Position numbers and translations under genes: made by a program. The notes below the pieces were generated by a model that saw nothing but the letters and a program-made list of their open reading frames with translations, was not told the origin of the DNA and searched no databases. From positions 42,842,001 to 42,906,000 of the forward strand of contig NC_086108.1 in the NCBI RefSeq assembly GCF_963921235.1: a DNA stretch of 64,000 bases. The letters run 5' to 3'. This DNA is from Mobula hypostoma (Eukaryota). How positions within the stretch are numbered: position 1 is the first letter of the stretch; the number at the start of each line of letters is the position of its first letter. Of this stretch, positions 1 through 64,000 are shown one piece after another.

Positions 1-232
1 AACTTCTATAGTTCATTCTGATGCTCAGGATGCCTACAAGACAATCACTTCTTACAGCTATTATGATAGAGAAATAGATCAGCTCTACTTTTAAGGAGAT
101 TGTTTATGTGCAATTACACATACATCAGATTTGTTTTAATCCCCCATTCACTTTGCACTAGTGACAAGTACCAGTGTAATTCACTTGCACGTCTTTTTGA
201 TCCTCTTATCTGACATCCTTTTTAATTTTCAG

Positions 233-493
233 TCCCTTGTGAGCCACAGAATGTCACAGTACAACTGGATTGTAACCTCAATACAGCTCTGGTTCTGTGG
301 GACGACAGTAAAGGAGCGCTGTGGTACACTGCTGTTGCGGAAGGAGCTGATGGGAACATCGTGTCGTGCAGAACGTCAGAAGCATCATGTAGAACACCCC
401 TGTTACTGTGCGGCCAGATATATTCTGTGTATGTTGTAGCATCTGACAACAATTGTAACCATTCTCTGAGCTCAGTGGTTGAAATTCAAGCAG
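233..493 (+). CDS. Exon A1 (FN3 domain, 261 nt)
   Basis: ttttcAG|TCCCTTGTGAG...GCAG|GTaact; VPCEPQNVTVQLDCNLNTALVLWDDSKG... Confidence 0.92.
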
Positions 494-3400
494 GTAACTA
501 ATTAATGATATGGGATGTACCAGTATGAAACAAGCTTACAGCATGTTTGGTTAGCTTGTCATGCATTTCTGTGCAATCATTTATACTCTTTCATTCAATT
601 TGTAATCTCAATCCCATGCTAGGCATTTTTAATGCTTTATAAGAATTTTTAGAATTTATTGTGGGAGTTTTTTCAATATTATTTTATATTTACCCATTTC
701 TGGAATTTATACAAATTGACTGCCCTTTACTTATTTATTTCTTTGATTCCCCCAGCTCCCTGTAGTCCCCAGAATGTAAGTGCTCACTTGGACTGTACAA
801 CGCACGGAGCGTCAGTTTGGTGGGAGGAGAGCGAGGGGGCAGTGTACTATGCTGCCATGGCAGAAGGAACGGAAGGAGACAAGTACTCGTGCAATACAAC
901 AGAAGCAAACTGTGAGATCGCAGGCCTCCCATGTGGCCAGACGTACAATATATCTGTGTTAGCGATGGACGAGAATTGCACCAGTTTACCAAGTCCAGCT
1001 TTTAATATTGAGACAGGTAAACTTATAATTACCTTTTTATTTAACATAACAAAAGCTACCTTATTTCACTCGTTAAGAAAATGCAGGAATAAATTGAAAT
1101 GTCATCATTAGGGCTCTACATCAAATATATTCACAATAACTATAGTTAGTTATTATTGTAAGCTTCATCATCAATTGTATCAGTTGCTGATCCTTGCTCT
1201 GAAAAACTGATTACGCAGTTATTTTCCTTTCATTCCCAACAATCAATTTGAGAACCTTTTAATGTAAAGATAAAGTGCAATTTCATAATTCTGTTTGTTT
1301 GTAAGATATGGACATATTTATGCAGGAATACATTGACAGTACTTTATTAATTTGATTATAAAACTATGATTATTTTTTCTGCAGTACCATGTATCCCACA
1401 GAATGTGGTAGCTCACATCAACTGCGAGAATAACACTGTCTCAGTGTTTTGGGATCCCAGCAATGGCTCAGAGTCATACCATGTAACAGCACAAGGGACC
1501 AATGGCCACTGGGCCTCCTGCAATACAACAGGCACTGAATGTGAGGTCTCTGATGTGTACTGTGGACTGTATTACTACATAACTGTACAGGCAGTCCGTA
1601 TGCAGTGTAACAGCTCACACAGCTCTGCTGTGGCAGTTAAAACAGGTAATTCTAGTCAAAACTGTATATTAAAATTCTGCAGATATTCTCTTTTGCATCT
1701 AACTGTTATGTGGCTGAATACTTGTGCAACAGTTTCAGGTTAAGTTCTTCTTCTTGCAGTACCGTGTGTCCCCCAGAACGTCAATGCTTACATGGACTGT
1801 GATGCTGGATTTCTGTCAGTCTCCTGGGAGTTCAGTGAAGGTGCATCATCATACATTGCCACTGCAGAAGGAGGTGACGTGCAGCGATGCAGCGCCAACG
1901 ATACGCTGTGTGACATCACTGACCTGTCCTGTGGAGAGACCTATACTGTCACAGTCCTTGCGCACGATGACACCTGTGACTCTGCTGAAAGTCCTTCCAT
2001 CACAATGAGAACAGGTAACTGCTGGGTCGTCCAATTTCTGAATCGCTGATTTCTCCATCAGTCACACTAACTGATTTCTGATCTGGCAAAAACTCTATTT
2101 TCCTGAAAAAGCTCTCCTGTATCTTTTCAAGCAATTACAAAAACCAGTCCCTCAAGTCAGCTGCTGCTGTACATCCGCCACTCATTTGATCTCCTTGTTC
2201 TCTTCTAGTTTGCTGCATCCCACAGAACCTCGATGTCCATGTAGACTGTGACACAAACGATGCTTCAGTACTGTGGAGCCACACTAAAGGTGCAGTCTCT
2301 TACTCGGCAACAGCAGAAGGAAGTGATGGGCACCCAGTTTCCTGTGAGACGGCCAGTACCGAATGTCAGATAACCAACCTATACTGTGGACAGGTGTATA
2401 ATTTAACTGTGACAGCACTGGACGGTGTGTGTGACACCTCACAAAGCTATCATTTTGAATTTAGCACTGGTATGTCTTTCTACTTCTATATTCCTCATAA
2501 TTCTAAACTGTGCAGCCTGTTTGCCACAACAAATTAATTCACTGTGCACCGTACATTCCACAATGTAAAAATATTCCAATGCACTTAATTGGGACTTTAT
2601 TAGCAAATCTATGATTTGTTGTGTCAAATTATTCTAAGTGACACTTAGATACCTAACTTTAAGTTAGATGACATTAACAATCTAACATTTCTGCTATGTC
2701 CTGATAAATCTTTCTTTTCATTGAAAACATAGAAATATTGACAGGTTTTGTGCAGGAAAAGGCCCTTCAGCTAGGAGGTCTATTCCAACCACCATGCCAC
2801 ATTAAATTAACCTTAGCTGTCTGCACATGGGTCATCCGTCTTAACCAATTTCCCCCTGGGATCAATAAAGTATGACTATGACTATGACTATGTTCCCTGC
2901 CTGTGAACATGCTGTTTAAATGTGTCAAAAGACTTAAGTCCAAAAATATTGTATCGATTTTTCTCTTACTTTTGCTTTTCTATATTAATGGTGTTTAAAA
3001 GGGCATGTTTTTCTTTTTGTAAATATATGGTGACTGTTATTTGAGGACTCTGTATTCAAAATTGTTTGTCAAGATTGGCAATATAACCTGGACCACCTCC
3101 AGAAAAAAAGCAGTTGCAGTATCTTACCCAGTCACAATGTGTTTCTGTAATTTGCAGCCCCTTGTACACCCGAACACACTTCCACCAGTCTGGACTGTGA
3201 CACCAGGAGTACGTCAGTGACCTGGGCGAAGGCTGAGGGTGCCATGTGGTACATTACAACAGCAGAAGGACAAGATGGACACGTTTCACTGTGTAACACA
3301 ACAGAGACGAGCTGTGACTTTGTGGACCTGCACTGCAGTCAGACATATTCAATAACTATAACGGCAGTGGACAGTGACTGTCAGAGTGTAAATACCTCTA

Positions 3401-6400
3401 TTTTTGAAACTGAAACAGGTAAAAATCTGAAGGAGTTTATGAGGCATGAGAAATGTTAATCCAGTGCAAGATAGTTCATTTTCTGAGGATTGTGATCCAG
3501 GAGAGCCACATTGGTAATTTTGGTGTTTATGTTATGTTTGCTTTTAGTTCTAATTTAAAAAAAATAAAGTGGATGCACTATTCTCTAGGTTTCCATGCAA
3601 CTTTTAACACCTTATAAAGGTAGTTATAAATTTCTATTTGTAGAGTGAAGATTTTTCCCTCTTGCTGTGGGACTATTTCCCTTGGGTTTTAAAAATAAAA
3701 TTGTAAATTGTAGTCTGAAGATACTGTGTCTTTGAACAGGAAGTTGGTTACTGCATGACTTCCCAGGATATTTTCTACATTTCGCTTTTTTCCTCTGACT
3801 TTGATATTGAAAGAAACATTCAAAGTGCACTTCTATCATTTATTAGTGACCCATTTGTTTTGTTTTCTCCTCCTGTCCTGAAGCCCCTTGTCCCCCTCAG
3901 AACGTACACGCTGATGGTGTTGGTGTCACCGCCTTTGTATCATGGGAGCCGAGTAACCTCACAGTGTGGTATACCGCTACGGCACAGGGGAGCGATGGAC
4001 ACACAGCCACCTGTACCACATCCAAAACAAACTGTCTCATCCCAGATCTTCACTGCAGCCAAACATACAACATCTCTGTCCTCGCATTTGGTGAAACCTG
4101 TAGCAGCTTCCGGAGCTCCCACTACGAAATTCATACAGGTAAATTAGAAAAAAGCCAGTCAGTGATGTAGTGGCATCAGCATCGAACTTGGAGGCCAATG
4201 GTAGCGGTTCGAATCTAGCCAGCCCCTTACACGCTTTCCATCTGTGCTGGGATGAGTGTTGAGGCAGCAACATGACCCCGTAAAAAACAGACAAATGCTA
4301 AGGAAATGGCAAAAAAAATGCCTCCCAATGCGCCACAACAGCCGAAGAAGAACAGCAAGAACAAATTAGAAAAAGAGGATCTGTTTCTATTACATCTTTC
4401 ATCTAAGCGCATTTCATAATTGTATGTCTATTATTTATTAAAAAATTCACTGGCAAGACCAACATTTATCAGTTCCTCCCAGTTTCATTTGGGTAGGTGC
4501 TCTTGAATTCCCTTTTTAAACCATTTTCTTTTCTCTGCTGAAAGCACTCCCACAGTAATATTCAGCAGGGCTTCCAAGATATTAACTCGGCAACGGAAAA
4601 AAAATGTATTTTCATGGTCAGGATGTTGTGCGAATTGAAGAGGAACCGGGAGTTGTTGATACACATTGCAGCCTCAGAGTGAACTTGTGATAGACAAAGT
4701 GAATGTTTATGATGAAGGATGGGATGCCATTCCAATAGATTGCATTGTACGAGATGGCATCAGCCTTGTGAGCTGTTGTTGTTGCCAGGCAGTACAGAGA
4801 GAGCCTTCAGTTCACCACTCATTGTAGATGGTGGTTGCTAGATGTAAAGTGAAAGTGATGTTTGCTATAGTCGGTGAGTCTAGGGCATGATCTCAGAATA
4901 GAAGGATGTCCATTTAGAACAGAGATAGGGAGGAATTTCTTTTGCCAGAGGGTAGGGAACCTGTGGAATTCATTGCCATAAATGGCTTGGTCATTGAGCA
5001 TAATTAAAGCAGAGGTTGATAGGTTGCTGATTAGTCAGGGCATCAAAGGTTACAGGGAGAAGGCAGGAGAATGACATTGAAAGGGATAATAAATCAGCAA
5101 TGTTGGAATGGCAAAGCAAATCATGGGCCAAATGCTGCAATTCTGCTCCTATATCTTATGGTCTATGTGAAGTTTCCAGCTTCCAACTTACTCTTATCGC
5201 CACAACATTCATATGGCTGGTCCTGTTGAGTTTCTGGCCAGTGGTGACTACAGCATTTTGGTGGTTTTCCTTCAGTGAGGGTAATGCCATTGATCATCAA
5301 GGAGAGATGATTAGATTACATCTTTTTAGAGAATATCTCAGCATTACACTTGCGTTTTGCAAATGCTGCTTTCTGTTTATCAGCCTATGACTAGAAATTA
5401 TCCAGGCTTACTGCATGCAGTTGTACACGATTCACTTTTCTGAGAGGTAGAGATGGGATTGAACATGGTGCATTTCCTAGCAAGTATCCCCATTTCTAAC
5501 CCTATGATGGAAGGATGGTCATTGGTGAGGCATCTGAAGATAGTTAAACCTAGAACATTGTCCTGAGGGCCTGAAAAAGGTGTAATGACTTCCAGCAGCC
5601 ACAAACTCCCTTTTCTCAAATATAACTCCGGTCATGAGAGAGCTTCACCTTGATTCCAATTGAATTTAGTTTTAACGGGAATGTTTAAGACCACTTTCAG
5701 AAGCATTTTGCATCATTAAAAAGGCTGGTTTTGAAGTGTAGTAACTGTAGGTAATAAGCCAATGAGTTGCTCACATCAGAGTCCCAAACAACAACACAAT
5801 TTGTGCAACACTTTTAGCATTTACAATTACTGGCTGAGGAGACAGTAATTATTTGCAGTGGACTGGTCCTGCTTTTGTGCACCTGCAAATCAAAGGAATT
5901 TTATGCTTGGATGCAAGAATTTCATTGTTGTCTCTCTCCTAGGCCATATTGGCTATTCGTGCGCTAAGTTCTGAAGCATGTTTTCCACCCTAGAGCTGTG
6001 ATGTTGTCATCCCTTTCCCAGTGCTCGCGGCCTTTATGCAGTGGGAATTCAATTTTGCTGAAGAAGGAAGCTGAGATGGATGGCATCTCTTTTTAATAAT
6101 GGCTGGAAGTTGCTAAACTTTATCTTTCCAGATATACTAGGCTTTGTCAATATGGAGAAAAAGAGGCTCTGTCAATATGGAGAAAAAGAATATTCTTGGT
6201 TTCGGCTCCTCTCCATTTTTTAAAATTGTCCACTACCATTCAGGACTGGATGTGATTGTTCCACAGCTTTGAGCAGGTCATTTGATTGTAAGATCACTTC
6301 AGTCTGCTGCACCATTTATCAGAGACACATGGCTCCAAGTCCACCTTAACTCCTTTCTGATGATTGGCACAACCTACCTGTAATCTTGCACTACTCCGCA

Positions 6401-9400
6401 GTCCACCAGTCATCTTTTTCACCACTGCCCTCTCCTCCTCTTTATACTGGCCATGTCACCTCTCCACTCTCAGTTCTGATGCATCAACAATTCCCTTCTT
6501 CTGGCAGATGCTGCTCACCCCACTGAGTTCCCCAGCAGATTCTCCAGAATCCAGCATCTGTAGACTCTTGTGTCTTCGTGGTCCTGTGTGGTGCTTTCAC
6601 CAGGAAGATAGATTAACATAGGTGCCCCTTGTGGTTTTCATGGCATGTTCTATTCATTGAACCAGGGTTCGTCCTCAGGGAAGTCTATGAGATTACAGAT
6701 CTGGGTTGATACCCATTTCTTAGCTCCTAGAACTGATGTGAATCATTCCTATTTAATACTGTTAAAGAAACGCGGAATATGACAGAGAGCATTATCAATT
6801 GGATATTGGACATTGTCTCCACAAGGACATTGCAGACAAATTTCAGACAGATACAACTGCAAAAGAGAGATTGAGTATGAGATTAACTAGTTTATCACTT
6901 CATGTTAATTGCCTTGACACCTGCCGCAGCCCCATTTGGTTTTGAGTCAGGGCTGTTGTAGATGACTATGTTATGGGCCCTCCCACCCTAAGTGCTTCTT
7001 CCAAACTTCTCAACATAAAAGAGTATGCTGATCCATGAACTAGGAGAGGAAAGTGAGTGGTAATTAGCAAGACACAACCCAACATCATGAGACCTCATGG
7101 ACATTGTGTACCTACTTTGATGGATACACCAGAGTTCTGCTGTATCCAATACATCCAACTGTAGAGTCGGATGTATCCATTAATAGTAAAGGAGAGCTCT
7201 GAAGCAAAGTGCATAAAGTAAAATTTTACTTCACTTAAAACCCAAGATGTTTGTGAGGAGAACTTTCCAGGGTGCTTTGAGCTGGATATACCTTTGTCAT
7301 ATTCAAACCCGGTGCTTCAGTTTATCCAATATTATTCATATGATGTTTTAGCATACCAACTTGACCTAAGAAAATTGCTTGCTGCATGTTTGAAGCCATA
7401 TATAGACCAGACTGCACAAAGACAACTGATTTTCCTACTGGAGAGAGTTAGTGAACCAGACAGATTGTTATCGTATTCTAGATGTTTCATATGACTATTC
7501 TTAATGATAGTTTTTTTTAAATTAATTCCAGATATTTTAATTGATTACTTTTAGTTGCTGAATGCCACAGTAAGACTCAAATTCATGTCTCTTATCATTA
7601 GTATGGAACTTCAGACCTCTCATCTTGTAACAGAACCATGTGTTATATTCACTGTTCATATAGAAAGCACTGAGAGATTAAATATCTGTGGATATGGACC
7701 ATAACCTATCAATGACTCGAGCTAGAACTTGTTCAAATGATTACACAATAACATATGAGTTGGCAACATGTGGAATATAAAGGGGACAGATTCACCAGGA
7801 CTATTTAAGTTCATATAAAACATTAGGAAGGGCTACTTCTTAAGATTTTTCTCACATGAATTTTTTAATTGCAGTATTTCTGTTTCTATAGCACCTTGTG
7901 CTCCAGATGAAATCGTCGCCAATGTGGACTGTAACTCCAACAGAGTGGTAGTTTCATGGGGCCGGACTAATGGAGCAAAAGAGTTCGATGTGACCGCCGA
8001 GGGAAGTGATGGTCATACACACTCACACAACACAACAGAGACACGCCACGAAATGCTGGATTTACACTGTGGACAGTCCTATAACATAACCGTAACAACA
8101 CTGAGTTACAGCCGGCATGGCATTTCGAGTACTTCCATCCAAATACAAACTGGTAAATACAGCTAATCTTTAAATAGCATATAGCAAGGAAATAATTTTA
8201 TATTATTGTGCATATTTTGGGCCAGTAGGAAAAATTATATTCCAAGTAACACTGTTCATTGCTGAGAATCTAACAACTGAGTTAGGTTCTGATTCAAATG
8301 CAGTATCCTCCTGGTCACATGACTGCCAGAGCAATGCTATACACTATGATTTTTCCAGGCATTTAAAGAGTCATGGCTTTAATACAAGTGATACAAGGGC
8401 TCAAATCTAAACCTGCATATACAGTCTCTGTTGTAACAAAAGGTAATATCTTCAGGAGATTCCAGAGTGCATGTATATACAGACATCACTCACTTCTGTA
8501 AAGATGTTTAGAACAGACTGACAGATGAAGTCTTGTATTTCACAATGAGAGGTTAAATGTTTAAGTGTGAACAGCAAACATTTTATGTTATTATTTTATT
8601 ATGCCCATGTTGAAGGTGTCTTTGAAAGTTAATTTGTTGAACTCATAGTTGTGATTCCACAGATGTAATTCCTCTCTATTTTTTCCTGCCTTTGTCCTAA
8701 TGTGTGAACTGTAGGAAAGCATTTTCAAACCCCCTTCATTTAAAATATTCCCGCTGGTACAGACAATGCAGTGTTCTGTGTTGCAAAATAATAACATTTT
8801 CAAAAAGTTGCTTGGTTATCAATTAAACACCCTATTCCCAAAGTTTTGAGGATACCTTTATGGATTCGTGAGAAAAAAGGAAGACCGTTTTAATGAAAAT
8901 GCATTTTAAAAAGCTGTCCCATCCAATGTACTAATGCTTGTATAGGTTGTTTAATTGCTTAAAGTCGGCATGACTCTATGGTTGTATAAAAACAGAAGCA
9001 TAAGAGGTGTGCGAGATGCTGGATGATGGAGTCACCTTGACAGAAAACAGCCTGCATCATTTTATACTTGCCCTGTTGTACCTGTTGAATCTGTAATCGT
9101 TTCGCTCTGCTTTTGTGTTATCTGGCATGAGGAAGCCAGCTCCATTGGGAATTTGTTCATCAATCCCTTTTGACCAGAGACATAAATATTGATTTCAACA
9201 TAATGTCTGCGATGATGAGTTTGAGAAATAAGGAATGAGAATAATTAAAATTATTCAGTCATTGCTAAAATAAGTAAGTAAATATCTATTCACATATTTA
9301 GTGAAGCATCTAATGAATGATGCATTAGAGCCCATAGATCTTAAAGTAAATATTTGGTAAATTCACAACGATAGTTGATCCTTTTGTCTTACATTCTTTT

Positions 9401-12400
9401 TGATTTCCAATCTTATCTTCAGTCCCTTGTGAGCCACAGAATGTCACAGTACAACTGGATTGTAACCTCAATACAGCTCTGGTTCTGTGGGACGACAGTA
9501 AAGGAGCACTGTGGTACACTGCCATTGCAGAAGGAGCTGATGGGAGCATTGTGTCATGTGGATCGTCAGAAGCATCATGTGGAATACCCGTGTTACTCTG
9601 TGGCCAGTTATATTCTGTGTATGTTGTGGCATCCGACAAGACTTGCAACCATTCTCTGAGCTCAGTGGTTGAAATTCAAACAGGTAGTTTATTAACTGAT
9701 GCTTCATTGTCACAGCAAGGTACGCCAACCAGTGTAGATTTTAATGTGTTGACAAAAGACGCTGGAATTATAATGAACTTTGTTAATAGTGTATTTACAA
9801 TTATTATTTTTCCTAGAAATTTAATATCTCATACCTATTTGTGATAAATTACCTTTGGCACTAATCTGCACATCCCCTTGATATCCATGTCTTCTGTCAA
9901 TCCATGTCAGACAACTTCTCTCTTTTCTGCTTTCAGCATATTTTCTAACCACAGAATATCTCTCTACACAGGCAGCAACAGTTAGTCACGTCGTCTCTTC
10001 TCAGTTGCAACAAAGTTTTCATTATTTTGTTGATTAAATCCTCTCAACCACCAATCTACCCATCTTGCTACATTTTCTTTTCAAAATTCACTTAATTTTC
10101 TCCAGCATTCTTTTCTGGGACACCATAATATATCCCTTCGGAAAAGCCACGTGCATTTCATCAAGAAAGTAAGAATTTACATACAGTATATGCAAAATCC
10201 AAGAAAAGACTTACTACTCATCAAGCCTACCTCACAAGCACAAAGGCCAGCACAATTTAGAAGTAACTATGAAGCGCAATAGACTTGACTGTTGTTCGTA
10301 CAACAACAATCTAAACTGGACTTTGTTGAAAGCGATGATTGTTCACAATAATAACCATACGAGATTTGTTAATGTTGCACGTCACATAATTCATTCACCA
10401 AAACCCTCTCACTGGTGAACAGAAGAAAGGCTTACAAACTGAATGCTGTTTTGGATGCATGTACTTCAGCTGAACTGAAGGTCGGACATAGCCTTTATCT
10501 ATCCTGTTTCTCTCATTCCTTCAGCTCCTTGCAGACCTCAAAATGTAAGCACCTATTTGAACTGTGCAACGCACACGGCATCAGTTTGGTGGGAGGAGAG
10601 TGAGGGGGCAGTGTACTATGCTGCCATGGCAGAAGGAATGGAAGGAGACAGATACTTATGCAATACAACGGAAGCAAACTGTGAGATCGCAGGCCTCCCA
10701 TGTGGCCAGACGTATAACGTAACTGTGTTAGCGATGGACGAGAAGTGCACTAGTTTACCAAGTCAACCATCTGAAATTCAAACAGGTAAAATTTTGATTA
10801 TTCTTTTTTTTTTGAAAACCAACAGAACAGGATCACTAACAAATAGGAATAACATGAATTAGCATAGGTTTATATAATGGATAGGTGTTACGCTAGATAT
10901 TTGGTACAAAATTATTTATGAACCTTTTAAACCAGCCAGATGTTAATCCATACTCTGCTTCCTCTTTCTATAGCACCTTGTATCCCACAGAGTGTGGTAG
11001 GTCACATCAACTGCGAGAATAACACTGTCTCAGTGTTTTGGGATCCCAGCAATGGCTCAGAGTCATACCACGTAACAGCACAAGGGACCAATGGCCACTG
11101 GGCCTCCTGCAATACAACAGGCACTGAATGTGAGGTCTCTGATGTGTACTGTGGACTGTATTACTACATAACTGTACAGGCAGTCCGCATGAAGTGTAAC
11201 AGCTCACACAGCTCTGCTCTGGCAGTTAAAACAGGTAATTCTAGTCAAAACTGTATATTAAAATTCTGCAGATATTCTCTTTTGCATCTAACTGTTATGT
11301 GGCTGAATATTTGTGCAACAGTTTCAGGTTAAGTTCTTTCTTCTTGCAGTACCGTGTGTCCCCCAGAACGTCAATGCTTACATGGACTGTGATTCTGGAT
11401 TTCTGTCAGTCTCCTGGGAGTTCAGTGAAGGTGCATCATCATACATTGCCACTGCAGAAGGAGGTGACGTGCAGCGATGCAGCGCCAACGATACGCTGTG
11501 TGACATCACTGACCTGTCCTGTGGAGAGACCTACACTGTCACAGTCCTTGCGCACGATGACACCTGTGACTCTGCTGAAAGTCCTTCCATCACAGTGAGA
11601 ACAGGTAACTGCTGGGTCGTCCAATTTCTGAACACGAACTCTCTATCAATCATATGAACAATGATTTCCGATGTGGCTAAAATATTGTTCTAAAAATACA
11701 CTTGATTGAAGATTTCAGTTGAATAAACAACTTCATCTTCTTTGTAACTCCATGTGTTTGCCAGATCTATACTGCTCTTCACCTGGTCTTCTTGCTTTTT
11801 TTGTAGTTTCCTGCATCCCACAGAACCTCGATGTCCATGTAGACTGTGACACAAACGATGCTTCAGTACTGTGGAGCCACACTAAAGGTGCAGTCTCTTA
11901 CTCGGCAACAGCAGAAGGAAGTGATGGGCACCCAGTTTCTTGCGAGACAGCCAATGAAGAATGTCAGATAACCAACCTACACTGTGGACAGGTGTATAAT
12001 TTAACTGTGACAGCGCTGGATGGTGTGTGTGACACCTCACAAAGCTCTCTGTTTGCATTCAGCACTGGTAGGTGTCTTGAATTAGATATTATCAATATAC
12101 CATGTTTCCAGTGGTAATATTAGCTACTTATTTTCTGTTGTAAAATATCTGAGACCTCTTATTGGGACAAGGAGCATGGATATTTAAAAGTAACTGGGAA
12201 AAGTCACAACTGATAGCCAGGTATAAAATGTAGAATTTCTGAAAAGTAGCAAGGTATGAGGTGTGTAGATAGGATAAATACAAGCAGGCTTTTTCCACTG
12301 AGGTTGAGTGGGACTACAACCAGAGGTCATGGGTTAAGAGTGAAAGGTGAGAAGTCTAAGGGGAACATGAGGGAGAACTTTTTCACTCAGAGGGTCGTGA

Positions 12401-15400
12401 GAGTGTGGATGAGCTGCCAGTGCTAGTGGTGCATGCAAGCTCGATTTCAACGTTTAAAAGAAGTTTGGATAGGTACATAGAAAGTAGGGATATGGAGGGC
12501 TATGGTCCTGGTTGATGAGAGTAGGCAGTTTAAATGGTGTTGGCATGGCCTATCCCTGTGCTGTACTTCTCTATGACTGTAAAGCAATTTTAAAAGCAAG
12601 TTCCACAGAGCAGTTCCATATTAGCGGAAGACACAGCGAATACAGAACAAAAAGCTATTATTGTATGTTGCCTGGGTGTGGAGGCTGCTGTGAGGGAGAA
12701 GGGTCTGCAGGAATGTACAAGAAGCCTAAAGCCTATGAGTGTAATCTGAGATAAGGAAGAAGAAATGTTTTCTGAAATAGATTGGAGTGAGACTATGGTA
12801 GGATTTGAATTAATAATGAATGCATGACTGTAATTTATACTTCACCTGTTATGGCCACAGGATAACCCAAAGCAATTTACATACAGTATTCTGGGATATA
12901 CTTTTGGATGGAAAGACACTGGAGAATAGTGATAACAGGAATTGTGGTGTGGAATTATGTGCTGCCCTTTCTTCTAAGGGGATACTGTCTAAAGAGAATT
13001 GTTTATTGTAAAGCATTTTCAATGGAGCAGACATGATCAGTATTCTTACTAGGATTATATTGGTACTGGTTTATTATTGTCACATATACTGAGATACAGT
13101 GAAAAGCTTGCTGATGGTAGGTCAAGTCGTTACACTGAGCATTGAGATAGAACAAGGTTAAACAGCAACAGAATGTACAATGAAGTTTAACAGCTACAGA
13201 GTGCAAGATCATAATGAGGTCAAGGGACTGTTTCCTGCAGTCACATGCAGAGCAGTTGCCACAGCAAGCAATATTGTATCCAGGTAGGATGCTTTTGGTG
13301 CATCAATAAAACTAATTCTCAAAATTGATGTGATTGGAAATCAAGGTAGAAAGATGGACCAATATTGAGTTTCAGGCTCAGGGCCATGGTCCCTGAATAC
13401 CAACACTTCCCTGGACTGGGTTATGAGAATGATTGGGCCTTGTTGAGGAGGCCTCAGGTACTCCTGAGGCCTATCTCCCTCACAGCCTTGTAGTTTTTGA
13501 ATGAGTTACTGGTAGAGTTGGGTGGGGAGGTGGGGTAGCAGAGCTTTTCTTTCTGTCCAAGCTGGGATCCTTCTAAGAAAATTTCTTATTTCTGGAAATA
13601 AGAAATCTGAGATTCAGGCTCTTTAAAGACTTTTAAAATTGCTGAAAGTTCCTTGTAAAAGTATTAACCTTTTATAAGTTAATAACTTAGACATTCAGCA
13701 AGTGGTTCTGGCTAAGCAATTACTTTTCCTGTGTCATCCAACATGTACAGAGATAGATTCTGCGAGATGTAAGCCAAACAGAAACATAATAGAGATTTCA
13801 ATAAAGAAATACCCTTTTTTCAAAATTCTTAATTCAATCAAATATGTTGATATTTTTTTTGCTGATAAAAAGCTGTAGAGTACCTATTGTATATTCTTCC
13901 AGCTCAGTAACAGCCAGTTTGTATTGTACACTATGCAGCCCCATGTGCACCTGATAACATTTCCACCAGTCTGAACTGTGACACCAGGAGTACGTCAGTG
14001 ACCTGGGCGAAGGCTGAGGGTGCCATGTGGTACATTTCAACAGCAGAAGGACAAGATGGACACGTTTCACTGTGTAACACAACCGAGACGAACTGTGACT
14101 TTGTGGACCTGCACTGCAGTCAGACATACTCAATAACTGTAACGGCAGTGGACAGTGACTGTCAGAGTGTAAATACGTCCATTTTTCAAGCTAAAACAGG
14201 TAAAGTTTCTTTAAAAATTTCTTAGGGAGGGAAAGGTTACAGTGCTGTAGGGGAAAGGGTATTTTATGAGATCTGTGATCCAGAAAGGTCACACTAGTGA
14301 CTTGTATGTTTATGGAGATGCCTGTTTTGCTATCATTCAGTTGTAGTGTTGAGTGCTATGACCCTGAAGTTTCTATCCGGCTTTGAGCACTAACACTTTA
14401 CGTTCATGGTAAAATAGCAGATCTTTTCACTTTCTTCCCTTCAAATATGAAGGAGCCCTTCTTGTGCCTTGGCAGTATAAGTCCCAGCTAGAGATTACAA
14501 TCAATATTGAATATTGTATTCCAAAGCCATATCTGGTTATAGCATGATTACTGGGGGATCTCATCGCTAAGTGATTATTTTATTAGCTCGCTATCAAAGA
14601 GAAACACTATGCAAAGCTGTGGTAAACCACGTTGAGGTTATTTACTTTAGGTACAAGACGGATGGATTTCTGAAAAGGTAAACACCATTTACTAAAACGC
14701 ACAAATTAAAAGCATTAAGATTAGGTGACATCTTTGGAGATAAATTCAGTTAATATTCCTAGCCCTTGATGAAGCGAATGGAATGTGGGAAGTCTGGAAT
14801 GGTGGCATAATGCTCTGAATGCAGCACATTCCAAGAAGTGCAATCAATGCTGGGATCTGTCTGAGCTCTGTTTATTACAATTCTGATTGGAATTTTTGAC
14901 ATCTCGGTCCTTCTCCACTGTGTATGAACCTTGAGACACAGAGATCTTCGATTTGCTGATGGATTCAGGGGGGCAAAATTAATTGCATGCTTTCCTGTTG
15001 GACTGTCTGTAAACTCAGCCCCCAACATAACAGCAGAGAGCTGCCTCCCATATCCTGTGTCATATCGGAATCCAAAATCCAATTGAGTTCATTTGGCTTG
15101 TAGACCAGGGTTTTAGTGGGCAATGAAAAAAGAAAATTTTGTTTTTAAAATGGGATTGCTTTAGTTTTAATCATTTCTGCATAAATATGATTTTAATTGT
15201 TTTCAACACATTTTCTAATATTTTTATTGTTTTACATTTAATTGTTTTTAAATATTTTTGAGTATCAAAATAATCTAAAAATTGATTAAAATTCATATCA
15301 GCTCCGATAGAAGCCAAGGCCCTCAGCCCTGCACCATCTTTTATTAGGAACTGTTCAGAGCAACTTGGGACTGGGTTCATAGTTCTATAATTTCTAAGGT

Positions 15401-18400
15401 CCAGTTCCCACCTAGACCATATCGGTGGGATCAAGGTTGTGAGCAATTAGCAAATTAAGACCAAGTACAGTATATGTATCTGAATATGGGTGGTATTGGG
15501 TCAGGGGAACCAGAGCAGCATGATATAGCCTTACGCTTTGGCTTACAGGTTGGATGGATAGGTTAAGTAGGTAAAGTGCAGCATAGATTCACTAGGATAA
15601 TACTGGGGCTGAAAGCTAAATTGTGAGTACATGTAGTAAAACCATATTAGGATAATGGAATTGAGGTGCTTACGGTGTACAAAGGAGAGAAATAATTTCT
15701 ATTACAGGTTGAGTACCCCTTTTCTGAAATTCCAACATCTGAAAACTTCCGAAATCAAAATTTTTTTGAGTGCTGACATGACATCACAAATGAAAAATTC
15801 CACAAGGTGCTGGGAAAATTCCCAGCTGATGCGTAGGTCTCTGTGCACCCCAGACAGTTCTGAGAAGCGACCTTACATATGTAATGAACAGAAGTTAATG
15901 AAAAATAGAAAAACATTGCATGAAGATCTTGATTGTGTATTGGAAAGAGTGGATTAATCAGCATCGGAGTTAACATATGCCGCTAAGCATGATCATGAAA
16001 CAAATGAAGATCTTTCTCAATAAACTGAAAATTGAAGGTGATTGTGAATATTCAGCAGGCTGGTTGCAGAAATTTGAGAAAAGACACGGCATTAAATTTT
16101 TAAAGATTTGTGGTGATAAAGCACCTGCTGATCACGAAGAAGCAGAGAAATTCATTGATGAGTTTGCCAAGATTGTTGCTGATGAAAATTGAACACACTG
16201 AACCAGCTGTATCAGTACATGTGTGTGATAAACAAAGACTACTTACCAGTAGCACATAAGTTCAGAGTCAGAAATTATGGCAATCCAAAGCTATCTCATT
16301 ATATATACCAAAATCCAAAAAATTCAAAAATCTGAAACACTTCTGGCCCCAGGTATTTCAGAATAGGGGTACTCAACCTGTAATAAAAGCAGAGCTTTCC
16401 AGAACATTCAGTTCCCACAGCATCACTGGGGAAAAAAAATACAATTAACACCTCAGGTTGAAGACCAGTTGTCCAAACTGGGAAAGGGAGAAAACGGGTC
16501 AGTTTTAAATTGCAGAGAGGGTGGGTTCCCCCCGCCCCCCTCAGGTTTTCTGTGCCTTTAAACTAACTTCCATTCCACAGTTCCATTGGAGGGTCTCCAA
16601 CCTGAAACCCGTTTTTGTCCACAGATGCTGCCTGACCTACAGGGTGCTTACAACAAGTTCTAATTTTATTTCAGATTTACAGCATCTGCAGCATGTGTTT
16701 TGATTTTCAATAATTCTCAGTGAACTGGGTGTCCTGAACAATGGGAAGTATTATTAGCATAGAAGGAAGATATACAGGAACATGACCAGAAATCATTATT
16801 TCCACCAGTAACGTGAAATCTGGATCTCTCTCCCCTCGGACTTTGTCGAAGCTAGATATACTAAAATTACCAAAAGCCTGATTGATAAATTTTTATTATA
16901 TCTGAATGTAAAAATGTGTTCAACCAAGATGCAGGTAAGCAGCTGCTAGTTATAAGCTTATGTCTAATTCAATAATAGACAAAGCTCAACTGAGTTGAGG
17001 GGCTAAGGTCCTTCTCCCACGCAGTGCTGTATATTCACCACTGAAGTGCCTCAACATTATCACTAATTCAGGATCTTTTGTTTGTCTCCTTTCCTCCCCT
17101 GAAGCCCCTTGTCCCCCTCAGAATGTGCAAACTGTTTGTGCTGGTGTCACTGCCTTTGTAACATGGGAGCCGAGTAACCTCACATTGTGGTACACCGCTA
17201 CGGCAGAGGGGAGCGATGGACACACAGCCACCTGTACCACATCCGAAATAAACTGTCTCATCCCAGATCTTCACTGCAGCCAAATATACAACATCTCAGT
17301 CCTTGCATTTGGTGAAACCTGCAGCAGCCTCCAAAGCTCCCACCATGAAATTCGGACAGGTAGTAAAAGAAGAAAGAGTCTCTGTATTTAACAGCTTTCA
17401 TTTCCTCAGGATATCGTGGCAAACTTTGCAGCGAAGGGATTAGTTTGAAAGTGAAACTGTCAAAGTCAGGGCAAACTGAGCAGCCAAGTTAAATGCAATA
17501 ATGTCTCATTAGCAGCCAATTTATGTATTGTCGTTAGTGTGTGTGAAGAGAGTCGTAGAGGGGCAACACCCCGATGACACAACAACGAACACTTTTTTGG
17601 ATAAGTTATCCAACATCTTGAAACAAATTCAGGGAATCTGGCTCATTATCCTGACATTGTCCCCTGATAATTTGCACATCACCAATTCATGACATGGGCA
17701 ACCAGCTCCGCATTGATCTGTCAGCCTGTTCTGCTAGTTTCCTTGTCTCTGCTCTGTAAATGTCAAGTTGCCAAACTTCCAGAGGATGGAGAAGAGGTTG
17801 ATTTGAATGGAGTGATGAAATATATGTCATTTGGACCTATGGAACAATGTCCTATCAGCTTAAGGACTTCTTTTGCAGCTGTTCACTGTTCTAACTAAGA
17901 AGATTCAGAATCAGGTTTAATATCACCGGCAAGAGTCAAGAAATTTGTCATTATGTGGCAGCAGTACATTGCAGTACATAATAATAAAAACAATAAATTA
18001 CAGTAAGAAATATATATATATATATATATAAGTTAAATTAGATAAGTAGTTCAAAAAGAGACAAAAAGTAGTGAGTTAGTGTTTATGGGTTCAATGTCCA
18101 TTCAGAAATCTGGTGGCAGAGGGGAAGAAGCTGTTCGTGAATCATTGTGTGTGTGCCTTCAGGCTCCTGTACCTCCTCCCTGAAGGTAGTAATGAGAAGA
18201 GGGCATGAGAACTGGGCTTTATTTGGTTCAATAAGTACCCGACTTTCAAAGAAACAGCCGCAGATACAGATTGACTTAATTGAAAAGGGCATGAGTCAGT
18301 CCAGGGACCTGGAGCTGCCTTTCTTCAGCATGGATGCAAGATGCTCTTCTAGGTGGTGGCAAGATTTTAATCTTATCCCCAATGATTTCACCCCCCATTA

Positions 18401-21400
18401 ATGCAAACGCTCTTGTACTTTTCAGCATTTCTCTGTGGATTTTTCTCTCAGAGTCCTTCTATCTCTATCTGACATCACTGAATCAAAGATTCGGTGATCA
18501 AGGAAATCAAACTGAAAGCTTAGGATTCAAACTGAAAGCAAACCAAAGGTTTTAATTTCTTTGGATCTAGAATATGTGGACATTGTTGTGGCTGACTTAT
18601 TAAAGATATTTGAGCTCTGTGACATACTGGCAAGTGATGTCTGTGCCATAGGTTTTAATGTTTATAATTCCTTTTCCACAGCACCATGTGCCCCAGATGA
18701 AATCATTGCCAATGTGGATTGTAACTCCAATAGAGTGGTGGTGTCCTGGGGAAGGACTGGTGGAGCAACCTCATTCGATGTAACTGCAGAAGGCAGTGAT
18801 GGTCATATACGCTCACACAACACCACAGAGACACGCCATGAAATGCTGGATTTACACTGCGGACAGTCCTATAACATAACCGTAACAACAGTGAGTTACA
18901 GCCGGCATGGCATTTCGAGTACTTCCGTCCAAATACAAACTGGTAAGTAACAGTCAGCAAGGAAATAATTCCCATGTGTATTCATTTTGTGTTTCTGCAG
19001 GACAGCGGGAATTGATATTTACTTGTATTTTCTAAATAGCACCCTGCATTCCTGAGAATCTAACGGCTGAGCTTAATTGTGATTTGAACACAATATCCTT
19101 CTGGTGGGATGAGACTGCTGGAGCAAAGTTATACACTGTGACTGTTCGAGACAGTCAAAGAGTTACGGCTTTATTCAACACAAGTGATACAAGGGCTCAA
19201 ATCCGGGACCTGCAGTGTGGTGAATATTATACAATCTCTGTCCTAGCAACAGATGACATCTGCAGGAGGCCCCAGGGAGCAGTGGTGAATGTACATTCAG
19301 GTAAAAGTTTGGTCTCTCGTCACCTGAAGTGCAATGTTTCACTGGCAATATTCAGATTGTTGTTTTCAATATTATTAATAATTCTTTCATTAATTATGCT
19401 TGCTTGAAAGTTAATTTTATAACTTCTTAAACAAACTATTTTAATGCAGGAATATGAACCCATTAGCACCTTTCTTAATAAGCAAGTTGCAATACAAACC
19501 AACTTGCAACAGTCATTTTGCAGTTGAAGTTCAGCCCAACAGGTACTTCTCATCATGATCCACTTCAGTACAGGGCTGTTTCCCCCTTGTATTTTGTGCA
19601 TGTGGACAAGTTATCAACATATGTGGTGCCTATTAGTTTCTTACTAACTGAAGTTGGATCAAATGTTTGCGACTTTCAACCTTCATGTTTAACTCTCACT
19701 AAACTGAGGATTACATCAAACTTAGTGAATTGTATGTGCTTAAAAATGTGCCCATGGGACTTGAGATTACATTTTATAAATCAGCCCAGTCATTCTAATG
19801 CATTACAAATCTTGATTTCCAGCAGCTCTGAGCACAGTACAAAGCCACCATGCACAGCTATCTTCAGGTCGCAGATGCCACAGTCCATGACCCCGATGTT
19901 GTGTCAGCTTTTTGAGGCTGAAAATGCAACTGGCCTGCTCCATGTGCCAAGTGATGTCCACGTGGGCATTTGGGTGTTGTTCCTCCCCATCCCCCTGCCA
20001 TTTGCTATGATTCACAACCTTCTCCCCCACACCACGCTTGTTTTTCAATAAACAAGGATGACTCAACTTGATGATTTTTTTTTTCTGTCAGGTGAATTTG
20101 TTCTTAGGCTGAACAACACCTGTTTTGTGCCCCTAAAGTGGATGAATCACAGTTTCTACGCATCAGTGCCTGAGGCCTTTAGTCTGGCAACTCTACAGTG
20201 GAAATCCATTTAGATTTATATCCAGCTCCATTGCAGATGTTCCCATGGACCCAACAGGAGAAAGTATTATTCCGGTACCATATTCGCATCACAGAGTTAT
20301 TTCCAACATTGCTTTCATGGCTTTGCAGTATTTTCATGAATCCTGATTCTGAGCATTTCTAAACTAACCATCTGTCATCTGCCACAGGAAATGAGTAATG
20401 CTTTTTAATTGGGATATCATTCTGGACAAATGTTAGCTTTTTGTCCCTAGTAAAATTTACAGAGTTCTGAGTCATATTATATGGCTGGGCATGTTAGCAT
20501 TTAGTTACTTCTTTGAGAATTAATTTCAGACATAAATAGCGTAAGGAGTTAGAGCAATGCAAATAAAAATATTATGATAAAGGCTCTGTTTATCCTTCTA
20601 AAGGATGAGTTGCTGAAATGTACATCACTGGCTCGGATGAAGCAGAATGAATCTATTTGCCTCTTTAAACCTGCTCATCCATCTGCTTTCTCCATAGAAC
20701 TCTGCAAGCTTTTTTTCTTTTAATGCATATATTCAAATCCCTTTTCAGACAATTCATTCTAGATAATAATAAGTCTGAGTAAGACCATGTCCTCTTCTCC
20801 ACTTGACCCCTCCCCCAACATCCTCCTCCTGATTTGTTTGTGTCTCTCTTTTGCCTTATAAACATTTATGTACTTCTATAGAAAAAAAAATCATTGAATC
20901 TTCTTCAACTTCCACTCAAGGCCTTGCAATCCATGCTCTCCCTGTGTAAAAAATATATCTTACTTCCTGTCCACTCCTTTACCATTTATCATAAATCTGT
21001 CTGATTGTTACCCTCCTCCCAGAACAAATTTTCCTTACTTTTTCTGGCAAAATCATTCAAAATATTACTTCCCAGCTCCATTTACAGTCTGAAAGAGAGC
21101 CATATCATCCTCTCCAGTATCTTGATGTAACTGAATTCCCTTGCCCCGCCTATTAAATCCTATTAAATCTCCCCTGCACCCTCTCTTCGAACCTCATAAA
21201 CCTTTCATAATCCTGAAACGGATTCAGTACTCCATTTGTGGCTGCACCTATAATTTATAAAGTTTAACTACCTTCTTCACTTTTCTACTCTACAAAATTA
21301 TGAATACATCTTCAAAATAACTTTCTTCATGACTTCATCCATCCACTTATTTACTTGGTTACGGTTGGTCCAATGGCATGATACCCAATTTAACATTCAG

Positions 21401-24400
21401 CTTTATTTTCAGTCCCTTGTGACCCACAGAATGTGGAAGTACAACTGGATTGTAACCTCAATACTGCGCTGGTGTTGTGGGACCATAGTGAAGGAGCACT
21501 GTGTTATACCGCTTTTGCAGAAGGAACTGACGGAGCCAACATATCATGCAGCACATCAGAAACATCATGTAGGACACCCATGTTACTCTGTGGCCAGTTA
21601 TACTCCATATATGTTGTTGCATCAGATAGCACGTGCAACCATTCTGTGAGTTCAGCAACTGAAATTCAGACAGGTAACTCACTATTTTTACTACTTGCTG
21701 TGACACACTATCCAAAAAAATAAGGCTGTCATGTCTATCCATCATTTTGTTGCTGCAGTTTGTTGATATCATATTGGTGACAGTGATTAAATTACTGGAT
21801 TTGGTATCTAGAGGCAGGTTCAGTGATTTTGGAGACATGGGTTTGTCATCCTCTAGAACTGCTTGGGAATTGAAACTGAAATTAGTAAATAAATCTGGGA
21901 TAAAAATATTGTCCTGATAAGGGTGGGCATGATTAATTTGGTTTTTCAGAAACAGACATCTGGTTACTTATATCCTTCGAGGATGTGAATCTGCCACAGT
22001 TACTGTGTCTGGCCTATGTGGTCGTTACTTAGCCTCTGAAATGAACCACTCCATCACTTCAGGGACAGATATGCATGGACAATAAATTACGGGCTTACCA
22101 GTGTCGTTCATTTCTCATAAGTAAATAAATTAAAATGCTGTACAATAAACATCAGCTACTCAGCAAGGCTACCTTCACCATTCATTAGCAGTGTGACTGC
22201 AATCCTTATCTTTCCACCAAAATATATCACCTCACTGTAATTCATATTGTATCTGATACAGGTCTTCCAATTTGTCAGACTAATTACTGTAGATTCTGTC
22301 ATAAGGCTGACAGTATGGATACATGGATGATGCTTCCCTTAGCTGGGGTGTTGAAAACCTGTGGTCTTTGCCTCAGATTAAAGGGTCAACCATTCATCAC
22401 TGAGTTGAGAAGAAATTTCTTCTCTCAGTGATTACAGTATCTTTAGAATTCTTTAGGATCACCAGGAGGCTCAGTTTTCACTGGTGCTGTAGCATGCTCG
22501 TTTACAATTACAACTACTTGTAAAATTTGTTTACAATTCCTACTTGCATATTCATATCTGTGAATTTATATACAAAGCTAACAATGTGTCTCCATTTTAA
22601 AATCTATTCCTCCAGCCCCCTGCAGTCCCCAGAATGTAAGTGCTCACTTGGACTGTACAACACACGCAGCGTCAGTTTGGTGGGAGGAGAGTGAGGGGGC
22701 AGTGTACTATGCTGCCATGGCAGAAGGAATGGAAGGAGACAAGTACGCATGCAACACAACAGAAGCAAACTGTGAGATCGCAGGCCTCCCATGTGGCCAA
22801 ACGTACAATATAACTGTGTTAGCGATGGACAGAAGTTGTACCAGTTTACCAAGTCTAGCTTTTGAAATTCAAACAGGTAAATTATCTTTTAATTATGTGA
22901 AAAACATGAAGTAGTCTATTGTCCAAATAACTTAATCTGTTATAATATCTCAATTTTAGTATGTACTGTATATGCATGATGTATGTCTCAAAAACAAACA
23001 TAAAACCATCATAAAATTACTACATAATAAAACTTAATATCTGGGATCCCAGCTACAACACAGGATGATTCAATACCATTACTTATTAGCAAACAATGCA
23101 TTCCACTGGATATTTCATTGTACAAGTGACAAATAAAGAAAATCTTTAGCTTTTCTATTTGTTGAGGTTATGGGATTTGTTCAGCTAGGAGCTGACAGCT
23201 GTTTGTTGGTGTTGTCATATATTCTTATTCTTGGACAACAGTAGAATTCAGAGGATGTACCACAGATTCTGGTTAATTGGGACACATCGGGACAAGTATG
23301 TTTTGGCTCAATTAAATAGTAGCCCCATTTAGCTGGTTTCATGGAAATAGTTAACGAGGTATAAAAAAGACAATTTTCCATTTAACTAAGTAACAAATTA
23401 TGTATTTAAATGAAATACAGAACAAATTAAAACACTACCAATACTACAACAGTACTATAAAACTCTGTATTTCCTAGTAGTTATCAATGGAGGAATTAGC
23501 ATCTATGGAAAAAAGTACAGTCAATGTTACGGGCCAAAACTACGACTATTTTTTTCCATAGATGTTGCTTGACCTGCTCCAGCATTTTGTATGTGTTGTT
23601 TGGATTTCCAGCATCTGCAGATTTTCTCTTGTTTGTGAATGGAGGAATTAAACCAGTGTGTGCTGCCAGGTTCCTTTGATGAACAAAATCAGTATGCAGA
23701 CACCTATTGCAGGTAATGGACTGCCTTCATACAATGCTGTCAATGATTGCAAATCTTCAGTTTCATTCTGACATTCAAGATGATTGTCGATACCTTCAAA
23801 TTCTTTGCAGTTCCTAACTTGCTGAAGTAGTGAAACCGTTTCATTTTAACTTCCGGCTATTTCTTGTATCTCCAAGCGTGAATACTGGAAACTGCTGTGA
23901 GCAAAACAGTTCTGAATTGTCTTACGCCTTTTTCTCGCCAACTGTCAGTGACAAAAGTCACTGCTTTTTGAACACAACCACTTGCGACTGATGTTATTTA
24001 AAAATTGTTTGCTCTAAGTAAGGTGTAGAGATAATGGCCACACAAGTGCACACGTCTGCTGCTAGTTAGAAACTTTTTGGCAACACCCTCTCGTCAGATT
24101 TAAGCGGCATAGTGTCCCAAATAAACAATGGGAATCCTGGCTATTCTCTCGATCAGTTTTTGCTCTTTAAGAGCTATCTCAAAAAAGTGGCAGCCCCAAT
24201 TAACAAATGGACCAATTAACCAGAATCCACTGTATTTACAAAATGTTGAGCTGTGTGCTCCGTGCCATAAAAAAAAACATAGCGAGCCAGAGTAGTTACT
24301 CCATTAAATAGAAACATAGAAACATAGAAAATAGGTGCAGGAGTAGGCCATTTGGCCCTTCGAACCTGCACCGCCATTTATTATGATCATGGCTGATCAT

Positions 24401-27400
24401 CCAACTCAGAACCCTGCCCAGCCTTCCCTCCATACCCCCTGACCCCCGTAGCCACAGGGGCCATATCTAACTCCCTCTTAAATATAGCCAATGAACTAGC
24501 CTCAACTGTTTCCTGTGGCAGAGAATTCCACAGATTCACCACTCTCTGTGTGAAGAAGTTTTTCCTAATCTCGGTCCTAAAAGGCTTCCCCTCTATCCTC
24601 AAACTGTTGCCCCTCGTTCTGGACTTCCCCAACATCGGGAACAATCTTCCTGCATCTAGCCTGTCCAATTCCTTTAGGATCTTATACGTTTCAATCAGAT
24701 CCCCCCTCAATCTTCTAAATTCCAACAAGTACAAGCCCAGTTCATCCAGTCTTTCTTCATATGAAGGTCCTGCCATCCCAGGAATCAATCTGGTGAACCT
24801 TCTTTGTACTCCCTCTATGGCAAGGATGACTTTCCTCAGATTAGGGGACCAAAACTGCACACAATACTCCAGGTGTGGTCTCACCAAGGCCTTGTACAAC
24901 TGCAGTAGTACCTCCCTGCTCCTGTACTCAAATCCTCTCGCTATAAATGCCAACATACCATTCGCCTGCTATACCTGCATGCCCACTTTCAATGACTGGT
25001 GTATAATGACACCCAGGTCTCGTTGCACCTCCCCTTTTCCTAATCGGCCACCATTCAGATAATAATCTGTTTTCCTATTTTTGCCACCAAAGTGGATAAC
25101 TTCACATTTATCCACATTAAATTGCATCTGCCATGAATTTGCCCACTCACCCAACCTATCCAAGTCACCCTGCATCCTCTTAGCATCCTCCTCACAGCTA
25201 ACACTGCCACCCAGCTTCGTGTCATCCGCAAACTTGGAGATGCTGCATTTAATTCCCTCATCCAAGTCATTAATATATATTGTAAACAACTGGGGTCCCA
25301 GCACTGAGCCTTGCGGTACCCCACTAGTCACCGCCTGCCATTCTGAAAAGGTCCCGTTTATTCCCACTCTTTGCTTCCTGTCTGCTAACCAATTCTCCAC
25401 CCACACCAATACCTTACCCCCAATACCGTGTGCTTTAAGTTTGCACATTAATCTCCTGTGTGGGACCTTGTCAAAAGCCTTTTGAAAATCCAAATATACC
25501 ACATCCACTGGTTCTCCCCTATCCACTCTACTAGTTACATCCTCAAAAAATTCTATGAGATTCATCAGACATGATTTTCCTTTCACAAATCCATGCTGAC
25601 TTTGTCCGATGATTTCACCGCTTTCCAAATGTGCTGTTATCACATCCTTGATAACTGACTGCAGCAGTTTCCCCACCACCGACGTTAGGCTAACCGGTCT
25701 ATAATTCCCCGGTTTCTCTCTCCCTCCTTTTTTAAAAAGTGGAGTTACATTAGCCACCCTCCAATCCTCAGGAACTAGTCCAGAATCTAACGAGTTTTGA
25801 AAAATTATCACTAATGCATCCACTATTTCTTGGGCTACTTCCTTAAGCACTCTAGGATGCAGACCATCTGGCCCTGGGGATTTATCTGCCTTCAATCCCT
25901 TCAATTTACCTAACACCACTTCCCTACTAACATGTATTTCGCTCAGTTCCTCCATCTCACTGGACCTTCTGTCCCCTACTATTTCTGGAAGATTATTTAT
26001 GTCCTCCTTAGTGAAGACAGAACCAAAGTAATTATTCAATTGGTCTGCCATGTCCTTGCTCCCCATAATCAATTCACCTGTTTCTGTCTGCAGGGGACCT
26101 ACATTTGTCTTTACCAGTCTTTCCCTTTTTACATATCTATAAAAGCTTTTACAGTCCATTTTTATGTTCCCTGCCAGTTTTCTCTCATAATCTTTTTTCC
26201 CCTTCCTAATTAAGCCCTTTGTCCTCCTCTGCTGAACTCTGAATTTCTCCCAGTCCTCAGGTGAGCCACTTTCTCTGGCTAATTTGTATGCTTCTTCTTT
26301 GGAATTGATACTATCCCTAATTTCTCTCATCAGCCACGGGTGCACTACCTTCCTTGATTTATTCTTTTGCCAAACTGGGATGAACAATTGTTGTAGTTCA
26401 TCCATGCAACCTTTAAATGCTTGCCATTGCATATCCACCGTCAATCCTTTATGTGTCATTTGCCAGTCTATCTTAGCTAATTCACGTCTCATACCTTCAA
26501 AGTTACCCCTCTTTAAGTTCAGAACCTTTGTTTCTGAATTAACTATGGAGGGTATTATGGGCTGCCTTAAATATGGAACAGATCACCTCATGTTACCTCA
26601 TTGCTCCAGTTAGCTGGCATACTTTCAGGCAGCTAGTTCAACATTCTGTATTGTTTAAATATTAGTAACAGAACTGCAATATTAAATACTCAGCTGTTTA
26701 AGGATTCTTTCTCTATGCTTTCTCCATTGTACAGTACCTTGTATCCCACAGAATGTGGTAGCTCACATCAACTGCAAGAATAACACTGTCTCTGTGTTTT
26801 GGGATCCCAGCAATGGCTCAGAGTCATACCATGTAACAGCACAAGGGACCAATGGCCACTGGGCCTCCTGCAATACAACAGGCACTGAATGTGAGGTCTC
26901 TGATGTGTACTGTGGACTGTATTACTACATAACTGTACAGGCAGTCCGCATGGGGTGTAACAGCTCACAAAGCTCTGCTCTGGCAGTTAAAGCAGGTAAC
27001 ATGTGAAGAATTGGAAATCACTTATAAAATTTACATGTATTATTTGCAGTGTTGCCTTTTATGTACCCTTCAGCCTCTATTGATAAATTTTCTTCTTGCA
27101 GTACCGTGTGTCCCCCAGAACGTCAATGCTTACATGGACTGTGATTCTGGATTTCTGTCAGTCTCCTGGGAGTTCAGTGAAGGTGCATCATCATACATTG
27201 CCACTGCAGAAGGAGGTGACGTGCAGCGATGCAGCGCCAATGATACGCTGTGTGACATTACTGACCTGTCCTGTGGAGAGACCTACACTGTCACAGTCCT
27301 TGCGCACGATGACACCTGTGACTCTGCTGAAAGTCCTTCCATCACAGTGAGAACAGGTAACTGCAGCGAAGAGCAATTTCCTGCAAAACTATTGGTCACA

Positions 27401-30400
27401 CTAATCTTTATTTCAGCATCATACTGCTTGAGAAATATCCTCAAATGCTTTCTCTCAATCTGACGTTGTAAGGTACAGTACAACTTGTGGGTTTAAACTA
27501 AGCCTTTTATTTAAGTGGAACCTTATGAAGTGGCAAAGCATTTACTTATCTGTCTGCCTGTTATTAAAAAAGCCACTTCCAGATGTTTCAATACTCACAA
27601 TACAAGTCTTTATATGGGGAGGAGTTGGCCACAGTGCAGGAATAGACAATTCAGCCCATAATGTCTGCAGTGACCATAATCCCAATTTAACTTACACATC
27701 TGGCAGCACGTGTTCCATATCCCTCATTCCCTGCTTGTTATGTATCTGTCTTAATGTCTCTTAAACATTTCTATTTTATCTGTTTCCACTACTTCCCTTG
27801 GCAGAGATTTCTGTTCACCTACCACTTTCCACCTATAAACGTTTTACTTCAAAAATTTCTTTTAAACTTTCTTATCACACATTATGGCCATGCTCTCTAG
27901 TATCTGATATTTTCACTCTGGGAAAGAGACTTTGCAACGACACCATCTGTGGTTCTCATAGTGTTTGATACTCATATCCGGTTGCCTCTCAGTCTCCAGC
28001 ACTCCAGAGAAAACAATCCAAGTTTGTCTAACCACTCCTTAGAGTTACATCTCTCTAGTTTTGGCAACATTCTGGTGAACCTCTTTTGCACTGTCCCCAA
28101 AGTCTCCATTTCCTTCCCGAAATGTGGCAATCAGAATAGTTTGAATGTGGTCTGACCGAAGATTTATACGGCTGCAACATGACTGCTCAACTTTATACTC
28201 AACACCCTGACCAATGAAAGCAACTGTGCCTTATGAGTTCTTCATCATCCTATCGACTGGTGTTGCCACTTTCAGGGAGTTAGACTTATGTCCCAAGAAT
28301 CCTTAGTGAATCAGTGCTCTCAATGGTCCTGCCATTTACTGTATACTTCCCTCTTACATTTGACCACCCACAGTGCAACACCTCAGAGTTGTCCAGATAA
28401 AACACCACCTGTCATTCCTCTGCTAACCTTTCCAACTGACTCATATCCTAATGTCTCCTTTGATAACCTTGCTGACGATCAAGAGCATTGCCAAACTTAC
28501 TAATCAGTCCACCTACTTTTTGTCCAAATCATTGGCCACTTTATTGGGTACACCTGCTATCTAATCAGCCAATCATGTGGCAGAAACTCAATGCATAAAG
28601 CATGCAGACATGGTCAAGAGATTTAGTTGTTGTTCAGAATGAATGTCAGAATGGGGAGAAATATGATCTAAATGACTTTGACTGTGGAATGATTGTTGGT
28701 GCCGCACAGAGTGGTTTGAGTATCTCAGAGACTGATGATCTCTTGGGATTTTCACACACAACAGTCTAGAGTTTACAGAGAATGGTGCAAAAAAAAAATC
28801 CAGTTCTGTGGGCAAATACACCTTGTTAATGACAGAGGTCAGAGGAGAATTGCCAGACTGGTTTAAGCTAACAAGAAGTTGACAGTAACTCAAAGAACCA
28901 TACATTACAACAGTGGTGGGCAGCACAATACGTCAGACCTTGAGGTGGATGGGTTACACGCCAGAAGACACACCAGGTTCAACTCTTGTTTCTATTAAAA
29001 TGGCCACTGAGTGTGTATGTATACCACATACAAGCGGTACATTTCAAAAAGGTGTGTACTCCCAATTTTATAAAGCCACATACTGTAAAATTAATTGAAG
29101 GTTCTGGCTAAGTAAACCATCCATAAAGCCACTGACAATGTTTGTCTTCTGTTTGCCATTTCTAGTTTCATGCATCCCACAGAACCTCGATGTCCATGTA
29201 GACTGTGACACAAACGATGCTTCAGTGTTGTGGAGCCACACTAAAGGTGCAGTCTCTTACTTGGCAACGGCAGAAGGAAGTGATGGTCACCCAGTTTCCT
29301 GTGAGACGGCCGTTACCGAATGTCAGATAACCAACCTACACTGTGGACAGGTGTACAATTTAACTGTGACAGCGCTGGATGGTGTGTGTGACACCTCACA
29401 AAACTCTCAGTTTGAGTTCAGAACCGGTATGTCTCTTTTCTTGAATTATTATTTTTCATACTAAACTAAGTCAGTTTAGTATAATAATTTCTTTTTCAGC
29501 AGTTATTCCTTCTTAGATAAAAATATCTCTACTAAAACAAAATTTAGATTGGTTGGTCGTGTAATGTGATCCACACCCACAATCACTTCAGTTCAGGTGG
29601 CAGGAATGGGCAAAATGTCTATCTACTGGGAATCATAAACACAAGAGCTTCTGCAGATACTGGAAACTTTGAGCAACAGACACAACGTGCTGGAGGAACT
29701 CAGCAAGTCAGGCAGCATCTGTGGAAGGAAATAAACAGTTGGTGTTTCAGGCCAACGGTGCGAGGCTTCATCAGGACTGGAAAAGAAGGGGGAAAGAAGC
29801 CAGAATAAGAAGTTGAGGGGGAGGGGAAGAAGTATAAGTCAGCAGGTGATTGGTTAAACCAGATGAGGGAGTAGATAGGTGGGAAGTGGGGATGAAGTAA
29901 GGAGCTGGGAGGTGATAGGTGGAAAAGGTAAAGAAGAAAGAACCCGGTAGGAGAGGATAATGGACCATGGAAGAAAGAGGGCACCCAAGGAAGGAGATGG
30001 GAAGGTGCGAAGGGGTGAGTGGGGAACCAGAATGAGGAATGAAAGAAGAGAGAAGGAGAAGGGGAGATAAATTACCAAAAGTTAAAGAAATTAATGTTCA
30101 TGTTGTTAGGTTGATGGCAGCCCTGACAGATTATGAGGTGTTGCTCCTCCACTCTGAGTGCGGCCTTATTGTGGCAGTAGAAGAGGCTGTAGACCGACAT
30201 GTCAGAAGGGAAATGGGAAGCTTTTTAGTATAATTCTTAACAAAGCCAAAGATATCAAAATTAAGGCATGTGGAGAAATTCCCTATGTAAATGGAGTGAG
30301 GATTACCCATTATAATTTATTTTTAAGAAGTAAAATTTACATTGTCATAACCAAACATTTTGAAAGATCTGTTTTGTAACAATTTCCTCCTGGTTTGTGT

Positions 30401-33400
30401 TTCTGTACCTTGCAGCCCCATGTGCACCTGACAACATTTCCATTAACCTGGACTGTGACACCAAGAGTACATCAGTGACCTGGGCGAAGGCTGAGGGTGC
30501 CATGTGGTACATTACAACAGCAGAAGGACAAAATGGACACGTTTCACTGTGTAACACAACAGAGACGAGCTGTGACTTTATAGATCTGCACTGCAGTCAG
30601 ACATATTCAATGACTGTAAAAGCAGTGGATGCTTACTGTCCGAGTATAAACGCTTCAGTGTTTGAAACTGAGACAGGTAACATTGCTAAAGTCTCCGGCG
30701 TGTAAAACAAAAGCTGATGCCGTTACAGAAGGAAGAACTATTCTGAGATCTCAGAATTGGAAAAATCACTGAGTGTTTCTGGATCTTCAGTGTGAACTCA
30801 TTCAGTAGAAGTATTGAGTGATCAGAGGGTTTCTATCCAGTATTCTCCCTTCTCCTCCACTAAAAGTAGCCTCTCTTGACCCTTGCAATTGCAAGTCCTA
30901 ATTAAACACTGTAGCCTGTGTTGAATTCATAGGCTGAATTCAATCCAAAAGACAACTGGCAATCCTTGTTTCCTTGCTGGCCAAATGGATACAAAGACTT
31001 AATGAAATTCTGGAAGAAATTAGAAATGAAGGAAGTTAACAAGTTAAGCAGTGTCAATGATGAGAAAGAGTTAATGTTTCAGGTTATTGACTATGTCAGA
31101 ACCTAAATAACAAAATTGCAGAAAATTCCAATTCCACAGTATCACAATAGGCTGGATCAGCTAAGCCAGCTCTCTTTCCGGGACCTCGGGCCTACCTCTT
31201 ATCCACTCCCACAGATACTGATCTTCATGTTAGCTGCTCCTGGGGCCCAAACCACAGAATTTACAGGCTCCCTCTAAGCCTCCTCTGGGATTTGTCTTCT
31301 GTCCAGTCACAGATGGCAACTCACCCGTGTCTGTATCACACCCAGCAACCAAACCAATCACAATAGTTACTGAAATAAAACAATCTACTAATATTATTTT
31401 TAAGCATAAAATGAAGTTATATTGTTCAAGATATTTCATCCAGAGGAAGGAATATGCCAACTGATTTTTATAGATTACCACATTTAATCAAAGTAAATGT
31501 AACTTCTCTACATTTTTCTGTCTGAGTGCAATGCATATCCTCACTAGGGCTTTAACATGGAATCAAGCAGCATGTAAACAGGCTCTTTAGCTCAACGGGT
31601 CCATGCTAATCCCAGTCGCCCAAGCTCCTCTGCTCCACGTACCTATCCAAATGCCTCCTATATGTTACAATTGTACCCACCTCAGCTACTTCCTCTGGCA
31701 GCTCATTCCAACTATTCACTGCCCTCTATGCAAGGAAGTTCACTCAGGTCTGTTCTGAGTCTCTCACCAATTATTTTGTTTTTGTGCCTTATGGTTTCTG
31801 ACCCCACAACCCCGGGCGAGAGGCTAAGACCTTCCACCTTGTCCACAGCCTTCATGATTTTATAGATTTCTATGAGGTCACCTCTGCCCCCACCCCCAAC
31901 CATCCTCCTGAGCACAAGGGAGCAAAGGTCCAGTGTGCGGACCTCTCCCTATAACTCAGGATCTCTAGTCCAGGCAGCATGCTCATAAATCTCTGACACA
32001 AAGTAGTTATAGTGCATACTGAACCTGGTGGAGGAGTCACATCTGGAAGAATTGTTACAAGGAGAAGGCAACTAATCAGAACTATTGGAAAAGAGGGAAA
32101 AAATCTTAGTTATAATGTGACACAGCACAGAAACCGGCCCTTCATCCTTTTGACGATCATGCTGACAAAAAAAACATTTACACTAAGCCAATTCAAATCT
32201 CCCCACAGTCCCATCAACTTCCCCCGGATTCTACCACTCTCCTACACAGTGGGGACAATTGACCTAGCCACACACATTGTTGGTATATACTGTAGAATGA
32301 AGCTCGAGCATTTGGAGAAAGCTACTTTGTCACAGGGCAGATGTGCACATTACTGTATTGGTAGTTCAGATTTCACAGTGCAGAAAGAATCCCTTTGACC
32401 CAGCTGGCCCGTGCTGACTGAGATGACCCATTGCCCCATTTAAGTTAGTCCCATTTGCCAACATTTGGCTCATAACTTTCTAAATCTTTCCAATCCATTT
32501 ACCTATCCAATTGTCTTTTTACAACAGCCTCAATCACTTCCTCTGACAACTCACTCCCACAGATAGATTTGATTCCCTTTGTTTATATATTCCAGACATA
32601 CCTCCACTATTCTTTTATTTTTAAAAAATTTTTTTTTGAGATACTGTGTGGAACAAGCACTTCTGGCCCTTCAATTCGTGCCGCCCAGCAACCCCCAATT
32701 TAACCCTAGCCTGATCACAGGACAATTTACAATGACCAGTTTACCCACCAACCAGTATGTCTTTGACAGCTCGTTCAAGATCTCCTCACGTGCACCCTAT
32801 AACATTTCTTTGTTCTCTCTGTCCCTTCTTATTTCTTTTGCAATTTAAAACTTGTTCCCCAGTTCTAATGAAACATCATCAACTTGAAACTAGCATTTGC
32901 TGTTTCAGTTCATTGGTCTGAGGCTGTTTACTGAATACATAAGAACAATGGAAATTTCAAGAGCAAAACTGCAGAGGATAAGAGCTTGAAACTTGATCCT
33001 GGCTTCAAATAAGACCAAAGGTGTACTCTTTTAAAATTAAGAGGTGAACTGTTTTTAAAGATGATTAGAAGATTTGTCTGTGGAGACAGAAACTAATTCC
33101 AATGGCAGAGGATTTCTGAACAAAGGGAAAATCAGTTTAAAATTACAGAAAGATCCTTCAGGGATGGGATCAACAATTACAATTTAACATAATTAAAAAT
33201 GGCAATCAGGAGTTTGCTGCCTGACTGACGATGCTAGATTAATAGGCATTTTCAAATTTTGACAGCTGAGGATGTTCAGGGAATTGAAAACAAGGTGCTC
33301 GTGGATAATGCAGCCTTGATCTAATGAAACAGTGGAAACAAATTGAGGGAACGAATGGCCTAGTCTAGTGCTGCCCCAATGTCTGACATCTGCCGTTTGA

Positions 33401-36400
33401 AGTACTCACTCATTTCAGTAATTCATGTGTTTGCCTCTCTCCAAGTCCCTTGCCCCCCTCAGAACATACAAGCTGATTGTGCTGGTGTCACTGCCTTTGT
33501 AACGTGGGAGCTGAGTAACCTCACAGTGTGGTACACCGCTACGGCAGAGGGGAGCGATGGACACGCAGCCACCTGTACCACATCCAAAACAAACTGTCTC
33601 ATCCCAGATCTTCACTGCAGCCAAACATACAACATCTCTGTCCTCGCATTTGGTGAAAGCTGCAGCAGCTTCCGGAGCTCCCACTATGAAATTCATACAG
33701 GTAAAAAAGAAATAAAGCTTTATATAGCACCTCTCATCTCCCTGCAATGTTCTGACAGAGCTTGCAATGAAGAGATTATTTTTGAAGTGTTTGCAGCGTA
33801 GGAGTCACGGAAAAGTGAGCAGCCAGGCTATGTACAGCGATCTCTGAAGAAAAGTCATTAAACTGAATTATTTGGTTAGAAAGGGCAGTTCCCTGGTGAC
33901 GCAGTAGTGCATACTTCTTCAAAAGTGTTCTTCAGTATCGTTAACTGGAACAGACGTCGCCGAACTGCTATTATGTGCCTGGGAATCTTTACTCGATTGA
34001 ACAATAATCATTGTAAATTATTCCAACATTGTTTTAAATTGCCCTCCTGCTAAATTTACATTTGGGTGGTTAAAGTTAAAACTGCATTGCAATGCTGAAG
34101 TATACAGAGATGGTACACAGCAACTCACTGTTATAACCAGGCATTGGAGTGGCCAATTGTCCATCATTCTGATGTGCCTACTTTTTCAAGCAATTGGTTT
34201 TAAACTAAACGGACACAGAAACACAGTCTGTCAACTTAGTCACTCTAGTCTGTCTCTCAGTTTCCTTTTCTCGGTGTGATGACAGGTTGCTATGGAAGTA
34301 CACTCCCAAGCTCCACTGATTTCATTTCCAATCATCGCACGGTGTTCAACTTTCACTTTGTCTCTATAAGTTCCAAAATTCTTTATGGATTTTGGAAACA
34401 GAATCCTTCTAATTTTTCCAGTCAACATTGATGACTTAGTTTTCAAACTTGGTGCCAATCACACTGACCCTAAGTATTGTCCTGAAGAAAGGTCTTGGCC
34501 CAAAACATCATCTGTTAATTCATTTCCATGGATGCTGCCTGACCTGCTGAGTTCCTTCAGCATTTTGTGTTTGTTGCTCTGGATTTTCAGCATCTGCAGA
34601 CTTTCTCAACCCTCTCTCTTGACCTGGAATTCCTTTGATTCTAATATGGCTGGGCTGAGTGGACAAATGTAGAACAAATTTGAAGATGTTTAACTTCAGT
34701 GATTTGCTAGCAGGTAGTGGATTTTAATTTTTGTATTTCGTTTTCCACAGCACCATGTGCCCCAGATGAAATCATTGCCAATGTGGATTGTAACTCCAAT
34801 AGAGTGGTGGTGTCCTGGGGAAGGACTGGTGGAGCAACCTCATTCGATGTAACTGCAGAAGGCAGTGATGGTCATATACACTCACACAACACCACAGAGA
34901 CACGCCATGAAATGCTGGATTTACACTGTGGACAGTCCTATAATATAACCGTAACAACACTGAGTTACAGCCGGCATGGCATTTCGAGTACTTCTGTCCA
35001 AATACAAACTGGTAAATAACATACAGCAAGGAAATAATTTCCATGTGTATTCATTGTGTGTATTTGCAGACAGCGATAAAATTGATATTCATTTGTATTT
35101 TCTAAATAGCACCCTGCATTCCTGAGAATCTAACAGCTGAGCTTAATTGTGATTTGAACACAATATCCTTCTGGTGGGATGAGACTGCTGGAGCAAAGTT
35201 ATACACTGTGACTGTTCGAGACAGTCAAAGAGTTACAGCTTTATTCAACACAAGTGATACAAGGGCTCAAATCCAGGACCTGCAGTGTGGTGAATATTAT
35301 ACAATCTCTGTCCTAGCAACAGATGACATCTGCAGGAGGCCCCAGGGAGCAGTGGTGAATGTACATTCAGGTATTGCTCATTTCCTGAAAGCTTTTTGTG
35401 ACAGATCAGCAAATGAAGTCTTGCAATCCACTGGCAATATATCATTGTGTATATTTCCAAATAATTAAAAATTATCCTCATGTTAAACATTTTTCAAAAT
35501 GTCATTTCTACCTCAACTTGAGATATTTCCAGTGGTGTAATGGGAGTAATGTTTGCTGCCGTGTGAGTTCTGATTAATGGATCATTTCCCTATGTTATTT
35601 GTACGGGATTGCAGCATTTTCACAGGTGTATTTCTAAATCAACCACTGTCCATGCTCACCCTGGAAACGATCAAAGCTATTCGTAAGGACCACCCATAGA
35701 ATGATAAACATTGTTTTAGCTCCAGCCAGAAGTTTGGAATTCTGACCGTGTACTTAATAAAATGAATATTGAACTCATCACCAGCTCCACTTGCTTCAGT
35801 GCCTTTACGTAATGGAATTTCCTCATTCTTCGCTATCATTCCACCAAATCTCCATGTACTTTGCATGCTTCGTAAAGTGTAATGTGCAGAATTTAACAGA
35901 GTATACCAGTAATGGGGAGTACCAGAAATTTAGAAAGATTCAGAATTTTTTTCCTTGCTTTTTTACCACCTAGAGGAGAACTCTTCTATGGTCACATTGT
36001 CCATGCATGTGAGAAGACTGGCTTGTCACTATTATTGACAGGCTTGTTAAGTCAAAATTATTCATGTCTACTGAGAATAAGTGAGCCTGCACTAAAACCA
36101 ATGCACCGAGTCATAATCTCTAACCAATCTCACATGCACTAAATCTATTGGGCTCTTTTTAACCTGAGTCACTGGGCAGGAGAACTACAGCGTAGGAGGG
36201 ATATTAGATTTATATTCCATGCTTTTAATTGAATTGTATATACAAAGATATGGTCAATGAAACTTAATGGGTAGAATTGATTGCAACCTGTGGTACACAC
36301 TCAAATTAATATGTAACTCACCCAGGATGCCAGGACTAACAGTGCAGGAATGGCTGTTCAGATCCCATGTTGGGATATCTAATCTGTAATACTGAAACCT

Positions 36401-39400
36401 GAGTTCCAGAGCTAATTCTGCCATATGCCAGGCGGTTTCAGTGCAATTGCAATCATGTAATACACCCAACAAAGGCATACACCCGACAATGTGAAACATT
36501 AAAATACAAATGAAGTATGCTTTATGTTTTCAAGAAGTTAGGCAGTAACTGTTGAAAGATCTGAAAGTTAAATCTCTTTCTCTTTCCACAAGCACTACCC
36601 AGCTGGCTGAAGGTTTCCACTACTTTATTATTTTTTTTTTTTTTTCAGATACCCAACATCTGCAACTTCTTTTATTGTGAATTAAGTTGGCTTTTTGACT
36701 GTTCACAAAGTGCAAAATAAATCCAAACTGGCTAATTATGGCCAATGCTCCTGAGGTTAATCAGTAAAGTGATGGAAGGTCTTGTCAACAGTGGTACTTA
36801 TTCACTAGTAATCTGATGTCCACTTTGGGAATTTGTCAGGATCAATTGACTTAACACCTCATTACAGTATTAGTTGAATTCTAGAAGGTTGTCAATAAAA
36901 CAGCAGTTTTTGTCGAGTCTGGTGTCAAGAAGTCATAGAAAAATTGAAGTCAGTTGGCATGAAGGATAATGTTTCAGTTATACTTCGTACAAAGGAAGGT
37001 GGTTCTGCTTGCAGGATGCCAATCAGCCCATCCTGCAGGAGTTCCTCAGAACAGTGTCCTCAGCCCAGCCACCAATGTCTTTCCTTTCTTAGGGTCAGAA
37101 GTAGGAATGCTTAGCTTCATTTTCAACTCCTCGGGAAATAAATCAACCCTTGCCAGCATTTTGTAAGAGCTAGACAATATGCAAGCTAAGTGGCAAATAA
37201 TTTTCAAGTCACCAAAGTGCTAGGCATTGACCATCTGCAACAAGAGGACCTCATTACCTCCCTTTGATGTTCAATACCAGGCACTGACCATCTACAACAA
37301 GAGGACCTCATTACCTCCCTTTGATGTTCAATACCAGGCACTGACCATCTACAACAAGAGGACCTCATTACCTCCCTTTGATGTTCAATACCAGGCACTG
37401 ACCATCTACAACAAGAGTACCTCATTATCTCCCTTTGATGTTCAATGCCGGGCACTGACCATCTGCAACAAGAGTACCTCATTACCTCCCTTTGATGTTC
37501 AATACCAGGCACTGACCATCTGCAACAAGAGTACCTCATTACCTCCCTTTGATGTTCAATGCCAGGCACTGACCATCTACAACAAGAGGACCTCATTACC
37601 GCCCTTTGATGTTCAATACCAGGCACTGACCATCTACAACAAGAGGACCTCATTACCGCCCTTTGATGTTCAATACCAGGCACTGACCATCTACAACAAG
37701 AGGACCTCATTATCTCCCTTTGATGTTCAATGCCGGGCACTGACCATCTGCAACAAGAGTACCTCATTACCTCCCTTTGATGTTCAATGCCAGGCACTGA
37801 CCATCTACAACAAGAGGACCTCATTACCTCCCTTTGATGTTCAGTGCCAGGCACTGACAGTCTACAACAAGAGGACCTGATTACCTCCATCTGATGTTCA
37901 ATGTCACTACCATTACATTGTATCCTGCATGCTTCAACATCCTGGGGTCACCATTCATGGGAAATTCAAATGAATGAGTCACGTGAGCACAAGAGTCCTC
38001 ACCACTTGACATCACAAGGTGACATCACAAGCCTTTCGACCATCCACAAGGTGCAAGTCAAGCATACGATGGAAAGTTACCCACTTTCTCAGATGAATCC
38101 ACCACCAGCAGCACTGAAGTAGCTCAAAACTATCGTGAATAAAATCAAAAAACTGCAACTGGTGGAAATCCAAAATACTGGAAATTCTCATCAATCAGGC
38201 AAATAGCATTTCGGATTGTTGGCCTTTCATGAGAGCTGGAGGAAGTTGAAAAGATGTTTTAGTTTACAAGGAAGGGGGAATCAAAACTCAATATTTAACT
38301 GAAATTTTTCAGATAACCAGCTTTTTTTATCTATATCTGAAAATTCTGGTTCTGATGAAAGGTCATCCATTGGTGTTGTTAACTATTCCTTCTCTAAGGT
38401 TCTGCCTGATTTGCTTAATACTTCCAGTATTTCTCATGGTCTTGTTTTCCAGAAACTGCAGGAAAGTTGCAGCTTTGATTTTTCCCTCTCTCCAGGCCCT
38501 CATTCTTTTTTCTCTATTTACTTCTCCTCTGGATATATTAGCTGTGATCAACAAGCCATAGCCACCCTCTTTCAGCTAGCAACTATAATATCAGTGTTAT
38601 TCAGTCTCTCTTGACCTTCAGTCTAATCACAAACATCTACTTTGTTTGCTTCACCACTTTCACTTTTCTGTGGCTTATAACATTTCCAACTTTTCCAAAT
38701 TCTGATGAAGTATCATCAATCCGAACGTTAACTCTGTTTCCCTCTCCACAGATGCTGAGTGCTGTCAGTAACTTCTGTTTTAATACCTTCCAGGACAAAG
38801 CAACCTACTTGATTGGCATCCAATTTACCACCTTAAACATCCATTTCCTTCACCGCCAATGTACAGTGGCTGCAATATGTACTTTCTACAAAATGCATTG
38901 CAGTGACTTGCCAAAATTATTCTAAAGTCACCTCCCAGATCCGTAACCTCTGCCACGATGAAGCACGAATGCAACATGCACACAAATAAGTCATAACCTA
39001 AAGCTTCCCCTCTGAGTCACAAATCTCAACTTTGAAATATATTACTACTCTTTCATCACTGCTCAGTATAAATTCTGGAAATGCTTCTCCAAGCGCTTTA
39101 TGAAAGTATTTAATCAAAACTGCAGTAGCAGTTCAAGAAGGCGGCATACCACCACCTTCTCAAGGCAATTAGGGATGAGAAATAAATACTGGTCTTTCCC
39201 ACTATGTCCAATCCCTGGAAAAAAATAATAAATAAATGAGAAAAGTTTAACTTCAAAGATCTTTGTTTCTAAACAGCAGATTTATTGGTGATGTTGTACC
39301 ATTTATTTTATGTTCTTCCTCATCTTTCCTTCAAAAAAGGATTACTTGATACTGCTAGTATTTTCATCCATCTCATAATTCTATGTCCTACTTAAATCCT

Positions 39401-42400
39401 TCCCCATCATGCTGTTAACTATATACTATGTTTAGAATCTTTGGCAGACTTGTCTAAGATGTTAATATATAAAATTAATTAATTATTGAATGAAGTCCTA
39501 ACTCTATAGGAGTACGACTACATACTTCTCTACAGTATGATAACCAACAATTTACCACCACCTCTGATTACTATCTGTTAATCATTTGATAACCATGCTG
39601 CCCCTGCCCTTCAGTTCATGGATTCCACTTCTGCTAACAATTGTATCATCTACAATGAATTCAAACATCATGTTCACAAATTTAGAGAGTGAATTTCATC
39701 AACACTGATACTTTAAATTGCGAACCATTTCCATGATTTAGAATAATAAACTCCAATAAAGTTATTACTAACTTAGTAAGTTTGTCAATCAGCTTATTTG
39801 AATCCACAATGCTTGATCCATTGCCTGACATCCATTTTAACTTTCAACCTTATTTTCAGTCCCTTGTGACCCACAGAATGTCAAAGTACAACTGGATTGT
39901 AACCTCAATACAGCTCTTGTATTGTGGGATGATAGTGAAGGAGCACTGTGGTACACTGCCATTGCAGAAGGAGCTGACGGGGGCAACATTTCATGCAGCA
40001 CATCAGAAACATCATGTAGAACACCCATGCTGCTCTGTGGCCAGTTATATTCTGTGTATGTTGTAGCATCTGACAGGACCTGCAACCACTCTCTGAGTTC
40101 AGCAGTTGAAATACAGACAGGTAATCCATTGATTATTGACTATGACATATAATCGAAAAATGCAATTCCATTATTTTAATTCAGTAGTATACTAGAGCAG
40201 TATATTGACATAATATTAAATAAAAATTATCAGTTGTACCAAAGTCTTGTTAGTCAGCCACACAAGATCAAATTGCTGTTTAGATTTTGCATGTTATGTT
40301 ACCATAACCGCTCCAACACCATTTCGTCTAACTTCCAGGTTATACGTGGTGACTTGTTTATAGTCTGATAATAAATTTTACTTTGAACATTTCAACTTTT
40401 TTCTGTAAATGCCTAATTAAACAACCTGAAACAATATCTGTGCTCTAATCCTCCACCTAATGATGTGAATACTATCAAGCATGCCTTAAAATTAATAAAT
40501 CCATGCAGGATTCAATGACTTAATCCCCAAAAATGGTAAATTATCAATTATTTTAGATTCCGATATCTGATATTGATTGAATTCCTCCAGTACTGATCAA
40601 GTTAGCCTCTGGCCGGCTGGTGGCGCAGTGGCATCAGCGCCGGACTCCGGAGTGAAGGCTCCCGAGTTCGAATCCAAGTGGTGCCACCCCCCGAACACGC
40701 TTTCCATCCGTGCCGGGTTGAGCATTGAGTTAGCCACTCGGCCTCGTAAAAAACGAGGGTCAAGTCAGGAACATTCATATCCTGACCCAGTTAATCCGAA
40801 AGGAGACTAATCCTGACACCACGCACCAGACAAGAATGGCTGACTGTCTGGTGTGACAGGTATTATATAGTAGTGAAACCCAGGGAGTTCATCAAGGCAA
40901 CTTCTAGATATGTGACTATCACACAGTAGCCAGATTGAATCATTTAGTTGTTGATGTTTCTACTGTCCCATACAAAGCTTTCCCATGTTCACAGAAAGAA
41001 TTATTAATGTTCTTATTTAGAAGTTTCCATTTTTTAATTTATTGATGTATACATGTTAATTTAAGTAAATGTATGGCTATTCCTTTTTCCATTCTGTTAT
41101 GTTTTAATATTTCTTAAGCTCCCTGTAGTCCCCAGAATGTAAGTGCTCACTTGGACTGTGGAAAATGCACAACATCAGTTTGGTGGGAGGAGAGCGAGGG
41201 TGCAGTGTACTACACTGCTATGGCAGAAGGAGTGGAAGGAGAGGACTACTCCTGCAATACAACGGGAGCAAACTGTGAGATTGTAGGCCTCCCATGTGGC
41301 CAGATGTTTAATATAACTGTGTTAGCGATGGACGAGAATTGCACCAGCTTACCAAGTCCAGCTTTTGAAATTCAAACAGGTAACGATTCTTTCCTTTTCA
41401 ATAAAAATCAACAGAATGAGCATCAGAAACGAATTTCAAAAATTGCATAACATGATAAAACAGGAGATCAATATCCAACACCAAACAGTTAGTAAAATAA
41501 TAATTAACATAGGTAATCATTGCAAAAAACTCAATTGGGTAGCAGATAATCCCGGCAGATAGAGGAGGCCTCTTGCTTGTGCTTTAACTGTGCATTGGGA
41601 ATGCTGTCTTATCTGGTGATCATGTAACATTAATAAGGGTTCAACACTCTCACTTTATAGACCTTGCTTTCTGAATCGTTTCAGAGCTTGCTGAGATTAT
41701 GAAAATATTTAGCATGGCAAGGAGACAAAGATATCTCTTTCATATACAATCCACCTTGGTTAGGTGAAATATAGTGTAGGGAAGTGAATGGGCATGCACT
41801 TAGATAGAAGGAATAAAGGCGTAAACTATTTTCAAAATGGGGAGAAAATTCAGAAATCAGAGGCGCAAAGGGACTTGGGAGTCTTCGTGCAGGATGGCCT
41901 AAAGATTAATTTGCAAGTTGAGCAGGGGTAAAGAAGACAAATGCAATGTTAGTATTCATTTTGAGAAGACTAGAATATAAAAGCAAGGATGCAATACTAA
42001 GGTTTCAAAAGGCATTAGTTAGAACATACTTTGCACAACTTTAGGCCCCTTAGCTATGAATTGACACTGGAGATGGTCCAGAGGAGGTTCACAAGAATGA
42101 TTCTGGGAATGAAAGGGTATGAGGAGTGTTAAATGGCTCTGGACCTGTACTTGCTGGAGTTTAGAAGATAGAGGGGTGGTCTCATTGAAACCTATCGAAT
42201 ATTGAAAGACCTGGATAGAGTGAACATGGGAGGATGTTTCCTATAGTGGGGAAGTCTAAGGCCAGAGGGCAGAGCCTCAGAATAGAAGGATAACTCATTT
42301 GAACTGAGATGGGGGTGGTGAGTCTGTGGAATTCATTGCCACAGATGGCTAGGGAGGACAAACCATTGGGTATATTTGAAGTGGAGGTTGCTATGTTCTG

Positions 42401-45400
42401 TGGTCAGGGCATCAAAGGTTACAGGGAGAAGGCAGGATAATGGGGTTAAGAAAATAATGAATCAGCCATGCTTGAATAGCAGAGTATATTTGATGGGCTG
42501 AGTGGCCTAATTCTGCTCCTATGACTTATGATCATATGGTCCTATGGTAATAGACAGAAACAGATAATATTCAGGCCATGTTAAGTGTGTAGCATTTCCA
42601 TTATCATATAGGAAACACTCTAATATATACTCTCTGTTAAGATTCAGTCTTAAATAATGTTACAAAAAAGATTGTTTGCAGTTTTGCTCATTGTTGTAGT
42701 AATATGATTTGCACAAATTAGCTATGATTTCTATACAAAAATTGTAAGATTTGATATTGTGTAACTTGTAATCATGTTATATTGTTTACAATAGTTTCCT
42801 GTGCATCTTTCTACAGCACCTTGTATCCCACAGAATGTGGTAGCTCACATCAGCTGCGAGAATAACACTGTCTCAGTGTCTTGGGATCCCAGCAATGGCT
42901 CAGAGTCATACCACGTAACAGCACAAGGGACCAATGGCCACTGGGCCTCCTGCAATACAACAGGCACTGAATGTGAGGTCTCTGATGTGTACTGTGGACT
43001 GTATTACTACATAACTGTACAGGCAGTCCGCATGGGGTGTAACAGCTCACACAGCTCTGCTGTGGCAGTTAAAGCAGGTAACATGTGAAGTATTGAAAAT
43101 CATTTCTAAAATTTACATACATTGTTTGCAGTGTTGCCTTTTATGTACCCTTCAGCCTCTATTGATAAATTTTCTTCTTGCAGTACCGTGTGTCCCCCAG
43201 AACGTCAATGCTTACATGGACTGTGATTCTGGACATATGTCAGTCTCCTGGGAATTTTGTGAAGGTGCATCATCATACATTGCCACTGCAGAAGGAGGTG
43301 ACGTGCAGCGATGCAGCGCCAACGATACGCTGTGTGACATCACTGACCTGTCCTGTGGAGAGACCTACACTGTCACAGTCCTTGCGCACGATGACACCTG
43401 TGACTCTGCTGAAAGTCCTTCGGTCACAATGAGAACAGGTAACTGCAGCGAAGAGCAATTTCCTGCATTACTAATTCCTCTCTCCTTCACATTAACTTTG
43501 GTGCCTTCTCTATTAGAACATCCTTCTCTAGAATACATTTATTCTGGAGGACAGTGGTTAGCGCGAAGCTATTATAGCCCCAGGGGTTGAAGTTCTGAGT
43601 TCAATTCCGGTGTCCTCTGTAACTAAGTTTGTACATACTTCCCATGAGTATGTGGGTTTCCTCTGGGAGCGCTGGTTTCCTCCCACAGTCCAACAACATG
43701 CTAGTTAGGTTAACTGGTCATTGTCATTTGTCCTGTTATTAGACTAGGATTAAATATGTGGGTGGCTGGGTGACATGGCTTGTTGGCCCAGAAGGGTTTG
43801 TTCCATGCTCTATCTCTAAATAAACAAACATTTGCCTTAATATTTTGGTTTTAAAAACAATTCCAGAAAATTTAGCAGTTACCATGTAAGTGACACTTTA
43901 TCTGTTGCTTTTGCCATTTCTAGTTTCGTGCATCCCACAGAACCTCGATGTCCATGTAGACTGTGACACAAACGATGCTTCAGTATTGTGGAGCCACACT
44001 AAAGGTGCAGTCTCTTACTTGGCAACTGCAGAAGGAAGTGATGGGCACCCAGTTTCCTGCGAAACGGCCAGTACCGAATGTCAGATAACCAACCTACACT
44101 GTGGACAGGTGTATAATTTAACTGTGACAGCCCTGGATGGTGTGTGTGACACCTCACAAAGCTCTCTGTTTGCATTCAGCACTGGTAGGTGTTTTGATGT
44201 GATTTAGTAAGTTTGATAATTAACTGTACAATTTTTCCTGAAAATTTCACTTACAGTGCACCTTCCATGTATCCAAATATCACACCACATTGAAGTAGAA
44301 AACTGTTAGGTATGCCTACAAAAGAATTATGCTAAATATTAAACGTTTTGATAAGCTGTCAACATCAGGCATGGAATGAACATTAATTGAGAAAACTTGC
44401 CACGGGGAATATAAGGTCCTTTCTATCAGTGGCTTTCAATAATCCATACAGTACAGATGCAGAGAAAAGCTGTAAATGCAACTGTTAGAAGTGTGGTAGC
44501 TGAATGACATATTAAAATGCAAATAGAAGAAAGCTTCAATTATCTAATATTTGACTATTCTGAAATCCAGATGGTTCGGATCTGACACACCAGCTGATAC
44601 TTGACCTACAGCTTACCAGGGCTAACTTTCCATGCTTCCCCTCTGCTGAACCAAGTTTCCGCGCCCCCTTCCAACTCAGCTGGCCCTGGCTGGTTCCTGA
44701 GCTTCCGTTAAACCCACAGGGCCACGACTGCATTTCATCCTTCAAGCTCAGTTCAAGTAGAGACCAGTTTCTATACTTTCTATAAACTGACCAAGGCCCT
44801 GTTTTCTGCATACCCTTTATTACGTTCACTGGAAAAATTATCATGTCACTGTATAATATCCTCCCAAAAATTGAAATGTGTCAGTGTATTAACAGGAATA
44901 TAATCCAATAGTCCAGAAAATCTGCTGGTCTGGTACCACCAAAGTCCTGAGAGTGACACTTTTAATGTAATCAGTACTGAAAGTCCTCCAAAACTTATAA
45001 CATTAGATTGTTTCTAGATATTTTAGTGTTATTTTCAATAAAACCAATGTCCTCCTTGAGTGAAGCTAAGCTCGAAAGTGAATTTTGTGTTCTGAATTTT
45101 CTGTTTCCCCAGTAATTATTGCTTCCATTAGTTAAGTATTATAGGGGGCTCTTTGTTGATAACAAGTACAAAAATAAATCCACTATTCTCGCAAGCTCAA
45201 AAACAATTTTACTGACTACTTATATTGACAGAAGTGGATTTTAGCCATTCCCACCACGTCACAGTTACTTTGTGTTTCTGTAATATGCAGCCCCTTGTGC
45301 ACCCGAACACACTTCCACCAGTCTGGACTGTGACACCAGGAGTACGTCAGTGACCTGGGCGAAGGCTGAGGGTGCCATGTGGTACATTACAACAGCAGAA

Positions 45401-48400
45401 GGACAAGATGGACACGTTTCACTGTGTAACACAACAGAGACGAGCTGTGACTTTGTGGACCTGCACTGCAGTCAGACATATTCAATAACTATAACGGCAG
45501 TGGACAGTGACTGTCAGAGTGTAAATACATCCATTTTTGAAACTGAAACAGGTAAAAATTCCTAGAGGCTTAAGATGTTTGAAAATCATTTCATTGTCAC
45601 AGCAAAAAGGTTGTTCTCCAGACTGCAGTCCAGTCAGGTCACACTGTTAGTTTAAGAATTTGTAAAGACTCTTGTTTTCCTCTGAGTGGTGATAGAATTC
45701 AGCATTGTCAGTAGGTTTCTGCATGTCTTCTAGCATTAACCCTTTACATTAGAAGGTTTAATTTCTTCCATTTTCAGATAAGTGAGCCAAAGCCTTGTGA
45801 CAAAATAACTTGTTAGAAAATTAAGACCCTGATGCACTGTATGTATTTGAATGAGAATATACTGTAATTACGTCATCACTGTGCATCTGTACAGTAAAAG
45901 TTTATTTTCTGTTGTGTATATTAATGGAAACAATTGAAACTCTGTACTACTATAATTAAATATTGATTCTTTTCTCTCTCCTCCTGTCCTGAAGCCCCTT
46001 GTCCCCCTCAGAACATACAAGCTGATTGTGCTGGTGTCACTGCCTTTGTATCATGGGAGCCGAGTAACCTCACATTGTGGTACACCGCTACGGCAGAGGG
46101 GAGTGATGGACACACAGCCACCTGTACCACATCCAAAACAAACTGTCTCATCCCAGATCTTCACTGCAGCCAAATATATAACGTCTCTGTACTCGCATTT
46201 GGTGAAACCTGCAGCAGCCTGCAAAGCTCCCACCATGAAATTCAGACAGGTAATATAGAAAGAGAGAACCTCTCTTCAACACATGAGGCCTTTTCATCTC
46301 CTCAAGACTGTTCACACTCAACAAAGTGGGTCCAGTCATCTTCAGACTAGCCTCCGATTATATATTTAATTGTTAATACAGGTCCACAATCCCTTATACG
46401 AAATTCTTGGGGCCAGTTGCATTTCGGAATTCAGAATTTTTCGGATTTCAGACCCCCCCCCCACCGATACCAACAAACACGTATTTAACCTGTCTCAGCG
46501 CGGAGGACTGTAAGACNNNNNNNNNNNNNNNNNNNNNNNNNNNNNNNNNNNNNNNNNNNNNNNNNNNNNNNNNNNNNNNNNNNNNNNNNNNNNNNNNNNN
46601 NNNNNNNNNNNNNNNNNNNNNNNNNNNNNNNNNNNNNNNNNNNNNNNNNNNNNNNNCCAACAAAAACATTCAATAAAACATAAAAATATACAGCTTCAAA
46701 CGAACCGAATCAAACAAATGGTAAATGACTTATTGGAATAAATGTAGAACATCACTGTCAGTGTCGCTATAAAACTTCAGTAACTTGTCTTTCTGTTTAT
46801 TTAAATCATGTGCAGTGGTAATTCCGACACTATTTTCTTCAGTAAGACGCCGCACAGACACACCACGATCAAGCTTCGGCAATAACTCCACTTTCTGTGT
46901 TATTGATAGAGAAGATTCCTTCTATTTTTCTCATTGTTACCCATAGGAGTATCTGCAGCTCTTTTTGACATTTTCACAGTGAAATTAAACGCAAAGTCAA
47001 CAGTGAACACAAAACGTCAGCAAACAGCAAATGTACGTGTAACCAGTATGAGCGCTGAGCCACAACTGATGCCTGGCGGCCTCTGCTAGTGCTGCCACAT
47101 CACACCTGAGTGACGTCAGCTGTTGGCGAAAAAAACTTCGGTTTTCAGAGCTTTTTGGATTTCAGAATTTCGAATAAAGGAATGTGCACCTGTAACCTAA
47201 TTGCTTTTACTATCTCTGATTGAAATTCAAATTATAGGCTGTCATAAGGTTACCTGGGGTAAGAGTCTGTTTGCAGTGCACAACCTGCTCATCCTCATGG
47301 ATTGCCTCTCAGTATAGAGAACCAGCTTGGCCTTCAGATCAAATTAGTGTCGGTAAACAACAGGTCATTGGGACAGTGGTTCTCTTAATTTCTCTCAGGA
47401 TACCAGATCAGGTTTTATAACTGAAATGATTGATAATACTTGTTAATGACCGCAAAATCCATCTATCGATATTCAGTGAAAGCAGACAGGTCTGTTGGTC
47501 AGGCTTGCTCTTGACTTGTTTAACCAATGCGTAAATTGAGATTTCAATCTATAGAATATAAAGGTGACTTTGTCAGAGCAACCTAAGTTCTGTAAAATGT
47601 TGGCAACAACCATCTCTCCATCCTCTGGCACGAGCCTGATGAATTTTAATGTTTACATATTATTTTCTATAGCACCTTGTGCTCCAGATGAAATTGTCGC
47701 CAATGTGGACTGTAACTTCAACAGAGTGGTAGTTTCATGGGGCCGGACTAATGGAGCAAAAGAGTTCGATGTGACCGCTGAGGGAAGTGATGGTCATATA
47801 CGCTCACACAACACAACAGAGACACGCCAGGAAATGCTGGATTTACACTGTGGACAGTCCTATAACATAACCGTAACGACACTGAGTTACAGCCGGCATG
47901 GCATTTCGAGTACTTCCATCCAAATACAAACTGGTAATACTATCCACTTAGTAGTATGCACAACGGAAATGGTCAGATTTATTAATTATGATACAGTCCA
48001 GGCCAGAAGAATTGATACAATTTTTTTTTATTTTTGAATAGCACCTTGCATTCCAGAGAACCTAGCAGCTGAGCTAACCTGCAGTTCAAATACAGTGTCC
48101 ATCACGTGGAATGACACTGAAGGAGCCAAGTTATATACTGTCGCCGCTCGAGACAGACAAAAAGTAATCGCCTTATTCAACACAAGTAGTACAAGGGCTC
48201 AGCTCCCACATTTGCAGTGTGGTGAATATTTCACGATCTCTGTTCTAGCAACAGATGACATCTGCAGCAGTCCTCAGAGTGCAGTGGTGAATGTACTTAC
48301 AGGTATCGCTCAATTCCATTTGTCGTTTGTTTGGTCCTTCTGTTTGACTACAGTTCGTAGTGCAGATTAGATTAAAGATCACGGCTATACTTCCTTTAAT

Positions 48401-51400
48401 GCTTTTAAAGACAGTGAAATGTGAGGTTTCCGTCAAATCAAATCAGTGAGGATTGTACTGGTAGCCCACAAGTATCACCATGCGTCCGGTGCCTATGCTG
48501 CATGCCCACAACTTACTACCCTAACCCTACGTCTTAGGAAGGTGGGAGGAAACCAGAGCACCCAGACGAAACACGCACGGTCATGGAGGGGAAGTACAAA
48601 CTCCTCACAGTGGCGGAAATTGAACTCTGATCTTACAGGCTGGCACAGTGCATTCACCACCACACTGCCGTGCTGTTTTTGAACAGAAACTCCATTGTAA
48701 AAACGTATTGTGTTTTCGTTTAGTTTAAAGTGTTTCCACTGATACTTTGATTGATGCTCTAATGATTCTGGATAACAGAGCTAACATTTTCCAAAGCTGT
48801 ATGAATTAATGGATACACAATGTATTCTTTATTTTACTAACTACTTTACTGAGCTACTATTATGCTATGTTCAATAAAAATAGTGTACTGTACTCTTGTG
48901 AGAAGTGCTAGGGGCCTTGTCAAATGGCTGGCATTTCTTTCTGTAACTGTCAGGAAGCTCAAGACTCCAGTGCAGTTTGTCCGCAAATGTGGATGTCCTC
49001 AATTTCCCAAGAAATGGTGCCAGAAATTTCCCGATTGTGCTCAACAGAATCAGAATCAGGTTTAACATCACAGGCATATGTTGTGAATCTCGTTAACATT
49101 GGACTCCTCAGATATTACAGTGCAGAATCAGTCGCGAATTTACTTTGAACCTCTGCCTTAAGCATATTGCACCAACCCTTTGAAAACATTTGATCTAATT
49201 CCACAGTGTGCATATCTTTATAACTTCTTCATGCATCTCTTGCTGCGGTCCAAAAGCTCCTTGTCATTATGTATTTCATTTCTATTTTCAACCTCCCTAT
49301 AAATTCTAATTTTACTCATTTTAATGTAAGAAGCTGTCCTTTAAAGGAAAATATTTTCCAACTCAGATAATCAAAAAATACTTGAAGAGCACAATACTGT
49401 TAAAACACAGCATGATTACAGTAATAAATGAAATTACACTTCAACACAGGAACAACACATTTAGTGGTACTATTACACTAACATAGAATTGAAACAATTC
49501 AATATAATTGTAATAAAATTCTATTACAATAGTATTAGCCATTATAATGTGAATAGCATATTGTAATAATAGCTATAAGAATAGAATACAGATTTTGGAG
49601 ACGCATTGTTAGTAGCAATCTAAAGCATATTTCCTTTCCCTGTAGGACCTTGCACTCCTCAGAACACGGTTGCTGACATTGACTGCACTATCCATAGTGC
49701 ACTGGCGTCATGGGAACAGAAGGGTGGGAGTGATTTCTCTATTGCAACTGCAAAAGCAAGTGATGGACATACACAATCATGCAGGGCGCAAGAGGGAGCC
49801 TGCGAAATTTTTGACCTGCACTGTGGGAAGTTGTACAACATAACAATAGTGGCTGTTAATCAAATGTGCAACAGCTCACAAAGTGCAGTGGTGACTGTTC
49901 AGACAGGTAACCACTTCTACTCGTGCTCTGTTTCAGACAATGTTTGCCCACATAAATTATACTTAAAAGTTCATGCTTGAATTATTTTCAATGATCATGC
50001 ATATCAATTTTATATATGGTAAATGATATTTCAATGTTGTCAATCATATGTTATTACACAATATTACTTATACACTGTGTCATGGGTAGTAAAATCAAAA
50101 TTCTATGTATCAATGAAGTCTGACAGCTATGGTTATATTTACGTATTTACATTCCAGATCAAAATAACAACAGCATGCTTCCATTTTGATATTGGTTTCC
50201 TGTTTCAACAACACTATATATTGCTACTTGGATTATGAAACTTACAATGAGGCAAAGATATTCTAGTGGACATAGAAAAAGATGAAAAAGGCCAAATAGT
50301 TGAACAGGTCCTTCCTTCACAGTTCACCCAATCAATTTTAATCTTGTATGCAAATGTTAATCACTGAAAGAAGTTCTTTGATCCTCCAAGCATGCATCGA
50401 CTTGTAAGCACCTGATTTTACACTAATCCCTTTGTTAAGCTCTCCACATTCCTATCAACTCCTCCGATATTCTACCACACACCTACACAATAAGGCAATT
50501 AATCTCTCAAACCACATGTTAGGATATGGGAGAAAGCCTGAGCATGTAGAGGAAGCCCGGGCAGTCAGTTAGGACGTGCAATCTCCACACAGACAGCACC
50601 AGAGGTCAGGACTGAGTCCAGGTTGTTGGAACTGGATTCAGTCCAGCTGTGCCACTGTGCTGAGGTACTGTTAAACCCCAAAGAAAATTAAGCTAAACAA
50701 ATATCACACCTTTCTGATCATTTAACCCAGATGGCACATTGGCCGAAACTCCTTAAGACAGGTGGCAGATCAACTGATGATCCCACTGGTGATAGCACAG
50801 GACAGTTAACATCTTAGTCCACATGTATTTTTTAACTCTTATGTCCATAGGCTCAGTATTTCAGCAACTGTCGTCCATCACATTACATTTAGTTATCTTT
50901 GATTCTGATAATTACCTTCAATCCACTTCTGGCTTCATTTAATCCTTACTGCTTTAAAGTTTTAATTTTTTTAAATCACTTCATCAGGAAGATCATTTTT
51001 TTTCTTTTTCTTTCATAGTAAATTTCTTTTAATCTAACATCCTGTCTCATGCAATTAAATTTAAAAATGATATTCTATATATCTAGTTGGCGTCTATATT
51101 AAACAATCTGCTATTATTGTAATTATTCATTACTATCAATATTTTGAAAACCAGAATGATAGGTCGGTCTTAATTTTCTGTGACGATTGTGAATTCGTAT
51201 TCATCAAATTATTTTTTAAATCTACCACTTCATTTCTCCAATCATTTGTTCTTTCTGCTTGTTTGGTCTACGTTAGTCATAACTCTCACTTGGTCAGTTT
51301 ATCACTGTCAATATTTAAAAGCACAAATAATGTTAGTCAATCTCTTTCACTTATCTTTGATCAAATTCTCTATTAATACCTCTAACATGCATTTTAGTTA

Positions 51401-54400
51401 TCATCAACTGAGCTTTTTCTGACTGCCACTTTTATGAAACCATCCTTTTATTTTCAAAGCTAGTCACTTCTAACTGTGTTTCCCAGAAGTTATTTTGCAA
51501 CACACGCTGCTATTAAATGGCTACCATATGATGTACGTATGTAATTGATACCAAACTGAAAGCTTCTTTCCTTTATAAAACGTAGCACCATGTATCCCCG
51601 AGGGTATTACTGCTCAGGTGGACTGCGATACCAATGATGCCTTAGTGTCATGGGAGCAGTCCGACGGGAGCGACTCTTACTTTGCTACTGCAGAAGCGAG
51701 TGATGGACTTGAGCACCAATGCAATGCAGTGGGAACAACCTGCAATATGATTGACTTGCACTGTGGAGGGTCATACAACGTAACAGTAACAGCTGCTAAT
51801 GAGATGTGCAACAGTTCCAAAAGTGTACAAGTGTCTATTCAAACAGGTAATGTCTTCATCCTCAACTAGAAGCTGTTAACATCCTAACTCAAGTAACAAA
51901 GTAAAAATCAAGATAGTAAAACAACAGATGCAAAGAAAGGTGAAGGATAGGATTGTTCATGCAATATTACAATGTAAATATTAATTGTATTAGAGAGTAG
52001 TTAGATATGCAATACCACCGGAAGACAAAGATGTAAATTATTTTCTAGTATTCAAAGTTAGCTTTTCTAAACAGAAATTAAAATTGAAGCAAAGCAATCA
52101 TTAGAAATGTTTTAAATGTTACAATATTGCCAGGCTACTAATTACTTTAAATAGCCTTTCGGAATAATAGTATCATAAGCATACGCTCTTTCCAAAAACA
52201 ATTCCAGGACCATGCATCTCAAGGAATGTCTCTGCCGTTGTGGATTGTGATACTAATATTGCAAGAGTTTCATGGGAGCCAAGCAGTGGGAGTGACTTCT
52301 ACATTGCCACTGCATTGGGAATCAACGAAGAAATACACTTGTGCTCTGCGGAGGATGTAACCTGTGAAATCAGTGACCTGCAGTGTGGACAGTCATACAA
52401 TGTAACAGTAGTAGCTGTTAATGGAGTATGCAACAGTTCAGACAGTGCAGTAAGCAATTTTCAAGGAGGTAACCTGTTCTACTTTTCCATTTTAGTTAAT
52501 TTCATGCTATGAGCAGAGAATTTATTGGGATAATCCATTGTGCACATGCACACGAGCACGCGCACGCGCGTCCCCCCCCCCCCACACACACACACACAGA
52601 AATACAGTATTCCTTTTCTTCTATGAATAAAAACTTTGCTAATTTTTGGCATAGATAGGGTAAAAAGTCAGAAACTCATTTTTTTCATTGAGATTGGGTT
52701 CTGAAAATAACAGGCCATGGTTTTAAGGTGAGAAGGAGGAGTTTTAAAGGGGAACAACAGGAATTCTGCAGATGCTGGAAATTCAAGCAACATACATCAA
52801 AGTTGCTGGTGAACGCAGCAGGCCAAGCAGCATCTATAGGAAGAGGCGCAGTCGACGTTTCAGGCCAAGACCCTTCGTCAGGACGGTCTCGCCTGAAACG
52901 TCGACTGCGCCTCTTCCTATAGATGCTGCTTAGCCTGCTGCGTTCACCAGCAACTTTGATGTATGTTGCCGTAGTTTTAAAGGGGATCTGAGTTTTACAC
53001 AGAGAGTAGCTGAAATCTGGAACACGTGGCCAGAGATAATGGAAAATCCAGATGCAATTACTACATTTTGAGGCATTTAGACAGGCAATCGATCAGGCAA
53101 GGCATAGAAGGATTTTAGTTCCTAATTGGGAAAATGGGTTTGGTGTAGGTGGACAGAAGGTAGGCATGGATGTAGTTGGCCAAAGGGCCTTTTTTATGTT
53201 GTACTATTATAATACTTTATCACCCATATTTCTGTGGATGAGTGTTCATTTTTTCATCTGCCCATTGACTAATCCAGTTATATCTTCCCCTGGAATATAC
53301 ACCAAGTTGCTTCTTTATTAGGTACCTCCTGCATCTAATAAAATGGCCACAGAATGTGTATTCATGTCTTCTGCTGCTGTAGCCTGCCCACTTCAAGGTA
53401 TAATGTGTTGTGCGTTCAGAAGTGCTTCCTTGCACATCACTTTTGTAATATGTAGCTATTTGAATTACTGTTGCCTTTCTGTCAGCTTGAACCAGTCTGG
53501 CCATTCACCTCTGACCTCTCACATTGACAAGGCATTTCCACCCATAGAATGGCTGCTCATTAGATCTTTCTTTGTTTCTTGTACCATTCTCTGTAAACTC
53601 TGCAGAACGTTGTGCGTGAAAATCCCAGGAAATTTGATCACAGAAAATCCCAATGGATTCAGATGTGTCTATTTTAATGCAAGGAGTATTATGAACAAAG
53701 CAGATGAGCTTAGAGCGTGGATGAATACTTGGAGCTATGATGTTGTGGCCATTACAGAGGCCTGGATGGCTCGGGGCATGATTGGTTACTTAGAGTGTCA
53801 GACTTTAGATGTTTCAGAAAGGACAGGGAGGGAGGCAAAAGAGGTGGGAGCATGGCACTGTTGATCAGAGAAAGTGTCATGGCTGCAGAAAAAGAGGAAG
53901 TCATGGAGGGATCATCTACAGAGTCTCTGTGGGTGGAAGTTAGTAACAGGAAGGGGTCAATAACACTACTGGGTGTTTTTTATAGACCACGCAATAGTAA
54001 CAGGGACATCGAGGAGCAGATAGTGAGACGGATTCTGGAAAGGTGTAATAATAACAGGGTTGAGATTTTAATTTCCCAAATATTGATTGACATCTCCCTA
54101 GAGTGAGTGGTTTGGTAGGGGTAGAGTTTGTTAGGTGTGTTCAGGAAGGTTTCTTGACACAATATGCAGATAAGCCTACAAGAGGAGAGACCGTACTTGA
54201 TCTGGTATTGGGAAATGAACCTGGTCAGGTGTCAGATCTCTCAGTGGGAGAGTATTTTGGAGATACTGATCACAATTCTATCTCCTTTACCATAGCATTG
54301 AAGAGGGATAGGAACAGACAAGTTAGGAAAGCGTTTAATTGGAGTAAGGGGAAATATGAGGCTATCAGGCAGAAACATGGAAGCATAAATTGGGAACAGA

Positions 54401-57400
54401 TGTTCTCAGGGAAATGTACAGAAGAAATGTGGCAAATGTTCAGGGGATATTTGCGTGGGGTTCTGCGTAGATATGTTCCAATGAGACAGGGAAAGAATGG
54501 TAGGATACAGGAACCGTGGTGTACAAAGGCTGTTGTAAATCTAGTCAAGGAGAAAAGAACAGTTTACAAGAGGTTCAAAAAACTAGGTAATGATAGAGAT
54601 CTAGAAACTTATAAGGCTAGCAGGAAGGAGCTTAAGAATGAAATTAGGAGAGCCAGAAGGGACCATGAGAAGGCCCTGGCGGACAGTATTAAGGAAAACC
54701 CCAAGGCATTCTACAAGTTTGTGAAGAACAAGAGGATAAGACATGAGAGAATAGGACCAATCAAGTGTGTATGGAACCGGAGGAGGCAGCAGAGGTACTT
54801 AATAAATGCTTTATTTCAGTATTCACTATGGATCTTGGTGATTGTAGAGGTGACTTACAGCGGACTAAAAAGCTTGAGCATGTAGATATTAAGAGGATGT
54901 GCTGGAGCTTTTGAAAAGGATCAAGTTGGATAAGTCACCAGGACCAGACGAGATGTACTCCAGGCTACTGTGAGAGGCAAGGGAGGAGATTGCTGAGCCT
55001 CTGGAGATGATCTTTATATCATCAATGGAGATGGGAGAGGTTCCAGAGGATTGGAGGGTTGAGGTTGCTATTCTCTTATTCAAGAAAGGGAGTAGAGATA
55101 GCCCTGGAAATTATAGACCAGTGAGTCTTACTTCAGTGGTTGGTAAATTGATGGAGAAGATCTTGAGAGACAGGATTTATGAACATTTGGAGAGGCATAA
55201 TATGATTAGGAATAGTCAGCATGGCTTTGTCAAAGGCAGGTTGTGCCTTATGAGCCTGATTGAATTTTTTGAGGATGTGACTTAACACATTGATGCAGTA
55301 GATGTAGCACTATTGATTTCAACAAGGCATTTGATAAGGTACCCCACGCAAAGCTTATTGAGAAAGTAAGGAGGCATGGGATCCAGGGGAACATTGCTTT
55401 GTGGATCCAGAACTGGCTTGCCCACAGAAGGCAAAGCCTGGTTGTAGATGGGTCATATTCTGCATGGAGGTCGGTCACCAGTGGTGTGCCTCAGGGATCT
55501 GTTCTGGGACCCCTACTCTTCGTGATTTTTATAAACGACCTGGATGAGGAAGTGGAGGGATGGGTTAATAAGTTTGCTGATGACACAAAGGTTGAGGGTG
55601 TTGTGGATAGTGTGGAGGGCTGTCAGAGGTTACAGCAGGACATTGATAGGATGCAAAACTGGGCTGAGAAGTGGCAGATGGAGTTTAACCCAGATACGTG
55701 TGAGGTGGTTCACTTTGGTAGGTTAAATATGATGACAGAATATAGTATTAATGGTAATACTCTTGACGGTGTGGAGGATCAGAGGGATCTTGGGGTCCGA
55801 GTCCATAGGACACTCAAAGCTGCTACGCAGGTTGACTCTGTGGTTAAGAAAGCATATGGTGCATTGGCCTTCATCAATCATGGGATTGAGTTTAGGAGCC
55901 GAGAGGTAATGTTGCAGCTATATAGGACACTAGTCAGACCCCATTTGGAGTATTGTGCTCAGCTCTGGTCGCCTCACTACAGGAAGGATGTGGAAACCAT
56001 AGAAAGGGTGCAGAGGAGTTTTACGAGGATGTTGCCTGGTTTGGGGAGCATGTTTATGAGAATAGGTTGAGTGAACTCGGCCTTTTCTCCTTGGAGCAAC
56101 GGAGGATGAGAGGTGACCTGATAGAGGTGTATAAGATGATGAGATGCATTGATCATGTGGATAGTCAGGGCTTTTGCCCAGGGCTGAAATGGCTAACATG
56201 AGAGGCACAGTTTTAAGGTGCTTGGAAGCAGGTACAGAGGAGATGTCAGGGGTAAATTTTTTTATGCAGAGAGTGGCGAATGCGTGGAATGGGCTGCCGG
56301 CGACAGTGGTGGAGGCAGATATGACAGGGTCTTTTAAGAGGCTCCTGGAGAGGTACATGGAGTTTAGAAAAATAGAGGGCTATAGGCAATCCTAGGTAAT
56401 TTCTAAGGTAAGGACATGTTTGGCACAGCTTTGTGGGCTGAACGGCCTGTATTGTGCTGTAGGTTTTCTATGTTTCTATGAAATCTCCCAGTATGTGAGA
56501 TACTCAAATCACCTTGTCTAGTATGAACAATCATTCCTCAGTCAAGGTCACTCAGATCACATTTCTTCCCCATTCTGAAGTTTGGTCTGAACAACAACTG
56601 AATGCCTTAACCATGTCTGCATGCTTTTACGCATTGAGTTACTGCCAAATGATTGGCTCAAAATCAGAACCAGGTTTAATATTACTAGCATATGTTGTGG
56701 AATTTGCTGTTTTGCATGGCAGTACATTCCAATACATAATAATAAAAAAGTATAAATTACAATAAAAATTATAATTTTTAAAATTAAATGAAATTAATAG
56801 TGAGAAAAGAGAGCAAATAAAGAAAAAAATAGTGAGGTAATGTACAAGGATACATTGTCCATTCAGAAATCTGATTGGGGGAGGGGAAGATGGTATTCCT
56901 AAAATACGGAGTGTGTGTCTACAGGCTCCTGTACCTCCTCCCTGATGGTAGCAACGAAAGGGGGCATGATTGGGGGGTTCTTTAATGATGGTTGCTACCT
57001 TTTGGGGGCATCGCTTTCTGAAGATGTCCACAATGCTGGGGAGGCCAGTGCCCAGTGTAACTGGCTGAGTTCACAACTTTCAGCAGCTTTTTCCGATCCT
57101 GTGCAGTGGCCCCTCCGTACCAGACGGTGAAGCAACCAGCTGGGGCGCTGTCCACAGTACGTCTCTAGAAATTTGTGGGAGTCTTTGGTTATATACCAAG
57201 TCTTCTCAAACTCCCAATGAAACATAGCCACGGTTGGGCCTTCATTGTAATTGCATCAGTATGTTGGGCCCAGGATCGATCTTCAGAGATGTTGACACCC
57301 ACCAACTTCAAACTGCCCTCCCTTTCCACTGCTGATCCCTCGATAAGGACTGGTATGTGTTCGATTAACTTCCCCTTCCTGAAGTCCACAATCAATTCTT

Positions 57401-60400
57401 TGGTCTTACTGACATTGAGTGCAATGTTGTTGTTGTAACACCACTCAACCAGCTGATCTATCTCACTCCTGTATGCCTCCTTATCACCACCTGAAGTTCT
57501 GTCAACAATAGCTGTGTCATCAGCAAACTTCATAGATGGTGTTAGAGCTCTGCCTAGCCACACATATTATCTAATTAGATATTTATATTAGCTGTACCTA
57601 ATAAAGTGGCCACTGAGTCTATTTTCAACTTTCCTCACTATCAGCTTCATGGCCAATTTTTATATCAGCTGAAATCTTCCGAATTGTGGTGCCTACTTTT
57701 AAGTCTATCATTAATAATGAACACCAAAAGCGAAGGACTTTGTCCTGAGTCTTACAGAGCAAACGTAGCAGCTTTCCAGTCTTATAGTCCAGTTCAGTAC
57801 CCTGTGTTCCCTGCCACTTACAGTATTTTACTCTCCTCCATCTCCTCTAACTTTTTAAAATGTTTAATTTGGAATCATGCTCCCATATAGACACGTAGAA
57901 GCATGATATCAGTTCAATTACCAAACCACAACCCTTTTCTTTAAATTGTGTTTCAGTAATTGAAGTGATATCATGCTTCCCATGTCTATCTGTGTCTATG
58001 CCTATCTCCTATTTCACTTAATAGTTTTCTCGCTTTGAAGTTACGGCAATAGCATTGGCAAAGCTTACTTCTAAGTTCTTTGTTTGCAAAATCACACTTA
58101 CTAACCCCTTGCCTCCCATATCAGGTTTGGCTGATCTCTTTTCTAAATCTACACTCAAGTTCCCATTCTTTAATTAAATCTAATTTAAATCCAGTGCAAT
58201 GCTCCATTGAACAATGGAGCCAAGATTTCTCAGCTTTTGTCATCGTCTCTGCAATAAAGTCCTGCATTCTATTTGCCGTCCTAATATTTGTAGTATTGCA
58301 TTATAACTTAGTGTGGTGATCACCCTGTGCTGCAACATTCTATGGGCAATGTCCATTTAAACAATATTCTGTATTTTTATCCAGCAAATCAGATAACTTA
58401 CATTATATATATATTATATTATCCTCCAAAATATGCCCAGACACTCACTGTGTGTCCTTTAGCAGACTCTTTGTGAACTTCTCCTAACATGCCTTCTTGT
58501 GCTGTCAGCAAGTTTGACTACAATACACTCTCCATCTTCATCTGAAATATTAACACGTTGCAAGTATTTGAGGTGCTGCTAGTACAAAATTGCCAACTTT
58601 AAAATGACTTGCACAATGCTTTCCTCTAATACAACACTCAAGAAATAACAGACATTTTTTTTCAACCTTCCAGTGCCATGTAATCCACCATACCTTGAAG
58701 CTAATGTGGACTGTGCAAACAACTCCATGTTGCTTTCATGGGGCGACAGCAATACAGCAATATCATATAGGGCAGATGTCAGTGCTAACAATGAAGACCT
58801 GCTTTACTGTAACACAACAAACACAAGCTGTTACATTCAGCAGCTGAGCTGTGGTACCAAGTACAACGTGTCTATTTATGCTTCTGATGGAGTTTGTAGG
58901 AATATAATTGAAACTACATATGAAGTCGGCACAGGTAAATGTACTACTAATACTATCCATTATTCTACATCAGTGCTTTCATTTAAAACCTTATTTGTTA
59001 TGAAAAAAGATTATATTAATATGTACTATACATATTACTTTTTACAAAAATCCTGTCTATTTATAGGCATACAAATAGCAACTGCCTGACCAGTTTTATT
59101 CTAGTTTAATACGACTGGTGTTCATTTCATCTTACTTGTTATTCCATCCATGTTGACATTTAGTTCCATGTGTACCAGAAGACATCGAAGCCATATTGGG
59201 TCCTGCCAGTAATGGAGTACAAGAAATTGAGGTCAACTGGATGGACAGTCACTGTGCTGAAGACTATGAAGTAGATATTAATGGACAAATTGAACAGGAT
59301 CCGTTCTCCCTGTTTATACTGCGCTCATATTGGACAACCAGAACATTCTTCCAGTTCCCGATTCCTTGCAGTTCCACATATAACATTTCTGTTACAGCTC
59401 GGAATTCAGCAGGAGTTAGCAGCCCAAGCACTCCTTTAACTGGTATCAGTGGTAAGTGATAGAATTAAAAACATAGAAACATAAAAATATAGAAAATAGG
59501 TGCAGGAGTAGGCCATTCGGCCCTTCAAGCCTGCACCGCCATTCAGTATGATCATGGCTGATCATCCAACTCAGAACCCTGTACCTGCATTCTCTCCATA
59601 CCCCCGATCCCTTTAGCCACAAGGGCCATATCTAACTCCCTCTTAAGTATAGCCAATGAACTGGCCTCAACTGTTTCCTGTGGCAGAGAATTCCACAGAT
59701 TCACCACTCTCTGTGTGAAAACAGAGCACATTTTCACATACGAGGGGTGATTGATAAGTTCATGGCCTAAGATAGAAGGAGCCAATTTTAGAAAACCTAG
59801 CACATTTATTTTTCAATGTAGTCCCCTCCTACATGTACACACTTAGTCCAGCGGTCGTGGAGCATACGGATCCCTTCTTTGTTGAAGTGGTCCATGGCAG
59901 GTGTGATTGATAAGTTCACGGCCTAAGGTAGAAGGAGATGAGTTATTAATTTCAAACTTTCTGCATAATCACTCAGAGTTGAACTGCACGTGCATGTAAC
60001 GAGAGCGTCTTGGACCTCCAGGTGGTCCACAGCAGGGGTGATTGATAAGTTCGTGGCCTTGGGTAGAAGGAGATAAGTTATACAGCTCTTGTTACATGCG
60101 CGTGCAGTTCTACTCTGTGTGAAAATGCAGAAAATTTGAAGTTAATAACTCATCTCCTTCTACCTTAGGCCACAAACTTATCAATCACCCCTGCTGTGGA
60201 CCACTTCTGGAGGTCCAAGACACTGACTTCTACAAAGAAGGGATCCGTATGTCCCACGACCACTGGACTAAGTGTGTAAATGTAGGAAAAATAAATGTGC
60301 TAGGTTTCCTAATATTGACTCCTTCTACCCTAGGCCACGAACTTATCAATCACCCCTCGTATTTGAAATCGCATCATACTGTTAAACGATTCCTACAGCT

Positions 60401-63307
60401 CTGTACTGTTGGGACTTAGAAGATATTAATGTACAAGAAAATAAATACAAATCATGTGTTCCGGTACGTTTTTTTATATACACAACTACTTCCTTCTTAA
60501 TCCAACCTTAGCCTTCTACTTCGATGACTACATCATCCTCTTCAATGTTTTGCCTCCTAACTGAGTTGGATGGTACTGACCTTACTCAGTGTCACTGTTT
60601 TATTGAAATAAAGCCAGGGAATAATCTCCATTTGTTTCTCTTGAATTGCCCGATCATCTTTCTTGGCATGCTTCTCGATCTCATTTACAGATACTCCTAA
60701 ACAATATTATCCAAAAATATCAGGCTCCCTATATACCCTGATGACACCTAAGTTCCATCTCACCAGTGCCTCTCCCTTGGTTGGCCTTAAAATTGTAGTG
60801 TGGACTTTCAGCCCAATTGAATTGATATTACCCAACTTCCTTCACATGTTGTGGAATAAGTGAAGAAAGATAAGCTAGCCAGATCTGAGACTGGCAGCCA
60901 GTGGGCAAATCAGACCCTGTACAGGGGCGTCTGTTCATCAGAGAATATGAACCCAGTTGGGGAGAGGGGCAAGGAGAGATGTGAACTGGTCTTTGATAGA
61001 TCATTGCCTTGTGACAAGTCTTGGGTAGAGATCAGTGGCCTATATTAAGGTTCATTAATAGAAAGAATCAATTTTTTGGGCTAGGGAGAATCAGAGGGCA
61101 ATTATGAGTGAGAGGTGAGAAAGTATTTGGTAATGTGGCGGTAGCGTGCAGGAATGGCCTAACAAAGAAGAGGAGGTAAATTAATAGGCCCCAACTAAAT
61201 AGAATCTCAATGTGGCATGGCCATTAAAGCTTGCTTTTTTCCAGGAATAAAGGGGAGAAGCTCTCTTCTACAATCACTCTGAGCACCGGTGCCCCACAAG
61301 GCTGTGTACTCAGTCCCCTGCTGTATTCACTGTACACTCATGGTTGTGTAGCCAAGTTTCCATCAAACTCAATATATAAGTTTGCTGATGACACAACAAT
61401 TGTAGGCCGTATCTCAGGTAATGATGAGTTTGAGTACAGAGAGGAAATTAAGAACCTGGTGGCATGGTGCGAAGACAATAACCTATCCCTGAACGTTAGC
61501 AAGACGAAGGAATTGGTTGTTGACTTCAGAAGGAGTAGCAGACCGCACGACCCAATTTACATCGGTGGTGCGCAAGTGGAACAGGTCACAAACTTTAAGT
61601 TCCTCGGGGTCAATATCACAAATGACCTGACTTGGTCCAACCAAGCAGAGTTCACTGCCTAGAAGGTCCACCAGCACCTTTACTTCCTGAGAAAACTAAA
61701 GAAATTTGGCCTGTCCCCTAAAACCCTCACTAATTTTTATAGATGCACCGTAGAAAGCATTCTTCTAGAGTGCATCACAACCTGGTATGGAAGTTGTCCT
61801 GTCCAAGACTGAAAGAAGCTGCAGAAGATCGTGAACACGGCACAGCACATCACACAAACCAATCTTCCGTCCGTGGACTCACTTTACACTGTACGCTGTC
61901 GGAGCAGTGCTGCCAGGATAATCAAGGACACGACCCACCCAGCCAACAGACTTTTTGTCCCTCTTCCCTCCAGGAGAAGGTTTAGGAGCTTGAAGACTCG
62001 TACGGCCAGATTTGGGAACAGCTTCTTTTCAACTGTGATGAGACTGCTGAACGGATCCTGACCCGGATCTGGGCCGCACCCTCCAAATATCCAGACCTGC
62101 CTCTCGGTTTTTTTGCACCACCTTACTTCCCATTTTTCTATTTTCTATTTATGATTTATAATTTACATTTTTAATATTTACTAATTTTAACTATTTTTAA
62201 TATTTAATATTTGTAATCCAGGGAGTGTGAAGCGCAGATTCAAATATCGCTGTGATGATTGTACGTTCTAGTACTGATTGTTTGGTGACAATAAAGTATA
62301 AAGTAAAGTATAACCAGTAATAGACCTCAACTAAATAATGTGGTCGAGCTTCTCCTGTTATGCTCTAAAAGGATCTTTGCGCAGGGAATGTCATTGCTTT
62401 GCACATGACCTGATTCACTCCTGCCATAGAGTATTAATAACTTGTTCTTCAACTTCATCATCTAACCTGTAATCTTTAACATTGATAAGGACAAGGGCAG
62501 CAAGCACTTGGGAAATCAAGATGAAGATCAGAGATGAAATTTTTGACGGTGGAGAACGTTCAAGAGCCAAATGACATTCCATCCAAGTCACGTATCATCT
62601 TGACCTTCAATTATTACTGTATAATGACTAAAATATGTAGGAAATTAGATAATATCAACTCAATTGTGCCTGAAAACTACACCAGAATTTTAAGGCCAGT
62701 AAAGAGATAAGAGAGGTGCTGGTGAGATGAATCTAGATGATCAGGGTACACATGGGACCTAGTAGGCTTGATGCTTACTGAACCTGCTACAGAGATCAAA
62801 GTCATCTCTGATACTTCAAGACCATTTCTGCCACCCCAACCCACCTCTGATCCAAAAATACATGTCTCTGCTTTGAATATACTCTAATGACTAACTCTCA
62901 GGATTTACTGCACTTTGCGTTAAGAAATTTAAATAACAATCAATTTACTCAATGCAAAATTCTAGTCTCTTCACTCAAAAGAAAAGCAATCTCTTGCTGG
63001 CATTTTAAATTCAGCATTATGCAAGTAACAAACCAATCATGAATAAATAATATTTTGTATTTCAGTTCCTTGCTCTCCAACCAATCTAAATTCTTCTTGG
63101 GAAAATGGTACACTATTTCTATCGTGGAAGGAGTCGATTAATGCCGCAGAGTATGTTGTGTATGAAGTTTCCAATTTAGAAAGAAATGAGATTTGCAGAA
63201 CATCAACTCTCTCGTGTAAAGTTTCAAATGTTCAGAATGATACAGTTGAAATTGTTGCTTTAAATTCTGCTGGCGAAAGTGAAATCACTCCAGTAATTTT
63301 TTTCTAA
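233..63307 (+). CDS. Multi-exon gene, 5'-incomplete: giant Cys-rich FN3-repeat protein, FNDC7-like; 41 exons, about 3,550 aa in the window
   Basis: 41 AG..GT-bounded exons, each encoding a PC-x-P...C...W...Y...C-x6-C...L-x-C-G/S-x-x-Y...C FN3-type module. All are phase 1-1 and splice in frame to TAA at 63305-63307. The motif resembles vertebrate FNDC7 and fish FNDC7-like proteins; orthology not established. Confidence 0.9.
756..1016 (+). CDS. Exon B1 (261 nt)
   Basis: cccAG|CTCCCTGT...ACAG|GTaaac; APCSPQNVSAHLDCTTHGASVWW... Confidence 0.92.
1385..1645 (+). CDS. Exon C1 (261 nt)
   Basis: tgcAG|TACCATGT...ACAG|GTaatt; VPCIPQNVVAHINCENNTVSVFW... Confidence 0.92.
1760..2014 (+). CDS. Exon D1 (255 nt)
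   Basis: tgcAG|TACCGTGT...ACAG|GTaact; VPCVPQNVNAYMDCDAGFLSVSW... Confidence 0.92.
2209..2469 (+). CDS. Exon E1 (261 nt; not in ORF track)
   Basis: tctAG|TTTGCTGCATC...ACTG|GTatgt; VCCIPQNLDVHVDCDTNDASVLW... Confidence 0.9.
2845..2892 (+). mobile_element. LINE 3' tail fragment (Rex1-like) with (ATGACT)n
   Basis: GGGATCAATAAAGTATGACTATGACTATGACTATG: a polyA signal plus a short tandem tail. Confidence 0.45.
3158..3418 (+). CDS. Exon F1 (261 nt)
   Basis: tgcAG|CCCCTTGT...ACAG|GTaaaa; APCTPEHTSTSLDCDTRSTSVTW... Confidence 0.92.
3884..4138 (+). CDS. Exon G1 (255 nt)
   Basis: tgaAG|CCCCTTGT...ACAG|GTaaat; APCPPQNVHADGVGVTAFVSW... Confidence 0.9.
4160..4345 (+). mobile_element. tRNA-derived SINE fragment
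   Basis: A-box-like TGATGTAGTGG and B-box GGTTCGAATC; related to the copy at 40612-40860. Confidence 0.6.
4875..5168 (+). mobile_element. CR1-type LINE 3' fragment
   Basis: CR1 ORF2 C-terminal-like sequence (CAGAGGGTAGGGAACCTGTGGAATTCATTGCC) and a TCTTATGGTCTATG tail; related to 41770-42548. Confidence 0.65.
7892..8152 (+). CDS. Exon H1 (261 nt)
   Basis: tatAG|CACCTTGT...ACTG|GTaaat; APCAPDEIVANVDCNSNRVVVSW... Confidence 0.92.
8250..8482 (+). pseudogene. Decayed pseudo-exon I1
   Basis: Lies 97 nt after H1, where I2/I3 sit after H2/H3. Aligns to I (CTGAGAATCTAAC, CAAGTGATACAAGGGCTCAAATC), but acceptor AG>AA, donor GT>AC, several deletions and lost cysteines. Confidence 0.85.
9423..9683 (+). 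CDS. Exon A2 (261 nt)
   Basis: ttcAG|TCCCTTGT...ACAG|GTagtt; paralogue of A1. Confidence 0.92.
10525..10785 (+). CDS. Exon B2 (261 nt)
   Basis: ttcAG|CTCCTTGC...ACAG|GTaaaa; APCRPQNVSTYLNCATHTASVWW... Confidence 0.92.
10974..11234 (+). CDS. Exon C2 (261 nt)
   Basis: tatAG|CACCTTGT...ACAG|GTaatt. Confidence 0.92.
11350..11604 (+). CDS. Exon D2 (255 nt)
   Basis: tgcAG|TACCGTGT...ACAG|GTaact. Confidence 0.92.
11807..12067 (+). CDS. Exon E2 (261 nt)
   Basis: tgtAG|TTTCCTGC...ACTG|GTaggt. Confidence 0.92.
12250..12580 (+). mobile_element. CR1-type LINE 3' fragment
   Basis: TTCACTCAGAGGGTCGTGAGAGTGTGG (FTQRVVRVW) motif and a CTATGACT tail. Confidence 0.65.
13939..14199 (+). CDS. Exon F2 (261 nt)
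   Basis: tgcAG|CCCCATGT...ACAG|GTaaag. Confidence 0.92.
15705..16380 (+). mobile_element. Tigger/pogo DNA transposon, internally deleted (Tigger4/Zombi-like)
   Basis: TA|CAGGTTGAGTACCCCT...AGGGGTACTCAACCTG|TA TIRs with TA TSD. The internal ORF 15977-16192 (SAGWLQKFEKRHGI) is a CENP-B-type HTH remnant. Confidence 0.88.
17105..17359 (+). CDS. Exon G2 (255 nt)
   Basis: tgaAG|CCCCTTGT...ACAG|GTagta. Confidence 0.9.
17903..18205 (-). mobile_element. Rex1/Babar-like LINE 3' fragment, containing a (TA)n microsatellite near 18010-18030
   Basis: GATTCAGAATCAGGTTTAATATC tail, homologous to the 3' end of the element at 56658-57563. Confidence 0.6.
18682..18942 (+). CDS. Exon H2 (261 nt)
   Basis: cacAG|CACCATGT...ACTG|GTaagt. 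Confidence 0.92.
19040..19300 (+). CDS. Exon I2 (261 nt)
   Basis: aatAG|CACCCTGC...TCAG|GTaaaa; APCIPENLTAELNCDLNTISFWW... Confidence 0.92.
21413..21673 (+). CDS. Exon A3 (261 nt)
   Basis: ttcAG|TCCCTTGT...ACAG|GTaact. Confidence 0.92.
21800..22110 (+). mobile_element. Decayed SINE/LINE-tail repeat
   Basis: Resembles, from memory, the common elasmobranch SINE body (CATCTGGTT...TCTGGCCTA...CAATAAA); strongly decayed. Confidence 0.35.
22616..22876 (+). CDS. Exon B3 (261 nt)
   Basis: tccAG|CCCCCTGC...ACAG|GTaaat. Confidence 0.92.
23260..24232. mobile_element. Tc1/mariner-pogo superfamily non-autonomous element
   Basis: TIRs (GATTCTGGTTAATTGG ... CCAATTAACCAGAATCCACTG) flanked by TA. Confidence 0.7.
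23499..23637 (+). mobile_element. Penelope-like pseudo-LTR fragment with 13-bp TSD
   Basis: TSD AATGGAGGAATTA at 23486-23498 and 23638-23650; the insert is partly palindromic (CATCTATGGAAAAAA...TTTTTTCCATAGATG). Confidence 0.7.
24308..26545 (-). mobile_element. CR1 LINE, 5'-truncated ORF2 (reverse transcriptase), young
   Basis: ORFs 24969-26492 and 24387-24956 carry [34 protein letters not shown] and KFADD; (TTTCTATG)n 3' tail. Confidence 0.95.
26735..26995 (+). CDS. Exon C3 (261 nt)
   Basis: tacAG|TACCTTGT...GCAG|GTaaca. Confidence 0.92.
27102..27356 (+). CDS. Exon D3 (255 nt)
   Basis: tgcAG|TACCGTGT...ACAG|GTaact. Confidence 0.92.
27700..28500 (-). mobile_element. Decayed CR1 LINE fragment
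   Basis: Reverse-strand CR1 ORF2 C-terminal-like sequence (e.g. CAACATTCTGGTGAACCTCTTTTGCAC). Confidence 0.5.
28527..29013 (+). mobile_element. Tc1-like non-autonomous DNA transposon
   Basis: GGCCACTTTATT ... AAAATGGCCACTGAGTG termini. The interior encodes a Tc1 N-terminal HTH remnant (GMIVGAAQSGLSISETDDLLGFSHT). Confidence 0.8.
29166..29426 (+). CDS. Exon E3 (261 nt)
   Basis: tctAG|TTTCATGC...ACCG|GTatgt. Confidence 0.92.
29637..30200 (-). mobile_element. Penelope-like element 3' remnant
   Basis: The minus strand reads RVEEQHLIICQGCHQPNNMNIN, like the C-terminus of PLE GIY-YIG ORFs. A pyrimidine-rich spacer and a pLTR with a CTGATGA...GAAA core follow. Confidence 0.7.
30416..30676 (+). 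CDS. Exon F3 (261 nt)
   Basis: tgcAG|CCCCATGT...ACAG|GTaaca. Confidence 0.92.
31560..31995 (-). mobile_element. Decayed CR1 3' fragment
   Basis: Minus-strand ORF with RGDLIEIYKIMK, the CR1 ORF2 C-terminal motif. Confidence 0.65.
33446..33700 (+). CDS. Exon G3 (255 nt)
   Basis: ccaAG|TCCCTTGC...ACAG|GTaaaa. Confidence 0.9.
34479..34610 (+). mobile_element. Penelope-like pLTR fragment
   Basis: GTCCTGAAGAAAGGTCTTGGCCCAAAAC...GATGCTGCCTGACCTGCTGAGTTCC...CAGCATCTGCAGA; same family as 29637-29780. Confidence 0.6.
34751..35011 (+). CDS. Exon H3 (261 nt)
   Basis: cacAG|CACCATGT...ACTG|GTaaat. Confidence 0.92.
35110..35370 (+). CDS. Exon I3 (261 nt)
   Basis: aatAG|CACCCTGC...TCAG|GTattg. Confidence 0.92.
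36975..39200 (+). mobile_element. Old decayed CR1-group LINE, interrupted by a minisatellite and other inserts
   Basis: AGVPQNSVLSP ([10 protein letters not shown]-like) near 37035; later RT C-terminal-like segments and a 3' UTR-like CAAGGCAATTAGGGATGAGAAATAAA. Confidence 0.5.
37223..37906. repeat. Minisatellite: 57-bp unit, 12 copies
   Basis: Unit GGCACTGACCATCTACAACAAGAGGACCTCATTACCTCCCTTTGATGTTCAATACCA. Confidence 0.97.
39860..40120 (+). CDS. Exon A4 (261 nt)
   Basis: ttcAG|TCCCTTGT...ACAG|GTaatc. Confidence 0.92.
40612..40860 (+). mobile_element. tRNA-derived SINE
   Basis: A box TGGCGCAGTGG and B box GAGTTCGAATCC; CpG-rich, so probably young. Confidence 0.7.
41119..41379 (+). CDS. Exon B4 (261 nt)
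   Basis: ttaAG|CTCCCTGT...ACAG|GTaacg. Confidence 0.9.
41770..42548 (+). mobile_element. CR1 LINE 3' portion, decayed
   Basis: QRDLGV, QRRFTRMILG and LIETYRIL motifs; TTATGATCATATGG tail. Confidence 0.75.
42817..43077 (+). CDS. Exon C4 (261 nt)
   Basis: tacAG|CACCTTGT...GCAG|GTaaca. Confidence 0.92.
43184..43438 (+). CDS. Exon D4 (255 nt)
   Basis: tgcAG|TACCGTGT...ACAG|GTaact. Confidence 0.92.
43548..43825 (+). mobile_element. V-SINE-like element
   Basis: tRNA-like head (CAGTGGTTAGC...GAGTTCAATTCC) and a GTGGGTTTCCTC...GGTTTCCTCCCACAGTCCAA core. Confidence 0.65.
43924..44184 (+). CDS. Exon E4 (261 nt)
   Basis: tctAG|TTTCGTGC...ACTG|GTaggt. Confidence 0.92.
45291..45551 (+). CDS. Exon F4 (261 nt)
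   Basis: tgcAG|CCCCTTGT...ACAG|GTaaaa. Confidence 0.92.
45995..46249 (+). CDS. Exon G4 (255 nt)
   Basis: tgaAG|CCCCTTGT...ACAG|GTaata. Confidence 0.9.
46379..47192. mobile_element. Tigger-like non-autonomous element spanning the assembly gap
   Basis: TA|CAGGTCCACAATCCCTTATACGAAATTC ... GAATTTCGAATAAAGGAATGTGCACCTG|TA. Confidence 0.75.
46517..46656. other. Assembly gap (140 N)
   Basis: Run of N. Confidence 1.
47673..47933 (+). CDS. Exon H4 (261 nt)
   Basis: tatAG|CACCTTGT...ACTG|GTaata. Confidence 0.92.
48042..48302 (+). CDS. Exon I4 (261 nt; diverged I copy)
   Basis: aatAG|CACCTTGC...ACAG|GTatcg; APCIPENLAAELTCSSNTVSITW... Confidence 0.9.
48440..48675 (-). mobile_element. V-SINE-like element
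   Basis: GTGGGAGGAAACCAGAGCACCCAGACGAAAC is the reverse complement of the V-domain core. Confidence 0.55.
49646..49906 (+). CDS. Exon J (single-copy FN3, 261 nt; not in ORF track)
   Basis: tgtAG|GACCTTGC...ACAG|GTaacc; GPCTPQNTVADIDCTIHSALASW...LHCGKLYNITIVAVNQMC. Confidence 0.9.
50400..50660 (-). mobile_element. Decayed V-SINE-like element
   Basis: GGGAGAAAGCCTGAGCA...CTCCACACAGACAGCACCAGAGGTCAGG. Confidence 0.5.
51586..51846 (+). CDS. Exon K (single-copy FN3, 261 nt)
   Basis: cgtAG|CACCATGT...ACAG|GTaatg; APCIPEGITAQVDCDTNDALVSW... Confidence 0.9.
52208..52468 (+). CDS. Exon L (single-copy FN3, 261 nt)
   Basis: tccAG|GACCATGC...GGAG|GTaacc; GPCISRNVSAVVDCDTNIARVSW... Confidence 0.9.
52754..52972. 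mobile_element. Palindromic Penelope-like insert with 14-bp TSD, inside an older CR1 3' fragment (about 52645-53200)
   Basis: TSD AGTTTTAAAGGGGA at 52740-52753 and 52973-52986; 79-bp inverted arms at 52787-52865 and 52891-52969 with one mismatch. Confidence 0.8.
52851..52884 (-). ncRNA. Minimal hammerhead ribozyme-like motif (Penelope-associated)
   Basis: The minus strand reads GUC-CUGACGA-AGG(GUCUUGG)CCU-GAAA-CG-UC-GAC: intact CUGANGA/GAAA/UH core, short helices I and II, and a palindromic ACGU helix III. Confidence 0.6.
53655..56480 (+). mobile_element. CR1 LINE ORF2 (APE endonuclease plus RT), frameshifted
   Basis: [42 protein letters not shown] and KFADD motifs; (TTTCTATG)n tail. Confidence 0.93.
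56658..57563 (-). mobile_element. Rex1/Babar LINE 3' portion
   Basis: KFADDTAIV...WCYNNNIALNVSKTKELIVDFRK. Confidence 0.85.
58674..58934 (+). CDS. Exon M (single-copy FN3, 261 nt)
   Basis: tccAG|TGCCATGT...ACAG|GTaaat; VPCNPPYLEANVDCANNSMLLSW... Confidence 0.9.
59164..59451 (+). CDS. Exon N (atypical FN3, 288 nt)
   Basis: tttAG|TTCCATGT...AGTG|GTaagt; VPCVPEDIEA...RSYWTTRTFFQFPIPCSSTYNISVTARNSAGVS. Confidence 0.88.
59468..59719 (-). mobile_element. CR1 3' fragment of the same young family as 24308-26545
   Basis: Near-identical to 24308-24555. Confidence 0.9.
59741..60359. mobile_element. Mariner-like MITE (foldback)
   Basis: TA|CGAGGGGTGATTGATAAGTT ... AACTTATCAATCACCCCTCG|TA, with internal TIR copies. 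Confidence 0.85.
61250..62312 (+). mobile_element. Rex1/Babar LINE 3' portion
   Basis: TGAPQGCVLSPLLYSLYT...KFADDTTIVG...LNVSKTKELVVDFRR; AATAAAGTATAAAGTAAAG tail. Confidence 0.9.
63066..63307 (+). CDS. Exon O: last coding FN3 exon, ends in TAA (not in ORF track)
   Basis: ttcAG|TTCCTTGC...; VPCSPTNLNSSWENGTLFLSWKES...ALNSAGESEITPVIFF*, followed by G|GTAAGT. Confidence 0.85.
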
Positions 63308-63562
63308 GGTAAGTCTTTCTGCCTTGAAAATACATGATAAGTCATTGAAGGTTTATTCTAAACAGATATACCAAAAGGGTTTTTTGATTTTTTTTGTACT
63401 ACAGATTTTTTTTTGTGTATTAGTAACTTAATATAATTGAGAGAAATAGTAGACAAATTTCCTTATTAAAATGTGCTTCTATAGATTTGATTTGTTCAGC
63501 TTGTGGTCAGATGCCCAAATCTATTATTAAAGCATGTTTTGCTTATTTTTATTCCAGTAATT

Positions 63563-64000
63563 TACGAGCCTGACTGAATTTTTTGAGGATGTGACTAAAC
63601 ACATTGATGAAGGTAGAGCAGTAGATGTAGTGTATATCGATTTCATCAAGGCATTTGACAAGGTACTCCATGCAAGGTTCATTGAGAAAGTAAGGAGGCA
63701 TGGGATCCAGGGGAACATTGCTTTGTGGATCCAGAACTGGCTTGCCCACAAAAGGCAAAGAGTAGTTATAGATGGGTCATATTCTGCATGGAGGTCAGTC
63801 ACCCGTGGTGTGCCTCAGGGATCTGTTCTGGGACCTCTACTCTTCGTGATTTTTATAAATGACCTGGAGGAAGAAGTGGAGGAATGGAAATTAAATTTGC
63901 TGACGACACAAAGGTTGGAGGTGTTGTGGATAGTGTGGAGGGCTGTCAGAAGTTACAATGGGACATTGATAGGATGCAAACCTGGGCTGAGAAGTGGCAG
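63563..64000 (+). mobile_element. CR1 RT fragment (runs off the window end)
   Basis: Highly similar to 55250-55680 ([24 protein letters not shown]). Confidence 0.88.

What the first reader, a model, noticed from the sequence alone, without database searches (positions are those of the whole stretch)
233..48302. Exon-restricted homogenisation in an old tandem array: near-identical exons inside strongly diverged introns
Seen: paralogous exons are almost identical, including silent sites. By my count D1 and D2 differ at 3/255 nt and C1 and C3 at 9/261 nt. All four C copies share an identical central run of more than 100 nt, and differences cluster near exon edges. Long introns show only faint homology (e.g. 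TGTGATCCAG...CAC after F1 and F2) and carry different transposons. Shared sequence typically extends only about 10-30 nt past the splice sites, or across the short C-D and H-I introns. Inference: the duplication is old and exons are continually re-homogenised by DNA-level gene conversion seeded in the conserved coding blocks. Purifying selection alone would not preserve synonymous sites. Tracts running into introns argue against purely cDNA-mediated conversion.
Basis: partly seen in the sequence, partly recalled or inferred. Interest (0 to 1): 0.9.

Follow-up and report, generated by a model that had tools for sequence, protein, structure and literature searches.

The report
Exon-only gene conversion in ray gene
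Inside one giant ray gene, a block of nine exons was copied at least four times before two orders of rays split; since then some exons have kept overwriting each other while the introns between them drifted apart, a clear natural example of DNA copying confined to exons.

Summary

**Structure.** The + strand carries at least 4 tandem units of 9 exons (A–I). Each exon is 255 or 261 nt, phase 1-1, and encodes one Cys-rich FN3 domain. The gene is a giant elasmobranch gene annotated "FNDC7-like".

All hold: D1–D2 3/255, C1–C3 9/261, and a 116-nt four-way identical run in C.

**Heterogeneity.** Homogeneity varies by exon. dS is 0–0.09 for C and D but 0.4–0.7 for A, for I4, and for H between its two groups. 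Introns are essentially unalignable between units.

**Cross-species tests.**
- In *Narcine*, introns match this ray's introns by unit position only. The duplication therefore predates the split of these rays.
- Exons B–H cluster by species. AU tests reject positional orthology at p = 1e-3 to 1e-89.
- Between-species dS at C and D is 0.3–0.5, so synonymous constraint is excluded.
- I4 still pairs with its *Narcine* orthologue, and dead exon I1 has not been homogenised. Both act as internal controls.

**Tracts.** They are 261–283 nt for one exon, or about 650 nt for two exons plus a short intron, which shows a DNA template. Converted exons are GC3-enriched.

**Assembly gap.** It lies in intron G4–H4 and touches no exon.

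**Verdict.** This is a known mechanism (concerted evolution by gene conversion) in an unusually fine-grained, long-lived, exon-bounded form.

The parts
233..8152 (+). Unit 1: exons A1-H1 (I1 is dead, listed separately)
   Evidence: A1 233-493, B1 756-1016, C1 1385-1645, D1 1760-2014, E1 2209-2469, F1 3158-3418, G1 3884-4138, H1 7892-8152. All AG/GT, phase 1-1, open.
8250..8520 (+). Dead exon I1 (pseudo-exon)
   Evidence: Deletions of 2, 4, 1 and 13 nt; acceptor AG lost. 74% identical both to this ray's I2/I3 and to Narcine I1/I2, so not homogenised since it died.
9423..19300 (+). Unit 2: exons A2-I2
   Evidence: A2 9423-9683, B2 10525-10785, C2 10974-11234, D2 11350-11604, E2 11807-12067, F2 13939-14199, G2 17105-17359, H2 18682-18942, I2 19040-19300.
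21413..35370 (+). Unit 3: exons A3-I3
   Evidence: A3 21413-21673, B3 22616-22876, C3 26735-26995, D3 27102-27356, E3 29166-29426, F3 30416-30676, G3 33446-33700, H3 34751-35011, I3 35110-35370. Introns are orthologous to Narcine's penultimate unit.
39860..48302 (+). Unit 4 (last unit): exons A4-I4
   Evidence: A4 39860-40120, B4 41119-41379, C4 42817-43077, D4 43184-43438, E4 43924-44184, F4 45291-45551, G4 45995-46249, H4 47673-47933, I4 48042-48302. Introns are orthologous to Narcine's last unit. I4 forms a clade with Narcine's last-unit I.
1385..2042 (+). Two-exon conversion block C1-intron-D1, matching C2-D2 (10974-11632)
   Evidence: 658 nt at 98.0% including the 114-nt intron. The next 100 columns are at 27% and 62%. 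Introns AB and BC of units 1 and 2 are unalignable.
26733..27385 (+). Two-exon conversion block C3-intron-D3, matching C4-D4
   Evidence: 653 nt at 96.0%. CD3 and CD4 both match Narcine CD2 (75-76%) and not Narcine CD3, so the unit-4 intron was overwritten with the unit-3 type.
18662..19300 (+). Two-exon block H2-intron-I2, matching H3-I3
   Evidence: 639 nt at 96.1%. Exons are 98-99% and the intron 86-89%. The upstream intron is at only 65%.
3144..3426 (+). Single-exon conversion block F1, matching F4
   Evidence: 283 nt at 98.6%, extending 14 nt upstream and 8 nt downstream of the exon. Flanks are at 43% and 59%.
7883..8158 (+). Single-exon conversion block H1, matching H4
   Evidence: 276 nt at 97.1%, extending 9 nt and 6 nt past the exon. 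24 informative sites support 14|23.
11337..11611 (+). Single-exon conversion block D2, matching D3, across two different C-D intron types
   Evidence: 275 nt at 99.3%. The C-D introns of units 2 and 3 align only over their last 13 nt.
46517..46656 (.). Assembly gap inside intron G4-H4
   Evidence: No exon is touched. The flanks align collinearly to one Narcine G-H intron. Not filled.
49646..58934 (+). Four single-copy FN3 exons downstream of the array (X1-X4), used as neutral calibration
   Evidence: 49646-49906, 51586-51846, 52208-52468, 58674-58934. All four are also found after the array in Narcine and Heptranchias; Heterodontus shows two at the threshold used. dS this ray-Narcine 0.44.
24969..26492 (-). 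LINE-type reverse-transcriptase ORF, present only in intron B3-C3
   Evidence: Pfam RVT_1, E=1e-34. An example of a unit-specific transposon insertion.

Best explanation
This is one giant elasmobranch gene (annotated 'FNDC7-like' in relatives) built of FN3-domain exons. A nine-exon block (A-I) was tandemly multiplied before the lineage of this ray split from that of the electric ray Narcine. Since then the introns have evolved independently in each unit, to the point of being unalignable between units. Many exons have been repeatedly overwritten by their paralogues in other units through short-tract, non-reciprocal, DNA-templated recombination (intragenic gene conversion).

Shown: the duplication is old; the exons are homogenised within species; synonymous constraint, recent duplication and assembly error do not explain it; some tracts carry an intron; homogenisation at exon D continued after the split from Hypanus.

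Inferred: tracts stop at exon edges because strand invasion and heteroduplex extension need near-identical sequence of roughly MEPS length (about 200 bp or more). Only exons, kept similar by protein-level selection and by earlier conversions, still offer that. This is a self-reinforcing loop. Exons that drift too far (I4, probably A) or die (I1) drop out of it. Where a short intron (about 100 nt) has itself been homogenised, the homology block becomes about 650 nt.
For: Anatomy: 35 intact exons of 255/261 nt, phase 1-1, FN3. The same A-I units followed by the same downstream exons occur in Narcine, Heterodontus and Heptranchias.

Old duplication: paralogous introns are unalignable, yet this ray's introns align to Narcine introns of the same unit position only. 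Examples: AB3-AB2 891 nt, AB4-AB3 449 nt, IA2-IA1 1067 nt, IA3-IA2 1251 nt, with cross combinations near zero. I4 + Narcine I3 form a clade at 99/97. Hypanus matches A4 at 98% and B4 at 97%, against 74-87% for the other units. Inter-unit dS at unconverted exons is 0.43-0.70, at least as large as the ray-Narcine single-copy dS of 0.44.

Homogenisation: within-species dS is 0.04 at C and 0.05 at D, against 0.32-0.53 between species. The four copies of C and of D are monophyletic at 100/99. AU tests reject positional orthology for B-H at p=1e-3 to 1e-89.

Mosaic: informative sites are A 12|34 17:2:0, H 14|23 24:1:0, and G mostly 13|24. Pattern-by-exon chi-square p=2e-13. Heterogeneity at 4-fold sites p down to 3.5e-8. 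Sawyer-type run test p<=1e-4 for pairs 1-4 and 2-3.

Tract anatomy: 261-283 nt for single exons and 639-658 nt for two exons plus intron.

DNA template: intron CD4 is of the unit-3 type.

Biased gene conversion: Spearman correlation of dS with GC3 is -0.84 (p=0.005) in this ray and -0.71 (p=0.03) in Narcine. Derived bases shared by two or more units are W>S 82: S>W 28, against 56:39 for unit-specific changes (p=0.025).

Ongoing: six Hypanus-only residues occur in both Hypanus D copies. N8, V40 and R42 are derived and present in all four copies of this ray.

MEPS values: PMC3966225 and PMC3924818.
Against: No population or pedigree data were available, so no conversion event is seen directly. 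'Ongoing' rests on protein-level comparison with Hypanus only, because its DNA could not be fetched.

For single-exon tracts the template (DNA or RNA) cannot be told apart, because the few shared flank bases are splice signals.

The W>S excess is only modestly significant and is absent in Narcine.

The homology-threshold explanation for the exon-edge boundaries is inferred, not tested.

In the two sharks the paralogous introns are still 75-95% identical. There, whole-unit processes or a slower clock cannot be separated from exon-limited conversion.

The window starts 232 nt before A1, so the array may be longer. The species label comes from earlier notes and was not verified.
Confidence: 0.88

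Rival explanations
1. RNA- or cDNA-templated repair: single-exon tracts are copied from spliced transcripts of the same gene, which is why they end at splice junctions.
For: Single-exon blocks overshoot the exon by only 0-14 nt, and those bases are splice signals. C1-C3 is exactly 261 nt.
Against: All introns are retained. The C-D blocks in two unit pairs and the H-I block in one carry their intron (639-658 nt). Intron CD4 was overwritten with the unit-3 type. Paralogue differences cluster toward exon edges, as expected if tracts start inside a homology block. Homology-limited DNA conversion explains both tract classes with one mechanism.
Confidence: 0.06
2. No conversion: the units were duplicated independently and recently in each lineage, so exons look species-specific.
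For: Exons cluster by species. Shark units have alignable introns.
Against: In this ray, paralogous introns are unalignable while they align to Narcine introns by unit position. I4 forms a clade with Narcine's last-unit I. Hypanus shows unit-specific orthology at A, B, F and I. Three incompatible topologies occur among exons of the same units.
Confidence: 0.02
3. Selection on synonymous sites (splicing enhancers, RNA structure) keeps C and D identical.
For: Very low dS at C and D; a 116-nt invariant run.
Against: Between-species dS at C and D is 0.29-0.53 between rays and sharks, like other exons and like the single-copy X exons. The most homogeneous exons differ between species: C and D here, B and E in Narcine.
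Confidence: 0.02
4. Assembly or polishing artefact: reads from different units were mixed so that the exons were falsely homogenised.
For: A gap sits inside the array. Repeats are hard to assemble.
Against: Three other independent assemblies show the same within-species exon similarity (Narcine, Heterodontus, Heptranchias), and the Hypanus protein model agrees. Identical exons sit between unique introns that would anchor reads. The patterns are mosaic and phylogenetically structured, and GC3 correlates with homogenisation.
Confidence: 0.02
5. Unequal crossing-over between units, rather than gene conversion, homogenises the array.
For: It is a tandem array. Unit number seems to differ among species, but no locus is complete.
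Against: Crossing-over would homogenise introns along with exons and would erase positional orthology of introns with Narcine. Neither is seen in this ray. Blocks are 260-660 nt, far shorter than a unit.
Confidence: 0.02

Closest known systems
Long-lasting concerted evolution of mammalian gene pairs by gene conversion (BMP8A/B, DDX19A/B, TUBG1/2; PMC2720389)
   Same: Paralogues are more alike within species than orthologues between species, although the duplication predates speciation. The pattern is a mosaic of concerted and divergent exons. Detection is GENECONV-type, and converted regions have raised GC3.
   Different: In those pairs the converted fragments span exons and introns together; the screen required more than 97% identity over exon-intron-exon. 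Here the introns are unalignable and tracts are single exons or two exons with a short intron. There are at least four copies inside one gene rather than two genes. The time span covers the split of two ray orders.
Coding-restricted concerted evolution of duplicated genes (e.g. yeast ribosomal-protein paralogues that differ primarily in their introns, PMC9068511 abstract; Drosophila amylase and primate globin cases, from my own knowledge and not checked here)
   Same: Coding sequence is homogenised while non-coding flanks or introns diverge. Homology-dependent conversion is the usual explanation.
   Different: Those are separate genes with few exons. Here there are 35 equal-sized, phase 1-1 domain exons of one gene, each acting as its own conversion island. 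Positional intron orthologues in another order provide proof of age.
Intragenic repeat homogenisation in large modular genes (spider silk genes, PMC3563967 and PMC9779670; abalone VERL repeats, PMC2704960)
   Same: Repeats inside one gene evolve in concert.
   Different: As I recall those cases, the repeats are mostly contiguous coding sequence within large exons, or whole units are homogenised (not checked in these papers here). Here the repeats are separated by long, unrelated, transposon-bearing introns that are not homogenised.

Membership tests
Concerted evolution by non-allelic (here intragenic) gene conversion | Paralogues within a species are more similar than orthologues between species | tested here: met
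   dS at C is 0.04 within the species against 0.38-0.41 between species; at D, 0.05 against 0.32-0.53. Species clades at 100/99. AU tests for exons B-H.
Concerted evolution by non-allelic (here intragenic) gene conversion | The duplication predates the speciation used for comparison | tested here: met
   Introns match Narcine by unit position only. I4 + Narcine I3 form a clade. Hypanus shows unit-specific matches at A, B, F and I.
Concerted evolution by non-allelic (here intragenic) gene conversion | Mosaic history: significant runs of identity and conflicting topologies along the sequence | tested here: met
   Pattern-by-exon chi-square p=2e-13. Sawyer-type permutation p<=1e-4 for pairs 1-4 and 2-3. 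GENECONV and RDP themselves were not run.
Concerted evolution by non-allelic (here intragenic) gene conversion | GC enrichment of converted regions (biased gene conversion) | tested here: met
   Spearman correlation of dS with GC3 is -0.84 and -0.71. W>S 82: S>W 28 for shared derived bases in this ray (p=0.025 against unit-specific changes), not significant in Narcine.
Concerted evolution by non-allelic (here intragenic) gene conversion | Direct observation of non-reciprocal transfer (segregating tracts, pedigrees) | not testable with these tools
   Only one haplotype per species was available.
Homogenisation by unequal crossing-over | Whole units, introns included, are homogenised together | tested here: not met
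   Paralogous introns are unalignable in this ray. Blocks are 260-660 nt.
cDNA- or RNA-mediated conversion | Tracts never include intron sequence; introns may be lost | tested here: not met
   The C-D and H-I blocks include their introns; CD4 was overwritten. For single-exon tracts the test is inconclusive.
FNDC7-like giant FN3-repeat proteins of fishes | Long series of Cys-containing FN3 domains, one per phase 1-1 exon, with annotated orthologues | tested here: met
   Pfam fn3 matches of 17-30 bits per exon, of which 2 of 5 pass the 25-bit cut-off. Library proteins carry up to 56 such domains. NCBI names for the elasmobranch orthologues are automatic annotations. Function was not tested.

The most novel reading that the evidence does not exclude
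The single-exon tracts are copied from the gene's own spliced RNA (transcript-templated repair), which would explain why they stop at the splice junctions. DNA-templated events would account only for the blocks that carry a short intron. My data do not exclude this for the single-exon class, because the few shared flank bases are splice signals.
Probability: 0.06. Interest if true: 0.85.

Novelty: new member of a known kind. Interest (0 to 1): 0.6.

Why it matters
Gene conversion between paralogues is thought to need a minimum length of near-identical DNA. In vertebrates this is hard to study in nature, because converted exons and introns usually travel together.

In this gene, 35 equal-sized exons (255/261 nt, close to the published minimum of about 200 bp or more) sit in introns that lost all homology long ago. 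Each exon is therefore a separate, replicated test of that threshold.

The system has built-in controls:
- I4, which escaped conversion.
- I1, an exon that died and was not homogenised afterwards.
- Positional intron orthologues in another ray order, which date the duplication.

It also carries a practical warning. Exon or protein trees of such modular genes will wrongly suggest independent, lineage-specific duplications. Gene models in other species cut this one array into several genes.

Tried and rejected
- The first donor-site script took the first in-frame GT and gave wrong exon ends. It was fixed by requiring the conserved G|GTA/G donor site.
- Global intron alignments with lax gap penalties gave inflated identities of 70-88%, even for unrelated sequence. 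Only the z-scores from that run are used.
- *Hypanus sabinus* genomic DNA could not be fetched because the file is too large. The closest relative was therefore compared at protein level only.
- Literature searches for 'restricted to exons' with gene conversion and for FNDC7 found nothing on this phenomenon in this gene family. A search on intragenic repeated domains gave only silk, mucin and VERL-type cases.
- Synonymous constraint, independent recent duplication, assembly artefact and unequal crossing-over were each considered and rejected on the tests listed under rival explanations.
- Flank identity of 10-30 nt past splice sites was considered as proof of DNA-level tracts. I rejected it as non-diagnostic, because unconverted pairs share these splice-signal bases too.
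- Ray-shark intron comparisons are not position-specific, so they cannot show whether the duplication also predates the shark-ray split.

Full report
**What is there**

The window is vertebrate-like DNA (GC 40%, CpG o/e 0.30) with one N run at 46517-46656. On the + strand there are four tandem units of nine conserved blocks. Each block is an exon of 255 or 261 nt with AG and GT sites and phase 1-1, and each encodes one Cys-containing FN3-like domain. The finding's coordinates run exactly from the start of A1 to the end of I4. There are 35 intact exons. The ninth exon of unit 1 (I1, about 8250-8520) is dead: it has deletions of 2, 4, 1 and 13 nt and has lost its acceptor. Four further single-copy FN3 exons follow the array at 49646-58934.

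An exhaustive protein search finds giant proteins with up to 56 such domains in fishes and amphibians. The closest matches are elasmobranch proteins that NCBI names 'fibronectin type III domain-containing protein 7-like', from *Heptranchias*, *Heterodontus*, *Narcine* and *Hypanus*. Earlier notes of this scan call the genome a devil ray or stingray. I did not verify the species. In my scripts it is labelled 'Mob'.

**Check of the observation**

Paralogous introns are almost entirely unalignable even with blastn at word size 7. The exceptions are:
- the short C-D introns (units 1-2 at 98-99%, units 3-4 at 93%, no match between the two types apart from the last 13 nt);
- H-I of units 2-3 (86-89%);
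- scattered patches at 65-78%.

Identity drops from about 0.90 at exon edges to near background within about 30 nt of the splice sites, with unrelated splice-site flanks as control. Unit-specific insertions are real: a LINE reverse transcriptase only in intron B3-C3 and a 57-nt minisatellite only in I3-A4.

| Exon family | dS between units |
|---|---|
| C, D | 0-0.09 |
| E, G | 0.11-0.23 |
| F | 0.04-0.30 |
| A, B | 0.2-0.7 |
| H | 0.05 within (1,4) and within (2,3); 0.43-0.50 between those groups |
| I | 0.035 for I2-I3; 0.6 against I4 |

**The gap**

The gap lies in intron G4-H4, and no exon or reading frame depends on it. The sequence to its left aligns to positions 1-137 of the orthologous *Narcine* G-H intron (weakly, E=0.006). 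The sequence to its right aligns to positions 150-392 (E=1e-22). This is consistent with one continuous intron.

**Mosaic history within the window**

Parsimony-informative sites support three incompatible groupings in different exons:
- A: 12|34 at 17 sites, against 2 and 0 for the alternatives.
- H: 14|23 at 24 sites, against 1 and 0.
- G: 13|24 at 7 sites, mostly in its 3' half.
- F: 14|23 at 5 sites.

Pattern-by-exon heterogeneity gives p=2e-13. Differences at 4-fold sites are heterogeneous among exons for every unit pair (p from 0.03 to 3.5e-8). A Sawyer-type permutation of concordant runs gives p<=1e-4 for pairs 1-4 and 2-3.

**Cross-species tests**

I fetched the orthologous loci of *Narcine bancroftii* (L001 and L003, merged), *Heterodontus francisci* (L002) and *Heptranchias perlo* (L004). 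All have tandem A-I units with identical exon lengths. *Narcine* and *Heptranchias* show the same four downstream exons; *Heterodontus* shows two of them at the threshold used.

*Constraint is excluded.* Between-species dS at C and D (0.29-0.53 between rays and sharks) is like that of the other exons. It is also like the single-copy X exons (this ray-*Narcine* 0.44, ray-sharks 0.54-0.64). Within this ray, dS is 0.04 at C and 0.05 at D.

*The duplication is old.* This ray's introns align to *Narcine* introns only at the equivalent unit position, with cross combinations at or near zero.

| This ray's intron | *Narcine* intron | Aligned |
|---|---|---|
| AB3 | AB2 | 891 nt, 64% |
| AB4 | AB3 | 449 nt, 70% |
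| BC3 | BC2 | matched |
| BC4 | BC3 | matched |
| IA2 | IA1 | 1067 nt |
| IA3 | IA2 | 1251 nt |
| HI4 | HI3 | matched |
| GH4 | GH3 | matched |

Within this ray the same introns do not align to each other.

*Exons behave the opposite way.* The four copies of C and of D form one clade each (100/99). AU tests reject the positional-orthology clades for exons B-H at p=1e-3 to 1e-89.

*One exon kept its orthology.* I4 groups with *Narcine*'s last-unit I (99/97). This shows at exon level that the units are older than the split.

*Protein-level control from* Hypanus. The *Hypanus* protein P0159 maps one-to-one to units 3 and 4 at exons A, B, F and I:
- A: 98% to A4, against 81-87% to the others.
- B: 97% to B4, against 74-81%.
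- F: 90% to F3, against 78-79%.
- I: 99% to I3, against 73% to I4.

It shows no unit specificity at C, D, E or G.

*Homogenisation continued after the* Hypanus *split.* In exon D both *Hypanus* copies share six residues absent from all four copies of this ray. Three of them (D8, M40, Q42) are also present or nearly so in *Narcine*. The derived N8, V40 and R42 therefore spread to all four units in this ray's lineage after the split.

**Tract anatomy and template**

The youngest blocks are single exons of 261-283 nt, overshooting the exon by 0-14 nt: F1/F4, H1/H4, D2/D3, C1/C3, C2/C4 and B1/B3. The others are two exons plus their roughly 100-nt intron, at 639-658 nt: C-D in units 1/2 and in units 3/4, and H-I in units 2/3.

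Introns CD3 and CD4 both match *Narcine* CD2, not *Narcine* CD3. The unit-4 intron was therefore overwritten with the unit-3 type, which requires a DNA template. Paralogue differences cluster in the outer 45 nt of exons (17.6% against 12.9%, p=0.004), and there is no such effect between species. This fits tracts that start inside a homology block and often fail to reach its edge.

GC3 is highest in the most homogenised exons (Spearman -0.84 in this ray, -0.71 in *Narcine*). Derived bases that spread to two or more units are W>S 82: S>W 28, against 56:39 for unit-specific changes (p=0.025; not significant in *Narcine*). This is the expected mark of GC-biased gene conversion, as used in PMC2720389.

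**Mechanism**

Shown:
- an old duplication;
- exon-limited homogenisation;
- a DNA template for at least the intron-carrying blocks;
- continuation after the *Hypanus* split.

Inferred: conversion needs a stretch of near-identical sequence. Published minimal efficient processing segments are about 200 bp in yeast, more than 200 bp in mouse and 337-456 bp in human (PMC3924818, PMC3966225). The exons are 255-261 nt, right at that size, and the introns offer no homology. Each exon is therefore an isolated island in which selection on the protein and earlier conversions keep homology high enough for the next conversion. Exons that diverge too far (I4, largely A) or die (I1) fall out of the loop. 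I1 is 74% identical both to this ray's I2/I3 and to *Narcine*'s I1/I2.

**Comparison with what is known**

Concerted evolution by gene conversion is well known, including cases lasting over 100 million years with mosaic exons and raised GC3 (PMC2720389). In those cases introns are converted together with exons. Coding-restricted homogenisation of separate duplicate genes is also known, for example yeast ribosomal-protein paralogues that differ mainly in introns (PMC9068511 abstract). Other classical cases I know only from memory.

I found no report of this phenomenon for FNDC7-like genes. I also found no report of single-exon conversion islands repeated over dozens of exons of one gene. I therefore file it as a new member of a known kind. 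The mechanism is ordinary. The grain, the replication, the age and the internal controls are unusual.

**Limits**

- There is one haplotype per species and no direct observation of events.
- The template of single-exon tracts is not resolved.
- In the two sharks the paralogous introns are still 75-95% identical, so exon restriction is less clear-cut there.
- Ray-shark intron matches are not position-specific, so it remains open whether the duplication predates the shark-ray split.
- The array may continue upstream of the window.

Noticed in passing
window 8250-8520: Dead exon I1 has frame-breaking deletions (2, 4, 1 and 13 nt) and a lost acceptor AG. It is equally distant (74%) from this ray's I2/I3 and from Narcine's I1/I2, so it has not been homogenised since it died.
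   Followed up: yes
window 37222-37902: A 57-nt minisatellite of about 12 copies (94% matches) is present only in intron I3-A4. The long ORFs on both strands there are repeat artefacts.
   Followed up: partly
window 24969-26492 (-), 55399-56070 (+), 24308-24554 ~ 59473-59719, 55311-55677 ~ 63635-64000: LINE-type reverse-transcriptase ORFs and interspersed repeat copies (88-94% identical) lie in introns. None is shared between equivalent introns of different units.
   Followed up: partly
exons H1-H4 (7892-8152, 18682-18942, 34751-35011, 47673-47933) and their orthologues in L001-L004: Exon H encodes a domain lacking two of the family's conserved cysteines. The window copies have H, R or Q in their place, and the H domain is 88-91% conserved in the other three species, so this looks like an old, conserved loss of one presumed disulfide. 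It is also the exon with the lowest dN.
   Followed up: no
window 3884-4138 (G1), 2209-2469 (E1): G1 alone has lost the second conserved Cys (…HADGVGV… against …QADCAGV…). E1 alone begins with CC instead of SC. These are unit-specific changes that conversion has not erased.
   Followed up: no
L001-L004 (Narcine, Heterodontus, Heptranchias) and the Hypanus gene models: Public annotations cut this one array into several adjacent gene models with different names ('FNDC7-like', 'receptor-type tyrosine-protein phosphatase beta-like'). All exons are phase 1-1, and models run through I-to-A junctions, so it is probably one very large gene.
   Followed up: partly
L002 (Heterodontus), L004 (Heptranchias): In the two sharks the paralogous introns are still 75-95% identical while exon dS is only 0.01-0.13. 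Shark-shark single-copy dS is only 0.23. The clock is slow, and there may be a weaker form of the same exon bias.
   Followed up: partly

What the first reader, a model, noticed from the sequence alone, without database searches (positions are those of the whole stretch)
233..47933. Patchwork ancestry: which units are sisters changes exon by exon and within exons
Seen: the C-D intron and the flank after D pair units 1+2 (GTAATTCTAGTC...; GTAACTGCTGGG) against 3+4 (GTAACATGTGAAG; GTAACTGCAGCG). E 3' ends pair 2+4 (SSLFAFST|GTAGGTGT) against 1+3 (FEF..|GTATGTCT). F 5' ends pair 1+4 (PEHTSTS) against 2+3 (PDNIS). G 3' ends pair 1+3 (FRSSHYEIH) against 2+4 (LQSSHHEI), yet the G1 acceptor flank matches G4 (CTCCTCCTGTCCTGAAG). 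H 5' halves pair 1+4 (GRTNGAKEF) against 2+3 (GRTGGATSF), and the H-I intron is shared by 2+3. No single duplication tree explains all three possible pairings. Inference: repeated short conversion events shuffle variants between domains and could generate allelic diversity in the protein.
Basis: partly seen in the sequence, partly recalled or inferred. Interest (0 to 1): 0.82.

Follow-up and report, generated by a model that had tools for sequence, protein, structure and literature searches.

The report
Exon-limited gene conversion in FN3 super-repeat
A giant FNDC7-like gene carries a nine-exon block repeated five times, and short copy-and-paste events (gene conversion) confined to single exons have scrambled which blocks look like sisters; this is a clear example of a known process, not a new one.

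Summary
The + strand carries one giant FNDC7-like gene with at least 64 FN3 domains, one per phase 1-1 exon. Its nine-exon unit A-I is repeated five times, not four; unit 0 lies just upstream of the window.

Sister relations differ by exon:
- Informative sites for units 1-4 (12|34, 13|24, 14|23): A 17/2/0, G 1/7/1, H 0/1/24; permutation p=5e-5.
- The same holds for the quartet that leaves out unit 4.
- The five-taxon topologies that AU tests accept for exon A and for exon H do not overlap.
- PHI on concatenated exons gives p=1e-4.

For one pair of units, dS runs from 0 to 0.7 depending on the exon. Similarity stops within about 30 nt of exon ends. The 106-121 nt C-D intron keeps JC about 0.6 between {1,2} and {3,4}, while the exons beside it have dS about 0.05.

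Best explanation: non-allelic gene conversion limited to exon-sized islands of homology (confidence 0.85).

Switches inside exons have moderate support (15 of 80 max-chi2 tests p<0.05; FDR about 5-8%). The idea that this generates allelic diversity is untested, and dN/dS is below 1. The N run lies in intron G4-H4 and does not affect the result.

Known mechanism, new example. The scan also noted the super-repeat (s1-142709).

The parts
233..493 (+). exon A1 (FN3 domain, unit 1)
   Evidence: AG/GT, phase 1-1, 261 nt. Closest to A2, 91.6%.
756..1016 (+). exon B1
   Evidence: Closest to B3, 92.0%.
1385..1645 (+). exon C1
   Evidence: 96-98% identical to all other C copies.
1646..1759 (+). C1-D1 intron (114 nt), haplotype shared with unit 2
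   Evidence: 1 mismatch in 114 nt against unit 2; JC about 0.6 against units 3 and 4.
1760..2014 (+). exon D1
   Evidence: 255 nt. 96-99% identical to all other D copies.
2209..2469 (+). exon E1
3158..3418 (+). exon F1, near-copy of F4
   Evidence: 98.9% to F4, dS 0.036. The BLAST match 3129-3426 ends 29 nt before and 8 nt after the exon.
3884..4138 (+). exon G1
   Evidence: The 3' part pairs with G3: max-chi2 breakpoint near exon position 141, p=0.004. The acceptor flank is shared with G4 and G0.
7892..8152 (+). exon H1, near-copy of H4
   Evidence: 97.3% to H4, about 88% to H2 and H3. The match 7883-8160 barely passes the exon ends.
8236..8500 (+). dead exon I1 (pseudoexon)
   Evidence: Acceptor AG lost and in-frame stops present. 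76% to I2.
9423..9683 (+). exon A2
10525..10785 (+). exon B2
10974..11234 (+). exon C2
11350..11604 (+). exon D2
   Evidence: 99.2% to D3, 98.8% to D1.
11807..12067 (+). exon E2
   Evidence: The 3' part pairs with E4: breakpoint near exon position 174, p=0.002.
13939..14199 (+). exon F2
   Evidence: The first ~28 nt are F3-like and the rest is F1/F4-like, p=0.001.
17105..17359 (+). exon G2
   Evidence: 93.7% to G4. RNA contigs cover it.
18682..18942 (+). exon H2, near-copy of H3
   Evidence: 98.1% to H3. The block 18653-19303 matches 34722-35373.
19040..19300 (+). exon I2, identical to I0 (unit 0, upstream of the window)
   Evidence: 261 of 261 nt identical to I0. The same-sample unitig 19026-19303 has depth 31 against a baseline of about 11.
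21413..21673 (+). exon A3
   Evidence: An RNA contig joins an I exon to an A exon here.
22616..22876 (+). exon B3
26735..26995 (+). exon C3
27102..27356 (+). exon D3
29166..29426 (+). exon E3
30416..30676 (+). exon F3
33446..33700 (+). exon G3
34751..35011 (+). exon H3
35110..35370 (+). exon I3
   Evidence: 98.9% to I0 and I2. The three differences are at exon positions 26, 128 and 166.
39860..40120 (+). exon A4
41119..41379 (+). exon B4
42817..43077 (+). exon C4
43184..43438 (+). exon D4
43924..44184 (+). exon E4
45291..45551 (+). exon F4
45995..46249 (+). exon G4
46517..46656 (.). N run (assembly gap or masked stretch) inside intron G4-H4
   Evidence: Both flanks are intronic, and no tandem repeat lies beside it.
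47673..47933 (+). exon H4
48042..48302 (+). exon I4, the unhomogenised I copy
   Evidence: 79% to I0, I2 and I3; dS about 0.6.

Best explanation
The + strand encodes one giant FNDC7-like protein built from Cys-rich FN3 domains, one domain per 255-261 nt phase 1-1 exon. An ancient nine-exon block (A-I) was amplified to five tandem units, 0-4, spanning about 70 kb. Exon A and the C-D intron suggest the underlying duplication order was ((0,(1,2)),(3,4)). The introns have since diverged beyond alignment.

Since then, non-allelic (intragenic) gene conversion has repeatedly copied sequence between exons at the same position in different units, across distances of up to about 42 kb. Only the exons, plus the two short introns C-D and H-I, still offer enough homology. 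Tracts are therefore confined to islands of about 280-720 nt that end within a few to about 30 nt of exon borders, and some end inside exons.

Each exon therefore has its own genealogy. C and D are homogenised across all five units. F and H pair 1 with 4. H and I pair 2 with 3. I0 is identical to I2. B pairs 1 with 3. G pairs 1 with 3 and 2 with 4. Exon A is little affected.

Shown: the incongruence, the spread of dS between exons, the island boundaries, and expression of the exons. Inferred: the molecular mechanism (homology-dependent repair with rejection of mismatched heteroduplex in diverged introns) and the direction of each event.
For: 1. Gene and array. 64 intact FN3 exons (67 profile matches in all, all on +) lie between -56 kb and +63 kb. 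Pfam fn3 matches them. The named relatives are FNDC7-like or fndc7rs1 proteins of 4-5 thousand residues. Exactly five C-D blocks exist in the genome, all at this locus.
2. Incongruence. Quartet site counts are A 17/2/0, B 1/5/2, F 0/0/5, G 1/7/1, H 0/1/24. All five quartets give permutation p <= 1.5e-4. The AU-accepted topology sets of A and H are disjoint. PHI on concatenated exons gives p=1e-4.
3. Different ages for one pair of units. Units 1 and 4: dS is A 0.51, B 0.24, F 0.036, H 0.053. Units 0 and 2: B 0.49, I 0.000. Synonymous sites carry the conflicting splits.
4. Exons are younger than their introns. The C-D intron has JC 0.58-0.64 between {1,2} and {3,4}, while C and D have dS 0.00-0.09 between those groups (about 0.05 typical). 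The H-I intron between units 2 and 3 has JC 0.19, while H has dS 0.052 and I 0.035. The H-I intron between units 0 and 2 has JC 0.49, while I0 equals I2. BLAST matches end within 30 nt of exon ends.
5. The nested pattern H1~H4 (97.3%) and H2~H3 (98.1%), with 88% between the pairs, cannot arise from clock-like tandem duplication.
6. Edge effect. Variable sites are enriched within 30 nt of exon ends in the homogenised exons: C, D, E 39% against 23% expected, p=0.003; F, G, H 38%, p=3.5e-5. There is no enrichment in A and B (25%). Tracts that need homology on both sides would give this.
7. GC3 rises with homogeneity (rho about 0.72, n=9, computed). This fits GC-biased conversion as reported for non-allelic conversion (10.1101/135152).
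8. Assembly and expression. Same-sample contigs match the assembly with 0 differences across the exon-intron junctions of G2, H2, I2, A3 and B3. RNA-like contigs cover only exons, plus one high-copy repeat, and one of them joins H-I-A.
9. Turnover since a sister species split. That species differs by about 1.5-2% in introns. It shows only the I3-type letters at 19167 and 19205, at about 2x depth, and not the I0/I2 type.
10. Cross-species protein comparison. C, D and E copies are 92-100% alike within this genome but 71-82% to shark orthologues.
Against: - Single within-exon breakpoints are only marginally significant (BH q 0.05-0.08).
- The GC3 trend rests on nine points.
- The sister-species evidence comes from simplified contigs that drop minority variants, and the paralogue of origin cannot be assigned.
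- No raw reads or second individual were available, so no conversion was seen as a polymorphism.
- The exact match of homogenisation limits to exon borders at all four C and D borders is tighter than a simple random-tract model predicts. It needs the added assumption that diverged introns block heteroduplex.
- The state of unit 4 across the N run is unknown.
Confidence: 0.85

Rival explanations
1. Duplication history alone. The five units arose by staggered unequal crossovers or partial block duplications with different breakpoints, so different exons have different sisters without any conversion.
For: Unequal crossover must have created the array. Sister relations do change by region. The C-D block with its intron is shared by 1+2 (1 mismatch in 114 nt) and by 3+4 (JC 0.07). 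The H-I block with its intron is shared by 2+3. These could be leftovers of block duplications.
Against: - Duplication copies introns too. Yet F1/F4 (98.9%), H1/H4 (97.3%) and I0/I2 (100%) sit in introns with no detectable similarity beyond 30 nt.
- Short introns are 4-10 times more diverged than the exons on both sides of them.
- The close pairs are not neighbours and are nested (1-4 around 2-3; 0-2 skipping 1), with distances that violate any clock-like tandem history.
- Breakpoints inside exons exceed expectation.
Confidence: 0.06
2. Assembly or polishing artefact. Paralogous exons were mixed by collapsed repeats, chimeric joins or short-read polishing, which created false mosaics.
For: - An N run lies inside unit 4.
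- Exon interiors share 31-mers between paralogues, so contigs break there.
- At 17245, 17249, 18860 and 18891 the same-sample contigs show the paralogue-consensus letter instead of the letter unique to G2 or H2.
Against: - Each exon sits in unique intron sequence. Same-sample contigs reproduce the exon-intron junctions with 0 differences.
- Depth of the I2 unitig (31 against about 11) fits two to three real copies.
- A different species gives orthologous contigs that carry the same unit-specific letters (for example T at 17185) and differ by 1.5-2% overall.
- Protein models of two sharks show the same exon-by-exon spread of paralogue identity (Heptranchias G 68%, H 83%, I 98%, C 97%).
- The significance holds without unit 4.
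Confidence: 0.03
3. Homoplasy. Parallel or convergent substitutions, through selection on the same residues or CpG hypermutability, mimic conflicting sister groups.
For: The domains share one fold and a Cys framework, and CpG is depleted (observed/expected 0.15-0.57).
Against: Conflicting splits are carried by many synonymous sites. They are clustered by exon (PHI p=1e-4; chi2 permutation p=5e-5). Flanking intron bases share the same groupings.
Confidence: 0.02
4. RNA- or cDNA-templated homogenisation. Spliced transcripts of the same gene serve as repair templates, which would explain why homogenisation stops at exon borders while 100-nt introns stay diverged.
For: The cross-group identity of C and D ends 4-13 nt from all four exon borders, although the intron between them has JC about 0.6.
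Against: - Several tracts include intron sequence: the C-D intron in 1+2 and in 3+4, the H-I intron in 2+3, and the 29 nt upstream of F1/F4.
- No intron has been lost.
- Variable sites pile up at exon ends. DNA tracts that need flanking homology predict this. cDNA templates, in which neighbouring exons supply the flanking homology, do not.
Confidence: 0.04

Closest known systems
Non-allelic (interlocus) gene conversion between tandem duplicates, as measured in human duplicate genes (Harpak et al., bioRxiv 10.1101/135152)
   Same: Tracts are short (their mean is about 250 bp; here about 280-720 nt). Conversion is GC-biased and slows as the copies diverge. The result is mosaic genealogies along the sequence.
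   Different: Here donor and acceptor are exons of one gene, at the same position in a nine-exon super-repeat. The homology is cut into equal islands of about 261 nt by introns that no longer align. Distances reach about 42 kb.
[quoted passage not shown]
   Same: Domain repeat units stay similar through recombination, detected with PHI. The authors describe it as rare and lineage-specific.
   Different: Here homogenisation is not between neighbouring domains. It acts only between the same domain type across five higher-order units, and to very different degrees per exon: 80-92% identity for A and B, 96-99% for C and D.
Multi-exon block amplifications in giant modular proteins, such as the nebulin triplicated region, titin Ig super-repeats and LPA kringle IV-2 (from my own knowledge, not checked here)
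   Same: A block of several domain exons is amplified in tandem inside one gene and keeps frame and order.
   Different: In those cases the introns are co-amplified and remain alignable or near-identical. Here the introns are unalignable and only the exons are kept similar.
FNDC7, fndc7a and fndc7rs genes of vertebrates
   Same: The Cys-rich FN3 domain type is the same. NCBI names the relatives 'FNDC7-like' or 'fndc7rs1'. Zebrafish fndc7a and fndc7rs4 mark lateral-line support cells (PMC6363392).
   Different: Annotated FNDC7-like models in sharks and rays have 6-19 domains. This gene has at least 64. The function is unknown. Other lineages have their own super-repeat periods of 3 and 5 domains.

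Membership tests
FNDC7-like Cys-rich FN3 repeat proteins | Domains are fibronectin type III | tested here: met
   PF00041 is the best hit for all 7 domains tested. E is 2e-6 to 3e-5 for four of them, and three of those reach the 25-bit cut-off.
FNDC7-like Cys-rich FN3 repeat proteins | Conserved Cys framework (PC.P ... C ... W ... C ... C ... CG..Y ... C) | tested here: met
   Alignment A1 has C2, P4, C13, W22, C59 and Y63 invariant and C74 nearly so. Types H and I lack the middle Cys pair.
FNDC7-like Cys-rich FN3 repeat proteins | Closest named relatives are FNDC7 or fndc7rs | tested here: met
   The profile search found 346 proteins at E<=1e-30. The names of the top hits are FNDC7 protein, fndc7rs1, and FNDC7-like in Heptranchias, Cetorhinus and Narcine. 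Domains are 70-91% identical and in the same A-I order.
Concerted evolution by non-allelic gene conversion | Genealogy changes along the sequence beyond chance | tested here: met
   chi2 permutation p=5e-5; AU-accepted sets are disjoint; PHI p=1e-4.
Concerted evolution by non-allelic gene conversion | Short tracts of high identity set in older, diverged flanks | tested here: met
   Matches end within 30 nt of exon ends. Introns have JC 0.19-0.6 beside exons with dS 0-0.05.
Concerted evolution by non-allelic gene conversion | Paralogues within a species are more alike than orthologues between species | tested here: inconclusive
   Met at protein level for C, D and E against sharks and a ray (92-100% against 71-82%), but independent amplification could give the same result. 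For exon I against the sister species, the contig evidence suggests turnover. DNA of other species could not be fetched.
Concerted evolution by non-allelic gene conversion | GC-biased outcome | tested here: inconclusive
   GC3 is 0.50-0.51 in C, D and G, against 0.39-0.43 in A, I and H. rho is about 0.72 with n=9.
Concerted evolution by non-allelic gene conversion | Conversion events segregating as polymorphisms | not testable with these tools
   Only Logan contigs were available. They drop minority variants.
Higher-order (multi-exon) tandem repeat within a gene | The same ordered set of exon types is repeated, keeping the frame, in one transcript | tested here: met
   A-I is repeated five times in the same order, all phase 1-1. 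An RNA-like contig joins H, I and the next A.

The most novel reading that the evidence does not exclude
Homogenisation that stops at exon borders might not just reflect loss of intron homology. For example, C and D differ by at most 4% across all five units, while the 106-121 nt intron between them keeps JC about 0.6. Spliced RNA or cDNA of this very long transcript could be acting as a repair template, or there could be selection for exon-wise shuffling that yields mosaic, polymorphic adhesion-type domains. Either way, the locus is a natural array of 44 equal-sized homology islands in which the length and identity thresholds of vertebrate gene conversion could be measured directly.
Probability: 0.06. 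Interest if true: 0.8.

Novelty: new member of a known kind. Interest (0 to 1): 0.4.

Why it matters
This is an unusually clean natural example of gene conversion restricted to exon-sized homology islands. There are 44 exons of nearly equal length, in five units, showing every degree of homogenisation from 79% to 100% identity, next to introns that record the original age.

It matters in three ways:
- Domain or exon trees of giant repeat proteins cannot be read as duplication histories.
- The locus gives a place to measure how tract length, homology length and sequence identity limit non-allelic conversion in a cartilaginous-fish genome.
- The uncharacterised giant FNDC7-like genes build lineage-specific super-repeats of 9 domains here and of 3 and 5 domains elsewhere.

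It does not reveal a new mechanism.

Tried and rejected
- PHI inside single exons was mostly not significant: A 0.67, C 0.72, F 0.20, G 0.14. I therefore do not claim within-exon recombination for those exons.
- A global-alignment identity measure for intron flanks was too noisy; unrelated 200-mers scored 8-56%. I rely on the BLAST match limits and on the aligned short introns instead.
- The look-up of encoding contigs for the Heterodontus orthologue returned no DNA. Cross-species comparison is therefore at protein level only.
- The RNA contig that joins H-I-A cannot be assigned to one unit. Its H part and its A part each differ by 4 letters from H2 and A3, and no unit fits exactly. It shows I-to-A splicing but not which units.
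- 'Other letters' in the same-sample contigs at 17245, 17249, 18860 and 18891 looked like assembly errors. They sit exactly where G2 or H2 is unique and the other four paralogues agree. I read them as cross-laid paralogue contigs or bubble-popping.
- Literature searches on FNDC7 gave expression markers but no function.
- Diversifying selection is not indicated. dN/dS is below 1 in almost all pairs. Only exon C is near 1, and on very few changes.
- I did not try to read or fill the N run.

Full report
WHAT IS THERE

The window is G000:C50:42842001-42906000, from a 3.48 Gb genome. Its + strand carries a long series of exons. Each encodes one Cys-rich fibronectin type III domain; Pfam PF00041 is the best hit for every domain tested. 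All the exons have AG acceptors and GT donors, are phase 1-1, and measure 261 nt, or 255 nt for types D and G.

A profile built from twelve of these domains (alignment A1) found 64 intact domain exons (67 profile matches in all), all on the + strand, between window coordinates -56 kb and +63 kb. The same profile found giant relatives of 4-5 thousand residues in lungfish, newt, gar, a cyprinid and others. NCBI calls these FNDC7 protein, fndc7rs1 or 'uncharacterized'. Shark and ray gene models named FNDC7-like carry the same domain types in the same order, at 70-91% identity.

Nine domain types, A to I, form a unit. A fifth, unit 0, lies just upstream of the window, from A0 at -21176 to I0 ending at -1770. 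The genome holds exactly five C-D blocks, all at this locus. Exon I of unit 1 is dead: its acceptor is lost and it has in-frame stops.

CHECK OF THE OBSERVATION

Pairwise identities per exon confirm that the partners change:
- A: 1-2 closest, 91.6%.
- B: 1-3, 92.0%.
- C and D: all five copies 96-99%.
- F: 1-4, 98.9%.
- G: 1-3 and 2-4, both 93.7%.
- H: 1-4 at 97.3% and 2-3 at 98.1%, with about 88% between the two pairs.
- I: I0 and I2 identical over 261 nt, I3 98.9%, I4 79%.

Parsimony-informative sites for units 1-4, in the order 12|34, 13|24, 14|23, are A 17/2/0, B 1/5/2, F 0/0/5, G 1/7/1 and H 0/1/24. This gives chi2 91.6 and permutation p = 5e-5. All five possible quartets of units are heterogeneous, including units 0-3, which avoids unit 4 and its N run.

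AU tests over the 15 five-taxon topologies show that the set accepted by exon A and the set accepted by exon H do not overlap. PHI on the concatenated exons gives p = 1e-4. The conflicting splits are carried by synonymous sites as well: 7 in A for 12|34 and 16 in H for 14|23. Convergent selection is therefore not the cause.

WITHIN EXONS

This part is weaker. PHI inside single exons is marginal: B 0.037, E 0.049, H 0.066. Max-chi2 on all 80 copy pairs gives 15 tests with p<0.05 where 4 are expected, and 8 with p<0.01.
- The first ~28 nt of F2 are F3-like (p=0.001).
- E2 and E4 share the 3' third of the exon (p=0.002).
- G1 and G3 share the 3' half (p=0.004).

BH q values are 0.05-0.08. I treat within-exon switching as likely but not proven case by case.

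WHY CONVERSION AND NOT DUPLICATION HISTORY

1. For one and the same pair of units, dS ranges from 0 to 0.7 depending on the exon. Units 1 and 4: A 0.51, F 0.036, H 0.053. Units 0 and 2: B 0.49, I 0.000.
2. Similarity ends within 30 nt of exon ends, except across the short C-D and H-I introns. Near-identical exons such as F1/F4, H1/H4 and I0/I2 therefore sit in introns that no longer align. A duplication would have copied the introns too.
3. Where a short intron can be aligned, it is much older than the exons on both sides.
   - C-D intron: JC 0.58-0.64 between {1,2} and {3,4}, against dS 0.00-0.09 (about 0.05 typical) in C and D between those groups.
   - H-I intron, units 2 and 3: JC 0.19, against dS 0.052 in H and 0.035 in I.
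   - H-I intron, units 0 and 2: JC 0.49, although I0 equals I2.
4. The close pairs are not neighbours and are nested (1-4 around 2-3; 0-2 skipping 1). Clock-like tandem duplication cannot produce those distances.

Exon A and the C-D intron are the least homogenised parts. They suggest an original history of ((0,(1,2)),(3,4)).

MECHANISTIC DETAIL

Inferred tracts are about 280 nt (single exons) to about 650-720 nt (the H-I block in 2+3; the C-D block in 1+2 and in 3+4). This is in the range reported for non-allelic conversion, whose mean is 250 bp, which is GC-biased and which slows as the copies diverge (10.1101/135152).

Variable sites are enriched within 30 nt of exon ends in the homogenised exons: C, D, E 39% against 23% expected, p=0.003; F, G, H 38%, p=3.5e-5. 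There is no enrichment in A and B, at 25%. This fits DNA tracts that need homology on both sides. It argues against a spliced-RNA template. So do the tracts that include intron bases.

GC3 is highest in the most homogenised exons (rho about 0.72, n=9). This is suggestive only.

READS

One read-laying run on 17000-22999 used contigs only.
- Same-sample DNA contigs match the assembly with 0 differences across the exon-intron junctions of G2, H2, I2, A3 and B3.
- The I2 unitig 19026-19303 has depth 31 against a baseline of about 11. This fits I0 = I2 plus the k-mers that I3 shares with them.
- RNA-like contigs of two species cover the exons, plus one high-copy repeat, and not the introns. One contig joins H, I and the next A, so the units are spliced into one transcript.
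- A sister species with 1.5-2% intron divergence shows only the I3-type letters at 19167 and 19205, at about double depth. In this genome I0 and I2 share three letters that I3 lacks; at position 26 I4 agrees with I3, which makes the I0/I2 letter derived there. This points to turnover since the split. Contigs drop minority variants, so it is not proof.
- The 'other letters' at 17245, 17249, 18860 and 18891 lie where G2 or H2 is unique among the paralogues. I read them as cross-laid paralogue contigs.

THE N RUN

The N run at 46517-46656 lies in intron G4-H4, 267 nt after the G4 donor and 1016 nt before the H4 acceptor. No frame crosses it. The G-to-H exon order matches the other units, and the intron length falls in the range of units 2 and 3. 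Whether the two sides are continuous is unknown, and I did not try to fill it. The main result stands without unit 4.

CONTEXT IN OTHER SPECIES (PROTEIN LEVEL ONLY; NO DNA COULD BE FETCHED)

- The Narcine ray models read up13-A-B and E-F-G-H-I-dn01-dn04. This is consistent with a single unit.
- Heterodontus has at least two units (D-I, then A-I).
- The Heptranchias models also imply two.
- C, D and E copies here are 92-100% alike but 71-82% to the sharks. For A, B, F and I the deepest within-genome splits are as deep as the between-species distances.
- Paralogue identity is just as uneven in the sharks: Heptranchias C 97%, G 68%, H 83%, I 98%; Heterodontus D 99%, G 90%. The process is probably family-wide.
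- Giant relatives in other lineages have their own super-repeat periods of 3 and 5 domains.

COMPARISON WITH WHAT IS KNOWN

Concerted evolution of domain repeats detected with PHI is described as rare and lineage-specific (PMC5100051). Mosaic divergence of tandem paralogues through interlocus conversion is well established. This locus is a new and very clean member of that kind. The gene family has no known function. Zebrafish fndc7a and fndc7rs4 mark lateral-line support cells (PMC6363392).

dN/dS is mostly 0.1-0.5, and the visible net effect is homogenisation.

VERDICT

The mechanism is known. Interest is moderate at 0.4. Earlier notes of this scan on the same stretch, the giant FNDC7-like super-repeat (s1-142709) and the dead exon I1 (s1-143243), agree with what I found.

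Noticed in passing
L004-L006 (window coordinates -21176 to -1770; G000:C50:42820825-42840231): A fifth copy of the nine-exon unit (unit 0) lies just upstream of the window. All nine of its exons are intact; F0 is one codon shorter. Its exon I is 100% identical to I2, 21 kb away.
   Followed up: yes
window 8236-8500: Exon I of unit 1 is dead. AAATAG|CA has become AAGTAA|CA, so the acceptor is lost, and there are in-frame stops and a frameshift. It is 76% identical to I2. Unit 1 therefore contributes eight domains. Skipping in RNA could not be checked.
   Followed up: partly
window 37104-38030: A 57-nt minisatellite of about 16 copies, 90-97% alike, lies in the intron between I3 and A4.
   Followed up: no
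window ~17900-18210 (related copy 56876-56964): A very high-copy interspersed repeat lies in intron G2-H2. Contig depth there is about 350,000, against about 11 for single-copy DNA. It is also present in RNA-like runs.
   Followed up: no
window 18684-18941 and 19042-19299 (domain types H and I, all units): Types H and I have lost the middle Cys pair of the domain: C45 and C52 of the alignment are H/H in type H and F/A in type I. Type H also lacks C74. These two domain types therefore have fewer disulfides.
   Followed up: no
window 49648-63268, and L001-L004 upstream: The gene continues on both sides. Sixteen more single-copy FN3 exons lie upstream (-56368 to -24269). Four lie downstream (49648, 51588, 52210, 58676), followed by two divergent FN3 exons (59166, 63068). 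The total is at least 64 domains. Neither the 5' nor the 3' end was found.
   Followed up: partly
proteins P0004, P0005 (other species): Giant FNDC7-like proteins of other lineages have their own higher-order repeats. Pseudorasbora fndc7rs1 has a period of 3 domains (76% identity at lag 3), and another protein has a period of 5. Newt and gar show none.
   Followed up: partly
proteins P0035, P0038, P0155 (Heptranchias, Heterodontus): Shark orthologues have at least two A-I units, and paralogue identity is uneven between neighbouring exons (Heptranchias G 68%, H 83%, I 98%). This suggests the same patchwork in sharks.
   Followed up: partly
window 24308-24554 vs 59473-59719; 55311-55677 vs 63635-64000: Two pairs of dispersed direct repeats, 88-94% identical, lie in introns. 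They are probably copies of transposable elements.
   Followed up: no
window 17127-17304 (exon G2): Between this species and its sister species, exon G2 differs at about 5 of 255 sites (2.0%). This is as much as the flanking introns (1.5-1.9%). At two of the sites the sister species has the paralogue-consensus letter.
   Followed up: no

What the first reader, a model, noticed from the sequence alone, without database searches (positions are those of the whole stretch)
233..63307. Giant FNDC7-like protein with a 9-domain super-repeat, over 40 FN3 domains in this window alone
Seen: 41 one-domain exons give about 3,550 aa, arranged (A-H)(A-I)3 J K L M N O, and the array continues upstream. Known: mammalian FNDC7 is far shorter and poorly characterised. 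Inference: a secreted, disulfide-rich, rod-like glycoprotein with a titin-style super-repeat that sets a molecular period. No transmembrane segment is visible. It may be a mucus, skin, egg or extracellular-matrix structural polymer, or an innate-defence protein, with lineage-specific expansion.
Basis: partly seen in the sequence, partly recalled or inferred. Interest (0 to 1): 0.75.

Follow-up and report, generated by a model that had tools for sequence, protein, structure and literature searches.

The report
Giant secreted FNDC7-family protein gene
The window holds most of one very large ray gene that strings together at least 41 small fibronectin-type domains into a long, acidic, sugar-coated secreted rod; the gene is real and neatly periodic, but gene-prediction pipelines already model the same gene in skates, sharks, bony fishes and amphibians, and nobody has studied what it does.

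Summary
Observation confirmed. There are 41 + strand exons, each encoding one FN3 domain. All have AG/GT borders and are phase 1-1. They splice into one open 3,552-aa frame in the order (A-H)(A-I)x3 J K L M N O. The ninth exon of unit 1 is a decayed remnant. The N gap lies inside intron G4-H4 and touches no exon.

The domains are FN3. Their cysteine-rich subtype matches mammalian FNDC7 best (TM 0.91-0.92). The gene is not the FNDC7 orthologue. It belongs to a giant paralogue group (zebrafish fndc7rs1, many "uncharacterized LOC" models) defined by a conserved C-terminal N-O domain pair.

The thorny-skate RefSeq model (5,055 aa) has a signal peptide and the same A-I units and J-O tail. It aligns to the window protein at 77% identity without a gap and ends at the same codon. 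So this is a new member of a kind already predicted but unstudied.

The nine domain types are each monophyletic across sharks and rays. Other vertebrate lineages show periods of 3, 4, 5 or 7, or none. Copies are under purifying selection (pN/pS 0.31) and are homogenised in exons only.

Function is inferred: a secreted structural glycoprotein. The "molecular ruler" idea is untested. The scan had noted the dead exon and the exon-limited homogenisation on this same window.

The parts
233..493 (+). exon A1 (one FN3 domain)
   Evidence: AG/GT, 261 nt, phase 1-1
756..1016 (+). exon B1
1385..1645 (+). exon C1
1760..2014 (+). exon D1 (255 nt)
2209..2469 (+). exon E1
3158..3418 (+). exon F1
3884..4138 (+). 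exon G1 (255 nt; lacks the second cysteine)
7892..8152 (+). exon H1
8257..8471 (+). dead exon I1: decayed remnant, not part of the reading frame
   Evidence: 71-76% to I2/I3, indels, acceptor AG changed to AA
9423..9683 (+). exon A2
10525..10785 (+). exon B2
10974..11234 (+). exon C2
11350..11604 (+). exon D2
11807..12067 (+). exon E2
13939..14199 (+). exon F2
17105..17359 (+). exon G2
18682..18942 (+). exon H2
19040..19300 (+). exon I2
21413..21673 (+). exon A3
22616..22876 (+). exon B3
26735..26995 (+). exon C3
27102..27356 (+). exon D3
29166..29426 (+). exon E3
30416..30676 (+). exon F3
33446..33700 (+). exon G3
34751..35011 (+). exon H3
35110..35370 (+). exon I3
39860..40120 (+). exon A4
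41119..41379 (+). exon B4
42817..43077 (+). exon C4
43184..43438 (+). exon D4
43924..44184 (+). exon E4 (domain modelled: pLDDT 90.6, seven strands)
45291..45551 (+). exon F4
45995..46249 (+). exon G4
46517..46656 (.). assembly gap (N), inside intron G4->H4; touches no exon; not filled
47673..47933 (+). exon H4
48042..48302 (+). exon I4 (old 'terminal I' subtype, 79% nt to I2/I3)
49646..49906 (+). exon J (unique tail; found in ray and skate models, absent from shark models)
51586..51846 (+). exon K
52208..52468 (+). exon L
58674..58934 (+). exon M (last cysteine-rich domain)
59164..59451 (+). exon N (288 nt; first half of the conserved C-terminal pair)
63066..63308 (+). exon O; stop TAA at 63305-63307, followed by G and a consensus donor GTAAGT

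Best explanation
The window carries the 3' 63 kb of a single giant gene of the FNDC7 family. The gene is the orthologue of thorny-skate LOC116977489 and belongs to the paralogue group that zebrafish annotators call fndc7rs1.

Gene structure (shown). Forty-one symmetrical phase 1-1 exons each encode one 84-95-aa FN3 domain. They join head to tail with no linker into at least 3,552 aa, about 380 kDa before glycosylation.

Protein properties.
- Shown: most domains carry six conserved cysteines; types H and I have three and four.
- Shown: the chain is very acidic (pI 4.3, K+R 3.1%) and has 93 N-glycosylation sequons.
- Shown: it has no hydrophobic anchor, no RGD and no furin motif.
- Inferred from the skate orthologue: upstream of the window lie a signal peptide, three plain FN3 domains and about six unique cysteine-rich domains.
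- Inferred: the product is a secreted, disulfide-stabilised, glycosylated bead-on-a-string rod.

C-terminus (shown). The chain ends directly after domain O, at the same codon as in skates. Sharks and bony fishes read on from there into a furin-type R-R-K-R site.

Origin of the super-repeat. It arose by tandem duplication of a nine-exon block before sharks and rays split. Three observations are shown: each type A-I is a separate clade across species, purifying selection acts on the copies, and sequence homogenisation stops at exon borders. That this homogenisation is gene conversion is inferred.

Function (inferred, not shown). The most likely role is a structural component of an extracellular gel or coat made by an epithelium. 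Mucus layers or sensory-organ gels are candidates, because smaller family members mark the supporting cells of lateral line and cochlea.
For: Exon anatomy and open frame.

FN3 identity: all 15 domain types hit Pfam fn3. The domain profile hits fibronectin in the PDB at 9e-15. The single-domain model has pLDDT 90.6 and seven strands.

FNDC7 subtype: the best reviewed-UniProt structure matches are mouse and human FNDC7 (TM 0.91/0.92, rmsd 1.1-1.2 A), against about 0.8 for other FN3 domains. Mammalian FNDC7 aligns at 26-28% identity, E about 1e-50.

One gene rather than several: the skate model P0294 (5,055 aa, with signal peptide) aligns to all 3,552 aa at 77% identity with zero gaps and ends at the same residue. 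Catshark has a 4,001-aa model with the same unit order. A Hypanus 1,141-aa model is followed 12 bp later by the next same-strand model, which looks like an annotation split.

Coding constraint: pooled pN/pS is 0.31 over 51 paralogue pairs.

Conserved N-O pair: it lies at the C-terminus of giant and small relatives. Its model has pLDDT 94 and pTM 0.86. Among solved structures, its highest TM-scores (about 0.6) are to tandem FN3 domains of fibronectin and titin.

Super-repeat history.

Exon-limited homogenisation.

Composition, absence of TM, RGD and furin motifs.

RNA: runs labelled RNA hold 5-14% of the sampled words of 47600-52500, where exons make up 27%.

Against: - The run kinds are guessed ('RNA?').
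- The 5' end lies outside the window, so the signal peptide and total length are borrowed from the skate model.
- Several chondrichthyan annotations give only 700-1,960-aa models. These could reflect real shorter transcripts rather than split models.
- Symmetrical exons allow any skipping, and the skate has 18 clustered isoform sequences, so the full-length product may not be the main one.
- The function rests on composition, architecture and the expression of smaller paralogues. No paper on the giant form was found.
- Disulfide pairings could not be read because model coordinates are not returned.
Confidence: 0.8

Rival explanations
1. The array is several tandem FNDC7-like genes of about 8-20 domains each, as annotated in Hypanus, Narcine, Heptranchias and Heterodontus, and not one giant gene.
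For: Chondrichthyan models of 700-1,960 aa named 'FNDC7-like' exist. Narcine has a 906-aa model covering only F-O.
Against: - Within the window, every exon is an internal-type phase 1-1 exon.
- The spliced frame has no stop before exon O, and the spliced 3,552 aa contain no signal-peptide-like hydrophobic stretch.
- Some short models begin in the middle of a domain, for example Narcine P0042.
- The Hypanus model is followed 12 bp later by the next one on the same strand.
- Skate and catshark RefSeq models join all units in one protein, collinear with the window without a gap.
Confidence: 0.07
2. One gene, but the symmetrical exons are used as optional cassettes. The locus would then mainly make a population of shorter isoforms of variable length rather than one 41+-domain chain.
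For: - All exons are phase 1-1, so any subset keeps the frame.
- The skate cluster holds 18 member sequences, and the listed isoform lacks the A domain of its third unit.
- Narcine has five isoforms, and one Narcine model joins I directly to B.
Against: - Every exon copy keeps intact splice sites and is under purifying selection. This is expected only if each copy is regularly included.
- The one exon that lost its acceptor decayed.
- No mutually exclusive signal was looked for or seen.
Confidence: 0.1
3. The array is an unexpressed or decaying relic: a pseudogenised tandem expansion that merely looks coding.
For: One exon (I1) is dead. Introns are full of LINE fragments.
Against: - The 41 exons carry no internal stop or frameshift and all have canonical splice sites.
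- pN/pS is 0.31.
- Cross-species conservation of each type is 70-90%.
- RNA-labelled runs hold part of the exonic words.
Confidence: 0.03

Closest known systems
Thorny skate LOC116977489 (Amblyraja radiata, RefSeq 'uncharacterized protein', isoform X5, 5,055 aa) and catshark LOC119964794 (4,001 aa)
   Same: Same domain types in the same order: units A-I, then L M N O, with J and K also present in the skate. The skate model is 77% identical over all 3,552 aa without a gap and has the same C-terminal end. The period is nine domains.
   Different: The skate model has five units against the four seen here, although the window may not show them all. Sharks lack J and K and read past domain O into an RRKR site and a short tail. 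These are automatic predictions with no published study.
Giant fndc7rs1 / fndc7b / 'uncharacterized LOC' proteins of teleosts, gar, bichir, sturgeon, lungfish and amphibians (about 2,300-6,700 aa)
   Same: They share a long run of six-cysteine FN3 domains and a conserved N-O pair at the C-terminus (35-51% identity). The models with complete N-termini that were inspected start with a signal peptide. No TM-like hydrophobic stretch was seen in the C-terminal tails inspected. They are S/T-rich and carry many N-glycosylation sequons.
   Different: The internal domains have no one-to-one counterparts of types A-M. The periods differ (3, 4, 5 or 7) or are absent. Many have a furin-type site and one more FN3 after domain O. 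Cyprinid and mormyrid versions are near neutral pI rather than acidic.
Mammalian FNDC7 (733 aa; human Q5VTL7, mouse A2AED3)
   Same: It contains the same cysteine-rich FN3 subtype and gives the best structural match to the modelled domain. It also has a signal peptide followed by plain FN3 domains and then cysteine-rich ones.
   Different: It has only eight domains, is 26-28% identical, and shows no recognisable N-O tail by sequence. It is a separate paralogue, not the orthologue.
Titin A-band FN3/Ig super-repeats
   Same: A long chain of about 90-aa beta-sandwich domains, one per exon, with a higher-order period of several domain types kept in fixed order. Titin FN3 tandem A77-A78 is among the better solved matches to the tandem model (TM 0.59).
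   Different: Titin is intracellular and without disulfides, and its period is tied to the known thick-filament spacing. Here the protein is extracellular, no periodic partner is known, and the period is not conserved outside elasmobranchs.
Gel-forming and membrane mucins (the names 'mucin-5AC-like', 'mucin-3B' and 'mucin-4-like' are given to some relatives)
   Same: Very large, secreted, S/T-rich, heavily glycosylated.
   Different: In the profile and Pfam scans, all 41 exon products of the window matched only FN3-type domains. S/T residues sit inside folded domains. The mucin names are by-products of composition.

Membership tests
Fibronectin type III domain (Pfam PF00041) | Sequence match to the fn3 profile | tested here: met
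   All 15 domain types match fn3 at E<=1 (best 6.8e-7), although each single domain is below the gathering score. A profile of the 15 types hits fibronectin FN3 in the PDB at 8.7e-15 and titin at 1.4e-11.
Fibronectin type III domain (Pfam PF00041) | Seven-strand beta-sandwich fold | tested here: met
   The model of domain E4 has pLDDT 90.6 and seven strands. It has 112 PDB matches at E<=0.001, and the 50 listed are FN3 or FN3-like domains.
FNDC7 family (cysteine-rich FN3 subtype) | Closest reviewed relative by structure and sequence is FNDC7 | tested here: met
   Mouse and human FNDC7 rank first (TM 0.91/0.92, rmsd 1.1-1.2 A, 28-33% identity); the next FN3 domains have TM about 0.8. Mammalian FNDC7 aligns over about 700 aa at 26-28%, E about 1e-50 to 1e-56, and six of its eight domains match the window's cysteine-domain profile at about 1e-6 to 1e-20, the two N-terminal domains more weakly.
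FNDC7 proper (orthologue of the mammalian gene) | Same domain number and terminal architecture as the 733-aa protein | tested here: not met
   There are 41+ domains against 8. The conserved N-O tail gives only weak, non-specific hits in mammalian FNDC7 (best E 6e-8, scattered over several domains).
Giant fndc7rs1-like group | C-terminal pair of cysteine-poor FN3 domains (N-O) after a long cysteine-rich array | tested here: met
   The N-O pair is 35-51% identical to the C-terminal 170 aa of gar, sturgeon, lungfish, newt, caecilian and teleost giants, and 70-76% identical to shark and ray models, always at the C-terminal end.
Giant fndc7rs1-like group | N-terminal signal peptide and plain FN3 domains | not testable with these tools
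   The 5' end lies upstream of the window. These features are present in the skate, gar and teleost models.
Titin-style super-repeat protein | Fixed-order higher period of distinct domain types | tested here: met
   Lag-9 identity is 0.65 against 0.38 background. The nine types are each monophyletic (support 99-100) across five elasmobranch species.
Titin-style super-repeat protein | The period matches a periodic binding partner (ruler function) | not testable with these tools
   No partner is known. Relatives outside elasmobranchs have other periods or none, which argues against a family-wide ruler.
Mucins | Unstructured Pro/Thr/Ser repeat region, VWD or SEA domains | tested here: not met
   All 41 exon products of the window match the FN3 profile, and the Pfam scan of the 15 domain types found only FN3-type or other beta-sandwich families.

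The most novel reading that the evidence does not exclude
The nine domain types have been kept distinct and in the same order since before sharks and rays split. The reason would be that the rod assembles in register, with itself or with a periodic partner, to build an extracellular gel specific to aquatic vertebrates, such as the cupula of the lateral line or the ampullary or otoconial gel. On this reading the super-repeat acts as an extracellular molecular ruler. The loss of the giant form in amniotes would then track the loss of those organs.
Probability: 0.1. Interest if true: 0.8.

Novelty: new member of a known kind. Interest (0 to 1): 0.42.

Why it matters
The finding itself is a correct gene reconstruction with orthologues already in RefSeq, so it is not a discovery of a new kind.

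It does draw attention to a family that seems to have escaped study. These are secreted FN3 chains of 3,000-6,700 aa found in cartilaginous fishes, ray-finned fishes, lungfish and amphibians. No amniote giant appeared among the listed hits, which were capped at 105-150 rows per search.

The locus is also a clean natural example of three things:
- Independent block amplification with different periods (3, 4, 5, 7 and 9 domains) in different lineages.
- Domain-type identity preserved since before sharks and rays split, while copies are homogenised within each species.
- Homogenisation that stops at exon borders: exons are 96-99% alike on either side of an intron that can no longer be aligned.

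It also shows that several chondrichthyan annotations probably split this gene into 'FNDC7-like' fragments.

Tried and rejected
- Two hand-written regular expressions for the domain found 0 and then 28 copies. I replaced them with a profile search.
- Read-level evidence could not be obtained.
- The look-up of encoding contigs returned gene positions for the Hypanus model but no DNA, because the file was too large. The window could therefore not be placed against that assembly.
- I looked for further hidden or dead exons by DNA similarity. Only the I1 remnant was found.
- I looked for one-to-one counterparts of types A-M in gar, lungfish, newt and caecilian. There are none; only N and O correspond.
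- Literature searches on FNDC7, the fndc7 paralogue symbols, 'protein 7-like' and six LOC or accession names found nothing on the giant form.
- Disulfide pairing could not be read from the models because coordinates are not returned. The only hint is that the third and fourth cysteines are lost together in types H and I and in five homologue domains.
- Rejected readings: a transmembrane receptor (no hydrophobic segment), a mucin (no PTS or VWD), and an integrin ligand via RGD (no RGD).

Full report
**Observation**

A profile built from the window's own repeats finds 41 domain matches on the + strand and none on the - strand. Each match lies in an exon with a pyrimidine tract and AG upstream and GT downstream.
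- Exon lengths are 255 or 261 nt; exon N is 288 nt and exon O is 243 nt.
- All lengths are multiples of three, and every intron splits a codon after its first base, so every exon is phase 1-1.
- Joined in genomic order they give 10,662 nt and an open frame of 3,552 codons.
- The only stop is TAA at 63305-63307, the last full codon of exon O. One G and a consensus donor GTAAGT follow it.

Mean domain identity is 0.65 at lag 9 and 0.50 at lag 8, because unit 1 has eight exons. It is 0.37-0.39 at every other lag.

The ninth exon of unit 1 is present as a decayed remnant at about 8257-8471. It is 71-76% identical to I2/I3, carries indels, and its acceptor AG has become AA. No other hidden or dead exon was found.

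**The assembly gap**

The Ns at 46517-46656 lie inside the intron between G4 (ends 46249) and H4 (starts 47673). Both exons are complete with their own splice sites, so the reading frame does not depend on the gap. The G-to-H introns of the other three units hold no exon. The skate orthologue aligns across this point without a gap. The gap was neither filled nor looked up.

**What the domains are**

All 15 domain types match Pfam fn3, each below the gathering score on its own. A profile of the types hits fibronectin FN3 domains in the PDB at 8.7e-15 and titin at 1.4e-11.

A model of domain E4, made with 124 aligned domains, has pLDDT 90.6 and seven strands. Its listed solved matches are FN3 or FN3-like domains.

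Among reviewed UniProt structures, the two best matches are mouse and human FNDC7. They score TM 0.91 and 0.92 at rmsd 1.1-1.2 A, clearly ahead of other FN3 domains at about 0.8.

Most types carry six conserved cysteines, at domain positions 2, 13, 45, 52, 59 and 74. Types H and I lack the third and fourth together, as do five homologue domains, which suggests that those two pair. The other pairings could not be read.

**Is it coding and is it one gene?**

Over 51 paralogous exon pairs, pooled pN/pS is 0.31. That, with intact splice sites on all 41 exons, argues for regular use as coding sequence.

A search of 1.84 billion representative proteins with the domain profile found proteins with up to 58 such domains. 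They are named 'uncharacterized', fndc7rs1, fndc7b, 'FNDC7 protein, partial' or, misleadingly, mucin-like. They come from newt, lungfish, gar, caecilian, frogs and many teleosts.

The decisive relative is the thorny-skate RefSeq model P0294 (LOC116977489 isoform X5, 5,055 aa). Its architecture is:
- a signal peptide;
- three plain FN3 domains;
- six unique cysteine-rich domains;
- the units (A-H)(A-I)(B-I)(A-I)(A-I);
- the tail J K L M N O.

The window's 3,552 aa align to its residues 1504-5055 at 77% identity with zero gaps, and both end at the same position. A catshark model of 4,001 aa has at least five units followed by L M N O.

The many 700-1,960-aa 'FNDC7-like' models in Hypanus, Narcine, Heptranchias, Heterodontus and others map onto consecutive pieces of the same pattern. 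In Hypanus sabinus one such model is followed 12 bp later by the next model on the same strand. I read that as a split annotation.

I could not obtain read-level evidence. One run search showed runs labelled RNA holding 5-14% of the sampled words of 47600-52500, where exons make up 27%.

**The two ends**

The window starts in the intron before A1, so the 5' end is not visible. By analogy with the skate, either more units or about nine further domains and a signal-peptide exon lie upstream. The skate's first unit also lacks I, as does the window's unit 1, which hints that unit 1 may be the first. This is not shown.

At the 3' end, the N-O pair is the most conserved part of the family. It is 35-51% identical to bony-vertebrate giants and 70-76% identical to sharks and rays, always at the C-terminus.

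After domain O, sharks continue '...INFLQ ARRKR...', and many bony fishes continue through R-R-R-R-D into one more FN3. In this ray and in skates, the stop codon sits where sharks have that Q. The chain therefore ends about where furin would cut in the others.

The spliced protein has no transmembrane-like segment (highest 19-residue hydropathy 1.55), no RGD and no R-x-K/R-R motif.

A model of the N-O pair, using the skate sequence (80% and 66% identical to the window's N and O domains), has pLDDT 94 and pTM 0.86. It matches FNDC7 tandems best (TM 0.73-0.76). Among solved structures, its highest TM-scores (about 0.6) are to tandem FN3 domains of fibronectin and titin, against about 0.4 for cytokine-receptor modules.

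**Composition**

The protein has pI 4.28, D+E 11.5%, K+R 3.1%, Cys 6.3% and S+T 22%. It carries 93 N-x-S/T sequons and has a peptide mass of about 380 kDa for the part in the window. Shark, ray, lungfish, newt and caecilian relatives are similarly acidic. Cyprinid and mormyrid relatives are near neutral.

**History of the super-repeat**

In a tree of 80 domains from this window, Heterodontus, Heptranchias, Narcine and Hypanus, each type A-I forms its own clade with support 99-100. The nine-type unit therefore predates the shark-ray split.

Within a type, copies group by lineage. For type D, identity is 0.99 within Heterodontus and 0.96 within the window, but 0.80 between them. That fits either concerted evolution or repeated re-amplification.

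Some positional identity survives. The terminal I (I4) and the internal I (I2/I3) are distinct subtypes that both exist in the skate.

Between units, only the exons, their immediate flanks and a few short introns align. Intron C-D is the clearest case. It is 99% identical between units 1 and 2, and 93% between units 3 and 4. Between those two pairs it is about 50%, which means it is unalignable. The flanking exons are nevertheless 96-99% identical in every comparison. I read this as gene conversion confined to the exons by the divergence of the introns.

Outside elasmobranchs the internal domains have no one-to-one counterparts of A-M. The periods also differ:
- three domains in Pseudorasbora;
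- four in sterlet;
- five in Brienomyrus;
- seven in Misgurnus;
- none in gar, newt, bichir or caecilian.

The nine-domain period is therefore an elasmobranch feature and not a property of the family.

**Relation to what is known**

Mammalian FNDC7 (733 aa) shares the cysteine-rich FN3 subtype and the layout of plain domains first and cysteine-rich domains after. It has eight domains, is 26-28% identical, and has no recognisable N-O tail. It is a paralogue.

No paper on the giant form was found. [quoted passage not shown]

No amniote giant appeared in the hit lists. Those lists are capped, so this is only an indication.

**Organism**

Earlier notes of this scan call the genome the lesser devil ray. 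I did not verify that. It fits the closest database relative being the stingray Hypanus sabinus, with 92% identity over 1,135 aa and single domains up to 99%.

**Verdict**

It is an extracellular-type chain of FN3 domains, most of them with six cysteines, with many glycosylation sequons and a true nine-domain super-repeat.
- It is a new member of a group that annotation pipelines already predict in many anamniotes, including a near-collinear skate orthologue.
- The ruler idea and any tissue role are untested.
- The most interesting by-products are the lineage-specific periods, the long-kept domain-type order and the exon-limited homogenisation.
- The scan had already noted the dead exon (s1-143243) and the exon-restricted homogenisation (s1-141845) on this same window. 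My tests agree with both.

Noticed in passing
window 1645-1760, 11234-11350, 26995-27102, 43077-43184 (intron C->D in the four units): There are two unalignable intron versions. Units 1 and 2 are 99% alike and units 3 and 4 are 93% alike, but the two pairs are only about 50% alike. The exons on either side are 96-99% identical in all four units, so homogenisation stops at exon borders.
   Followed up: partly
window 63305-63314: The stop TAA is the last full codon before a perfect donor (AAG|GTAAGT). It sits where sharks have a glutamine codon followed by an RRKR furin-type site. Skates stop at the same place. Whether anything is still spliced from this donor, for example a 3' UTR exon, is unknown.
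   Followed up: partly
window 24387-26492 (-), 53343-56395 (+), 61231-62061 (+), 63527-64000: The introns hold reverse-transcriptase ORFs and fragments of LINE-type retroelements (Pfam RVT_1, E 1e-34, 1e-12 and 3e-15). The largest ORF is 507 aa on the - strand in intron B3-C3.
   Followed up: partly
window 37222-37902: A minisatellite with a 57-bp unit, 11.9 copies and 94% matches lies in the intron between I3 and A4. It produces long spurious ORFs on both strands.
   Followed up: no
window 3884-4138 (exon G1): G1 alone among the four G copies has lost the second conserved cysteine (Gly in its place). That leaves an odd number of cysteines in the domain.
   Followed up: no
Hypanus sabinus assembly GCA_030144855.1, gene model of P0163: The 1,141-aa 'FNDC7-like' model ends 12 bp before the next same-strand model. 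Several chondrichthyan annotations probably split this giant gene into pieces.
   Followed up: partly

What the first reader, a model, noticed from the sequence alone, without database searches (positions are those of the whole stretch)
8250..8482. Dead exon I1 acts as an internal clock: once non-functional it escaped homogenisation
Seen: an I-like sequence sits 97 nt after H1, the same spacing as H2-I2. Both splice sites are destroyed, and it has deletions and many substitutions, whereas I2 and I3 are nearly identical. Its downstream flank still faintly matches that of I3 (CAGATGAAGTCTTGTATTTCAC vs CAAATGAAGTCTTGCAATCCAC). Inference: unit 1 makes an 8-domain repeat (H1 spliced to A2, frame preserved). 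Its decay shows the units are old, so identity among live exons is actively maintained.
Basis: partly seen in the sequence, partly recalled or inferred. Interest (0 to 1): 0.7.

Follow-up and report, generated by a model that had tools for sequence, protein, structure and literature searches.

The report
Ancient dead exon in ray FNDC7-like gene
A decayed copy of one exon sits unused inside a giant repeat-built gene of a ray; the same dead exon is found in an electric ray and a skate, so it has drifted freely since about the time those groups split, while most working exons around it kept being copied onto each other.

Summary
Window 8250-8482 is a 233-nt decayed copy of exon type I of an FNDC7-like gene built from 9-exon units (A-I). 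It lies 97 nt after exon H1. Its acceptor is AA instead of AG and its donor AC instead of GT. It has five deletions (28 nt) and an in-frame stop. Its substitutions fall evenly on all codon positions.

One RNA-like contig joins H1 directly to A2, so unit 1 encodes eight domains.

The window holds four units, not three. I4 is intact but about 79% identical to I2/I3.

New here: the orthologous dead exon exists in Narcine bancroftii and in the skate Rhinoraja longicauda. In both it follows an H exon and precedes an A exon, the intron before it shares specific features, and the acceptor G is lost. The dead copies differ from each other by at least the neutral divergence of these species. The exon therefore died at or just before these orders split.

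Meanwhile 32 of 35 live ray exons are closer at synonymous sites to another ray copy than to any Narcine copy. High identity stops at exon borders. This shows concerted evolution confined to exons.

I4, A3 and A4 also stayed unhomogenised. That death caused the escape is inferred, not shown.

The parts
7892..8152 (+). Exon H1, a live FN3 exon of 261 nt (phase 1-1) and the last used exon of unit 1
   Evidence: Open frame between AG and GT. Pfam fn3 E=8e-7. An H1-specific contig with no mismatch covers 7968-8028. It is 97.3% identical to H4, and that identity ends within 9 nt and 4 nt of the exon borders.
8153..8249 (+). Relic of the H-I intron (97 nt), now the first part of the H1-A2 intron
   Evidence: It is 78% identical to the matching intron of Narcine and 73% to that of the skate, but at most 58% to H-I introns of live or terminal units. 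All three dead units share a motif just after the donor that no live unit has.
8250..8482 (+). I1, the dead exon (pseudoexon) of type I, 233 nt
   Evidence: blastn E=2e-30 to I3. Acceptor AA, donor AC, deletions of 2, 4, 1, 13 and 8 nt, and an in-frame stop. Its substitution pattern is neutral. GC has fallen to 38.6% from 45-46%, with 21 GC-to-AT changes against 7 AT-to-GC. No contig covers its body.
8483..8543 (+). Relic of the intron downstream of exon I, still alignable to the flank of I3
   Evidence: The blastn alignment 7863-8543 against 34722-35431 runs through it; see also alignment A1.
8153..9422 (+). The functional intron between H1 and A2 (GT..AG, 1270 nt), which contains the dead exon
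   Evidence: Contig X2 record 14 (293 nt) equals 8028-8151 plus 9422-9590 with nothing between them. The junction position is ambiguous by one G.
9423..9683 (+). Exon A2, the first exon of unit 2 and the splice partner of H1
   Evidence: Exon map. The junction contig matches A2 over 169 nt with no mismatch.
19040..19300 (+). Exon I2, a live internal I exon
   Evidence: It is 98.9% identical to I3 (dS 0.035).
35110..35370 (+). Exon I3, a live internal I exon and with I2 the nearest live relative of I1
   Evidence: In the ML tree I1 is nearest to I2+I3.
48042..48302 (+). Exon I4, the live I exon of the terminal unit, not homogenised with I2/I3
   Evidence: Against I2/I3 it is 79% identical, with dS 0.60 and dN/dS 0.28. 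It forms a clade with the terminal I of Narcine at 99/100 support.
47673..47933 (+). Exon H4, the recent exchange partner of H1
   Evidence: dS between H1 and H4 is 0.053, and the flanks are at noise level.

Best explanation
Window 8250-8482 is a pseudoexon. It is the ninth exon (type I) of unit 1 of a giant FNDC7-like gene. The gene's 3' half is a tandem array of 9-exon units, with one FN3 domain per exon and every exon in phase 1-1. The exon stopped being spliced, most simply through an AG-to-AA change at its acceptor. This happened at or shortly before the common ancestor of skates, electric rays and the window's ray. Since then it has evolved as intron DNA. H1 is spliced straight to A2, which keeps the reading frame, so unit 1 contributes eight domains.

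The live exons of the array have repeatedly exchanged sequence between units. The likely mechanism is short gene-conversion tracts that end where homology ends, at the exon borders. Most live exons therefore look young, while their introns and the dead exon keep their old, species-spanning orthology.

What is shown: the decay; the orthologous dead copies in three orders; the neutral substitution pattern; the mosaic, exon-bounded similarity within the species; and one H-to-A2 junction contig.

What is inferred: that gene conversion is the exchange mechanism; that a single acceptor mutation was the killing event; and that the exon dropped out of the exchange because it diverged freely once selection stopped holding it close to its partners.
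For: Lesions and homology.

Neutral pattern: differences by codon position are 22/17/14. dN/dS on the I1 branch is 1.5 (CI 0.54-9.5), against 0.27 on live branches. The I1 branch is 0.21 substitutions per site (CI 0.14-0.29). Changes are biased from GC to AT.

Splicing: a contig joins 8151 to 9422, and no contig lies on the I1 body. The Narcine model P0246 runs D-E-F-G-H-A-B-C-D-E across its own dead I.

Orthologous dead copies: Narcine L002 at about 16047-16235 and skate L004 at about 3703-3928. Each lies about 100-120 nt after an H exon and before an A exon. Their acceptors read AT and AA.

Trees and distances: H-I introns group by unit class across species. In the intron+exon tree the dead clade has 96/99 support and the terminal clade 100/100. 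The dead copies differ from each other by K2P 0.41-0.65. Between species the introns differ by 0.26-0.44, and the median dS of positional orthologues is 0.42.

Array order: dead, live, live, terminal, then T1-T5, in both the ray and Narcine.

Concerted evolution: the best-supported quartet grouping changes from exon to exon (heterogeneity p=2e-13). dS between the same two units ranges from 0 to 0.7 depending on the exon. 32 of 35 live exons are closer to a ray paralogue than to any Narcine copy. Trees of C and D split by species at 100/100.

Exon-bounded identity: the C and D exons are 96-99% identical in all four units. The roughly 110-nt intron between them exists in two forms that cannot be aligned. 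H1/H4 and F1/F4 are 97-99% identical with flanks at noise level.

Age of the units: dS between units at the A and B exons is 0.43-0.70 for most pairs, at or above the species divergence.
Against: The RNA evidence is thin. It is one contig of depth 2 from a run whose RNA nature is only guessed. The H part of that contig carries states typical of H2, so part of it may be a graph chimera or an allele.

The three dead copies share no indel and only one substitution. A long shared dead phase is therefore excluded. Independent deaths of an already dispensable exon cannot be ruled out.

The acceptor base differs in Narcine (T, not A).

Three live exons (I4, A3, A4) have gone as long or longer without homogenisation, so being alive is not sufficient for exchange. 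Within the window, I1's distance to its nearest paralogue ranks only about fifth of 36 exons.

Support for the dead clade from the exon alone is moderate (82/70 and 74/69), and long branches may attract each other.

No conversion event was observed directly. GC3 rises only slightly in the most homogenised exons.
Confidence: 0.82

Rival explanations
1. Independent deaths. The I exon of this unit was already optional (skipped) in the batoid ancestor and lost its splice sites separately in each lineage. I1 would then be younger than the split and would not be a single shared fossil.
For: The three dead copies share no indel and only one substitution. The acceptor base is A in the ray and the skate but T in Narcine.
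Against: The same nucleotide (the acceptor G) is hit in all three. The dead copies differ from each other by K2P 0.41-0.65, at or above neutral between-species divergence (introns 0.26-0.44; median dS 0.42). That leaves no room for a constrained phase after the split. dN/dS on the I1 branch is about 1 over its whole length.
Confidence: 0.12
2. No ongoing homogenisation. The similarity of the live exons comes from recent duplication of units within each lineage together with purifying selection. I1 is simply the oldest surviving copy.
For: I2 and I3 sit in a 650-nt block that includes the intron between H and I (96% identical overall). The skate has clearly recent tandem units of 11.7 kb.
Against: dS between ray units at the A and B exons is 0.43-0.70 for most pairs, at or above the ray-Narcine divergence of 0.42. 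Introns between units cannot be aligned. The nearest unit changes from exon to exon (p=2e-13). The array order is the same in the ray and Narcine. The C and D exons are 96-99% identical across all units although the intron between them has two forms that cannot be aligned. Synonymous sites are homogenised too, which purifying selection on the protein would not explain.
Confidence: 0.08
3. I1 is still used, as a cryptic or regulatory (poison) exon through other splice sites.
For: Open, frame-preserving AG..GT segments formally exist, for example from the AG at 8245-8246 to GT sites at 8370 or 8388.
Against: None of these segments would encode an FN3 domain. No contig covers the I1 body in four runs that do cover G1, H1 and A2. 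The substitution pattern is neutral, and the lesions differ between the three species.
Confidence: 0.04
4. Assembly artefact: the decayed copy is a mis-assembled or collapsed repeat.
For: The gene is highly repetitive, and the window has an assembly gap at 46517-46656.
Against: The stretch 8153-8560 is held at word share 1.00 in four DNA runs of the probable source sample. It is held at 0.54 in DNA runs of a second species label and at 0.18 in a run of unrecorded type from a third. Orthologous dead copies exist in two independent assemblies of other orders.
Confidence: 0.01

Closest known systems
Pseudogenes or paralogues that drop out of concerted evolution within a gene family (for example the escape from concerted evolution described for a CEACAM1 paralogue, PMC7042247, known to me from title and abstract only)
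   Same: One copy stops exchanging sequence with its relatives and diverges while the other copies stay similar.
   Different: Here the unit is a single exon inside one gene, not a whole gene. The copy is dead rather than neofunctionalised. It can be followed as an orthologue across three orders of rays.
Long-lasting concerted evolution by gene conversion in duplicated vertebrate genes (BMP8A/B, DDX19A/B, TUBG1/2; PMC2720389)
   Same: [quoted passage not shown] A mosaic of converted and unconverted segments is seen.
   Different: In those gene pairs the converted tracts span introns as well as exons. Here, in most cases, identity stops within 4-30 nt of the exon borders and the introns keep cross-species orthology.
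Exon-limited gene correction (T-cell receptor C-beta exon 1; PMC2188480, abstract only)
   Same: Homogenisation is confined to one exon of duplicated units.
   Different: That case involves two gene copies. This one is an intragenic array of at least four 9-exon units with an internal dead control.
FNDC7 / FNDC7-like giant FN3-repeat proteins of fishes and amphibians
   Same: The exons encode cysteine-bearing FN3 domains. The nearest proteins are named FNDC7-like in Hypanus, Narcine, Rhinoraja, Pristis and several sharks. They share the same A-I domain order and the T1-T5 tail.
   Different: The names are automatic annotations. Orthology to mammalian FNDC7 and the protein's function were not tested.

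Membership tests
Pseudoexon (decayed, unspliced copy of a functional exon) | Significant homology to functional exons, at the expected position | tested here: met
   blastn E=2e-30 to I3. It lies 97 nt after H1, the same spacing as H2 to I2.
Pseudoexon (decayed, unspliced copy of a functional exon) | Loss of splice signals and of the reading frame | tested here: met
   Acceptor AA, donor AC, 28 nt deleted in five events, and a stop in frame.
Pseudoexon (decayed, unspliced copy of a functional exon) | Neutral substitution pattern | tested here: met
   Differences by codon position are 22/17/14. dN/dS is 1.5 (CI 0.54-9.5) against 0.27 in live exons. Changes drift from GC to AT.
Pseudoexon (decayed, unspliced copy of a functional exon) | Absent from mature mRNA | tested here: inconclusive
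   One low-depth contig joins H1 to A2, and no contig lies on I1. However, the runs are contigs of guessed RNA type. The Narcine gene model skips its dead copy.
Concerted evolution of repeated units by gene conversion | Paralogues more similar within a species than to any copy in a species that split after the duplication | tested here: met
   This holds for 32 of 35 exons at synonymous sites. Trees of C and D split by species at 100/100. The units predate the split, as shown by the dead-exon, terminal-I and intron orthology and by dS at the A and B exons.
Concerted evolution of repeated units by gene conversion | Mosaic, mutually incompatible histories along the unit | tested here: met
   Counts of quartet-informative sites differ by exon (A favours 12|34 with 17 sites; H favours 14|23 with 24 sites). 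Heterogeneity p=2e-13.
Concerted evolution of repeated units by gene conversion | GC enrichment of converted tracts (biased gene conversion) | tested here: inconclusive
   GC3 is 0.49-0.52 in the most homogenised exons (C, D) and 0.38-0.45 in A, H and I. The difference is small and has no control.
Concerted evolution of repeated units by gene conversion | Direct observation of conversion events (polymorphic tracts, donor and acceptor) | not testable with these tools
   This needs phased population data. The H2-like states in a contig otherwise assigned to H1 are only a hint.
FNDC7 family | FN3 domains, one per exon | tested here: met
   Three of the five exons scanned (H1, I2, I4) match Pfam fn3 at E=8e-7 to 6e-5, and two of them (H1, I2) reach Pfam's cut-off; A1 and a tail exon match only weakly (E=0.008 and 0.019). 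The exon map shows uniform exons of 255 or 261 nt in phase 1-1.
FNDC7 family | Orthology to named FNDC7 genes | tested here: inconclusive
   The closest proteins carry the automatic name 'FNDC7-like', and a language-model search points to FNDC7 clusters. No synteny analysis or tree with mammalian FNDC7 was made.

The most novel reading that the evidence does not exclude
In this gene, homogenisation depends on an exon being in use. Introns and a dead exon have kept their species-spanning orthology since the batoid orders split. A live exon only 97 nt from the dead one was overwritten recently. Exchange between units would then be either fixed by selection on the encoded domains, or mechanistically tied to exon sequence through very short, homology-limited tracts. 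The dead exon would serve as a built-in neutral control, allowing the rate and tract length of intragenic conversion to be measured over more than 100 million years.
Probability: 0.4. Interest if true: 0.65.

Novelty: new member of a known kind. Interest (0 to 1): 0.55.

Why it matters
Concerted evolution inside repeat-built genes is usually inferred without an internal neutral reference. Here one exon of the repeat died, and it can be traced as an orthologue in three orders of rays and skates. It gives three things within a single locus. It sets a minimum age for the repeat architecture. It provides a neutral yardstick: about 0.2 substitutions per site per lineage since these orders split. 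It is also a negative control showing what a unit looks like without exchange.

Against that control, 32 of 35 live exons show exchange after the split, confined to the exons. The case could be used to estimate conversion rates and tract lengths. It could also be used to ask whether selection or homology limits the exchange.

It also matters for annotation. Gene models of this locus are split into several 'genes' in Narcine and Rhinoraja. A unit of eight domains is real and not a prediction error.

Tried and rejected
1. Flank comparison with free end gaps collapsed to tiny overlaps. I replaced it with global 60-mer comparisons against a random control.

2. Absolute dating with the pedigree mutation rate of the epaulette shark (7e-10 per generation, PMC10587355) would give impossible ages for 0.2 substitutions per site. 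I therefore give relative ages only.

3. Direction of the H1/H4 exchange. The protein tree placed H1 with Narcine H. Nucleotide trees are uninformative and the Narcine H copies group together. No donor is claimed.

4. Two contigs (X1 record 5, X3 record 21) carry H-I-A but fit no unit of the window exactly. They may come from other units, alleles or graph chimeras and were not used as evidence.

5. Genomic DNA of Hypanus sabinus (the closest annotated relative; I3 99% and A4 98% identical at the protein level) and of Heterodontus was not retrievable. The state of I1 in a stingray and in a horn shark is therefore unknown.

6. The part of the sevengill-shark locus I could read (its first two units) has intact I exons. 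This neither dates nor excludes a dead copy elsewhere in sharks.

7. A tblastn scan found no other pseudoexon in the window.

8. Cryptic frame-preserving segments in I1 exist on paper but have no support.

9. A spliced-RNA template for the exchange is unlikely. High identity extends a few to about 30 nt into introns (F1/F4, H2/H3, and 12 nt before D), and no intron has been lost.

10. Structure and complex prediction were not used, because they would not bear on the question.
Full report
**What is in the window**

The + strand carries a long run of uniform exons of 255 or 261 nt. Each lies between AG and GT, each is in phase 1-1, and each encodes one cysteine-bearing fibronectin type III domain (exon map). 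Of five exons scanned against Pfam, H1, I2 and I4 match fn3 at E=8e-7 to 6e-5, and A1 and a tail exon only weakly. The exons form four tandem units of nine types (A-I), followed by five single 'tail' exons (T1-T5):
- unit 1: 233-8152
- unit 2: 9423-19300
- unit 3: 21413-35370
- unit 4: 39860-48302

The fourth has an H exon 97.3% identical to H1 and an intact I exon only 79% identical to I2/I3.

The closest proteins in public collections are automatically named 'fibronectin type III domain-containing protein 7-like'. They come from Hypanus, Narcine, Rhinoraja, Pristis and several sharks, and they show the same A-I order and the same tail. Earlier notes of this scan call the genome a devil or manta ray. 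I did not verify that. It fits the 88-99% protein identity to the stingray Hypanus.

**Checking the observation**

Unit 1 has exons A-H. An I-like stretch of 233 nt (8250-8482) begins 97 nt after H1, the same spacing as H2 to I2.
- On its own it matches I3 with blastn E=2e-30.
- In the alignment with the three live I exons (A1) the acceptor AG has become AA and the donor GT has become AC.
- Five deletions (2, 4, 1, 13 and 8 nt) remove 28 nt, and the exon frame runs into a stop.
- Identity at aligned sites is 77.3% to I2/I3 and 67.8% to I4. I2 and I3 are 98.9% identical.
- The faint downstream match to the flank of I3 is real.

**Is it dead, and for how long relative to its own history?**

Differences between I1 and I2 fall evenly on codon positions (22/17/14). 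Differences between the live I2 and I4 pile up at third positions (13/12/30). I split the distances among I1, I2 and I4 into three branches:
- The I1 branch has dN/dS 1.5 (bootstrap CI 0.54-9.5); the live branches have 0.27 (0.13-0.49).
- The I1 branch is 0.21 substitutions per site (0.14-0.29).

Changes specific to I1 run 21 from GC to AT against 7 the other way. GC has fallen from 45-46% to 38.6%, close to the surrounding intron. I1 has therefore been unconstrained for essentially the whole time since it last shared sequence with a live I exon.

**Is it skipped?**

They behave like RNA:
- Contigs lie on exons G1, H1 and A2 and on two repeat-like pieces of the G1-H1 intron.
- Contigs do not lie on the other intron sequence.
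- Several contigs show exon-exon joints.

One contig (X2 record 14, 293 nt, depth 2) is exactly 8028-8151 followed by 9422-9590. This is a canonical GT..AG removal of 8153-9422 that joins H1 to A2 in frame. Its A2 part has no mismatch over 169 nt. Its H part has four mismatches that are H2-like states, so that end may be an allele or a graph chimera. The junction itself carries the H1/H4-type end.

No contig covers the body of I1. Only a 24-nt word conserved in all I exons is hit, by contigs that carry a full I exon from another unit. The evidence supports skipping but is thin.

**Related species: the decisive evidence**

A profile-free search with the I2 domain, followed by two searches with full proteins, found elasmobranch gene models. 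I classified their domains against the window's exons.

The horn shark model reads D-E-F-G-H-I-A-B-C-D-E-F-G-H-I-T3-T4-T5. The nine-domain unit and its repetition are therefore shared with sharks.

One model from the electric ray Narcine bancroftii (P0246) goes from H directly to A. I fetched its locus (L002). About 120 nt after that H exon lies a decayed I-like stretch. Its acceptor is AT, it has deletions of 13, 15, 1 and 27 nt, and it contains stops.

The skate Rhinoraja longicauda has the same arrangement (L004: H at 3347-3601, decayed I at about 3703-3928, A at 6975-7232). Its acceptor is AA and it has deletions of 23 and 5 nt.

The short intron in front of the three dead copies shares a distinctive sequence directly after the donor. 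No live or terminal unit has it. Identity between these introns is 67-78%. Identity to H-I introns of other unit classes is at most 58%. The H-I introns of live internal units also match each other across species, and so do those of terminal units.

In an ML tree of intron plus exon:
- the three dead copies form a clade (96/99 support)
- the terminal I exons of the ray and Narcine form another (100/100)
- the live internal I exons form a third

With the exon alone the dead clade has moderate support (82/70; 74/69).

Narcine's array reads: earlier unit, dead unit, two live units, terminal unit, T1-T5. From the dead unit onward this is the same order as units 1-4 of the window.

**How old is the death?**

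The dead copies differ from each other by K2P 0.41 (ray-Narcine), 0.55 (ray-skate) and 0.65 (Narcine-skate). These values are at or above the neutral divergence measured in two other ways:
- between-species divergence of the orthologous introns: 0.26-0.44
- synonymous divergence of positionally orthologous live exons: median 0.42

This leaves no room for a constrained phase after the species split. The copies share no indel and only one substitution beyond the loss of the acceptor G, so the shared dead phase before the split was short.

The simplest reading is one AG-to-AA mutation shortly before these three orders diverged, with a later change to T in Narcine. Independent deaths of an exon that was already optional cannot be excluded (I give this about 0.12).

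The earliest batoid fossils are Early Jurassic (PMC7617449). That the ordinal splits are of that general age is background knowledge, not tested here.

Two smaller observations:
- The stretch 8153-8560 is held at word share 0.54 in DNA runs of a second species label. It is held at 0.18 in a run of unrecorded type from a third label. These shares correspond to roughly 2% and 5% divergence.
- The part of the sevengill-shark locus I could read has intact I exons in its first two units.

**Are live exons actively homogenised?**

Within the window:
- Synonymous divergence between the same two units ranges from 0 to 0.7 depending on the exon.
- The unit that is nearest changes from exon to exon. A supports 12|34 with 17 informative sites. 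H supports 14|23 with 24. B and G support 13|24. Heterogeneity gives p=2e-13.
- High identity is confined to exons. H1/H4 (97.3%) and F1/F4 (98.9%) have flanks at the level of random sequence.
- The C and D exons are 96-99% identical in all four units. The roughly 110-nt intron between them exists in two forms that cannot be aligned, one in units 1 and 2 and the other in units 3 and 4.
- In the H-I block of units 2 and 3, the exons differ by 1-2% and the 97-nt intron between them by 11-16%.

Across species:
- 32 of 35 live ray exons are closer at synonymous sites to another ray copy than to any Narcine copy.
- Typical values are 0.00-0.20 within the ray against 0.25-0.6 between species.
- Trees of C and D split by species with 100/100 support.

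The units themselves are older than the species split. This follows from the dead-exon, terminal-I and intron orthology. It also follows from dS of 0.43-0.70 between most ray units at the A and B exons. The pattern is therefore concerted evolution, not recent duplication. Gene conversion in short tracts bounded by the limits of homology is the likely mechanism, though that is an inference. A spliced-RNA template is unlikely, because identity extends a few to about 30 nt into introns and no intron has been lost.

**What the dead exon does and does not show**

For exon type I the contrast is direct. The live internal copies pair by species: I2 with I3 in the ray, and Ia with Ic in Narcine, each with dS of about 0.02-0.035. 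The dead copies group across species. Every live exon of unit 1 has a ray paralogue at dS 0.02-0.20. I1's nearest relative is at about 0.3. H1, only 97 nt away, exchanged with H4 recently (dS 0.053).

Two qualifications apply.

First, homogenisation is not universal. I4, A3 and A4 have kept their own identity at least as long. I4 is the clear orthologue of Narcine's terminal I (99/100). Within the window, I1's isolation ranks only about fifth of 36 exons.

Second, the causal step is inferred. A plausible account is that purifying selection keeps live exons similar enough to keep converting, whereas a dead exon drifts past the homology threshold during a quiet interval. The data equally allow that type-I exons simply convert rarely.

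**Verdict**

The kind of thing is known: a pseudoexon, and concerted evolution with an escaped copy. This example is unusually clean and old, and it comes with an internal control. It is of moderate interest to molecular evolutionists and useful for annotating this locus.

Noticed in passing
window 1646-1759, 11235-11349, 26996-27101, 43078-43183: The short intron between exons C and D exists in two forms that cannot be aligned, one in units 1 and 2 and the other in units 3 and 4. The flanking C and D exons are 96-99% identical in all four units. Identity starts about 12 nt before the D acceptor and ends about 5 nt after the C donor.
   Followed up: partly
window 37222-37902: A tandem repeat of a 57-nt unit, 11.9 copies at 94% match, lies in the intron between I3 and A4.
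   Followed up: partly
window 53350-56020 and 61250-61570; also 55248-55677 against 63562-64000: Reverse-transcriptase (RVT_1) reading frames of LINE-like elements lie inside introns of the tail region. One piece is repeated at 89% identity near the window's end.
   Followed up: partly
window 4049-4446 and 4845-5242: Two pieces of the G1-H1 intron are covered at very high summed depth by many short contigs with loose ends, in all four RNA-like runs. They are probably abundant transposon-derived repeats.
   Followed up: no
window 3884-4138 (G1) and 2209-2469 (E1): G1 has lost a cysteine that G2-G4 keep (..ADGVG.. where G4 reads ..ADCAG.. and G2-G3 likewise keep the C). E1 starts with CC where E2-E4 have SC. 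These are small unit-specific changes in otherwise conserved cysteine patterns.
   Followed up: no
window 46517-46656: An assembly gap (140 N) lies in the intron between G4 and H4. It was left untouched.
   Followed up: no
window 7968-8152 and 9418-9483 (contigs X1 record 5, X3 record 21): Two contigs carry H-I-A junctions. Their H part is H4-like, their I part is I2/I3-like and their A part is A4- or A2-like. They fit no unit of the window exactly. They may reflect further units upstream of the window, alleles produced by conversion, or assembly chimeras.
   Followed up: partly
L002, L006, L001 (Narcine); L004, L003 (Rhinoraja): The public gene models cut one continuous exon array into several 'genes'. 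The Narcine model also skips an intact A exon at L006 22479-22736 (its I goes to B). The skate model P0245 likewise reads I then B, although its locus shows an A exon after every I. The skate has near-identical tandem units of 11.7 kb (for example L003 12063 to 23775), which indicates a recent local amplification.
   Followed up: partly
L007 29992-32238 (Heptranchias perlo): In one shark unit no E exon was found between D and F. Between I and A of the first unit there is an extra FN3 exon only 44% identical to type C. Unit composition therefore varies in sharks too.
   Followed up: no
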